Part shown: positions 1-17,384 of the stretch, piece after piece
Position numbering within the stretch: position 1 is the stretch's first letter
Layout of the letters: every line of letters starts with the position of its first letter
DNA from: a virus
Lineage: Duplodnaviria; Heunggongvirae; Uroviricota; Caudoviricetes
Length of the DNA: 17,384 bases
Reading direction: 5' to 3' (one strand)
IMG/VR virus record: IMGVR_UViG_2778261639_000015
Coordinates: 1 to 17,384 of that record
Notes under the pieces: model-generated
What the model saw: only the letters and a program-made list of their open reading frames with translations
Told to the model about the DNA's origin: nothing
Database searches by the model: none
Made by a program: the position numbers and the translations under genes

Positions 1-77
1 AGGCGCTCGCACTAATGACGCCCGTGGAATATATTTTAAAAGAGAATAAAAATTGCAATATGTGGTGGACCCATACA
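1..77. repeat. Left copy of a perfect 77-bp terminal inverted repeat (reverse complement of 17308-17384)
   Basis: Bases 1-77 are the exact reverse complement of 17308-17384; identity breaks at position 78 (g here vs a in the partner). Compared by eye. Confidence 0.9.
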
Positions 78-156
78 GCTCATTGTTTTTTAACCTCAAC
101 TCAGATTAAAATTCGTTTTGTTCAGTGAATGATCTTGCCGGATACACACTGTTCAT

Positions 157-177
157 AGCCTGCGCCATACGCAGGCT
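157..177. terminator. Hairpin (8-bp stem AGCCTGCG / CGCAGGCT, 5-nt loop) next to the racC 3' end; possible terminator
   Basis: Perfect inverted repeat 157-164 / 170-177. A T-rich run (atttcttt) follows on the + strand only; on the - strand, downstream of racC, no U-tract follows. Confidence 0.3.
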
Positions 178-184
178 ATTTCTT

Positions 185-460
185 TCAGATTTCACCTTTT
201 AATTTCATTGCAATTAGAGTTGCCAGAAATTCGGCTTTTTTTTCTGCGGGCAGATTCTTTCCGGTATGCACCAGGCACATTTTTTTGACACCTTCGTGAA
301 GTGTTTTAACGTTGCCTGATGGACCGTCGATATCAACCACAGTGAATGGGGTTTCTTTATTTTCTGTTTTAATCACGTAGCCAATACGCTTTCCTTCCAG
401 ATTAACTTCGTGAACAATGTCATCAGTAGTTACAACAGTGGCTTCATAACTGGTAATCAT
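185..460 (-). CDS. racC: RacC (91 aa), Rac prophage early-left protein of unknown function
   Basis: ORF 185..508 trimmed to the ATG at 460 (MITSYEATVV...), preceded by AAGGAG. Length and sequence match my memory of K-12 RacC. Confidence 0.85.
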   Translation of the reverse strand: MITSYEATVVTTDDIVHEVNLEGKRIGYVIKTENKETPFTVVDIDGPSGNVKTLHEGVKKMCLVHTGKNLPAEKKAEFLATLIAMKLKGEI

Positions 461-534
461 GTTTTTCTCCTTAATTAAGGTTGAGCGAATCCCTGCCATT
501 GCTGGCATAAATTCAGTTTCGCATAGTCAGTTAA

Positions 535-705
535 TTAAAGTTCGTGTGCCATCTGGTCTTTTTCGGCACATATTTCACTACAATATTTTTTCATTTCCGT
601 CGTTGGGATAACTCCACGCATGAAATGAAGTGGTCTTTTAATGCTTTTGCTTTCTTTAACTTCTTTATCGCAAAGGTGGTAAGCACATTTTATTTTCTTA
701 GTCAT
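535..705 (-). CDS. ydaE: YdaE (56 aa), small Cys-rich (CxxC...CxxxC) zinc-ribbon-like protein
   Basis: Hand-translated minus-strand [59 protein letters not shown]; below the ORF-track size cutoff. Its start ATG shares one base with the kilR stop (TGATGA). Confidence 0.8.
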   Translation of the reverse strand: MTKKIKCAYHLCDKEVKESKSIKRPLHFMRGVIPTTEMKKYCSEICAEKDQMAHEL

Positions 706-926
706 CACCATGACTCCGCCTTTACAGGTAAACCATCACGACCGAGGAAGACTTTAATCATGCAGTCAGTAATGCATGTTTTTGTGGTCAGGTTTCGAAT
801 ATAAAGTTTTCGCTTTTTAATATTGTTTGCCGAGGCAATATATGTCCGGCCGTTATGAAGAACATAATCACCAGGAGTCACACACTGACGAGGTATTTCA
901 TCAGTTCCGAAGTGATGAGCAATCAT
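705..926 (-). CDS. kilR: KilR (73 aa), Rac prophage cell-division inhibitor (FtsZ antagonist)
   Basis: ORF 705..944 trimmed to the ATG at 926 ([14 protein letters not shown]...), with GGAG 6 nt upstream. 73 aa as in K-12 KilR. Confidence 0.85.
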
Positions 927-1356
927 AATTATCTCCATTTTCACAAATGAACCTTGTTGATGCGGTGCCTGGTGCCTCCAGGTGACGTTAACCAGTTAAC
1001 AATTAACGCCGGATAATCCCCCCATAACACTGATGCTTTTAACTGTTCCGCGTGCGCTTAGCCGCATTCACCGCATCACAAAATTCACTTTAAAAAGGGC
1101 GGACATCAGCCGAACTTCAAGAAAAAACTGATGCCGCCAAGACTACACACAGCAATGTCGTTATTTACAACCGGAGGCGCACTCCCACCATTTAAATTTA
1201 ACAGACAAGACCGACTCTTTATGGATATCGGAAATGCGCCTTCGTGTTGCGCCCAGTTTTATTTCACCACCTCCGGGCTTCGGTGGTCTCGGCTATACCC
1301 CTACAGCGAAAGCTTGTGTTAACATTTCAATACCCTTACAGTTGAGAGTTATTGAT

Positions 1357-1845
1357 ATGTTGGATGTATTTACTCCATTGTTGAAACTTTTTGCTAACGA
1401 GCCACTCGAAAGACTTATGTATACGATTATCATTTTTGGTCTCACTCTCTGGCTGATACCGAAAGAGTTTACTGTCGCATTCAATGCTTATACTGAAATA
1501 CCTTGGCTCTTTCAGATTATCGTTTTTGCCTTTTCTTTCGTGGTCGCCATTTCCTTCTCAAGATTGCGAGCACATATTCAAAAGCATTATTCATTACTAC
1601 CAGAGCAACGAGTATTGCTTCGTTTATCTGAGAAAGAAATAGCTGTATTTAAAGATTTCCTTAAAACAGGAAATCTTATTATCACTTCTCCTTGCCGTAA
1701 CCCGGTTATGAAAAAATTAGAACGGAAGGGCATCATTCAACATCAGAGTGATAGCGCAAACTGTTCTTATTATCTCGTCACCGAAAAATACTCCCATTTT
1801 ATGAAGTTATTCTGGAACAGCAGGAGTAGACGTTTTAATCGTTAG
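1357..1845 (+). CDS. sieB: SieB-like superinfection exclusion protein (162 aa, two hydrophobic helices)
   Basis: ORF 1234..1845 trimmed to the ATG at 1357 (MLDVFTPLLKLF...). Membrane-protein profile; same position and orientation as sieB in Rac and lambda, transcribed opposite to the early-left genes. Confidence 0.8.
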   Translation: MLDVFTPLLKLFANEPLERLMYTIIIFGLTLWLIPKEFTVAFNAYTEIPWLFQIIVFAFSFVVAISFSRLRAHIQKHYSLLPEQRVLLRLSEKEIAVFKDFLKTGNLIITSPCRNPVMKKLERKGIIQHQSDSANCSYYLVTEKYSHFMKLFWNSRSRRFNR

Positions 1846-1997
1846 TTTACTGTGTGCTTCTCCAACCATCGGCGCGCACCAGTTTCGGTTTTAAATGTTT
1901 TGCTTTTGGTATACGTCATAGCAGTGAACGTTCCATCTTGGTTGGGGAACACGCCGCACACCATGGATTCGTTATTGCCGAGGTCGATTTTTTGCAT
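1842..1997 (-). CDS. ydaF: YdaF (51 aa) small early-left protein
   Basis: Hand-translated MQKIDLGNNESMVCGVFPNQDGTFTAMTYTKSKTFKTETGARRWLEKHTVN; GAGGTG upstream. Its 3' end overlaps the convergent sieB stop by 4 nt. Confidence 0.75.
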   Translation of the reverse strand: MQKIDLGNNESMVCGVFPNQDGTFTAMTYTKSKTFKTETGARRWLEKHTVN

Positions 1998-2007
1998 TTT
2001 TCGCACC

Positions 2008-2142
2008 TCACATCTTGTTGTTGCGGATAGAGGCTTCTGCCTGCCAGAGATCCCAGTCGTTGCTGCGTAAAGCCTGCACAGCCTGGTTGTAAGTGATGCC
2101 GCAACAATCCATCAAATACTGAACTACTTCGTAATGCACCAT
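2008..2142 (-). CDS. ydaG: YdaG (44 aa) small early-left protein
   Basis: Hand-translated MVHYEVVQYLMDCCGITYNQAVQALRSNDWDLWQAEASIRNNKM; RBS AAGGGGAGAG upstream. First gene of the leftward operon. Confidence 0.75.
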   Translation of the reverse strand: MVHYEVVQYLMDCCGITYNQAVQALRSNDWDLWQAEASIRNNKM

Positions 2143-2311
2143 CTTATCTCTCCCCTTAACGCCGGGTGGCGGAACTAACTGCTGCACTGCAAAATTTGAA
2201 TCCCGCCGTCATGTTCATACGCCTCGGGCTGGCTACTTAACCCCTTACCACGGCCTGGTAACTCGAAGTATTGCCCGGCGTTCTGTGGGGCGGGGTGGGT
2301 GGTATGCTGGA

Positions 2312-2340
2312 ACTATAGGTAATGCCTAATTGATTGTCAA
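2312..2340 (-). promoter_or_regulatory. PL-like leftward sigma70 promoter (-35 TTGACA, 17-bp spacer, -10 TATAGT)
   Basis: Minus strand reads TTGACA (2340-2335), 17 nt, TATAGT (2317-2312). A GCCTAAT operator half-site lies in the spacer. It points toward ydaG. Confidence 0.5.
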
Positions 2341-2377
2341 TAGGCTGTGCCTAATGTTTTGAGCGTAACCTAATAGG
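2321..2377. promoter_or_regulatory. OL-like operator cluster: repeated ATTAGGC/GCCTAAT half-sites and one TAGGC-N3-GCCTA palindrome
   Basis: GCCTAAT at 2324-2330 and 2349-2355; palindrome TAGGCtgtGCCTA at 2341-2353; CCTAATAGG at 2369-2377. The same motif family occurs on the other side of racR. Confidence 0.5.
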
Positions 2378-2449
2378 TGATGACGACAGGAGAAAGTGAT
2401 GGGGGGTTAAATAACGGAATCCAGGAGTTTTCCGTCAGACCATATAAGT

Positions 2450-2926
2450 TTAAGTTCCAGTTTTTGTGATGTTCTGGCTTTTTCGTTCAGATTCTAGAGC
2501 TTTCAGATACTTACCCACTTTCATTTCCATCGCTGCTATGTAGGCGCGAACATCGTGGTCAACCCAATCTGGTTCTGTAGCATTTCCAGATAACAGGAAA
2601 GCTACAATCGCTCTTATTTCATCAGAGGCTGCTTGATAAAGGTTGTTTATATCTAAAAGTTCACTTTTTGTATCTGAATTGGTGGGGGTTGGTATGGGGT
2701 ATTCGTTAAGCCCCCAATGCTCTGGACCAACAACATCAGAAAAGAAACGCCATAATTCTGGAAGTTTATCTTTACTTATGGAGCCTTTCTTAATCCAGTC
2801 ATAAATTGATGGTGGTTGGACTTTGAAGTGGCGTGCGACCTCCGCCTTTGATTTGACGGATCCCGATGCGATTTTTTTGTTAATGGCCTGCTCTATCGCT
2901 CGGCCTAAGTCTTTACCACTAAGCAT
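2450..2926 (-). CDS. racR: RacR prophage repressor (158 aa)
   Basis: ORF 2450..2926 (MLSGKDLGRAIEQAINKK...). Divergent from ydaS with an operator-rich intergenic region; AGGAG RBS upstream of the start on the minus strand. Confidence 0.9.
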   Translation of the reverse strand: MLSGKDLGRAIEQAINKKIASGSVKSKAEVARHFKVQPPSIYDWIKKGSISKDKLPELWRFFSDVVGPEHWGLNEYPIPTPTNSDTKSELLDINNLYQAASDEIRAIVAFLLSGNATEPDWVDHDVRAYIAAMEMKVGKYLKALESERKSQNITKTGT

Positions 2927-2945
2927 TGCTTAATATTCTCCTATG

Positions 2946-3019
2946 CTCATTGCATTAGGCAATCCCTACCCTCATTGCATTAGGCATAGCCTATTGACAT
3001 TTATGTTAGGCGTCGCCTA
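2946..3019. promoter_or_regulatory. OR-like operator cluster: 16-bp direct repeat x2 plus two TAGGC-N3-GCCTA palindromes
   Basis: CTCATTGCATTAGGCA at 2946-2961 and 2971-2986 (25-bp period). Palindromes TAGGCataGCCTA at 2981-2993 and TAGGCgtcGCCTA at 3007-3019. Confidence 0.55.
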
Positions 3020-3023
3020 ATAT
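2994..3023 (+). promoter_or_regulatory. PR-like rightward sigma70 promoter for ydaS (-35 TTGACA, 18-bp spacer, -10 TAATAT)
   Basis: TTGACA at 2994-2999 and TAATAT at 3018-3023. The operator palindrome 3007-3019 overlaps the spacer and -10; the ydaS ATG at 3050 follows a GGAG. Confidence 0.5.
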
Positions 3024-3049
3024 TTCTGTGTGTTTTTGGAGTTCATTCG

Positions 3050-3346
3050 ATGAAAAAAGAGAACTATTCATTCAAGCAAGCTTGTGCTGTTGTCGGTGGG
3101 CAATCAGCAATGGCTAGGCTTTTAGGTGTATCACCTCCAAGCGTAAATCAATGGATCAAAGGGGTACGTCAATTGCCTGCCGAGAGATGTCCAGCAATTG
3201 AACGTGCAACAAGAGGTGAGGTTCTGTGCGAAGAACTTCGTCCTGATATTGACTGGTCATATTTACGACGTTCGGCATGTTGTTCGCAGAATATGTCAGT
3301 GAAGCAACTAAATGACAGTAACAAATCCTCATTTGATCATACCTGA
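3050..3346 (+). CDS. ydaS: YdaS (98 aa), Cro-like HTH protein; toxic when derepressed in K-12
   Basis: ORF 3050..3346 (MKKENYSFKQACAVVGGQSAMARLLGVSPPSVNQWIKG...), an HTH-like segment. First rightward gene after the OR region. Confidence 0.85.
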   Translation: MKKENYSFKQACAVVGGQSAMARLLGVSPPSVNQWIKGVRQLPAERCPAIERATRGEVLCEELRPDIDWSYLRRSACCSQNMSVKQLNDSNKSSFDHT

Positions 3347-3368
3347 AACATCAAGAGGCAAATGATTC

Positions 3369-3791
3369 ATGAAAATCAAGCATGAGCACATCGAATCAGT
3401 GTTGTTTGCCCTAGCAGCCGAAAAAGGGCAGGCATGGGTAGCCAATGCCATTACTGAAGAATATCTGCGCCAGGGGGGCGGCGAATTGCCCCTGGTTCCA
3501 GGCAAGGACTGGAACAATCAGCAGAATATCTATCACCGTTGGTTGAAAGGTGAAACGAATGCGCAAAGGGAAAAAATTCAGAAATTGATCCCTGCGGTTC
3601 TGGCAATTCTTCCTCGCGAGCTGCGTCACCGACTCTGCATCTTCGATACCCTGGAACGCCGTGCATTACTGGCGGCGCAGGAAGCGTTAAGTACGGCAAT
3701 TGATGCGCATGATGATGCAGTCCAGGCCGTTTACCGGAAAGCGCATTTCAGCGGCGGCGGGTCTTCCGACGATTCTGTCATTGTTCATTAA
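3369..3791 (+). CDS. ydaT: YdaT (140 aa) early protein
   Basis: ORF 3369..3791 (MKIKHEHIESVLFALAAEKGQAWV...), 140 aa as in K-12 YdaT; immediately downstream of ydaS. Confidence 0.85.
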   Translation: MKIKHEHIESVLFALAAEKGQAWVANAITEEYLRQGGGELPLVPGKDWNNQQNIYHRWLKGETNAQREKIQKLIPAVLAILPRELRHRLCIFDTLERRALLAAQEALSTAIDAHDDAVQAVYRKAHFSGGGSSDDSVIVH

Positions 3792-3803
3792 GCAAAAGTT
3801 TCC

Positions 3804-4661
3804 ATGCTGTTTGTGCTTATTCTAAGCAATCGGGCAGCATCATACGGGGCAATTATGGCCGCATTACCATACATGCAACTGTACATAGCTGATTACCTGG
3901 CTGACACCATGCATTTGTCAGCAGAGGAGCATGGTGCGTATTTGTTGCTGATGTTCAATTACTGGCAAACAGGAAAGCCAATACCTAAAAACAGGCTGGC
4001 AAAAATTGCCCGTCTGACTAACGAGCGATGGGCTGATGTTGAACCGTCCTTGCGGGAGTTTTTTTGCGATAACGGCGAGGAATGGGTGCATCTTCGGATT
4101 GAGGAAGATCTGGCATCAGTCAGGGAAAAATTAACCAAAAAATCAGCCGCAGGAAAAGCATCGGTTCAGGCCAGAAGAAGCAGAAAGGAAGCAGATGTTC
4201 AAACAAAACAAGAGAGAAATTTAACAGGTGTTCAAACAGATGTTGAAGTGGTGTTTGAACATGATGTCAACACAAAGGCAACTAATAAAGATACAGATAA
4301 AGATCTAAAAACAGATCCCCCCCTAAATCCCCCCCGGGGGAATCGAGGTGTCAAAAAGTTTGACCCTCTGGATATTGCTTTGCCGAACTGGATTTCTGTC
4401 TCGCTCTGGCGTGAGTGGGTTGAATTTCGCCAGGCATTGCGTAAACCGATTCGAACGGAGCAGGGCGCTAACGGGGCGATACGGGAGCTGGAAAAATTCC
4501 GCCAGCAGGGTTTTTCACCTGAGCAGGTGATTCGACACAGCATCGCCAATGAATACCAGGGCTTGTTCGCGCCAAAAGGTGTTCGACCTGAGACGTTACT
4601 CCGACAGGTTAACACCGTCTCGTTACCGGATAGTGCGATCCCGCCAGGCTTCAGGGGGTAA
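3804..4661 (+). CDS. ydaU: YdaU (285 aa), probable replication-initiation (O-like) protein
   Basis: ORF 3804..4661. No clear RBS at 3804; an alternative in-frame ATG at 3855 (MAALPYMQLY...) has a better GGGG-type RBS. Sits directly upstream of the DnaC-like loader. Confidence 0.75.
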   Translation: MLFVLILSNRAASYGAIMAALPYMQLYIADYLADTMHLSAEEHGAYLLLMFNYWQTGKPIPKNRLAKIARLTNERWADVEPSLREFFCDNGEEWVHLRIEEDLASVREKLTKKSAAGKASVQARRSRKEADVQTKQERNLTGVQTDVEVVFEHDVNTKATNKDTDKDLKTDPPLNPPRGNRGVKKFDPLDIALPNWISVSLWREWVEFRQALRKPIRTEQGANGAIRELEKFRQQGFSPEQVIRHSIANEYQGLFAPKGVRPETLLRQVNTVSLPDSAIPPGFRG

Positions 4662-4667
4662 CTGACC

Positions 4668-5414
4668 ATGAAAAATATTGCGGCAGGAGGCATTCTTGAA
4701 CGTATCCGCAGACTGGCCCCGCCACATGTAACCGCCCCATTCAAAACGGTAGCGGAGTGGCGCGAGTGGCAACTTTCCGAAGGCCAGAAACGTTGTGAGG
4801 AGATCAACCGTCAGAATCGTCAGTTGCGGGTGGAAAAAATTCTGAATCGCTCTGGCATCCAGCCATTGCACCGCAAATGCTCGTTTGCGAATTACCAGGT
4901 GCAGAACGACGGTCAGCGATACGCGTTGAACCAGGCGAAATCTATCGCTGATGAACTGATGACCGGGTGTACAAATTTTGCGTTCAGCGGAAAACCTGGT
5001 ACCGGAAAAAACCATCTGGCGGCGGCTATCGGGAATCGCCTGCTGAAAGATGGCCAGACAGTGATTGTGGTTACCGTGGCTGATGTCATGAGTGCTCTAC
5101 ACGCCAGCTATGACGACGGGCAATCAGGCGAAAAATTTTTGCGGGAACTGTGCCAAGTGGATCTGCTGGTTCTTGATGAAATTGGCATTCAGCGCGAGAC
5201 AAAAAACGAGCAGGTGGTGCTGCACCAGATTGTTGATCGCCGGACAGCGTCGATGCGCAGCGTGGGGATGCTGACAAACCTGAACTATGAGGCCATGAAA
5301 ACATTGCTCGGCGAGCGGATTATGGATCGCATGACCATGAACGGCGGGCGATGGGTGAATTTTAACTGGGAGAGCTGGCGTCCGAATGTCGTCCAGCCAG
5401 GAATTGCGAAGTGA
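4668..5414 (+). CDS. ydaV: YdaV (248 aa), DnaC-like replicative helicase loader
   Basis: ORF 4668..5414 with Walker [18 protein letters not shown] and Walker B LLVLDEIG; RBS AGGGGG upstream. Confidence 0.9.
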
Positions 5415-5436
5415 TTTTTACCGGGAGGAAATTTTA

Positions 5437-6198
5437 ATGGAAACCGTTTTTGATGCACTGAAAGCAATGGGAAAAGCCACGTCGGTAGAACTGGCTGCGC
5501 GACTTGATATCAGTCGTGAAGAAGTGCTGAACGAGCTGTGGGAACTTAAAAAGGCTGGCTTCGTTGATAAAAGCGTATACACCTGGCGTGTGGCTGATAA
5601 CAACGTTCAGCAGGAACAGCCAGAGCAGGCAGAACTGCCGGAAGAAACCACCACGGCAACAGTAGCGAAAATCTCAGAGTGCGATTTAACCGCGACGATT
5701 GAACAACGTGGCCCACAAACGGCGGATGAACTGGCTACGTTTTTCGGCACCACATCACGCAAAGTGGCTTCAACGCTGGCAATGGCAATCAGCAAAGGCC
5801 GTCTGATTCGCGTTAATCAGAACGGTAAATTTCGTTACTGCATGCCGGGCGATGATTTACCAGCAGAGCCGAAAGCTGCATCGGTAACGGAAACTGATGG
5901 TAAAACCTTTCCTCAGCCAGCCGGTGTTGCGTTACCAGTACAGGAAGCGGCAACACAGGAAGATATTAAAACAGAAACTGTGGCGGACATTGTGCAGTCG
6001 CTGCCATCGTTTACTGAAACGCGAGCTGATGACCTGATTTTGCCATCGCTGCATATGGCAAACCGCGAACTGCGTCGGGCGAAAAATCATGTCCAGAAGT
6101 GGGAGCGAGTCTGCGCCGCGCTGCGGGAGCTGAACAAGCACCGGGATATTGTTCGACAGATTGCTGATTCTTCCCGCCGTGTTGTATCGGAAAAGTGA
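5437..6198 (+). CDS. YdaW-like hypothetical protein (253 aa); probably the intact version of the gene that is a remnant in K-12
   Basis: ORF 5386..6198 trimmed to the ATG at 5437 ([13 protein letters not shown]...), with GGGAGG 7 nt upstream. Acidic, low-complexity middle region. Confidence 0.6.
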
Positions 6199-6213
6199 TT
6201 GCCGGAGGCGCTT

Positions 6214-6645
6214 ATGGCAAAAGTATTTACACAAGAAGAGCGGGAAAAAATTAAAGGGCAGGTTGTTGAGCTAGTACGCCGGAGTGGACGCGAGACGTTA
6301 CGACAACTGGAGGCCAAGACAGGTGCGACAAGATATCTGATGAGCGTTCTCGCCAGAGAGCTGGTTGCCAGTGGCGATGTATACAACTCTGGTTACGGGT
6401 TATTCCCGTCTGAACAGGCTCGTAAGGACTGGCAAAATGCCCGCAAAAAACTATCCAGGGCAAAGGTGAAGAAACCATCTGTGGTTGATCCGGACCTTAT
6501 CTGGTCATTACCAGACGGAGAAATACGCCGCTACGACAGGCGTCTGAACATAATCTGTCGCGAGTGCCGGAAGAGTGAAGTTATGCAGCGTGTGCTGGCG
6601 TTTTATCAGAATGGTTTTCGAGAGAGGCTTGGAGATCAGGGATGA
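6214..6645 (+). CDS. Hypothetical protein (143 aa), basic; function unknown
   Basis: ORF 6199..6645 trimmed to the ATG at 6214 (MAKVFTQEEREK...), with GGAGG upstream. Last gene before the AT-rich insertion. Confidence 0.5.
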   Translation: MAKVFTQEEREKIKGQVVELVRRSGRETLRQLEAKTGATRYLMSVLARELVASGDVYNSGYGLFPSEQARKDWQNARKKLSRAKVKKPSVVDPDLIWSLPDGEIRRYDRRLNIICRECRKSEVMQRVLAFYQNGFRERLGDQG

Positions 6646-6838
6646 ATAGAACGATGAAGGATGGAAGCTACATATTCTCGGTACTAAGATTTATTTTTCT
6701 GACACAAAATGACCATTTGGCGTTACATAATCCCAAAAAAACGTATCAAAAATCTCAAAATGCGTTACGATTAGAGAGTATTTTGATTCTGCGTGCTCAT
6801 TTTTTGATTGCTGTGGCTTTTTGTTGTGGGAGTGTTGA

Positions 6839-7993
6839 ATGGATTATTTATCAGAAGTGTTAAAAATCATTGAAGGTGCAACAAAGGCAAATGCTTCGAT
6901 GGCTAGTAATTATGCTGGGTTGCTGGCAGATAAGCTCGAACAAAAAGGGGAGGTCAAGCAAGCCAGAATGATAAGAGAAAGGTTGCTTAGAGCTCCCCAG
7001 GCGTTGGCAGGAGCTCAAAGGGCTGGAGGTGGGATATCTCTGGGCTCATTACCGGTAGATATTGATAGTCGACTCAACACTGTTGATGTCAGTTATCCTA
7101 AATTAGACAGTTCAGAGATTTTTCTGCCTGCAGCAATCAGTACCCGTGTTGAAGAGTTTATCACTAATGTTCAACGTTATGATGAGTTTGTTAAAGCTGA
7201 TGCAGCATTGCCGAGTCGTATGCTCGTGTATGGAAAGCCAGGAACAGGTAAGACTATGTTATCTAAGTACATCGCTACCCGCTTAGATTTTCCACTTCTT
7301 ACAGTGCGTTGCGATACTTTGATTAGTAGTTTATTGGGACAAACCAGCAAAAATCTTAGACAGGTTTTCGATTATGTAATGCAGAGGCCATCAGTGCTTT
7401 TTTTAGACGAATTTGATGCTTTAGCTGGAGCAAGAGGTAATGAGAGAGATATAGGTGAGCTTCAGCGAGTTGTCATTTCACTATTGCAGAATATGGATGC
7501 GGCATCAGAGGATACGGTAATTATTGCCTCAACTAACCATGAGCAACTTCTGGATCCTGCAATCTGGAGGCGATTTAGCTTCAGAATTCCAATGCCTCTG
7601 CCTGACATACATCAGAGAGAGTTAATTTGGAAAAATCGTTTAAAGAATATGATATGTAGCGATCTAGATTTAAGTGATTTATCAAGAAAATCGGAAGGAT
7701 TATCCGGAGCAATAATTGAACAGGTGAGCTTGGATGCACGTAGGGATGCAGTTATTGAAGGTGCAAGTGTGATAAATCACCATAAATTGTATAGGCGTTT
7801 GTATCTTGCTCAATCGCTTATGGAAGGTGTAAATTTAAGCACTTACGAAGATGAAATTCGTTGGTTACGTTCTAAAGATAAAAAATTATTTTCTATCAGA
7901 GTTCTTGCTAATTTGTACAAACTTACATCAAGAGTAATTTCAAACATTCTGAAGGAGTCAGGAGCATATGAGCAGAAGGGGTACACAGTTTAG
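6839..7993 (+). CDS. AAA+ ATPase (384 aa, classical clade) with ~125-aa N-terminal extension; first gene of a candidate defence pair
   Basis: Walker A GKPGTGKT (aa 132-139, nt 7232-7255), Walker B VLFLDE (aa 186-191), sensor-1 STN (aa 231-233), Arg in the second region of homology (GARG, aa 197-200). RBS GGGAG 6 nt upstream. AT-rich codon usage. Confidence 0.85.
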   Translation: MDYLSEVLKIIEGATKANASMASNYAGLLADKLEQKGEVKQARMIRERLLRAPQALAGAQRAGGGISLGSLPVDIDSRLNTVDVSYPKLDSSEIFLPAAISTRVEEFITNVQRYDEFVKADAALPSRMLVYGKPGTGKTMLSKYIATRLDFPLLTVRCDTLISSLLGQTSKNLRQVFDYVMQRPSVLFLDEFDALAGARGNERDIGELQRVVISLLQNMDAASEDTVIIASTNHEQLLDPAIWRRFSFRIPMPLPDIHQRELIWKNRLKNMICSDLDLSDLSRKSEGLSGAIIEQVSLDARRDAVIEGASVINHHKLYRRLYLAQSLMEGVNLSTYEDEIRWLRSKDKKLFSIRVLANLYKLTSRVISNILKESGAYEQKGYTV

Positions 7994-10232
7994 TAACGCA
8001 AAAGTTACAAACCCAATGTTAAGAATCCCTTTTTCCAGTAGTGACTTGGGTGCAATAGTAAACGCTGGCGGTGGGGCAAAGGTATTGGTTGATGTAACAG
8101 CCGAATATAGACAAGGGCTAGTAAGAAATTTAACAACCAGTAAACATTATTTAGAATCCAAACTTTCAGAGTACCCTGGAAGCTTGGGTACTTTGGTTTT
8201 CAAATTAAGAGACCAGGGAATAGCCAAAACGCATAGGCCGAACAAAATTGCTCAAGAGGCTGGATTGCAAAATGCCGGTCATGCCAAAATAGATGAAATG
8301 TTGGTTGCTGCTCATGCCGGCTGTTTTGACGTATTAGAGTCAGTCATTTTACATCGGAATATTAAAGCGATTTTGGCTAATCTAAGCGCGATTGAGCGCA
8401 TTGAACCTTGGGATGAGAATAGGAAGGTTCCAGGAGGCACTGATGGTTTGTTTGAATCATCAAACATCCTTGTACGACTATTTGAGTACACAGGTGAAGA
8501 TGCAACTTACAACAACTATGAAAACGTTATTTCTATATTAGAACAACACGGAGTTAAATATGATGAGATTAGACAAAAATGTGGTCTTCCCTTATTAAGG
8601 ATAATGGATTTATCCCCAAATGATAGATATATATTAGACATTCTCATTGATTACCCGGGTATAAGAACGTTAATTCCAGAACCAAAATATTCAGCATTCC
8701 CGGTTAGTGTAAGTGATTCTGTTGGCATTGAAACAAATAGCTTTCCCGTACCATCAGAAGAATTACCCATTGTTGCTGTATTTGACACTGGGGTAAGCCC
8801 CATCGCGGCAACAATTACTCCTTGGGTAGTGAGTAGGGAAACATACGTAATTCCTCCTGATACGAGTTATGAACATGGGACTATGGTGTCTTCATTGATA
8901 TCAGGCGCTCATTTTTTAAATGACAATCATCCATGGATTCCTGATACAAAATCTAAAATCCATGATGTTTGTGCTTTAGATGAAAATGGATCTTATATAT
9001 CAGATTTAATTCTGAGGCTAGCAGATGCTGTAAATAAAAGACCAGATATAAAAGTCTGGAATTTGTCTTTGGGAGGCGGACCATGTAATGAGCAGACGTT
9101 TAGTGATTTTGCGATGGAGTTAGATCGGCTCAGCGATAAATTTGGTATTTTGTTTGTAGTTGCTGCAGGTAATTATGTAGATGAACCTATACGTACATGG
9201 CCAAATCCTGATCCGCTTGGAGGTGCTGATTTAATTTCCTCTCCTGGAGAGTCAGTCCGAGCACTAACAGTTGGTTCAGTTTCTCATATGGAAGCTAATG
9301 ATGCTTTAAGTGAAATTGGAACACCGACACCATATACTCGTCGTGGCCCTGGGCCTGTATTTACTCCAAAGCCAGATATAATCCATGCTGGCGGTGGGGT
9401 TCATAGACCTTGGAATGTAGGAGCAAGCAGTTTAAAGGTCGTAGGGCCAGATAATAGGCTTTGCTCTAATTTTGGTACTAGTTTTGCTGCTCCAATTGTG
9501 GCAAGTTTAGCTGCGCATACATGGCAGAGAATAGCCACTAATTCAGACTTTAATGTTTCACCATCATTGATTAAAGCATTATTAATTCATTCCGCTCAAT
9601 TATCTTCTCCTGATTACTCGCCAAGTGAAAGACGCTATTTGGGAGCGGGAATTCCTAATGAAGTTATTGAGACCTTATATGATAGTGATGATAGGTTTAC
9701 TCTGATTTTCCAAACATTCTTGGTTCCTGGGGTGAGGTGGAGAAAGGAAAACTATCCCATACCATCGGCACTTATTCAAAATGGAAAATTTAAAGGTGAG
9801 ATTGTAATTACTGCTGCATATGCACCACCACTGAACCCTAATGCCGGCAGTGAATATGTTCGCGCGAACGTAGAGCTAAGTTTTGGCTTAATTGAGAATA
9901 ATACTATAAAAGGAAAAGTGCCTATGGAAGGAGAAAACGGTCAATCTGGATATGAGAGAGCTCAAATTGAGCATGGTGGAAAGTGGTCACCAGTAAAAAT
10001 TCATCGCAAGGCATTTAATAAAGGAATTACTTCGGGTAACTGGGCTCTTCAGGCTAAAACAACGTTGAGAGCGAATGAACCGGCCTTAATGGAGCCTTTA
10101 CCTGTAACTATTGTAGTAACTTTAAAATCATTAGATGGAAACACACAAGTTTATGCTGATGGCGTAAGAGCTTTAAATGCTAATAACTGGGCTCACTATC
10201 CATTGCCTGCTCGTGTGCCAGTTTCCGTATAA
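7968..10232 (+). CDS. Subtilisin-like S8 serine protease (754 aa), no signal peptide, with large N- and C-terminal non-catalytic domains
   Basis: Catalytic motifs in subtilase order: D273 in VAVFDTGV (nt 8784-8786), H303 in YEHGTMV (nt 8874-8876), oxyanion N365 in WNLSLGG, S505 in GTSFAAP (nt 9480-9482). The start overlaps the ATPase 3' end by 26 nt. Confidence 0.9.
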   Translation: MSRRGTQFSNAKVTNPMLRIPFSSSDLGAIVNAGGGAKVLVDVTAEYRQGLVRNLTTSKHYLESKLSEYPGSLGTLVFKLRDQGIAKTHRPNKIAQEAGLQNAGHAKIDEMLVAAHAGCFDVLESVILHRNIKAILANLSAIERIEPWDENRKVPGGTDGLFESSNILVRLFEYTGEDATYNNYENVISILEQHGVKYDEIRQKCGLPLLRIMDLSPNDRYILDILIDYPGIRTLIPEPKYSAFPVSVSDSVGIETNSFPVPSEELPIVAVFDTGVSPIAATITPWVVSRETYVIPPDTSYEHGTMVSSLISGAHFLNDNHPWIPDTKSKIHDVCALDENGSYISDLILRLADAVNKRPDIKVWNLSLGGGPCNEQTFSDFAMELDRLSDKFGILFVVAAGNYVDEPIRTWPNPDPLGGADLISSPGESVRALTVGSVSHMEANDALSEIGTPTPYTRRGPGPVFTPKPDIIHAGGGVHRPWNVGASSLKVVGPDNRLCSNFGTSFAAPIVASLAAHTWQRIATNSDFNVSPSLIKALLIHSAQLSSPDYSPSERRYLGAGIPNEVIETLYDSDDRFTLIFQTFLVPGVRWRKENYPIPSALIQNGKFKGEIVITAAYAPPLNPNAGSEYVRANVELSFGLIENNTIKGKVPMEGENGQSGYERAQIEHGGKWSPVKIHRKAFNKGITSGNWALQAKTTLRANEPALMEPLPVTIVVTLKSLDGNTQVYADGVRALNANNWAHYPLPARVPVSV

Positions 10233-10245
10233 CAACTATATAAAT

Positions 10246-10275
10246 CAAACCCGCTGTAGCGGGTTTGATTTATTT
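10246..10275 (+). terminator. Rho-independent terminator after the protease gene
   Basis: Stem AAACCCGC (10247-10254), loop TGTA, stem GCGGGTTT (10259-10266), followed by a T-rich tail (gatttatttgtg). Confidence 0.6.
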
Positions 10276-10648
10276 GTGGGTGTGTTTTATAAAAATACCG
10301 CCCATACACAACAAAATACAAAAAGTATTACAGATAAAAAAGGAGCGTAATGTGCAGATTTGTTGTTTTCCATATTTACTCACCTTAATATGATTAATCC
10401 TGGTAAGATTGTTATTTCAGCGGTTTTCAAATGAGATATTATGCTAATCTGGCAGATTTGCATAACATTAAAATTTAATTTGTCTAACCGCTTTTAATAA
10501 TAAGCGTTGTATTTTTATCCCAGCAATCTATTGTTTGATTTTTATTCCATCAATGTGGGGGCTTTACACTGGAACCAGTTTATTTATACTTTATACGTCA
10601 GCCTGAACAACTGGCATCTGCTGCACTGCGCCATCGAGAGATTGAGAA

Positions 10649-11248
10649 ATGGCGCATATACAACTGGTCAAACAAACTTCTTCTGGTTTACTTCTCCCGG
10701 CGACGCCGGAGAGTTGCGATTTTCTGCATCAAATCAAAATAGGTGAGTGGATACACGCAGACTTTAAGCGTGTGCGTAACTACGCATTCCACAAGCGTTT
10801 TTTCAAACTCCTGCAACTGGGATTCGATTACTGGACTCCGGTCGGTGGGGCGATCACGCCTCGCGAACGAAAACTGGTGTCCGGTTTCGTTGATTATCTG
10901 TGTGAATCAGTAGGCCGGGAACATACGCCAGCTCTGAGCGAAGCCGCAGATCAATATCTGAATACAGTTGCGACACGCAGAACCCGGGATACGGCATTGC
11001 TAAAGTCGTTTGAGGCTTTCCGCGAGTGGGTAACCATTCAGGCCGGATTTTACACCGAGCATCTTTATCCTGATGGTAGTCGTGGGCGTCGGGCGAAATC
11101 TATCGCGTTTGCGAATATGGAGGAAACCGAGTTTCAGCAGGTTTATAAATCTGTACTGAATGTGCTGTGGAACTGGATCCTGTACCGAAAATTTTCCTCT
11201 CCGGAACAGGTCGAAAATGTGGCCGCGCAGCTACTGGAGTTTGCGTAA
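10649..11248 (+). CDS. DUF1367-like nin-region protein (199 aa)
   Basis: ORF 10649..11248 (MAHIQLVKQTSSG...). Size and position (upstream of a YbcO-like gene and a Q-like gene) match DUF1367 proteins of lambdoid prophages; family assignment is from memory. Confidence 0.5.
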   Translation: MAHIQLVKQTSSGLLLPATPESCDFLHQIKIGEWIHADFKRVRNYAFHKRFFKLLQLGFDYWTPVGGAITPRERKLVSGFVDYLCESVGREHTPALSEAADQYLNTVATRRTRDTALLKSFEAFREWVTIQAGFYTEHLYPDGSRGRRAKSIAFANMEETEFQQVYKSVLNVLWNWILYRKFSSPEQVENVAAQLLEFA

Positions 11249-11538
11249 TGGTGGATTTACGTAAAGCGGCGCGGGGGCAGATGTGCACCGTCAGAATTCC
11301 TGGCTACTGCAATCACGATCCGGAAACGTCTGTGCTGGCGCATTACCGACTGGCGGGAACGTGCGGAACAGCGACAAAACCACACGATATGCAGGCGGCG
11401 ATTGCCTGTAGCTCATGCCACGATCTAATCGACGGGCGGGTAAAAACCAGCGATTACACCAAAGAAGAATTACGCCTGATGCATGCAGAAGGTGTTTTTC
11501 GCACACAAGAAATCTGGAGAAAGGAGGGATATTTGTGA
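11248..11538 (+). CDS. YbcO-like putative zinc-binding nuclease (DUF1364-type, 96 aa)
   Basis: ORF 11167..11538 trimmed to the ATG at 11248 (MVDLRKAARGQMCTVRIPGYCNHD...CSSCHDLIDG...). The start overlaps the upstream stop (TAATG). Cys/His motifs; 96 aa as in DLP12 YbcO. Confidence 0.6.
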   Translation: MVDLRKAARGQMCTVRIPGYCNHDPETSVLAHYRLAGTCGTATKPHDMQAAIACSSCHDLIDGRVKTSDYTKEELRLMHAEGVFRTQEIWRKEGYL

Positions 11539-12077
11539 TTTACCCAACGAATACAGGAAAAAGCGGAGAACACCTTCGTCTCGCCACGCTGGAAAGTGTC
11601 TGGATTCAGGGCAAACTGCGTATGTGGGGGCGCTGGTCGTATATTGGCGGTGGCAGGTCAGGGAATATGTTCAATCAGTTGTTGGCATCCAAAAAACTGA
11701 CGAAAACAGCCATTAATGAAGCCCTGCGCAGAATGAAAAAAGCGGGAATAGAGAAAGCTGAGCTGGAAGCGTTTTTGCGAGAGATGATCAACGGCAAGCA
11801 AAAGAGCTGGCTGGCGCATTGTACTGATGCAGAGGCGTTATGTATTGATCGAGTCATAAGTGAGGTGCTGGCAGAGCATCCAGGATTGATTTGCATTCTC
11901 CGGCAACGCTATGAAGGGCGGGGGATGACTAAGCGCAAAATGGCTGAATTGCTAAATGATGCACACCCAGAGTGGTGTTTTAGCACATGCGAAAAACGGA
12001 TTGCTAATTGGTTAGCTGTTGCTGAGTATGCCCTATATATTCCCATGCGTGAATCATTTGCTGAGAAAATGGCTTGA
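11535..12077 (+). CDS. Putative late-gene antiterminator (Q-like), ~180 aa
   Basis: ORF 11415..12077 trimmed to the GTG at 11535, with AAGGAGGG 6 nt upstream; overlaps the YbcO-like stop (GTGA). Last gene before a terminator and the lysis cassette. Assignment is positional plus weak motif memory; start is uncertain (alternative ATG at 11622). Confidence 0.45.
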   Translation: MIYPTNTGKSGEHLRLATLESVWIQGKLRMWGRWSYIGGGRSGNMFNQLLASKKLTKTAINEALRRMKKAGIEKAELEAFLREMINGKQKSWLAHCTDAEALCIDRVISEVLAEHPGLICILRQRYEGRGMTKRKMAELLNDAHPEWCFSTCEKRIANWLAVAEYALYIPMRESFAEKMA

Positions 12078-12157
12078 TTTCTTACGTATAAACTGCTTCA
12101 ATTTTGCTATGCTTCGCAAAGCTGTATCGCGAGGCGGATTGCAGACATGGACATCGT

Positions 12158-12186
12158 AAAAAAACCGCTTAATGCGGTTTTTTTAC
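12158..12186 (+). terminator. Rho-independent terminator ~90 nt downstream of the Q-like gene (tR'-like)
   Basis: A-run, stem AACCGC (12163-12168), loop TTAAT, stem GCGGTT (12174-12179), then T-run; near-symmetric, so possibly bidirectional. Confidence 0.6.
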
Positions 12187-12504
12187 GTCAGGAAAGCAGG
12201 GGAGAATGCTGCTAGTTGGGCAACTGGTCTTTCTGCTCCAAATTATAACAGAGACCAGTTATAGTTTCGGTGCTGTGTTTTTTTTACAATATTGTGATAA
12301 CACATTGCTGGCGGGAGTTTTGATATTTCTTGGCAGGGGCTGATGATGCGTTATCCTGATGTCGTCAACTCATATAAAATGAGATGAGAGATCATTGCAG
12401 GGTGGTTTGTAATTCGCTGTTTAGCGGGACAATATGTTGTCTGATACAAGACACCCGACGCCTCAGATTACTATAATAAAGACGAAGCATCCTTTGTATT
12501 GACC

Positions 12505-12531
12505 AACCGCCTGTTTAGGCGGTTCTTTTTG
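12505..12531 (+). terminator. Second rho-independent terminator in the Q-to-lysis spacer
   Basis: Stem AACCGCCT (12505-12512), loop GTTT, stem AGGCGGTT (12517-12524), then CTTTTT. Confidence 0.5.
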
Positions 12532-13121
12532 GGCTGGTTTATTGTATGCCAAATGATTATTAAAAAGGTTGTGTTAATAACAAAATCCGAAATAATATGC
12601 CTGCATATTTTTATCTTGCTTATATTCTGCATATTGTGCATAGCAGGCTCATCCCTGCAATCAAAACTGTATGATGAGTATTTTTTGTTTTCCTTTTTTC
12701 CAGTCATCTGATGATGACCTGCTTCTTTTTAATCCGGATCGACATCAGTTTTTTAAGATAATTCCTGCGAGTTATATGCATAAATGCCACAAACTCCGCA
12801 TTTTATGTGGTTGGGAGTTGCCGGGCGCGCAGTGAGTTTGCTAAGAAAACTCCTGCATGGTGAATCCCCCTGTGCGGTGGGGTGATACCATTAACCTTTT
12901 CTGTCGCCGACAGGTATCACGAACATTTTGTTCACCGGGAGGCACCCGGCACCATGCACTTCAATAGATTCTCTCCACATTATGGATATTCTTTCAGAAT
13001 ATCCCACGCAGACTTTGTGTAAATGTTAACAAATGTGCGTTTTATTTGATCTGATTCGCTGTTTGAGCGTCCAAAACAACGGTATATATAATCCTTTACT
13101 ATATGACATATGTGAGGAAAA

Positions 13122-13550
13122 ATGGGTTTTCGTAGCGCATCAATTCTTACGTTGATTATTAGTGGGATTATTATCGGGTGCACTGATGCTGTATCGACAA
13201 ATTATCATGACCGTACATCATATTACTCCGATAAAGCAATAGAGACACAGTATGTGAGTTCATCTGAACGTACTTCTGATGTTAGTGAGGATATCCGTCT
13301 GTATGCCCATCAAATCAAGAGCGCCATCGAAAAACAGTTCGGGGATGCGAGTAAGTATTCAGGAAAAGAGTGTACACTGAGAATGCATATGGCCCCGAAT
13401 GGCCTTCTACTGGAGGTTAAAAGAGAAAGTGGAGACCTCGATTTATGTCGTGAAGCGATGAATGCGATAAAGAATGCTGATATACCTGCCCCCCCTTCGC
13501 CGGAAGTATATAAAGTATTTCAAAATGGGGTGCTGGATTTTAAACCCTGA
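13122..13550 (+). CDS. Lipoprotein with TolA C-terminal domain III-like domain (142 aa)
   Basis: Signal peptide with lipobox IIGC. C-terminus (YAHQIKSAIEKQFGDASKYSGKECTLRMHMAPNGLLLEVKRESGDLDLCREAMNAIKNADIPAPPSPEVYKVFQNGVLDFKP) closely resembles E. coli TolA domain III as I recall it (...YAGQIKSAIESKFYDASSYAGKTCTLRIKLAPDGMLLDIKPEGGDPALCQAALAAAKLAKIPKPPSQAVYEVFKNAPLDFKP). Own promoter-like elements: TTGAGC 13063-13068, TATAAT 13087-13092; RBS GAGG. Confidence 0.8.
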   Translation: MGFRSASILTLIISGIIIGCTDAVSTNYHDRTSYYSDKAIETQYVSSSERTSDVSEDIRLYAHQIKSAIEKQFGDASKYSGKECTLRMHMAPNGLLLEVKRESGDLDLCREAMNAIKNADIPAPPSPEVYKVFQNGVLDFKP

Positions 13551-13700
13551 TATTTATTGTTTTGTAATAAACGGTTTCGGCTTAGGTTTGTTCTGACACA
13601 GCTACGGCACTGAGCTAAATTTAGCGGATAGTCAGCTCTGAGCCAGTGGCGGACGTAACAACTACTATTGCTGAGATTTTAATGGATTGAGGAGCAAGAA

Positions 13701-14096
13701 GTGGGATTAAAGAAAATCGTTATGTTGACTTTTTGGGTCGGTTTTGTTGCGGGATGCACACCTTTACACCCTTCAGATTGCCACAAAACTACTGCTACAG
13801 GTAGTTGCAGTTCAGGACGCTGGGATGATCAGGATGAATGGGGGGCGCAAGCGCGGGGAATCAGAGCTGCAATTAATGCCAAACTTGATGAGCCGCATAA
13901 CTGGAAAGGGAAAAAATGCAGGTTGCATATGGAATTCTCTCAGGATGGCACGGCGTTAAAAATATCTACCAGTAACGGTGATAAAGCCTATTGCGAAGCG
14001 ATAAAGTCCGCAGCTCATAAAGCCAAATTTCCGGCCTTCAACAATCCGGAAGTCTACAGAGATTTTCAGAAATCTGGCTTTGACATGCGAGGTTAG
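13701..14096 (+). CDS. Second, divergent TolA-III-like lipoprotein (131 aa), GTG start
   Basis: GTG at 13701 with TGAGGAG 6 nt upstream; signal peptide with lipobox VAGC. Its C-terminal half keeps the same spacing of conserved residues as the upstream paralog (I..AI...GK.C.L......G......GD..C.A...A.K....P.......VY..F). Confidence 0.65.
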   Translation: MGLKKIVMLTFWVGFVAGCTPLHPSDCHKTTATGSCSSGRWDDQDEWGAQARGIRAAINAKLDEPHNWKGKKCRLHMEFSQDGTALKISTSNGDKAYCEAIKSAAHKAKFPAFNNPEVYRDFQKSGFDMRG

Positions 14097-14221
14097 CTCT
14101 TCAATTACTATATCTCATTCATAGCAAACTGACAGATTTGATGATGTTCTATATACGAAACCTGTGATGTCAAGTCTGAGCTAATACAAATAAACATAAT
14201 ATCAGAGAAATACATTTTATT

Positions 14222-14245
14222 AGCTCGCTACGGCGAGCTTTTTAT
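14222..14245 (+). terminator. Rho-independent terminator between the lipoprotein genes and the holin
   Basis: Stem AGCTCGC (14222-14228), loop TACG, stem GCGAGCT (14233-14239), then TTTTT. Confidence 0.55.
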
Positions 14246-14347
14246 ATTGCATCGTCTCCAGCATATATATCAATTAAGGCTCTGATTGATGTGTCTGAAA
14301 GCCTACACATAATAACTATGCCATCCGTTCCGTGCGGAGGTGAGGCT

Positions 14348-14563
14348 ATGAAATCCATGGACAAAATTTCAACAGGCATTGCCTACGGCACCTCCGCAGG
14401 CAGTGCTGGCTACTGGTTTTTACAGTTGCTCGATAGAGTAACTCCGTCACAGTGGGCTGCAATCGGTGTGCTGGGTAGTCTGGTATTTGGCCTGCTGACG
14501 TACCTGACAAACCTTTATTTCAAGATTAAAGAAGATAAGCGCAAGGCTGCGAGAGGTGAATAA
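14348..14563 (+). CDS. Phage-21-type pinholin (S21-like, 71 aa) with dual-start motif MKSM
   Basis: ORF 14291..14563 trimmed to the ATG at 14348 ([28 protein letters not shown]...), with GGAGGTGAGG upstream. Second in-frame ATG at 14357 gives the holin/antiholin pair. Confidence 0.85.
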
Positions 14564-15060
14564 TGCCTCCATCATTACGAAAAGCCGTTGCTGCTGCTAT
14601 TGGTGGCGGAGCAATTGCTATAGCATCAGTGTTAATCACTGGCTCAAGTGGTAACGATGGTCTGGAGGGTGTCAGCTACATACCATACAAAGATATTGTT
14701 GGTGTATGGACTGTATGTCACGGGCATACAGGAAAAGACATCATGCTCGGTAAAACGTATACCAAAGCAGAATGCAAAACACTCTTGAATAAAGACCTTG
14801 CCACTGTCGCCAGACAAATTAACCCGTACATCAAAGTCGATATACCGGAAACAACGCGCGGCGCTCTTTACTCATTCGTTTACAACGTGGGTGCTGGCAA
14901 TTTCAGAACATCGACGCTTCTTCGCAAAATAAACCAGGGCGATATCAAAGGCGCATGTGATCAGCTACGTCGCTGGACATATGCTGGCGGTAAGCAATGG
15001 AAAGGTCTCATGACTCGTCGTGAGATTGAGCGTGAAATCTGTTTGTGGGGTCAGCAATGA
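14563..15060 (+). CDS. SAR endolysin (R21-like lysozyme, 165 aa)
   Basis: N-terminal signal-anchor-release segment [20 protein letters not shown] followed by a T4-lysozyme-type catalytic region ([24 protein letters not shown]). The ATG overlaps the holin stop (TAATG). Confidence 0.9.
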
Positions 15061-15521
15061 ACAGAGTAACCGCGATTATCTCCGCTCTGGTTATCTGCAT
15101 CATCGTCTACCTGTCATGGGCTGTTAATCATTACCGTGATAACGCCATTACCTACAAAGCCCAGCGCGACAAAAATGCCAGAGAACTGAAGCTGGCGAAC
15201 GCGGCAATTACTGACATGCAGATGCGTCAGCGTGATGTTGCTGCGCTCGATGCAAAATACACGAAGGAGTTAGCTGATGCGAAAGCTGAAAATGATGCTC
15301 TGCGTGATGATGTTGCCGCTGGTCGTCGTCGGTTGCACATCAAAGCAGTCTGTCAGTCAGTGCGTGAAGCCACCACCGCCTCCGGCGTGGATAATGCAGC
15401 CTCCCCCCGACTGGCAGACACCGCTGAACGGGATTATTTCACCCTCCGGGAACGACTGGTAATGATGCAGGCCCAACTTGAAGGTGCTCAGCAATACATA
15501 ACCGAGCAGTGTTTAAAGTAA
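15057..15521 (+). CDS. rzpR: Rz i-spanin (154 aa), lambda-Rz-like
   Basis: ORF 15045..15521 trimmed to the ATG at 15057 ([38 protein letters not shown]...), near-identical to lambda Rz as I recall it. The start overlaps the endolysin stop (ATGA). Confidence 0.85.
15277..15462 (+). CDS. rzoR: Rz1 o-spanin lipoprotein (61 aa) embedded in the +1 frame of Rz
   Basis: [24 protein letters not shown]...[15 protein letters not shown]: lipobox VVGC and a proline-rich mature region, entirely inside the Rz gene. Confidence 0.85.
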
Positions 15522-15658
15522 AATCTTAACTACAATATGATTCATTTTGATGATTGTTTCATAAGGAACAGTGAAGTAAGATCTAAGAGGAGTTAAATTT
15601 TATACAGTATAATCATAATATTGCAGCAAGGTGGTTATAATTGAAAGAATATTTAGAT

Positions 15659-17116
15659 ATGAATACATCTCATGTAAGAGTTGTTACTCATATGTGTGGG
15701 TTCCTGGTTTGGCTCTATAGTCTTTCAATGTTGCCACCAATGGTTGTAGCATTGTTTTATAAAGAAAAAAGCCTGTTCGTTTTCTTTATAACTTTCGTTA
15801 TATTTTTTTGCATTGGTGGCGGAGCGTGGTATACAACTAAGAAATCTGGCATTCAATTACGTACCCGTGATGGGTTTATTATAATTGTAATGTTTTGGAT
15901 TTTGTTTTCTGTTATTAGTGCATTCCCTTTATGGATTGACTCAGAACTTAATTTAACGTTCATTGATGCTCTGTTTGAAGGGGTTTCTGGAATAACAACA
16001 ACAGGAGCAACTGTAATTGATGATGTTAGTTCATTACCTCGGGCATATTTGTACTATCGGTCACAGTTAAATTTTATAGGTGGTTTAGGAGTTATTGTTC
16101 TGGCGGTTGCAGTATTGCCATTATTGGGTATTGGTGGTGCAAAGCTTTATCAGTCAGAAATGCCGGGGCCATTTAAGGATGACAAACTCACTCCCCGCCT
16201 GGCCGATACGTCACGGACACTGTGGATAACTTATTCTTTATTAGGTATTGCTTGTATTGTCTGTTATAGACTTGCAGGAATGCCTTTGTTTGATGCTATT
16301 TGTCACGGGATTTCCACAGTTTCGCTTGGTGGTTTCTCAACTCATAGCGAGAGTATCGGATATTTTAATAACTATTTGGTTGAGCTGGTGGCTGGTTCTT
16401 TTTCCCTGCTATCGGCTTTCAACTTCACTCTTTGGTATATTGTTATTAGCAGAAAAACGATAAAACCTTTAATCAGAGATATTGAACTTCGTTTCTTTCT
16501 GTTAATAGCCTTAGGGGTGATCATTGTTACCTCTTTCCAGGTCTGGCATATAGGTATGTATGACTTGCATGGAAGTTTTATTCATTCGTTTTTTCTTGCC
16601 AGCTCCATGCTCACTGATAATGGTTTAGCTACGCAGGATTATGCAAACTGGCCCACGCACACGATAGTGTTTTTGCTGTTGTCAAGTTTCTTTGGGGGAT
16701 GTATCGGTTCAACCTGTGGTGGAATTAAGTCACTTCGATTTCTTATACTTTTCAAACAAAGCAAACACGAGATAAATCAACTTTCTCATCCCAGAGCGTT
16801 GTTAAGTGTAAATGTAGGAGGGAAGATAGTTACAGATCGTGTAATGAGGTCTGTATGGAGTTTCTTTTTTCTTTATACTCTCTTCACGGTGTTTTTTATA
16901 CTGGTGTTAAATGGTATGGGATATGATTTTCTTACATCATTTGCAACAGTGGCTGCATGTATTAATAATATGGGATTAGGTTTTGGGGCTACTGCATCGT
17001 CATTCGGAGTGCTTAATGACATTGCAAAATATTTAATGTGCATAGCTATGATTCTTGGTCGCCTTGAAATTTATCCTGTTATTATATTGTTTTCAGGTTT
17101 TTTTTGGCGCTCCTAA
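15659..17116 (+). CDS. trkG: TrkG K+ uptake protein (485 aa), prophage-borne paralog of TrkH
   Basis: ORF 15641..17116 trimmed to the ATG at 15659 (MNTSHVRVVTHMCGFLVWLYSL...). Multi-pass membrane protein with repeated glycine-containing selectivity-filter-like motifs; AT-rich. Matches K-12 TrkG length and sequence from memory. Confidence 0.95.
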   Translation: MNTSHVRVVTHMCGFLVWLYSLSMLPPMVVALFYKEKSLFVFFITFVIFFCIGGGAWYTTKKSGIQLRTRDGFIIIVMFWILFSVISAFPLWIDSELNLTFIDALFEGVSGITTTGATVIDDVSSLPRAYLYYRSQLNFIGGLGVIVLAVAVLPLLGIGGAKLYQSEMPGPFKDDKLTPRLADTSRTLWITYSLLGIACIVCYRLAGMPLFDAICHGISTVSLGGFSTHSESIGYFNNYLVELVAGSFSLLSAFNFTLWYIVISRKTIKPLIRDIELRFFLLIALGVIIVTSFQVWHIGMYDLHGSFIHSFFLASSMLTDNGLATQDYANWPTHTIVFLLLSSFFGGCIGSTCGGIKSLRFLILFKQSKHEINQLSHPRALLSVNVGGKIVTDRVMRSVWSFFFLYTLFTVFFILVLNGMGYDFLTSFATVAACINNMGLGFGATASSFGVLNDIAKYLMCIAMILGRLEIYPVIILFSGFFWRS

Positions 17117-17307
17117 TATATGGCTGATTTATAATTGTGAGTTTAATATTATGTTGACTCACTCATTGATCCAATACCTAACTTTACCAGCAACACCTCC
17201 GCCCCCAGTAGCACTGGCTGCTGGGGTGCGTTTTATTCATAAAGCAAGGCTGTATGAGCGAGAAATTAAAGATAGTCTATCGCCCATTACAAGAATTGTC
17301 ACCGTAT

Positions 17308-17384
17308 TGTATGGGTCCACCACATATTGCAATTTTTATTCTCTTTTAAAATATATTCCACGGGCGTCATTAGTGCGAGCGCCT
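17308..17384. repeat. Right copy of the perfect 77-bp terminal inverted repeat (reverse complement of 1-77)
   Basis: Exact reverse-complement identity to 1-77; identity ends at 17307. Confidence 0.9.

Follow-up and report, generated by a model that had tools for sequence, protein, structure and literature searches.

A perfect 77-bp terminal inverted repeat on a Rac-type prophage contig is very probably an assembly overlap with two inverted copies of an IS481-family element

The window, which is the entire stretch of 17,384 nucleotides that we analyzed, begins and ends with the two arms of a perfect 77-bp inverted repeat. We are highly confident that this repeat is the k-mer overlap left at each end of a whole contig where it meets two inverted copies of an insertion sequence (IS) in a Rac-type prophage. 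This explanation is ordinary and of an already known kind. The source strain would carry two 1,096-bp copies of an IS481-family element, one at codon 2 of recE and the other at codon 18 of ynaK. The copies would be opposite in orientation, each with its right end (the 3' end of the transposase gene) toward the 17.2-kb segment that they enclose. In a de Bruijn assembly of short reads, all of the copies in the genome would have been merged into a single node, and the unique segment would then have been emitted as one contig that keeps a k-length overlap with the IS node at each end. Because both ends would join the same side of that node, the overlaps are exact reverse complements.

Results

The repeat is the right end of an IS

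The arms of the repeat (1-77 and 17308-17384) are 77 nt long, are 100% complementary, and lie 17,230 nt apart, as found both by reading the two ends and by a repeat search of the window. A sequence-only reading of the window had described the arms as perfect reverse complements whose identity ends at 78 and 17307, which is correct. The bases just inside the arms are wholly unlike (in the orientation of the IS, the flanks are GCTCA... vs. ATACG...). The probability of a perfect 77-nt match by chance is about 4^-77, or 4e-47, and after this pair, the best inverted repeat that the window contains is 33 nt long (85%).

The 77-mer is the terminal part of an IS and does not have the status of a separate repeat. 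Among the 5,426 complete E. coli genomes, 1,069 contain it, at a total of 1,403 places and with a maximum of 38 per genome, and these copies sit at the 3' end of coding sequences that RefSeq annotates as "IS481 family transposase." We set the ends of the IS from 7 copies with 5-bp target-site duplications (TSDs), which gives a length of 1,096 bp. The 77-mer corresponds to nt 1020-1096 and covers the 3' end of the transposase gene (the C-terminal 25 codons) and the right terminus. When the full IS was compared to the window with blastn, only these 77 nt matched, once per end and in opposite orientations, and there was no significant match in the interior. Given blastn, the position of the 77-mer within annotated transposases, and the ends of the 7 copies, positions 1-77 (+ strand) are the last codons of the transposase and the right terminus (...CCCATACA), with the body of the IS to the left of the contig. 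Positions 17308-17384 (- strand) are the same last 77 nt, according to the repeat search and blastn, with the body to the right of the contig. Since the bodies lie outside the window and no more than 77 nt of either copy can be seen, we can only infer that both copies are full-length.

In complete E. coli genomes, the IS is almost always full length, and complete genomes contain roughly 1,900 copies in total. The full-length IS was found in 1,147 records and the complete 77-mer in 1,138, which shows that the 77-mer does not exist as a fragment on its own. Comparison of the two termini of the IS over 77 positions gives just 21 matches. Both ends of the contig must therefore be right ends, and the two copies are necessarily inverted. 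Copies in direct repeat, with termini that are identical over 77 nt, are ruled out by the same comparison. The sequence-only reading had set IS elements aside, in part for want of a transposase inside the window. There is indeed none, because the bodies of the IS are outside the contig, but the repeat does belong to an IS.

Family membership was assessed from the transposase. Its match to the NCBIfam model for IS481 (NF033577) covers nearly the full model and scores 221.6 bits, just below the cut-off of 224 bits (E = 1.5e-65). IS481 is by far the best family, as the next best, IS3, scores 98 bits. The Pfam domains HTH_28, rve, rve_3, and rve_2 are above their cut-offs, and a match to HTH_32 is marginal. 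As in the family of IS481 (the type element, from Bordetella pertussis), the element is about 1.1 kb, has a single transposase ORF with an N-terminal helix-turn-helix and an rve/DDE integrase core, has imperfect terminal inverted repeats that start with TGT...ACA, and makes a short TSD. The termini (TGTGTAAG... and ...CCCATACA) agree in register at 12 of 27 positions and have the box ATATTGCAAT in common. The TSD is 5 bp wherever both sides of the insertion could be checked, except for a rearranged flank in L044 and a 1-nt difference in L028. IS481 itself, unlike this element, makes a 6-bp duplication at NCTAGN. The transposase ORF also differs from those of the family in that the element contains no stop codon for it, and the apparent target is the -35 hexamer of a sigma-70 promoter instead of a short palindrome. 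We found no name for the 1,096-bp IS in the literature outside of ISfinder.

The window is a complete contig

Byte for byte, the window matches the tail of NLVG01000079.1 (from assembly GCA_002510355.1), a contig of exactly 17,384 bp that was traced through a lysozyme variant specific to the strain. As the window is the complete contig, its ends were set by the assembly. (Another record, L071, is identical to positions 4563-17384 of the window.) The inner edge of the 77-mer is the true tip of the IS and the outer edge is the end of the contig, as expected of a de Bruijn k-mer overlap.

Many draft contigs end inside this element. Among 39 IMG/VR contigs that contain the IS tip, 22 end within the IS, at 53-140 nt. 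The break offsets in other contigs look like values of k (53-58, 89-103, and 126-127 nt). Three contig ends in one genome are at 56, 56, and 58 nt into the IS, and both ends of one 19.8-kb contig are capped in the same inverted manner. In SPAdes, adjacent edges of the graph overlap by k, and the default values of k go up to 77 when reads are about 150 nt long. The k for this assembly was probably 77; a literature search turned up neither a paper nor metadata describing the assembly. Separately, a related record holds a perfect 77-bp tandem duplication.

The window resembles other contig breaks that repeats induce in de Bruijn assemblers such as SPAdes: an entire contig terminates in a multicopy repeat that has been collapsed, the repeated sequence has the same fixed length at both ends, and its inner boundary is the true end of the repeat. 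Unlike the usual break, the two ends attach to one side of the repeat node, so the terminal repeat is inverted instead of direct. (A direct terminal repeat would point to a circular contig.) The sequence-only reading had proposed that a whole contig enters one longer repeat, in opposite orientations, at its two ends, and that the length of 77 reflects an assembler k-mer. The match to NLVG01000079.1, the identification of the 77-mer as the end of a multicopy 1,096-bp element with its tip at the inner edge, and the other draft contigs that end inside the element all support this.

The IS junctions of the Rac-type prophage lie at recE and ynaK

The unique segment between the arms (78-17307; 17,230 bp) is, to judge from its gene content and the alignments of its relatives, part of a Rac-type lambdoid prophage. 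Using the annotation of SCU-104, the genes are racC, ydaE, kilR, sieB, ydaF, racR, ydaS/T/U/V, DUF1627, and DUF977; then the defence genes iteA and iteS, DUF1367, YbcO, DUF1133, and two TolA-like genes; and finally a holin, a lysozyme, an Rz-like lysis gene, and trkG. Across the whole block, SCU-104 is 98.2% identical and is collinear from racC to trkG, between recE and ynaK. L009 and L017 are both 99.94% identical and L070 is 99.945% identical, and positions 78-260 are 100% identical to K-12. In 58 complete genomes, at least 80% of the segment is covered, and all of these alignments run exactly from 78 to 17307. The relatives continue past the breakpoints into recE and the ParB-like ynaK. The sequence-only reading had stated that the true neighbors could not be inferred, and for the ancestral neighbors, comparison to relatives recovers them (codon 2 of recE and codon 18 of ynaK). 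The statement stands for the source strain, whose present orientation and connectivity cannot be told.

On the left, positions 78-83 are codons 1-2 of recE on the minus strand (ATG AGC), so the break is at codon 2. In another genome (L018), the full 1,096-bp IS occupies exactly this site; GCTCA flanks it on each side, and the remainder of recE lies beyond. In a relative without the IS (L002), the site reads ...GGTTTTGT GCTCA TTGTTT.... This comparison identifies GCTCA (78-82) as the 5-bp TSD of the left copy, and the left insertion is a simple transposition. In the source strain, the left partner would be the remainder of recE (...GGAAGAGTGGTTTTGTGCTCA) followed by the left-end 77-mer of the IS (TGTGTAAGTTCACAGAG...).

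On the right, comparison to L002 shows that positions 17254-17307 (+ strand) are the first 18 codons of ynaK, which is ParB/Srx-like and is cut by the right IS. The coding sequence in L002 is at 23189-23980, and the match to the window stops at 23242. The start of ynaK translates to MSEKLKIVYRPLQELSPY and is followed by residues derived from the IS. Given the element's invariant 5-bp TSD, CGTAT at 17303-17307 (ATACG in the orientation of the IS) is the predicted TSD of the right copy, and its second copy would be outside the contig. The far side of the right insertion, on the + strand of the window, is expected to read ...CTCTGTGAACTTACACA and then CGTATGCGCACAACGCCAGG (the remainder of ynaK).

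Neither junction between the IS and its flank had a match covering the junction in the 5,426 complete E. coli genomes. An exact 38-mer across the right junction was absent from the GTDB species representatives and the JGI metagenome contigs, and the left junction was absent from the JGI metagenomes. An exact-protein look-up of the junction peptides (a 31-aa fusion of YnaK and the IS, and a 41-aa transposase tail) found none on record.

Alternative explanations

Inverted IS copies around a cargo are the classical architecture of a composite transposon, so the two copies and the 17.2-kb segment might move as a unit, as in Tn10 (with IS10) or Tn5 (with IS50), where inverted copies of one IS also bracket a multi-gene segment. 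The cargo would be the Rac immunity and replication genes, the iteA/iteS anti-phage genes, the lysis cassette, and trkG. A second contig elsewhere is capped likewise at both ends, which is a point in favor. Nevertheless, we consider a functional composite transposon to be very unlikely. Unlike Tn10 and Tn5, there is no sign of joint movement: the segment still lies where it belongs in the prophage, running straight into recE and ynaK at the breakpoints in at least 58 genomes, and the left IS is found alone, as a simple insertion that made a separate TSD. This implies two independent insertions instead of arrival as a unit. Also, neither junction was found at any other location or replicon in the genomes, GTDB representatives, and JGI metagenomes that we searched, and the outer ends of the composite would both be left ends, so that transposition would use two identical ends. 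The lone left insertion in L018 does imply that states with a single insertion exist in nature, and this might favor a mixed culture, or a single mobile copy, in which the IS is at recE in some cells and at ynaK in others and never in both. This seems highly improbable, as uninterrupted paths from recE to racC or from trkG to ynaK, if present at appreciable depth, would normally extend the contig, and instead its ends stop cleanly in the IS.

Terminal repeats look like perfect inverted repeats, and no more than 77 nt can be seen at either end of the window, so the arms could conceivably be a genuine short repeat, either solo remnants of IS ends or the terminal repeats of a mobile element or a linear replicon. 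We give this almost no credence. The 77-mer is nearly always within the full IS, and it is not credible that two independent cuts each left exactly 77 nt and each coincided with an end of a database contig. What lies between the arms is an incomplete part of a prophage in the chromosome, and it is neither a replicon nor an element that encodes its own transposase. Judged by its genes and its native setting, the block is not a linear replicon or a transposon whose ends would be terminal inverted repeats.

A possible preference for promoters

We think it possible, if somewhat short of probable, that the positions and inverted orientation of the two copies are not accidental, because this IS seems to seek out sigma-70 promoters. 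The 5-bp duplication appears to be placed directly upstream of the -35 hexamer, with the transposase always reading in the direction of the promoter. Both junctions of the window fit this rule, with promoter-like sequences that converge. On the left (83-112, + strand), TTGTTT at 83-88 and TAAAAT at 107-112 are separated by an 18-nt spacer; on the right (17274-17302, - strand), GTGACA at 17302-17297 and TAGACT at 17279-17274 are separated by a 17-nt spacer. Both point into the block, and convergent targets would force the inverted arrangement of the IS, with IRR inward. The right site was flagged independently by a promoter scan, with 9/12 matches. The left site was not called by a stricter promoter scan because its -35 hexamer has only 3/6 matches; a terminator-like hairpin lies downstream of it, at 155-179.

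More broadly, the favored natural targets appear to be the strong promoters of antitoxin small RNAs in type I toxin loci. These targets include sok of hokA, hokB, hokD, and other hok genes, as well as agrB of dinQ. At these loci, insertion appears to separate the toxin gene from its leader and to spare the antitoxin. In the searchable literature outside of ISfinder, we found no description of a bacterial IS that chooses its targets by promoter.

Discussion

For curators, the ends of this contig are IS junctions, and recE and ynaK are probably disrupted by insertions in the source strain. Also, the orientation of the 17.2-kb prophage segment, with its anti-phage system, is beyond the reach of short reads and should not be trusted. 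As in known cases of invertible segments bounded by IS elements, identical 1.1-kb inverted repeats that are 17.2 kb apart would be a substrate for RecA-dependent inversion, so homologous recombination between the copies could invert the segment. Inversion between inverted copies of IS481 has been reported in B. pertussis. Unlike those cases, no inversion was observed here, and the window would read alike in either orientation.

The window is also a worked example of how to interpret a perfect terminal inverted repeat of length k on a draft contig: both ends have entered a collapsed repeat from the same side, and no biological terminal repeat is implied. The finding itself matters little, and the promoter-targeting lead would matter more if confirmed. 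If the lead is true, then this IS chooses its targets from the architecture of promoters and would parallel, in bacteria, the Pol III-directed integration of Ty elements in yeast, and it could explain why chromosomal hok-type toxin loci so often adjoin IS elements.

The terminal repeats are one end of an IS481-family element

Positions 1-77 and 17308-17384 of the window are perfectly reverse-complementary, with 17,230 nt between them. Both a direct reading of the ends and a repeat finder run on the whole window bore out the sequence-only reading, which had described a perfect 77-bp inverted repeat that ends abruptly: identity is lost immediately at 78/17307, where the flanks, in the common orientation, are GCTCATTG... 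and ATACGGTG... The chance of a perfect 77-nt match is about 4 · 10−47, and the second-best inverted repeat within the window is 33 nt long, with 85% identity. (This second repeat, at 2335-2367 and 2967-2999, flanks racR (2450-2926, minus strand), and the racR-ydaS intergenic region has 25-nt units in a tandem pair at 2940-2989. These repeats are probably repressor operators.)

A search of 5,426 complete E. coli genomes located the 77-mer at 1,403 places, spread over 1,069 genomes and both chromosomes and plasmids; a single genome has as many as 38 copies. All of these matches lie under coding sequences annotated as "IS481 family transposase" or "integrase core domain", and in E2348/69 and six other records, the 77-mer lies at the 3' end of the transposase gene. 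By comparing copies, we found that the insertion sequence (IS) is 1,096 bp long, has the termini TGTGTAAG... and ...CCCATACA, and is accompanied by a 5-bp target-site duplication at each insertion; the 77-mer is nucleotides 1020-1096. The transposase has HTH_28/HTH_32 and rve/rve_3 domains. Its best NCBIfam match is by far IS481 (221.6 bits, against a cut-off of 224), followed by IS3 (98 bits).

When the whole IS was compared to the window with blastn, nucleotides 1020-1096 alone matched, once at each end and in opposite orientations. Because the two IS termini are identical at just 21 of 77 positions, both contig ends correspond to the right end of the IS (the 3' end of the transposase), and the flanking copies are inverted relative to each other. 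The 77-mer does not exist as a solo fragment: 1,138 records contain it in full, and 1,147 contain the near-full-length IS.

The transposase reading frame runs to the end of the IS without a stop codon: the final 3 nt of the element are the frame's last codon, ACA (in comparison loci L001, L003-L008, and L022-L027 and in the window). The length of the annotated coding sequence therefore depends on the flank and ranges from 1047 to 1107 nt. At TTGA targets, the frame meets an in-frame TGA at once. In the window, the tail of the frame at the left end (3-128) reads through 16 codons to a TGA at 126-128, and at the right end (17299-17382, minus strand) it reads through 2 codons.

The window is a whole contig, probably bounded by a collapsed repeat

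Using a window-specific variant of the lysozyme, we reached contig NLVG01000079.1 (GCA_002510355.1), which is also 17,384 bp; the part that we fetched is identical to 4563-17384 of the window. The window is this whole contig, so each 77-mer stops on its outer side where the assembly ends, and on its inner side at the biological tip of the IS. A de Bruijn contig that abuts a collapsed repeat has this signature. (For reads of about 150 nt, the top default k in SPAdes is 77, and SPAdes edges overlap by k.) The proposal that a whole contig enters one repeat, in opposite orientations, at both ends thus held up: the assembly breaks off in two copies, inverted relative to each other, of a common IS.

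Other IMG/VR contigs that end inside the IS give independent support for this explanation. Among 39 contigs with the IS tip, 22 end within the element, mostly 53-58, 89-103, or 126-140 nt from the tip; one genome contributes three such ends, at 56, 56, and 58 nt. Another contig, IMGVR_UViG_2724679236_000005 (loci L045 and L065; 19,843 bp), has inverted IS tails of 56 and 58 nt at its two ends, with the right ends inward, as in the window, and TTG-type targets (TTGATA and TTGCAA). A contig boundary capped by an IS is ordinary and already understood in kind.

The tip of the Escherichia IS also appears beside a hokA/sok-like flank in a 566-bp contig (NZ_BAAAHF010000206.1) from the assembly of Streptomyces malaysiensis JCM 10672. 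This is almost certainly enterobacterial contamination.

Two IS junctions in a Rac-type prophage

When the whole window was compared to complete E. coli genomes, 58 genomes covered at least 80% of it, and each top alignment spans exactly 78 to 17307. In strain SCU-104, this block forms the middle of a Rac-type prophage and contains racC, ydaE, kilR, sieB, ydaF, racR, ydaS/T/U/V, DUF1627, DUF977, iteA, iteS, DUF1367, DUF1364, DUF1133, two TolA-like genes, a holin, a lysozyme, a lysis gene, and trkG. Base 78 lies 6 nt into recE (bases 78-83, read on the minus strand, give its codons ATG AGC), whereas base 17307 lies 54 nt into the ParB/Srx-like ynaK. Closer relatives from draft and metagenome assemblies (99.94-99.945% identity) likewise stop at 78/17307, without the IS. 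Neither IS/flank junction was found among the 5,426 complete E. coli genomes, and the right junction was found in neither the GTDB species representatives nor the JGI metagenomes.

The anti-phage pair iteA (AAA ATPase, 384 amino acids) and iteS (S8 peptidase, 754 amino acids), within 6839-10232 on the plus strand, lies between DUF977 and DUF1367 and is preceded by a small 73-amino-acid reading frame (6642-6863). The pair is missing from the Rac prophage of K-12 and is part of the reason that the block reaches about 17 kb. Also, an Rfam match to the STnc100 sRNA family (12825-13011, plus strand; 86.6 bits, where the gathering score is 47) lies in the prophage late region, upstream of two adjacent genes with TolA C-terminal domains (13122-13550 and 13701-14096).

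The left junction is assembled in L018, a 5.46-Mb contig (GCA_027278605.1) that we reached by an exact-protein look-up of IteS. It contains a full-length IS at the exact site and orientation of the left junction, with 0 mismatches to the E2348/69 copy, with GCTCA on either side and the rest of recE beyond. Its transposase has 362 amino acids, which matches the 16-codon read-through predicted from the window. As ynaK is intact in L018, the left insertion exists alone. L018 is 99.88% identical to the window and, by SNPs, other relatives are closer; because the IS is highly site-specific, a common site need not mean shared descent. In L018, a stretch of exactly 77 bp is also perfectly duplicated in tandem (17195-17348, corresponding to 15162-15238 of the window). 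The duplication disrupts an Rz-like lysis gene and is absent from the window and the other relatives; it resembles a k=77 overlap that was not trimmed when contigs were joined.

In the source strain, then, two junctions between the right end of the IS and Rac DNA, at codon 2 of recE and codon 18 of ynaK, face each other across 17,230 bp. Behind each would be a full-length IS copy. If so, recE would have lost its start codon and promoter, ynaK would be cut down to 18 codons, and the inverted 1.1-kb copies could be a substrate for RecA-dependent inversion. Because the contig would be the same after an inversion, short reads cannot show which way the segment lies. Two copies flanking a segment could structurally be a functional composite transposon, but this is unsupported: the block lies in its ancestral setting, the left IS has the properties of a simple insertion, and the IS-segment-IS unit is seen nowhere else.

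The element appears to target promoters

We assembled 15 sequence-unrelated target sites from complete genomes, IMG/VR contigs, and the two ends of the window. At 11 of the 15 sites, TTG directly follows the 5-bp duplication on the right-end side, versus a background of 1.8% (P ~ 7 · 10−17). Twelve sites have nTG, and at 11 of these a −10-like hexamer (A at position 2 and T at position 6) follows after a spacer of 16-18 nt, versus 15% of background TTGs (P ~ 9 · 10−9). The three remaining sites are one rearranged flank and two divergent relatives of the IS without left ends. Examples of targets are TTGAAT-17-TATAAT, TTGATC-17-TAAAAT, TTGCCA-17-GATAAT, and TTGACA-17-GAGTAT.

Many of the targets are promoters of antitoxin sRNAs at type I toxin loci, namely agrB of dinQ and the sok promoters of several hok genes. 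At dinQ, the Rfam AgrB antitoxin sRNA starts 7-8 nt past the predicted −10, which makes this target a genuine promoter. At four hok loci (hokA, hokB, hokD, and one more), about 13 nt separate the IS from the hok start codon, and the region matched by Rfam sok starts at the right end of the IS. We infer that insertion there parts the toxin gene from its leader and leaves the antisense promoter intact.

Both sites in the window (78-112 and 17274-17307) agree with this pattern: the left target is TTGTTT-18-TAAAAT (83-112, plus strand), and the right target is GTGACA-17-TAGACT (17302-17274, minus strand), which a promoter scan also flagged. The transposase always reads in the direction of the promoter, so two convergent targets explain why the copies are inverted with their right ends inward. 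The left promoter-like element points toward a terminator-like hairpin (155-179, plus strand), which is followed by a T-rich tail. The predicted transcript, of about 70 nt (from 83-190, plus strand), would be antisense to the racC/recE junction and is predicted to fold well (minimum free energy −24.7 kcal/mol, z = −3.56). This region is 100% identical in K-12, and the transcript matches no Rfam family.

No description of promoter-directed targeting by such an IS turned up in the literature that we searched, and its novelty is unproven. While the boundary itself is of low interest, the element's apparent choice of targets by promoter is the one result here that merits follow-up.

Follow-up and report, generated by a model that had tools for sequence, protein, structure and literature searches.

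The locus examined here raises the question of whether an AT-rich, two-gene insertion in a prophage encodes an anti-phage defense system and, if it does, how its two products would act together. The window, by which we mean the whole 17,384-nucleotide stretch of viral DNA that was analyzed (IMG/VR record IMGVR_UViG_2778261639_000015), had been read earlier without database searches. That sequence-only reading described an insert at 6646-10648 with an AAA+ ATPase gene overlapping an S8 subtilase gene, and it likened the pair to ietAS. We resolved the locus into the following features.

6610-6716, plus strand: left junction DNA, common neither to the ON470614 backbone nor to the Citrobacter cassette
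6717-6838, plus strand: conserved region upstream of ietA, from alignment with the Citrobacter cassette and direct reading
6839-7993, plus strand: ietA (iteA in RefSeq), encoding a 384-aa classical-clade AAA+ ATPase; reported antitoxin/regulator
7968-10232, plus strand: ietS (iteS in RefSeq), encoding a 754-aa cytoplasmic S8 subtilase; reported toxin/effector
7968-7993, plus strand: 26-nt overlap of the 3' end of ietA with the 5' end of ietS, from ORF coordinates
10240-10289, plus strand: terminator-like hairpin and T-rich tail at the right end of the cassette, from folding, an inverted repeat, and ON470614 homology beginning at 10286

Identity of the gene pair

Profile searches, which the sequence-only reading had proposed as a check, turned the suspected likeness to ietAS into established homology. 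IetA matched Pfam AAA (E = 2.6e-30) and, over its full length, the PADLOC model PDLC02196 (E = 8.9e-143), and IetS matched PDLC02197 over its full length (E = 4.1e-301). Against the curated NCBIfam equivalogs, IetA scored 526.6 bits with NF042959 IteA_antiphage (profile positions 1-367 of 367; cut-off, 510 bits) and IetS scored 1044.1 bits with NF042956 IteS_antiphage (positions 1-747 of 747; cut-off, 900 bits). At 100% identity, the two proteins are WP_000385105.1, named "anti-phage ATPase IteA" in RefSeq, and WP_053883961.1, named "S8 family anti-phage peptidase IteS." Judged by these matches, the gene pair is the known IetA/IetS anti-phage and toxin-antitoxin system. PADLOC calls this system ietAS, and its DefenseFinder name is Gao_Iet. 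The gene order, overlap, flanks, and prophage slot in the window also match those of E. coli IetAS/IteAS (Gao et al. 2020), with no difference of substance. Given the 100% protein identity to RefSeq and the DNA identity of at least 99.6% to other strains, the copy in the window is probably active.

IetAS is already named, automatically annotated, and experimentally tested, and the pair is not new; its novelty had been overrated. Published primers for cloning ECOR52 ietAS (Wu et al.) anneal at window positions 6647-6668 and 10628-10648, indicating that the cloning and phage-panel experiment proposed in the sequence-only reading has already been done on essentially the same interval.

Both the ORFs and the RefSeq starts, which PGAP calls at the same positions for ietA and ietS in identical loci, verified two co-oriented genes with a 26-nt overlap, an arrangement that suggests translational coupling of ietA and ietS. 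All motif positions given previously for the two proteins were likewise correct. In IetA, the Walker A motif GKPGTGKT (nucleotides 7232-7255; K138), the Walker B motif VLFLDE from residue 186 (nucleotides 7394-7417; D190/E191), sensor-1 residue N233, and arginines R244/R245 were invariant among 70 homologues, and the pore loop is an unusual, non-aromatic S-L-L-G. The closest solved structures to IetA were p97/Cdc48 D2 domains, and a PDB search gave generic p97/Cdc48 and subtilase matches but no entry for either protein of the pair. In IetS, the catalytic residues D273 (nucleotides 8784-8786), H303 (8874-8876), and S505 (9480-9482) and the oxyanion residue N402 (9171-9173) were invariant across homologues.

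The upstream start of IetS, M1, is supported by its invariance in 35 homologues, by a GGAG 3 nt upstream of the ATG, and by the lack of conservation of the alternative start at Met17, where strain SCU-104 has Thr and the family consensus has Phe. From this start, IetS is predicted to consist of an N-terminal alpha/beta region (residues ~1-250), a catalytic domain (~262-560), and a C-terminal beta-sandwich (~570-745), with a modeled beta-alpha-beta-beta-alpha-beta element just before the catalytic domain.

We also considered whether IetA might be a CBASS-associated TRIP13/HORMA regulator. The PADLOC TRIP13 models matched IetA with an E value of only 2.4e-16, compared with 8.9e-143 for the IetA model, and ORF and profile searches found no HORMA or CD-NTase cyclase gene within the window, which together ruled out this candidate.

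Borders and composition of the cassette

In a blastn comparison with ON470614, a Rac-like phage with different cargo, homology ended at 6609 and restarted at 10286, placing the cassette at 6610-10285. These exact borders are an addition of the present analysis. The earlier interval of 6646-10648 had different ends: it began 36 nt inside the cassette, and the AT-rich DNA at 10286-10648 is, by alignment, common prophage backbone upstream of the DUF1367 gene and lies outside the cassette. On the left, the DUF977 gene runs to 6645, and its final 36 nt, which are divergent, fall within the junction DNA. Alignment with a Citrobacter cassette (84 to 91% identical) was strong from ~6717 on and poor before that point.

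The conserved upstream region at 6717-6838, which is likely the promoter/operator region of ietA, contains the repeat GCGTTAC twice (6720-6726 and 6762-6768) and, 6 nt 5' of the ietA ATG, the Shine-Dalgarno sequence GGGAG (6828-6832). A sigma-70 consensus scan of 6646-6838 gave no site at threshold, and candidates picked by eye were wrongly spaced. A 73-aa ORF at 6642-6863, labeled "kinase (fragment)" in one phage record, was rejected as a gene; it had no Pfam or PADLOC match and no PGAP call.

At the right end, the strong terminator noted previously at 10246-10275 was confirmed as a hairpin at 10240-10273, with a stem formed by a 16-bp perfect inverted repeat with a CCCGC/GCGGG core and followed by a T-rich 3' tail. 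Its folding energy was -26 kcal/mol (z = -7.0), and 0 of 200 shuffled sequences folded as well. A simple terminator scan called the hairpin on the minus strand only. Upstream region, ietA, ietS, and terminator make up a self-contained cassette at about 6610-10285. We found no direct or inverted repeats flanking 6610 and 10285, and we rejected transposon-like borders; a 15-nt similarity between 6602-6616 and 6847-6861 is probably due to chance.

The AT richness of the insert stood up, but its extent did not. The GC content of 6646-10648 was 39.2% (ietA, 40.0%; ietS, 40.1%), compared with 50.5% for the left flank (3804-6645) and 49.5% for the right flank (10649-12077). The contrast is therefore ~11 points rather than the 15 to 25 points implied earlier, with a backbone at ~50% instead of ~55% and 300-nt windows within the insert at 33 to 46% instead of 27 to 42%. 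DNA just as AT-rich occurs elsewhere in the window, including positions 1-1800 (40.3% GC) and trkG (37.7%).

Prophage slot and distribution

The host element is an E. coli Rac-type prophage, and the cassette occupies a variable cargo slot between the DUF977 and DUF1367 genes. We confirmed the identities of the flanking DUF977, DUF1367, YbcO, and DUF1133/Q-like genes, the last three of which had been named as a block in the sequence-only reading. The stretch from the replication genes to the DUF1367/Q block is a hotspot for cargo, as that reading had held: in related prophages the same place holds a BstA-like protein, a PD-Lambda-2 'beta' protein, hok/mok, relBE, or a methyltransferase. IS481-family ends mark the borders of the Rac segment in the window.

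A search of 5426 complete E. coli genomes turned up the same allele (identity of at least 99.6%) in 78 of them (1.4%), each time in the same slot of a Rac-like prophage. This confinement to one prophage slot in complete E. coli genomes is another addition of our analysis. IetAS was also encoded on 26 IMG/VR viral contigs.

Co-occurrence of the two genes, another check that had been suggested, was complete. In all 69 complete homologous loci, which ranged in IetS identity from 84% down to 24% and included Streptococcus and an archaeal MAG, the gene just before ietS on the same strand encoded an IetA homologue. Most close homologous loci (43 to 84% identity) also have overlapping genes, and in Streptococcus-type loci the genes abut. 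Neighbors of the homologues included integrases, plasmid genes, KfrA, type I restriction-modification, Shedu, AbiEii-like, and RES-domain genes, and a plasmid copy of the pair in A. vitis adjoins Shedu.

Possible modes of action

Published work on homologues describes the protease as a toxin and the ATPase as an antitoxin, with the anti-phage mechanism given as unknown (PMC13069673). Toxicity of the protease by itself and its neutralization by the ATPase are reported for the pTiC58, Mycoplasma, and ietHAS homologues. Our literature search found no paper dedicated to the mechanism of IetAS. The founding system, IetAS of the Agrobacterium Ti plasmid pTiC58 (Yamamoto et al. 2009), is cited in PMC13069673 and PMC8562856 as a plasmid-stabilizing toxin-antitoxin pair, and Gao 2020, as cited in PMC13069673, found that phage protection by IetAS needs protease activity. 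The related ietHAS system (Liu-DS4, PMC13069673) has ietA and ietS modules in common with the window and also requires protease activity, but it includes a third essential gene for an SNF2-type helicase, ietH, and no such gene adjoins the window pair. An ietA mutant of ietHAS could not be constructed (PMC13069673).

With such observations in mind, we consider it very probable that the locus is a known IetAS cassette in a Rac-type prophage slot, with a toxic IetS protease that is restrained by IetA and freed by infection to bring about abortive infection. As extended from homologues, IetS proteolysis would be toxic to the cell, and the AAA+ ATPase IetA would restrain it in the manner of an antitoxin. 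A phage protein made during infection would disturb this restraint, and IetS would then arrest or kill the infected cell before progeny are released. Toxin-antitoxin behavior of this kind would also favor retention of the prophage in the chromosome.

The homologues on which this reading draws lie at different distances from the window pair. The pTiC58 system likewise has an AAA+ ATPase gene directly upstream of an S8 peptidase gene. Its ATPase is 36% identical to the window IetA over 211 aa (BLASTP, E = 1e-42), and both match the same PADLOC IetA models. In contrast, its peptidase is 836 rather than 754 aa long, aligns with the window IetS in the catalytic domain only (23% identity, E = 3e-5), and matches PADLOC IetS models weakly, with the best match (E = 4.8e-25) to a different sub-model. 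The pTiC58 genes are 3 nt apart and plasmid borne, whereas the window genes overlap and are prophage borne, and the plasmid was absent among the best 60 tblastn matches. Toxin-antitoxin behavior of the window pair is thus an extrapolation over a large distance, with 23% identity between the IetS proteins. The AAA-ATPase/subtilase pair TA132/133 of Mycoplasma mycoides, a functional toxin-antitoxin system in which the ATPase neutralizes a toxic protease (PMC8562856), has the same two-gene architecture and similar protein sizes (353 and 757 aa). TA132/133, likened here to the window pair by architecture, lies in the chromosome of a minimal genome and is not known to be linked to phage.

Abortive infection by the window pair would follow by analogy with ietAS of B. 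cereus m1293, a homologue of a different subfamily that bears the same system name (Stokar-Avihail et al.; bioRxiv 10.1101/2022.08.27.505566). Liquid-culture infections supported abortive infection by that system, and expression of SPbeta yosG was toxic only in system-carrying cells, implicating a phage protein as the trigger. This Gram-positive homologue was tested in B. subtilis, however, and for the E. coli allele no trigger corresponding to yosG is known. When the ECOR52 ietAS amplicon, which corresponds to window positions 6647-10648, was challenged with 29 phages, single systems including ietAS had 'limited anti-phage activity' on the panel, and ietAS acted most clearly in synergy with Zorya II against T3 (Wu et al.). 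The defense phenotype of the window allele may accordingly be narrow. Mutual exclusion of E. coli IetAS and Zorya II has been explained in the literature by prophage carriage of IetAS.

A possible though clearly less favored explanation is that the pair serves mainly as an addiction module, holding either the Rac-type prophage or the 17-kb segment between the IS ends in the chromosome by post-segregational killing, with phage defense as a side effect. The plasmid-stabilizing role cited for pTiC58 IetAS points in this direction, as do the classical toxin-antitoxin modules hok/mok and relBE in the same slot of related prophages. Rac variants with the cassette are frequently defective, as in SCU-104, whose Rac prophage has recE and ydaV as pseudogenes, and the nearly clonal allele is always linked to a Rac-type prophage. 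Homologues, however, also protect against phages when cloned outside the setting of a mobile element (Gao 2020 as cited in PMC13069673; bioRxiv 10.1101/2022.08.27.505566), and the addiction and defense roles are not exclusive, which makes addiction look more like an additional function than a competing explanation.

Two further proposals concern how IetA and IetS would work together, and we regard both as improbable. In one, IetA and IetS would be the two parts of an ATP-dependent protease resembling ClpXP or the proteasome, and the immunity conferred would be direct and non-suicidal. The AAA+ ring would act as an unfoldase on specific phage proteins and pass them to the subtilase. This proposal is consistent with the classical AAA+ clade of IetA, whose closest relatives are p97/Cdc48 D2 domains, proteasomal ATPases, and FtsH; with the invariant Walker A and B, sensor-1, and arginine residues; and with the gene overlap, which suggests a stoichiometric complex. 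In the other, at similarly long odds, IetS would be an internally auto-inhibited pro-enzyme whose inhibition is kept by IetA with its non-aromatic pore loop, and a phage protein would free the protease by inhibiting IetA or by serving it as a decoy substrate. The conserved 250-residue N-terminal region of IetS, with the beta-alpha-beta-beta-alpha-beta element at its end, would then act like a covalently attached prodomain. If true, this would be a new coupling of an unfoldase-type ATPase to an immune protease.

Almost certainly wrong is the idea that IetS is a secreted or housekeeping protease, that IetA is its dedicated maturation ATPase, and that the pair has no immune role: S8 subtilases are mostly secreted and the modeled element before the catalytic domain could be prodomain-like, but IetS has a polar N terminus with no signal peptide or transmembrane segment (maximum 19-residue Kyte-Doolittle score, 1.48), residues 1-265 gave no Pfam match to an I9 propeptide (Inhibitor_I9) even at E <= 1, hhalign of the IetS family alignment with pre-pro-subtilisin BPN' aligned the catalytic domain only, the genomic neighbors are mobile-element and defense genes rather than the housekeeping context that the sequence-only reading had named as counterevidence, and the locus occurs in only 1.4% of complete E. 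coli genomes.

The window is best annotated as an E. coli Rac-type prophage with a known IetAS defense and toxin-antitoxin cassette. It opens no new question, and its points of general interest are already in the literature. For the family, the domain map of IetS adds two conserved domains that any mechanistic study would need to explain.

Identity and coordinates of the gene pair

The likeness to ietAS noted in the sequence-only reading was borne out by our searches. Pfam identified an AAA domain in IetA (the AAA+ ATPase) and a Peptidase_S8 domain in IetS (the subtilase), PADLOC models matched both proteins end to end (E = 8.9e-143 for IetA and 4.1e-301 for IetS), and both exceeded the cut-offs of the NCBIfam equivalogs IteA_antiphage (526.6 versus 510) and IteS_antiphage (1044.1 versus 900). 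E. coli O84:H7 Trh52 encodes proteins 100% identical to both, named in RefSeq 'anti-phage ATPase IteA' (WP_000385105.1) and 'S8 family anti-phage peptidase IteS' (WP_053883961.1). The pair is almost certainly IetAS. Nothing in this assignment is new: the genes are already named in RefSeq, PADLOC, and NCBIfam, and the prophage location is published.

ietA, 6839-7993, co-oriented with ietS: ORF of 384 amino acids
ietS, 7968-10232, co-oriented with ietA: ORF of 754 amino acids

These ORF coordinates reproduce the 26-nt frame overlap first read from the sequence, and the PGAP starts in RefSeq are identical for both genes in matching loci of other strains. One phage record uses an alternative ietS start at the Met-17 codon. 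Because Met-1 is kept in 35/35 homologues and GGAG precedes its codon, while residue 17 varies, with Thr in SCU-104 and a consensus Phe in the family, the overlap is real, with ietS beginning at Met-1; the two genes are probably translationally coupled. The positions given earlier for K138 (Walker A), the Walker B motif from residue 186, N233 (sensor-1), and the D273/H303/S505 triad were all correct. SCU-104 IetS carries five residue changes (M17T, H129N, H194Y, N218S, and T377M).

Cassette borders and Rac-type prophage setting

GC content was 39.2% in 6646-10648, 50.5% in the left flank (3804-6645), and 49.5% in the right flank (10649-12077). The contrast ascribed to an AT-rich insertion was real but amounted to only about 11 points, less than first estimated, and comparably AT-rich stretches occur elsewhere in the window. 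The borders first placed at 6646 and 10648 had to be redrawn. Identity to ON470614, a Rac-like phage with different cargo at this site, was 93% up to 6609 and resumed from 10286, and the inserted cassette is therefore 6610-10285; the AT-rich 10286-10648 belongs to the common backbone that precedes the DUF1367 gene. The cassette replaces the final 36 nt of the DUF977 gene, and we found no repeats flanking it. Where a strong terminator had been proposed after ietS, 10240-10273 forms a hairpin from an inverted repeat of 16 bp without mismatches (-26 kcal/mol, z = -7.0), and a T-rich tail follows.

In a Citrobacter cassette (84-91% identical), conservation 5' of ietA starts at about 6717, and the conserved block contains a GGGAG ribosome-binding site and two GCGTTAC repeats. 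These direct repeats, at 6720-6726 and 6762-6768 (42 nt apart), are in the block common to the E. coli and Citrobacter cassettes and may form an operator for autoregulation, by analogy with many toxin-antitoxin operons. A scan upstream of ietA found no consensus promoter. A 73-amino-acid ORF at 6642-6863 overlaps the stop codon of the DUF977 gene as well as the beginning of ietA and is labelled 'kinase (fragment)' in phage record ON470595; it had no Pfam or PADLOC match, was not called by PGAP, and is probably not a gene.

Related phages carry different cargo in the slot that the DUF977 and DUF1367 genes flank. In ON470614 this slot contains a KilA-N/BstA-like protein (PADLOC BstA, E = 3e-21); in Rac-SA53, a PD-Lambda-2 'beta' protein (E = 1e-41), a cII-like gene, IS1, and hok/mok; and in PhiR42_1, an orphan methyltransferase, transposases, relBE, and a hok-like gene. 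With other defense and toxin-antitoxin genes in this position, the slot is a genuine cargo hotspot, as had been proposed for the region between the replication genes and Q.

Alternative slot cargo in related phages (locus coordinates):
L002, 1869-5000
L078, 549-6058
L079, 6238-12210

Of 5426 complete E. coli genomes, 78 carried the same allele, always as a single chromosomal copy at least 99.6% identical and with the same flanks in 78/78. Rac-type prophages were about 98% identical to the entire window, with the gene order racC, kilR, sieB, racR, ydaS/T/U/V, DUF1627, DUF977, ietAS, DUF1367, DUF1364/YbcO, DUF1133/Q-like, lysis genes, and trkG.

Further Rac-type accessory genes:
1234-1845, sieB (superinfection exclusion)
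2450-2926, racR
3050-3791, ydaS/ydaT (annotated as toxins)
15641-17116, trkG (potassium transporter gene; AT-rich at 37.7% GC)

The interval separating the Q-like gene from the lysis genes contains two ORFs with TolA C-terminal domains (13122-13550 and 13701-14096; Pfam TolA, E = 2e-23 and 1e-14), an arrangement shared with SCU-104; Trh52 and phage vB_EcoS-683R6 have tRNA-Thr and tRNA-Gly at this position, and no tRNA genes were found in the window. IS3-family insertions were observed at or near ietS in strains F2_81, SCU-316, and c1-17. For 28Eco12 and NR3736, annotation of the ietS region gives an 'S8 family peptidase' and a separate 'hypothetical protein', and this split suggests disrupted ietS copies.

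Positions 1-77 of the window are the exact reverse complement of 17308-17384, and E. coli matches span only 78-17307. The terminal 77-mer corresponds to one end of an IS481-family element present in many copies (up to 38 matching sites per genome), and the Rac segment, which begins at racC and stops 54 nt into a ParB/Srx-like gene, therefore has the same IS terminus on both sides, inverted. Because k = 77 is widely used by assemblers, the window appears to be an entire assembly contig broken within IS copies; a real composite-transposon-like or inverted arrangement is a possible alternative.

Relatives and genomic context

Searching about 5.8 billion proteins (E <= 1e-10) recovered 310 relatives. 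The best 120 of the 310 were all about 750 amino acids long and came from Enterobacterales, Pseudomonas, Aeromonas, Burkholderiales, and others, many being already named IteS. The suggested count of paired homologues was made on 73 loci from GTDB, sampled at one genome per species. An IetA homologue lay directly upstream on the same strand in 69/69 complete loci with upstream DNA, and of the other four loci, one reached a contig end, two were C-terminal remnants, and one was a chance match. The pairing held even where IetS identity fell to 24%, and Streptococcus, Chryseobacterium, and a Thermoplasmatales MAG all had it.

Among the 148 nearest ORFs at 39 diverse loci, the commonest families were phage integrase (9 ORFs), KfrA (8), and AbiEii-type AAA_21 (4), and type I and III restriction, Shedu, RES-domain, relaxase, and IS66 genes were also present. 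IetS-type proteins were encoded on 26 IMG/VR viral contigs, and a copy on the Agrobacterium vitis plasmid NZ_CP118262 adjoins Shedu. That distant pair (L003, 840-5980) encodes a 400-amino-acid ATPase and an 833-amino-acid peptidase with an 8-nt overlap, and the Shedu nuclease gene lies about 360 nt downstream, with one small ORF between; the region looks like a small defense island on a conjugative plasmid.

On the Agrobacterium Ti plasmid pTiC58, the only ATPase and S8 pair within the region examined is at 97873-101373, which, from its architecture, we take as the founding ietA/ietS. Its ATPase is 36% identical to the window IetA (E = 1e-42), whereas its peptidase matches IetS only across the catalytic domain (23% identity, E = 3e-5). 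Both pairs match PADLOC IetA/IetS models, but the peptidases match different sub-models; given this and the low identity, the E. coli pair belongs to the broad IetAS family at a distance and matches its anti-phage subfamily exactly.

Protein architecture, earlier experiments, and candidate mechanism

IetA is a classical-clade AAA+ ATPase whose closest solved relatives are p97/Cdc48 D2 domains, then proteasomal ATPases, and it also resembles FtsH (NCBIfam). Across 70 sequences there was no variation in the Lys of Walker A, the Asp-Glu of Walker B, the Asn of sensor-1, or two arginines, and the first 104 residues of IetA had no Pfam match even at E <= 1. Threading AAA+ unfoldases have an aromatic-hydrophobic-Gly pore loop, but IetA pore-loop-1 (residues 161-168, window 7319-7342) is S-L-L-G in 49/70 homologues and K-L-G, the Streptococcus type, in 18/70, with an aromatic in only 3/70; pTiC58 IetA has F-M-G. 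An AlphaFold2 model of IetS (35-sequence alignment, pLDDT 81.5, pTM 0.86) predicted three regions:

Residues ~1-250, N-terminal alpha/beta region
Residues ~262-560, catalytic domain
Residues ~570-745, C-terminal beta-sandwich

Only the catalytic domain aligned in a profile comparison with pre-pro-subtilisin, neither terminal domain had a Pfam match even at E <= 1, and we found no signal peptide or membrane segment in IetS and no PDB structure of either protein. IetA and IetS are two intact, cytoplasmic, obligatorily paired enzymes carried on mobile elements.

The cloning and phage-panel experiment has already been carried out on a matching interval. Among the supplementary primers of Wu et al. 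(bioRxiv 10.1101/2022.08.21.504612), FN0414 and FN0415 are those for 'ietAS from ECOR52'; their 3' parts anneal at 6647-6668 (0 mismatches) and 10628-10648 (1 mismatch), giving an amplicon that is almost exactly 6646-10648. That study put the amplicon under pBAD control, challenged it with 29 phages, reported 'limited anti-phage activity' from single systems including ietAS, and found that IetAS improved Zorya II protection against T3. It also attributed the mutual exclusion of ietAS and Zorya II to the prophage location of ietAS. In relatives, the pTiC58 toxin is the protease and the antitoxin the ATPase, as cited in PMC13069673 and PMC8562856. The Mycoplasma ATPase gene is essential only if the protease gene is present, and that pair acts as a toxin-antitoxin system in E. 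coli (PMC8562856). Defense by the three-gene relative ietHAS requires protease activity, and no ietA mutant could be obtained (PMC13069673). With B. cereus ietAS, SPbeta yosG expression is toxic only in system-bearing cells, and liquid infections look abortive (bioRxiv 10.1101/2022.08.27.505566). PMC13069673 (April 2026) still terms the mechanism unknown.

These data also fit an addiction role for the prophage, one that probably coexists with defense. Direct immunity from IetA and IetS acting as a two-part ATP-dependent protease is disfavored, as both the published toxicity data and the nonaromatic IetA pore loop speak against it. A secreted or housekeeping subtilase, the context that the sequence-only reading had itself set against its proposal, is excluded by the mobile-element and defense-gene neighbors and the lack of a signal peptide, and the interpretation as a candidate antiphage defense system is supported.

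Any specific molecular detail of IetAS action is doubtful; by analogy with its relatives, a toxin-antitoxin or abortive-infection outline is somewhat favored for this allele. IetS would be held in check by IetA in an ATP-dependent manner, a phage product would upset this restraint, and IetS proteolysis would then halt the infected cell.

Follow-up and report, generated by a model that had tools for sequence, protein, structure and literature searches.

The S8 protease IetS of a prophage-borne IetAS system: a predicted cytoplasmic subtilase with a prodomain-like lobe and a C-terminal jelly-roll

Identification of the IetAS gene pair

The open reading frame at positions 7968–10232 of a Rac-like Escherichia coli prophage is, as judged by profile matches, ietS (iteS in the PGAP spelling), which codes for the protease of the two-gene IetAS system, its toxin/effector. 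The explanation that we favor overall, and regard as reasonably probable, is that IetS acts as the IetAS toxin/effector and is a latent, zymogen-like enzyme restrained by the AAA+ ATPase IetA. The window analyzed, 17,384 nucleotides in total, carries the gene for this 384-amino-acid ATPase (ietA or iteA; 6839–7993) directly upstream of ietS and in the same orientation; these genes and all features described below lie on the + strand, except for a hairpin to which no strand is assigned. IetAS is an already known system, validated both in anti-phage defense and in addiction, and the copy present here is routinely annotated and does not represent a new system. What is added here is the domain anatomy of IetS, derived from a confident AlphaFold2 model and from fold searches.

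The ietS product matches the PADLOC profile IetS (PDLC02197; 4.1e-301) with residues 12–753 on profile positions 3–748 of 749, and it scores 1044 bits against the NCBIfam equivalog IteS_antiphage (NF042956; cut-off 900 bits). The ietA product is likewise matched over its full length by PADLOC IetA (PDLC02196; 8.9e-143), and it reaches 526.6 bits with the NCBIfam equivalog IteA_antiphage (NF042959; cut-off 510 bits). These matches bear out the proposal of an earlier note on this DNA that the protease is an intracellular, regulated effector partnered with an ATPase rather than a digestive enzyme; the note had not recognized the pair as an already named and annotated system. Both the D273/H303/S505 triad of IetS and the Walker A and B motifs of IetA are intact in this copy. 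A pair annotated as iteA/iteS with at least 99% identity is found in 78 of 5426 complete E. coli genomes, and the copy in prophage vB_EcoS-683R6 is 99.4% identical. The order ATPase-then-protease, with overlapping or abutting genes, recurs in copies that share only 25–27% protein identity. Since the three-part architecture of about 750 amino acids is preserved down to about 25% identity, the sequence comparisons mark ietS as a real, conserved gene and exclude a chance open reading frame.

In gene order, overlap, protein sizes (384 and 754 amino acids), catalytic triad and ATPase motifs, the pair agrees with IetAS as previously defined (Gao_Iet), from which it has no defining difference. The IetAS copies on Rhizobiaceae plasmids are about 27% identical to the one studied here, and their N-terminal protease region lacks the A-K-S-H-R-P loop described below, while the ietHAS variant possesses an additional SNF2 helicase that is missing here (PMC13069673).

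Genetic context and gene starts

IetAS forms a low-GC cargo cassette inserted between a ren-like gene and ninB; the GC content of the cassette (6646–10648) is 0.392, in comparison with 0.498 and 0.495 in the flanks. Its left edge, following the ren-like gene, is an AT-rich non-coding leader upstream of ietA (6646–6838), in which a consensus scan found no sigma-70-like site. The slot behind the ren-like gene is occupied by other accessory cargo in related phages. A GC-rich hairpin with a stem of 15 pairs (10240–10273), detected by a scan, begins 8 nucleotides past the ietS stop codon and resembles a terminator at the end of the two-gene unit.

As the earlier note had stated, an S8 protease is encoded at 7968–10232. 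The reading frame opens with an ATG and specifies 754 amino acids with a Peptidase_S8 domain and an invariant triad; the protein begins with MSRRGTQFSNAK, and the first 26 nucleotides of ietS overlap, by computation, the end of ietA. A GGAG/AGGAG sequence precedes the ATG at 7968. The ATG at 8016, used as the ietS start in phage record ON470595, was considered as well and is the inferior choice, because homologues with 68–84% identity to IetS share the length of 754 amino acids, carry substitutions within residues 1–16, and have Val at the position of M17.

Catalytic domain and cytoplasmic location

The only Pfam match in IetS is Peptidase_S8 (residues 268–544, E 4e-26), and the S8 catalytic domain as a whole spans residues 268–570 (8769–9677). 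The catalytic Asp273 (codon 8784–8786), His303 (8874–8876) and Ser505 (9480–9482), together with the oxyanion residue Asn402 (9171–9173), are invariant across 119 family members, and IetS with its intact triad is predicted to be an active enzyme.

Export signals were assessed by a Kyte-Doolittle hydropathy scan and a check for motifs. No signal peptide was detected in IetS (the highest mean over 19 residues is 1.21 within the first 60 residues and 1.48 anywhere in the protein), the hydropathy scan revealed no membrane segment, and neither a lipobox nor a twin-arginine motif was found. A hydrophobic N-terminal segment is absent from IetS and from 117 of its 119 homologues; across all 119, the median of the best 10-residue hydropathy within the first 45 residues is 0.84. 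IetS is thus predicted to be a cytoplasmic S8 subtilase, and the absence of a signal sequence surmised in the earlier note is upheld by the scan of IetS and by the values for its family.

The N-terminal flank

No Pfam family matches the N-terminal flank (about 265 residues) or the C-terminal flank (185–210 residues), even with the threshold relaxed to E ≤ 1, and the profile of the N-terminal region finds no match among the PDB sequences at E ≤ 10. The full-length structure prediction that the earlier note had proposed as a check yielded a confident AlphaFold2 model (pLDDT 92.7, pTM 0.93), whose best Foldseek matches are ProN-Tk-SP, KP-43, SubHal and unautoprocessed pro-subtilisins. When modelled alone, the N-terminal region gives fold matches to I9 inhibitors/propeptides and to ACT domains, the latter at 1% identity. 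The placement of a cap over the active site, and of residues 238–242 in the cleft, is judged from aligned lengths and from differences in secondary structure between the models.

The protein begins with a tail and arm delimited by the models and the family consensus (residues 1–44; 7968–8099), of which residues 1–7 are disordered and the remainder follows the conserved consensus P-I-x-x-V...D...GGG-x-x-K-x-F. Residues 11–30 reach a pLDDT of 94–95 in the full-length model versus 57–66 when the N-terminal region is modelled alone, and the strands 18–20 and 27–29 are present in the full-length model only; this conserved arm is therefore read as docking on the other domains of IetS. The arm leads into a first, family-specific lobe (residues 45–160; 8100–8447), in which a long helix precedes a beta-alpha-beta-beta-alpha-beta-like unit. 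No whole-region fold match was obtained for the extra arm (about 40 residues) and lobe (about 115 residues). The lobe contains the loop motif G-I-A-K-T-H-R-P (residues 84–91; 8217–8240; family consensus A-x-A-K-S-H-R-P), in which Lys87 is conserved in 119/119 sequences, Ala86 in 116, Pro91 in 114 and Arg90 in 110. This motif appears from the sequences to be clade-specific, because the copy from pRi1724 has LAPTHTP in its place.

A second lobe with a beta-alpha-beta-beta-alpha-beta unit (residues 166–242; 8463–8693) most likely corresponds to an I9-type prodomain, and in the IetS model this propeptide-like module lies directly N-terminal to the catalytic domain. The model aligns with unautoprocessed pro-subtilisin E over 318 of 355 residues but with mature-only subtilases over 232–250 residues, and because the pro-form aligns over the greater length, part of the N-terminal flank is read as an I9-type prodomain in its standard position. 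Of the two ferredoxin-like lobes, one is accordingly modelled where pro-subtilisin carries its uncleaved I9 prodomain, and residues 166–242 most likely constitute it. The strand at the end of residues 166–242 (240–242; EPKY241|S) folds only in the full-length model and is a candidate both for a substrate-like segment and for the autoprocessing site. The family consensus at residues 238–241 is hydrophobic-P-x-[YF], although the candidate P1 aromatic residue, Tyr241, is not retained in the Rhizobium pRi1724 copy. A variable linker with indels (residues 243–267; 8694–8768; pLDDT 72–76) connects the prodomain-like lobe to the catalytic domain.

The C-terminal domain

The C-terminal domain (residues 571–754; 9678–10229) is a beta-jelly-roll whose conservation comes close to that of the catalytic domain, with T615 and R701 invariant and E629, E663, K672, W673, P675, K677 and W692 near-invariant. 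KP-43 aligns with the IetS model over 369 of 434 residues at 2.9 Å and ProN-Tk-SP over 384 residues, so that in the model the beta-jelly-roll is placed as it is in KP-43 and Tk-SP. At 16–22% identity, this likeness is to be taken as a resemblance in fold and a shared placement that does not imply orthology. A furin/kexin P-domain was also considered for this region and rejected: with furin (4omc_A), the alignment covers 274 of 466 residues and is confined to the catalytic domain, and IetS has no match to Pfam P_proprotein.

The flanks are hence large and lack Pfam matches, as the earlier note had maintained, but they can no longer be described simply as domains of unknown function. The note had held that flanks amounting to a standard subtilase prodomain and P-domain would speak against its view of the protein; an I9-type lobe in place and a jelly-roll of the secreted type go part of the way in this direction, and the missing signal peptide, the extra arm and lobe, and the non-furin placement of the C-terminal domain do not.

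The ATPase IetA

IetA matches Pfam AAA (2.6e-30) and is, by its sequence, a classic-clade AAA+ ATPase with likeness to p97/Cdc48, PAN and FtsH; its nearest relatives among PDB sequences are p97/Cdc48. Its Walker A motif (GKPGTGKT, residue 132), pore loop-1 (SSLLG, residue 163; family form SS[L/Y]LG), Walker B motif (LDEFD, residue 189), sensor (STNH, residue 231) and arginine fingers (WRRF, residue 243) do not vary among 31 family members, some of which share only 34–36% identity. The C-terminus (about residues 340–375) shows an HTH-like pattern, for which the hints are all sub-threshold: HTH_22 matches the pRi1724 copy of IetA (2.2e-4), though not the copy studied here, and the family profile finds Aca1 (0.04) and CylR2 (0.2).

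Proposed mechanism of IetS control and competing explanations

In the homologous systems, toxicity resides in the protease, and the ATPase acts as the antitoxin (PMC13069673; 10.1101/2022.08.27.505566; PMC5006074; PMC8562856): IetS-type proteases are toxic when made alone, and IetA-type ATPases neutralize this toxicity, as reported for pTiC58, SGI1, Mycoplasma and ietHAS. IetAS came to notice first as a toxin-antitoxin pair of A. tumefaciens pTiC58, and its anti-phage role was described afterwards (PMC13069673); a homologous pair of this kind is sgiAT of SGI1 (PMC5006074), and the Mycoplasma protease is lethal without its ATPase (PMC8562856). The activity of the protease is needed for defense, and in the related ietHAS system cloning was unsuccessful with a mutated ietA (PMC13069673). 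IetAS copies from E. coli and B. cereus protect against phages (PMC13069673; 10.1101/2022.08.27.505566). The system acts by abortive infection, for which a single phage protein can suffice as the trigger, SPbeta yosG being an example (10.1101/2022.08.27.505566). The mechanism "remains unknown" in the words of a 2026 paper (PMC13069673).

We suggest that IetS is most likely a latent cytoplasmic, zymogen-like protease that is restrained by ATP-dependent IetA and released upon a phage trigger. The enzyme would be produced in a prodomain-capped form, with the segment around Tyr241 lying in the substrate cleft as the likely site of self-cleavage. IetA may remodel or thread IetS at the expense of ATP, possibly from the disordered N-terminal tip, and this action would either prevent the maturation of IetS or inactivate the matured enzyme. 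A phage trigger would then divert or block IetA, or stabilize active IetS, and the freed protease could cleave essential cell or phage proteins, with the infection stopped and the cell lost. A capped zymogen seems to be at odds with the toxicity of IetS expressed alone, unless the enzyme is self-activating. A special form of this scheme, which we consider improbable, would make IetA an "executioner" unfoldase: once IetS has matured spontaneously and lost its prodomain, IetA would thread it from the disordered N-terminus. Since subtilases depend on the prodomain for folding, the unfolded enzyme could not regain its structure, and every round of unfolding would be final; if a phage protein occupied or blocked IetA, mature IetS would accumulate and kill the cell. 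The prodomain-like module, the candidate Tyr241 site, the conserved pore loops of IetA and the disordered tip of IetS all allow for such a scheme, which, if true, would represent a new protein-antitoxin logic, in which a kinetically trapped toxin is unfolded irreversibly at the expense of ATP.

The two proteins might instead constitute a single ATP-dependent proteolytic machine in the manner of FtsH, Lon, Clp or the proteasome, in which an IetA hexamer recognizes and unfolds specific phage or host proteins and passes them on to IetS, and in which IetS without IetA is toxic only through being unregulated and promiscuous. The closeness of IetA to the proteolysis-coupled ATPases p97/Cdc48, PAN and FtsH, its conserved pore-loop and arginine-finger motifs, the translational coupling of the genes through their overlap, and the strongly conserved C-terminal domain and N-terminal arm of IetS, which could serve as docking surfaces, are all in keeping with this possibility. 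It is nevertheless unlikely: the literature has IetA opposing, not enabling, the toxicity of IetS, and the model shows the protease as a compact monomer that brings along a prodomain-like cap; its nearest structures are those of monomeric secreted subtilases, and no feature was seen that would form a ring or chamber, as is typical of AAA+-coupled peptidases. Slightly less likely again is a role of the flanks as a sensor, an idea from the earlier note that is compatible with our preferred explanation. Here, the binding of a phage protein or small molecule to the ACT/ferredoxin-like N-terminal lobe with its K87 loop, or to the jelly-roll, would release the prodomain-like cap, with IetA providing background neutralization only; ferredoxin-like folds are ubiquitous, however, the ACT match has the very low identity given above, the K87 motif is missing from the pRi1724 clade, and nothing in the evidence points to a particular ligand or partner.

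That the pair serves here chiefly as an addiction module, stabilizing the prophage through post-segregational killing with phage defense as a secondary trait, is doubtful in our view. It is true that the homologues from pTiC58 and SGI1 were first described as toxin-antitoxin pairs that stabilize a plasmid or island (PMC13069673; PMC5006074), that the pair is a low-GC cargo cassette on a mobile element, and that a possible C-terminal HTH in IetA would suit an autoregulating antitoxin; the published phage protection and the other accessory cargo found in the same slot of related phages argue against it. Both roles share one molecular mechanism, and this alternative concerns the biology of the pair and not the identity of the protein. 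We find it hardly conceivable that IetS belongs to the ordinary secreted subtilases of the kexin, Tk-SP or KP-43 type, made as a pro-enzyme whose signal peptide was missed through a wrong start. The prodomain-like module and the jelly-roll do resemble those of secreted subtilases, but the hydrophobic N-terminal segment is wanting throughout nearly the entire family, IetS has a cytoplasmic AAA+ ATPase as its obligate partner, the furin P-domain does not co-align, and homologues are toxic inside the cell (PMC5006074; PMC8562856). An upstream extension of IetS with a signal peptide is not possible, because the reading frame overlaps ietA and a good Shine-Dalgarno sequence stands at its start.

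The anatomy of IetS now comprises a docking arm, a lysine loop that is invariant within its clade, a prodomain-like cap in the pro-subtilisin position, a candidate site of self-cleavage and a jelly-roll like that of KP-43, and it suggests that the standard kit of a secreted subtilase can make up a cytoplasmic immune protease. It also raises the questions of whether IetS is a zymogen, whether it is cut at Tyr241, whether IetA threads it, and which surface receives the phage trigger.

Comparison with related proteases and ATPase-controlled systems

SgiAT from Salmonella Genomic Island 1 and Mycoplasma TA132/133 share with the pair studied here the two-gene architecture with a protease toxin and an ATPase antitoxin, and the proteins of the Mycoplasma AAA-ATPase/subtilisin pair (757 and 353 amino acids) are similar in size to IetS and IetA. 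Both systems were studied as modules for stabilization or as kill switches, and the studies report no phage data.

The secreted enzymes Tk-SP (3afg), KP-43 (1wmd) and SubHal (5fax) combine an N-terminal propeptide with a C-terminal beta-jelly-roll. IetS, 16–22% identical to them, differs by its lack of a signal peptide, its extra N-terminal arm and ferredoxin-like lobe (about 160 residues), its obligate AAA+ partner, and the absence of Pfam matches to their accessory-domain families. Classical subtilases mature after secretion. The prodomains of pro-subtilisin E (3whi), pro-Tk-subtilisin (2e1p) and PCSK9, as well as POIA1 (1v5i_B), belong to I9, to which IetS has no match at the sequence level in Pfam. 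The germination subtilases of clostridia (CspB, 4i0w; CspC, 6mw4; CspA, 9pr9) act in spores, lack an AAA+ partner and form a different sequence family. The ISP of the Bacillus type, an enzyme of about 320 amino acids, has a short inhibitory N-terminal extension and neither prodomain nor C-terminal domain, in contrast to the 754 amino acids and large folded flanks of IetS; an assignment of IetS to the ISPs was rejected, the structures 7xr8_A and 4zoq_I aligning over the catalytic core only (245–255 residues).

In TRIP13/Pch2-HORMA control of CBASS, an AAA+ ATPase likewise holds an immune effector pathway in the off state at the cost of ATP, and IetA has weak PADLOC matches to TRIP13 (2.4e-16). 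This likeness is an analogy only: IetA is far closer to p97/Cdc48/PAN, a HORMA protein is missing, and the partner under control is a protease.

Identity and family of the protease

The open reading frame at 7968-10232 and its upstream neighbour at 6839-7993, which encodes 384 aa, are, judged by their sequences, the two components of an IetAS system, and the identity of the pair is near-certain. Full-length PADLOC matches were obtained for both proteins (4.1e-301 for IetS and 8.9e-143 for IetA), and both score above the cut-offs of their NCBIfam equivalogs (IteS, 1044 against 900; IteA, 526.6 against 510). The two genes overlap by 26 nt. Of 5426 complete E. coli genomes, 78 carry this pair on the chromosome at an identity of at least 99%, annotated as iteA/iteS; the system is thus already known, and this copy of the gene is an ordinary one. 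The proposal in the earlier note of an intracellular, regulated effector working with an ATPase was right in spirit, but it missed that the system has a name and is annotated.

An exhaustive profile-free search gave 1839 cluster representatives with a threshold of E<=1e-3 and 329 with one of E<=1e-30; among the best 150, the majority have a length of 740-790 aa and align end to end. Conservation was assessed by aligning 119 full-length members with identities down to 24%. The residues invariant in all of them are D273, H303, N402 and S505 of the catalytic site, together with K87 (N region) and T615 and R701 (C region). Column conservation averages 0.50 in the S8 domain, 0.45 in the C region and 0.34 in the N region. 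Lys87 (119/119) lies in a nearly invariant loop, A-x-A-K-S/T-H-R-P (aa 84-91; + strand, 8217-8240). The copy on the Rhizobium plasmid pRi1724, which consists of an ATPase of 374 aa and a protease of 752 aa, has an N region still homologous to that of IetS (hhalign probability 96%, E 2.4e-9) and carries LAPTHTP in place of this loop; the lysine motif is therefore clade-specific.

Reading frame and cellular location

The ietS gene (+ strand, 754 aa) is a genuine open reading frame whose ATG at 7968 follows a Shine-Dalgarno sequence (GGAG/AGGAG). In the phage record ON470595 the S8 peptidase coding sequence (9517 in the phage locus) begins at the internal Met17 (window position 8016) and is 16 codons short. 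Homologues that are 68-84% identical share the length of 754 aa and carry amino-acid substitutions inside residues 1-16, and Met17 is not conserved among them; the start at 7968 chosen in the earlier note is therefore the better one. The ATG at 8016 also lacks a Shine-Dalgarno sequence, and it was rejected as the start.

Pfam recognises Peptidase_S8 alone (aa 268-544), and a threshold as loose as E<=1 brings no match in the flanks. A Kyte-Doolittle hydropathy scan found no signal peptide or membrane segment (the 19-residue mean peaks at 1.21 within the first 60 aa and at 1.48 over the whole protein), and neither a lipobox nor a Tat motif is present. Hydropathy gives the same picture across the 119 homologues, which bears out the earlier statement that the protein has no signal sequence; a real reading frame, flanks without Pfam matches and the absence of an export segment by hydropathy together confirm the observation from which the analysis started. 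That IetS might be a secreted pro-enzyme was rejected as scarcely conceivable.

Structural anatomy of the flanks

AlphaFold2, run on the 119-sequence alignment, predicts IetS as a single compact model (mean pLDDT 92.7, pTM 0.93). When this model was compared with the PDB by Foldseek, the best match was ProN-Tk-SP (577-607 aligned columns), followed by KP-43 and SubHal (491-495) and then by unautoprocessed pro-subtilisins (439-470); mature subtilisins aligned over only about 310-325 columns. Judged by the order of secondary-structure elements in the model, the N region comprises two lobes (both + strand): lobe 1 (aa 45-160), which bears the K87 loop, and lobe 2 (aa 166-237), a clean beta-alpha-beta-beta-alpha-beta arrangement. 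Three strands, 240-242 and, in the arm, 18-20 and 27-29, form in the full-length model only and are absent from the model of the isolated N region, where the confidence of aa 11-30 drops to 57-66, compared with 94-95 in the complete protein. Because these elements need the full-length context, they are predicted to pack on the catalytic or C-terminal domains.

Sequence comparison failed to identify the flanks: no PDB sequence matched the N-region profile at E<=10, whole-protein matches in the PDB are confined to part of the catalytic domain, and the PDB sequence search found no solved structure of a relative beyond generic subtilases. IetS is a cytoplasmic subtilase with intact catalytic residues; in the model, its prodomain-like cap, catalytic domain and jelly-roll constitute the standard kit of a secreted subtilase, to which a family-specific arm and lobe have been added. 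The earlier description of the flanks as being of unknown function holds in part, since much of them is a standard prodomain-like module and a secreted-subtilase jelly-roll; in the same measure, the alternative that they are simply a standard prodomain and P-domain is borne out in part. What is left without counterpart is the first ~160 aa of IetS and the logic of its control by IetA.

The partner ATPase IetA

IetA is a classic-clade AAA+ ATPase whose closest relatives are the p97/Cdc48 domains, PAN and FtsH. In 31 members, some only 34-36% identical, the Walker A (GKPGTGKT), Walker B (LDEFD), sensor (TNH) and arginine-finger (WRRF) motifs are invariant, as is pore loop-1 (SS-[L/Y]-LG), which aligns with KLAG/MWFG of p97. 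This motif set is compatible with a substrate-threading motor, and IetS is obligately paired with an AAA+ ATPase of this threading type.

A conserved linear motif, L-P-V-D-x-x-S-R-L (aa 71-79; 7049-7075), stands amid the helical N-terminal region; P72, D74, S77 and L79 are invariant, also in the copies of 34-36% identity, and the motif may serve for docking or as a pseudo-substrate peptide. The C-terminal ~45 residues show a helix-turn-helix-like pattern with the consensus FSLRxLAxLYxxSTRxIxNILKE (region 7781-7990, aa ~315-384; 2450-2638 in the pRi1724 locus), for which all matches are sub-threshold: the pRi1724 copy matches several Pfam helix-turn-helix families with values of 2e-4 to 1e-2, the copy studied here matches none, and the family profile hits Aca1 (0.04) and CylR2 (0.2). 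Such a C-terminus would fit an autoregulating antitoxin. ON470595 names IetA 'cell division protein FtsH' and places a 73-aa 'kinase (fragment)' over the ietA leader and start (~6642-6863); these two entries and the short S8 coding sequence all look like annotation artefacts.

A possible mechanism of IetAS

IetAS was first reported as a plasmid-stabilising toxin-antitoxin pair in which the protease is the toxin and the ATPase the antitoxin (PMC13069673), and homologous pairs of SGI1 (PMC5006074) and Mycoplasma (PMC8562856) act as toxin-antitoxin modules as well. Its anti-phage mechanism 'remains unknown', defence requires protease activity, and for the ietHAS variant the cloning of a mutated ietA failed (PMC13069673). 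The system acts by abortive infection, with the SPbeta gene yosG triggering the B. cereus copy (10.1101/2022.08.27.505566); the copy of E. coli ECOR52 has been tested with phages (10.1101/2022.08.21.504612). A search of the literature turned up no work on the structure or mechanism of IetAS.

Across the homologues, then, the protease alone is lethal and is neutralised by the ATPase, defence needs the protease, and one phage protein can trigger toxicity. The best overall explanation, which we consider reasonably probable, is that IetS is a zymogen-like protease restrained by ATP-dependent IetA and released by the phage. IetS would be a latent enzyme prone to self-activation, and IetA would spend ATP on preventing or reversing this step, with the disordered tip of IetS as a plausible entry point. 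Infection might divert or block IetA, or stabilise active IetS, whose proteolysis would then abort the infection. These steps are much less certain than the identity of the pair.

With its threading-type motifs, IetA might instead form a single ATP-dependent protease machine with IetS, a reading that we regard as unlikely. Direct sensing by the IetS flanks is compatible with restraint by IetA and release by the phage; we hold it to be rather improbable. Addiction agrees with the plasmid-stabilising origin of the system, but as the main role of the pair it is very doubtful.

Genomic setting

The window belongs to a Rac-like lambdoid prophage of E. coli; over bases 6500-10600 it shares 99.4% identity with Escherichia phage vB_EcoS-683R6. 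The IetAS cassette (6646-10648), flanked by a ren-like gene and ninB, is low in G+C (39%) compared with the DNA on either side (about 50%). A consensus scan found no promoter site for ietA in 6646-6838. A strong hairpin lies 3' of the ietS stop codon, and between it and ninB extend ~375 bp of AT-rich non-coding DNA (10274-10648). This stretch, in which promoter-like sites lie at 10367-10394 and at 10563-10590, probably represents the junction of the cargo cassette on its right-hand side.

In related lambdoid phages this slot is occupied by different genes, namely methyltransferases, hok/mok-like genes and IS elements. In two of them, HannyBb (4161-5854) and PhiR42_1 (4134-7470), the cargo directly after the same ren-like gene includes, between the two phages, a methyltransferase, a MokW-like host-killing gene and a transposase; with its differing cargo, this position is a variable accessory-gene slot. 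A distant IetAS pair on a metagenomic contig (1232-5655; IetS 27% identical, ATPase of 430 aa with a longer N-terminus) adjoins an IS1-like transposase and a staphylococcal-nuclease-domain gene, neighbours that are compatible with mobility of the cassette.

Elsewhere in the window, the gammaproteobacterial small RNA STnc100 (Rfam) matches 12825-13011 on the + strand, downstream of the Q antiterminator gene (86.6 bits against a gathering score of 47; E 1e-17). A 491-aa reading frame with a TTG start (15641-17116, + strand) matches phrog_1916 over its full length; by the annotation of a related phage it encodes the potassium-uptake protein TrkG, the known trkG cargo of the Rac prophage.

Follow-up and report, generated by a model that had tools for sequence, protein, structure and literature searches.

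Two adjacent genes of an Escherichia coli Rac-type prophage, here designated ORF1 and ORF2, encode small proteins in which a lipoprotein signal peptide and a linker precede a domain homologous to the C-terminal domain III of TolA (TolA-III). In the reading that the sequence evidence supports best, and to which we give just under an even chance, these proteins would serve as lipid-anchored decoys against TolA-dependent colicins and filamentous phages.

The module between the Q-like gene and the lysis cassette

In the window, the whole 17,384-nucleotide stretch of viral DNA analysed, ORF1 and ORF2 are prophage cargo: a Q-like gene precedes them and a lysis cassette of the P21 type follows. Pfam matches on both flanks bear out the preliminary description, which had placed the pair between Q and the holin. 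The features of this region are listed below.

11535-12077, plus strand: Q-like late-gene regulator (DUF1133; Pfam PF06576, E 3e-106), 5' boundary of the slot; coordinates from the PGAP annotation, locus L002
12448-12524, plus strand: promoter-like AAGACA-18-TATAAT (12448-12477), then a terminator-like hairpin (12505-12524); consensus scan only
12825-13011, plus strand: STnc100 sRNA-like element (Rfam; cmscan 86.6 bits, gathering score 47), just 5' of the module
13063-13092, plus strand: candidate sigma-70-like promoter of ORF1, TTGAGC-18-TATAAT (10/12 consensus match)
13122-13550, plus strand: ORF1, 142-aa lipoprotein; ATG start, Shine-Dalgarno GAGGA at 13114-13118
13689-13694, plus strand: Shine-Dalgarno GAGGAG of ORF2, 6 nt 5' of the GTG at 13701
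13701-14096, plus strand: ORF2, 131-aa lipoprotein; GTG start
14222-14247, plus strand: intrinsic-terminator-like hairpin AGCTCGC-TACG-GCGAGCT with T-run, ending the module before the holin (scan)
14348-15521, plus strand: lysis cassette (Pfam PF04971, PF00959, PF03245, PF06085), 3' boundary of the slot
14348-14563, plus strand: P21-type holin of the lysis cassette
14563-15060, plus strand: lysozyme of the lysis cassette
15045-15521, plus strand: Rz of the lysis cassette, with embedded Rz1 at 15277-15462

The Q-like gene also weakly resembles Phage_antitermQ (PF06530), with an E of 1.3e-5 that falls short of the cutoff, and the elements at 12448-12524 may constitute a late promoter and tR' pair. 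The hairpin that ends the module has a 7-bp stem with 5 GC pairs, and a tRNA scan of the window found none. The prophage is integrated at ttcA, and the pair lies outside the tol-pal operon in which a full-length TolA would be located. The preliminary description had also credited ORF1 with a sigma-70-like promoter of its own. A sequence of the proposed form is present and is identical in E. coli 55989, but it is a consensus match only, and the 11 promoter-like sites found, against 7.0 +/- 2.6 expected in shuffled sequence, are not enriched and are indistinguishable from chance on statistics alone.

Domain architecture, fold and conservation

Both proteins possess the charged n-region, hydrophobic h-region and lipobox ([LVI][ASTVI][GAS]C) of bacterial lipoprotein signals, in agreement with the earlier recognition of two lipoproteins with lipoboxes IIGC and VAGC. 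The ORF1 N-terminus, MGFRSASILTLIISGIIIGC, contains a signal peptide, lipobox IIGC and Cys20 (13179-13181), then T and D, and is followed by a disordered Ser/Thr/Tyr-rich linker (residues 21-53) and the TolA-III domain (residues 54-142; 13281-13547). The ORF2 N-terminus, MGLKKIVMLTFWVGFVAGC, contains a signal peptide, lipobox VAGC and Cys19 (13755-13757), then T and P; its linker, CHKTTATGSCSSGRWDDQDEW, is Cys-containing, W-rich and acidic, and its TolA-III domain covers residues 45-131 (13833-14093). PGAP places the ORF2 start at ATG 13722. We favour 13701, since the pO157 copy has an ATG at the same position and retains an identical Shine-Dalgarno; the Shine-Dalgarno and start position are conserved in the pO157, Enterobacter and Serratia copies. 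Signal peptides with lipoboxes are likewise conserved across the relatives of both proteins.

Judged by sequence comparison, the TolA homology of the two proteins is far beyond chance. Against Pfam PF06519 (TolA_C, gathering score 25) ORF1 scores 82.6 bits (E 2.4e-23) and ORF2 54.6 bits (E 1.3e-14). ORF1 is identical to E. coli TolA 334-421 at 52 of 88 ungapped positions (59%), terminal LDFKP included, so the likeness to domain III noted in the preliminary description proved significant on alignment and HMM search alike. The best phmmer matches of ORF1 in the PDB are the E. coli TolA-III entries 1s62, 3qdp, 2x9a and 1tol (E ~1e-27, one ungapped 88-residue alignment), while ORF2 is 31% identical to E. 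coli TolA-III. The AlphaFold (AF2) model of ORF1 residues 54-142 (pLDDT ~90) superposes on 2x9a_B, a TolA-III chain in complex with g3p, with a Foldseek rmsd of 0.7 A and TM of 0.96, and that of ORF2 residues 45-131 on 3qdp, an unbound TolA-III, with 1.1 A and 0.92. Both models display the alpha/beta fold with a three-stranded sheet of the solved TolA-III crystal structures, and the cysteine pair C363/C388 (E. coli numbering), which forms the disulfide, is invariant in the ORF1 and ORF2 families.

Neither protein is a full-length TolA. Both are devoid of an N-terminal transmembrane anchor and of a long helical domain II, and their matches span only positions 293-386 of the 387-position full-length TolA profile. 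For NCBIfam NF007065 (full-length TolA, cutoff 213) the scores of ORF1 and ORF2 are 107.8 and 53.7 bits; for TIGR02794 (cutoff 59.45) ORF1 reaches 75.6 bits, through its C-terminal 97 residues only, and ORF2 falls below at 47.2 bits. PGAP gives ORF1 the name tolA. The preliminary description was aware of no account of such an exclusion mechanism. Full-text literature searches found no paper that describes TolA-III-only proteins of prophages or plasmids or says what they do, and PHROG 5772, the family of a module protein, is labelled 'unknown function'. Their homology is not new: both PGAP and RAST annotate the genes as TolA.

The description of ORF2 as a divergent paralog of ORF1 was correct as to its TolA-III domain, but ORF2 is no duplicate of ORF1. 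The two are 29% identical to each other and have different nearest neighbours, ORF1 being closest to E. coli TolA and ORF2 belonging to a separate clade of short forms only; recent tandem duplication was therefore rejected. The dN/dS ratios, 0.39 for ORF1 against the L014 variant and 0.12 for ORF2 against the pO157 copy, indicate purifying selection on both. These values bear on the idea that the genes are functionless captured fragments hitch-hiking in a recombination-prone slot, which we consider very improbable. The region from Q to the holin is indeed a known dumping ground for cargo, and the pieces do come from a host gene. However, the reading frames are intact and have acquired signal peptides and lipoboxes, the dN/dS ratios are low, the module is more than 99% identical over hundreds of genomes, and the proteins are conserved across genera and element types.

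Distribution and relatives

The module recurs in other lambdoid prophages and occurs in 775 of 5426 complete E. coli genomes (~14%); 1340 genomes have a match of any kind, and 526 further places are plasmid-borne. The same 1.37 kb is present at 99.9% identity in phage mEp460_ev081, with another Q gene upstream and a lysis cassette with differences. In another prophage a variant of ORF1 stands without ORF2 in the stx slot, in the exact place of stxAB within the order Q, tRNAs, cargo, nanS-p, holin. The STnc100 element also lies 5' of ORF1 in loci L013 and L001, and 3' of the ORF1 variant in L014. The module is thus polymorphic for presence and absence with different flanks, and we interpret the pair as lysogenic-conversion (moron) genes that are probably expressed in the lysogen. 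It was detected in one of 50,697 phage records and in no virulent phage, which argues for a role that benefits the lysogen and disfavours a general lysis accessory. A viral-contig scan returned identical copies of the module only. A word-index search with ORF1 recovered close E. coli and Shigella relatives only, and the wider family required an exhaustive profile search.

Homologues of ORF2 were identified in 607 plasmid records, of which 259 are conjugative. They directly follow nikA/nikB in the MPF_I conjugative plasmids IncI1/B/O and IncK/Z, where the gene belongs to the backbone; in IncI plasmids it is situated between nikB (relaxase) and trbCBA. I-pili are the receptor of the filamentous phage If1. 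Since the g3p of this I-pilus phage uses TolA-III (PDB 2x9a), the IncI location counts in favour of a decoy. The ORF2 clade also includes stand-alone chromosomal genes of other Enterobacterales, and in Enterobacter the family members have housekeeping genes as neighbours, a setting that a pure story of mobile-element defence does not require. On a 10-kb cloacin plasmid of Klebsiella, a gene for a TolA-III lipoprotein (lipobox LTAC, C-terminus PLDFRP) forms a tandem with one for a TonB C-terminal domain exported by Sec. One paper mentions 'TolA and TolB family proteins' on a Klebsiella cloacin plasmid, and says no more of them. On large Klebsiella plasmids a TolA-III lipoprotein adjoins a microcin-type exporter. 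The idea that genes of CloDF13 might correspond to these proteins was unsupported, CloDF13 itself lacking such genes.

Short forms (<=170 aa) account for 95 of the best 148 matches from 1.84 billion representatives searched, and at least 60 of the 95 have a lipobox. Such exported TolA-III-only proteins are numerous, and they appear to have originated many times; 20 of 74 short forms are nearest to a full-length TolA and not to another short form. The residues K351, F352 and Y353 are present in 72, 84 and 70% of full-length TolAs versus 26, 35 and 22% of short forms (p 1e-6 to 5e-8, without phylogenetic correction), while D418 and K420 stay conserved in the short forms despite the loss of KFY. 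The tyrosine of this motif (Y353) has been implicated in TolB binding. The loss of KFY would fit a tuning of the short forms away from their host partner, as a correlation uncorrected for phylogeny.

Binding edges, candidate functions and known systems

As decoys, ORF1 and ORF2 would leave the cytoplasm through Sec and receive their lipid at the cysteine of the lipobox. Given a Thr and not an Asp at residue +2 of both, Lol would probably sort them to the outer membrane, into its inner leaflet, and the flexible linker of ~25-35 residues would tether a free TolA domain III within the periplasm. Since the proteins are without the membrane anchor and helical domain II, they would not be energised by TolQR and would act by binding only. 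Ligands would dock by strand addition on the edges of the TolA-III sheet, as for g3p-N1, colicin N (beta3) and colicin A (beta2); a decoy beneath the outer membrane could catch them ahead of the real, energised TolA. The lysogen, or the cell that hosts the plasmid, would then tolerate bacteriocins that depend on Tol and filamentous phages specific to a pilus. Two versions of separate lineage in tandem might capture a wider range of ligands.

The retention of the fold and binding edges, as judged from the alignment and model of ORF1, would favour a decoy. ORF1 keeps LDFKP with the equivalents of D418 and K420, at which proline substitutions in TolA abolish g3p, ColN and TolB binding (PMC4339652), and beta3 is preserved exactly in the alignment. 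ColA contacts the TolA strand L375-K379, with three cation-pi lysines involved (PMC3365938); in ORF1 this strand is replaced by LLEVK and two of the three lysines are kept. Periplasmic g3p-N1 sequesters TolA, so that cells resist colicin A and their uptake of phage falls by 4 logs (PMC10424213), which by analogy may be viewed as the mirror experiment of a decoy.

The TolB N-terminus binds TolA-III at the same beta3 edge (PMC7391070, PMC4339652), and a decoy could thus poison the host Tol-Pal system, which speaks against it. This shared edge is also the starting point of a rival explanation that we regard as unlikely, in which the proteins would be Tol-Pal modulators that bind the host TolB N-terminus, perhaps also CpoB, and partly uncouple TolA from TolB-Pal. 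The effects might be a looser outer membrane with more vesiculation, an envelope change of the lysogen, induction of Rcs and capsule, or, once the late operon is switched on, an aid to disruption of the outer membrane and virion release. The intact beta3 of ORF1 agrees with such a role, as do the placement of the genes in the late transcription unit immediately 5' of the holin, endolysin and spanin genes, the full tol phenotype that results from loss of the TolA-TolB contact (PMC4339652), and the regulation of OMVs via TolB interactions that has been proposed in the field (PMC7391070). However, TolA-TolB affinity is weak (~40 uM, against ~1 uM for ColN; PMC4339652), the KFY motif connected with TolB has degenerated in short forms, and the cassette already includes a spanin pair. 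The relatives on IncI and bacteriocin plasmids and the chromosomal singletons have no lysis genes nearby, and a module absent from virulent phages and present in one deposited phage genome is no general lysis aid. The contact of TolA-III with Pal, which the preliminary description took as given, is disputed (PMC7391070).

ORF2 presents edge strands unlike those of TolA (FDMRG and ALKIST), and its linker is as conserved across genera as its TolA-III domain, which suggests an extra or different ligand and weighs against the decoy reading. The domain might accordingly be a scaffold whose edge strands have come to bind some other partner or some other invader that crosses the periplasm, for example other bacteriocins or tailocins, components of a conjugative pilus or of DNA transfer, or the TolB beta-propeller via the ORF2 linker. 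Low identity to TolA-III and a location between nikB and trbCBA, which would fit an exclusion or transfer accessory, are in keeping with retargeting, and beta-strand addition is known to be promiscuous (PMC4339652). We nevertheless assign this explanation a low probability, because nothing positive points to any specific alternative and ORF1 resembles TolA so closely that retargeting is not the simplest way to account for it. The resemblance of the ORF2 linker to the colicin TolB box, GASDGSGWSSENNPW, is loose and finds no match among PDB sequences; mimicry of this box stays a low-probability lead.

The decoy reading fits all of the findings presented here and draws independent support from the IncI location, the Klebsiella pairing of TolA-III with TonB and the apparently recurrent origins. 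Its targets would be Tol-dependent invaders and not lambdoid phages; superinfection exclusion in the strict sense, directed at the phage's own kind as envisaged in the preliminary description, is therefore unlikely. PADLOC returned no match for ORF1 or ORF2 to catalogued defence or exclusion proteins, and identity with a catalogued anti-phage defence system was rejected. Points to be set against a decoy are this empty PADLOC result, the ORF1 promoter as a mere consensus match, the altered edge strands of ORF2, and the location within the late operon, which implies strong production during lytic growth too. A broader proposal, possible but less probable than the decoy itself, is that Enterobacterales mobile elements (prophages, IncI-type and bacteriocin plasmids) repeatedly captured TolA and TonB C-terminal domains as unenergised, often lipid-anchored 'import-hub decoy' immunity against bacteriocins that depend on Tol or Ton and against filamentous phages specific to a pilus. 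These would form a widespread, previously unrecognised class, with the ORF1/ORF2 tandem as a two-specificity example.

If the decoy reading is true, roughly one complete E. coli genome in four harbours a hitherto unrecognised determinant that confers tolerance to colicins dependent on Tol and to filamentous phages. This would help to explain the commonness of colicin tolerance in natural isolates and would explain the retention of this gene beside the relaxase in IncI-type plasmids. Exclusion by phages and plasmids would then extend from masking the receptor to copying the receptor domain, with relevance to antimicrobials based on colicins, klebicins or phages and to the hosts used in phage display, and the systematic misannotation under the names tolA and 'cell envelope integrity protein' would be corrected.

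With E. coli TolA-III (PF06519; 1TOL, 2X9A, 3QDP/3QDR, 1S62) the two proteins share the fold, disulfide and C-terminal beta3 strand. Unlike TolA, they have a lipoprotein signal peptide and short disordered linker in place of the transmembrane helix and domain II, are encoded on a prophage and not in the tol-pal operon, and have lost the KFY motif of true TolAs. Cor (phi80, HK022, N15) and Llp (T5) are small phage lipoproteins that protect against the phages and colicins of one entry route. The general logic and cellular compartment are comparable, whereas there is no sequence relationship, and Cor and Llp act by inactivating FhuA, the receptor in the outer membrane, while ORF1 and ORF2 are proposed to be decoys of a periplasmic co-receptor. 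In the superinfection immunity and colicin tolerance due to filamentous-phage g3p, the same g3p-N1/TolA-III interaction blocks entry; there an overproduced ligand masks the receptor, whereas here a receptor copy would mop up the ligand. Periplasmic TolA-III or TonB C-terminal domain constructs are reported to cause colicin tolerance, leakiness, more vesicles or a block of TonB-dependent uptake, and dominant-negative constructs of this type were reportedly used in Levengood-Freyermuth et al. 1993, Henry 2004 and Howard 2001; in the first of these, TolA-III exported to the periplasm is said to have rendered E. coli colicin-tolerant and leaky. In each case an exported, unenergised C-terminal domain competes, or would compete, with the native transducer, but the laboratory constructs are artificial, overexpressed and soluble, whereas ORF1 and ORF2 are natural, diverged, predicted to be lipid-anchored and carried on mobile elements; the Klebsiella plasmid naturally pairs both kinds of construct. 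Lambdoid morons (stxAB, bor and lom-type) occupy the same slot between Q and the holin and differ in their cargo, ORF1 and ORF2 having no toxin or serum-resistance homology; the ORF1/ORF2 module is bordered by a candidate promoter, a consensus match only, and a terminator-like hairpin.

TolA domain III in two prophage lipoproteins

The preliminary description had likened the C-terminal parts of two predicted lipoproteins, ORF1 (142 aa) and ORF2 (131 aa), to domain III of E. coli TolA (TolA-III), and Pfam, PDB sequence matching, sequence identity and structural models demonstrate that the similarity is real by a wide margin. The Pfam TolA_C family (PF06519; gathering score 25) recovered ORF1 at 82.6 bits (E 2.4e-23) and ORF2 at 54.6 bits (E 1.3e-14). 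Every E. coli TolA-III entry among the PDB sequences was matched by ORF1 in a single ungapped alignment of 88 residues (E about 1e-27); its identity to TolA 334-421 is 59% (52/88), the C-terminal LDFKP included, and ORF2 maintains 31% identity to TolA-III. For both proteins AlphaFold modelled the domain with high confidence (pLDDT about 90) and left the first 40-50 residues disordered. Foldseek superposed the ORF1 model on 2x9a_B and on 1tol (0.7 A, TM 0.96) and the ORF2 model on 3qdp (1.1 A, TM 0.92). Alignment, HMM search and superposition on TolA-III each upheld the similarity in both proteins, and the disulfide pair C363/C388 (TolA numbering) is invariant.

Judged from sequence, neither protein functions as a true TolA. 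Both are without the transmembrane anchor and domain II, and their scores on NF007065 (ORF1, 107.8 bits; ORF2, 53.7 bits) fall far under the cutoff of 213. The PGAP gene name 'tolA' on ORF1 is a misannotation due to the domain, and is misleading for a 142-aa prophage lipoprotein. Annotation pipelines already detect the homology (PGAP, 'cell envelope integrity protein TolA' or 'TolA C-terminal domain-containing protein'; RAST, 'TolA protein'). The family corresponds to PHROG 5772, 'unknown function', is absent from PADLOC, and no functional description of it was found in the open-access full-text literature. With membrane anchor and domain II missing, the proteins have no means of energy transduction, and binding is their only possible mode of action. 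The model with the best support, which we advance tentatively, is that they are outer-membrane-tethered decoys for Tol-dependent invaders.

Prophage setting, distribution and transcription signals

The window represents a Rac-type lambdoid prophage, and the identical stretch is found in E. coli LD39-1 in a prophage at ttcA with intR, recET, kilR and sieB. The local gene order is as follows.

Upstream of the Q-like gene: DUF1367 and DUF1364 genes
11535-12077: DUF1133 Q-like gene (Pfam E 3e-106; weak similarity to Phage_antitermQ)
12825-13011 (+): Rfam STnc100 sRNA-like element, also at L013 6782-6972 and L001 5891-6081 (loci with ORF1) and L014 6531-6737 (E. coli FDAARGOS_1283); 86.6-162 bits
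13122-13550: ORF1
13701-14096: ORF2
Downstream of ORF2: P21-type holin, lysozyme and Rz/Rz1 genes, then trkG

The spacer of about 1 kb after the Q-like gene has no convincing ORFs. It holds two hairpin and T-run elements (12158-12185 and 12505-12524), the second preceded by a 10/12 promoter match (12448-12477) with which it could form a late promoter/tR' pair. Elsewhere in this prophage, trkG (15641-17116 (+), 37.7% GC), hallmark cargo of Rac, lies directly 3' of the spanin genes, and the late region, lost from K-12 Rac by deletion, is intact here. An ietAS anti-phage defence system (6839-10232 (+), about 40% GC; AAA ATPase IetA, PADLOC E 9e-143; subtilase IetS, E 4e-301) has the replication genes on one side and the nin-like region on the other.

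Inspection of the sequence confirmed the ORF coordinates and lipoboxes first proposed. ORF1 begins MGFRSASILTLIISGIIIGC, continues with TD after the lipobox Cys and has a GAGGA Shine-Dalgarno; ORF2 begins MGLKKIVMLTFWVGFVAGC, continues with TP after the lipobox Cys and has GAGGAG 6 bases upstream of GTG 13701. RefSeq/PGAP starts ORF2 at ATG 13722, which cuts the charged n-region off the signal peptide. Since the pO157 copy has an ATG at the exact position of GTG 13701, and the Enterobacter and Serratia copies retain both the Shine-Dalgarno and the start region, the comparison favours GTG 13701 as the probable start, not ATG 13722.

Analysis of selection gave a dN/dS of 0.39 for ORF1 (against a variant of about 82% nucleotide identity) and of 0.12 for ORF2 against its pO157 copy (0.08 over the ORF2 domain); that the two genes are junk is hardly credible. 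Of 5426 complete E. coli genomes, 775 carry the module (13040-14250, coverage of at least 80%), almost always at no less than 99% identity, and the upstream kilobase is also common to only 450 of these 775. Phage mEp460_ev081 carries window 12931-14297 at 99.9% identity with a different Q gene upstream and a differing lysis cassette, and E. coli 55989 has the same arrangement. In E. coli FDAARGOS_1283 (L014 3581-6361) the order is Q, tRNA-Ile, tRNA-Arg, an ORF1 variant alone, STnc100, nanS-p and holin, the variant standing in the slot that stxAB takes in Stx phages. The STnc100 element, conserved in the late-region slot, lies upstream of ORF1 in the window, L013 and L001 and downstream of the variant in this stx-slot prophage; it may act as an sRNA or serve the late transcript as a leader or processing element. 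The FDAARGOS_1283 locus also has an ompC-like porin gene on the opposite strand just 3' of quuD, making two envelope-related cargo genes in one late region.

The candidate sigma-70 promoter noticed earlier before ORF1 was recovered as a 10/12 match at 13063-13092, which is not statistically distinctive (11 promoter-like sites in the sequence vs 7.0 +/- 2.6 in shuffles). A good hairpin with a T-run stands 3' of ORF2 (14222-14247), and the promoter-like site and terminator-like hairpin would together make up the classic moron layout; the presumed late transcription unit also encloses the module. Of 50,697 phage genomes on deposit, mEp460_ev081 is the only one with ORF1 or ORF2, a rarity that points to genes of benefit to the lysogen rather than to a lytic-cycle function.

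Lineages and mobile relatives

ORF2 had been taken for a divergent paralog of ORF1. Our results do not bear this out; the two share only 29% identity, have different nearest relatives and represent separate lineages. When 1.84 billion representatives were searched exhaustively with a profile, 587 matches were obtained, and domain alignment of the best of these identified E. coli TolA itself as the nearest neighbour of ORF1 (59%). The ORF1 family occurs in E. coli and Shigella only (65-100% identity). In the same alignment the ORF2 clade consists of short proteins only, with at most 35% identity to any full-length TolA; its family extends over Citrobacter, Enterobacter, Klebsiella, Raoultella and Serratia (about 80-90% identity, 370 clusters). 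The ORF2 linker, CHKTTATGSCSSGRWDDQDEW, equals the folded domain in conservation across genera, and it is possibly a second binding element. The linker (window 13758-13835, residues 20-45; consensus PLHPSxCHKTTAxGSCSSGRWDDQDEWG; low AF2 confidence) has two additional cysteines and an acidic stretch with Trp that loosely resembles the colicin TolB box.

Among the best 148 of the 587 matches, 95 are short forms (170 aa or less), at least 60 of them with a lipobox and several others with Sec signal peptides. In the domain alignment of best matches, 20 of the 74 short forms resemble a full-length TolA more closely than they do any other short form, which suggests that the domain may have been captured repeatedly and independently.

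ORF2 homologues (about 88% amino-acid identity) were found on 607 PLSDB plasmids, 259 of them conjugative. The homologue belongs to the backbone of IncI1/B/O and IncK2/Z plasmids (MPF_I, MOBP), separated by 68 bp from the preceding nikA/nikB relaxase operon, co-oriented with it and adjoining trbCBA; on pO157 it follows a nikB remnant. The plasmid-borne genes have the following positions.

L097/L098 6995-7426 and L102/L103 3465-3896 (IncI-type plasmids): ORF2 homologue
L003 5995-6426 (pO157): ORF2 homologue
L004 3687-4420 (Klebsiella cloacin plasmid): TolA-III lipoprotein and exported TonB C-terminal domain genes, adjoining the cloacin/immunity/lysis operon and a RelE/ParE pair
L095 5229-6258 and L096 5061-6258 (large Klebsiella plasmids): 144-aa TolA-III protein and thioredoxin-fold (Dsb-like) protein

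PGAP gives the plasmid ORF2 homologues N-terminal extensions (143 aa), and the lipoprotein start MGVKK lies inside these. Filamentous phage If1 has I-pili as its receptor. The If1 g3p docks on TolA-III (PDB 2x9a), and 2x9a is the best structural match of ORF1.

On the 10-kb ColRNAI cloacin plasmid of Klebsiella pneumoniae (L004), the gene of a 123-aa TolA-III lipoprotein (lipobox LTAC, C-terminus PLDFRP) overlaps by 4 bases that of a 121-aa Sec-exported TonB C-terminal domain, and the two have the look of a natural decoy cassette for both transducers. The same TolA and TonB-family pair is annotated on other Klebsiella plasmids of 10-12 kb in the ORF1 protein search, L004 alone having been inspected; one paper mentions these genes on a Klebsiella cloacin plasmid without explanation. 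The TolA-III/thioredoxin-fold pair of L096 comes right after a microcin-type HlyD and peptidase-ABC exporter, and the thioredoxin-fold partner perhaps forms the disulfide of the TolA-III domain. ORF2-family genes also occur as chromosomal singletons, among housekeeping genes in Enterobacter and next to GmrSD and HEPN genes in Serratia.

Binding surfaces and proposed role

Strand addition to beta3 of TolA-III is used by g3p-N1, ColN and the TolB N-terminus, and binding of all three is abolished by TolA D418P and K420P (PMC4339652; PMC7391070). ColA adds a strand at the opposite edge, L375-P380, with cation-pi contacts at K368, K379 and K396 (PMC3365938). Alignment demonstrated that ORF1 keeps L-D-F-K-P exactly, has LLEVKR for LLDIKP and carries H/K/K at the three lysine positions. 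The corresponding ORF2 edges are FDMRG and ALKIST. A retargeted scaffold with another ligand, which would concern ORF2 especially, is an improbable reading.

Comparison of 50 full-length TolAs with 72 short forms placed the biggest conservation losses at K351-F352-Y353 (72/84/70% in full-length vs 26/35/22% in short forms; Fisher p 1e-6 to 5e-8, kinship ignored), whereas D418 and K420 are at least as conserved in the short forms. The Tyr position is Gly in ORF1 and Asp in ORF2. This Tyr (Y352H in the paper's numbering, one off Y353) was found in screens for loss of the TolA-TolB interaction, and Y352H with V407E binds TolB about six-fold more weakly (PMC2707214). The pattern would fit decoys that keep the invader-docking edge and relax a host-partner determinant, and is only suggestive in a comparison uncorrected for kinship. 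A Tol-Pal modulator acting via TolB would make use of the beta3 site common to TolB and the invader ligands and would suit the late-operon position of the module, but is unlikely given the weak TolB affinity, the degenerate KFY motif of the short forms, the absence of ORF1 and ORF2 from lytic phages, and relatives in plasmid and chromosomal contexts.

As decoys, ORF1 and ORF2 would be exported by Sec and then lipidated, and Lol sorting to the outer membrane is predicted for both since residue +2 is Thr. Through its presumptive ligand binding, the tethered TolA-III would catch Tol-dependent invaders emerging through the outer membrane. Levengood-Freyermuth et al. reportedly obtained colicin tolerance and leakiness with exported TolA-III in 1993. 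In a published experiment that mirrors the decoy model, periplasmic g3p-N1 sequesters TolA, resulting in colicin A resistance and a 4-log decrease in phage uptake (PMC10424213), which shows that entry is limited by the g3p/TolA-III interaction. If C-terminal domains of TolA and TonB are indeed exported recurrently as decoys, this would be a greater novelty than the ORF1/ORF2 case alone. Cor and Llp are likewise exclusion or tolerance lipoproteins of mobile elements, and ORF1 and ORF2 would constitute a new mechanism within this category.
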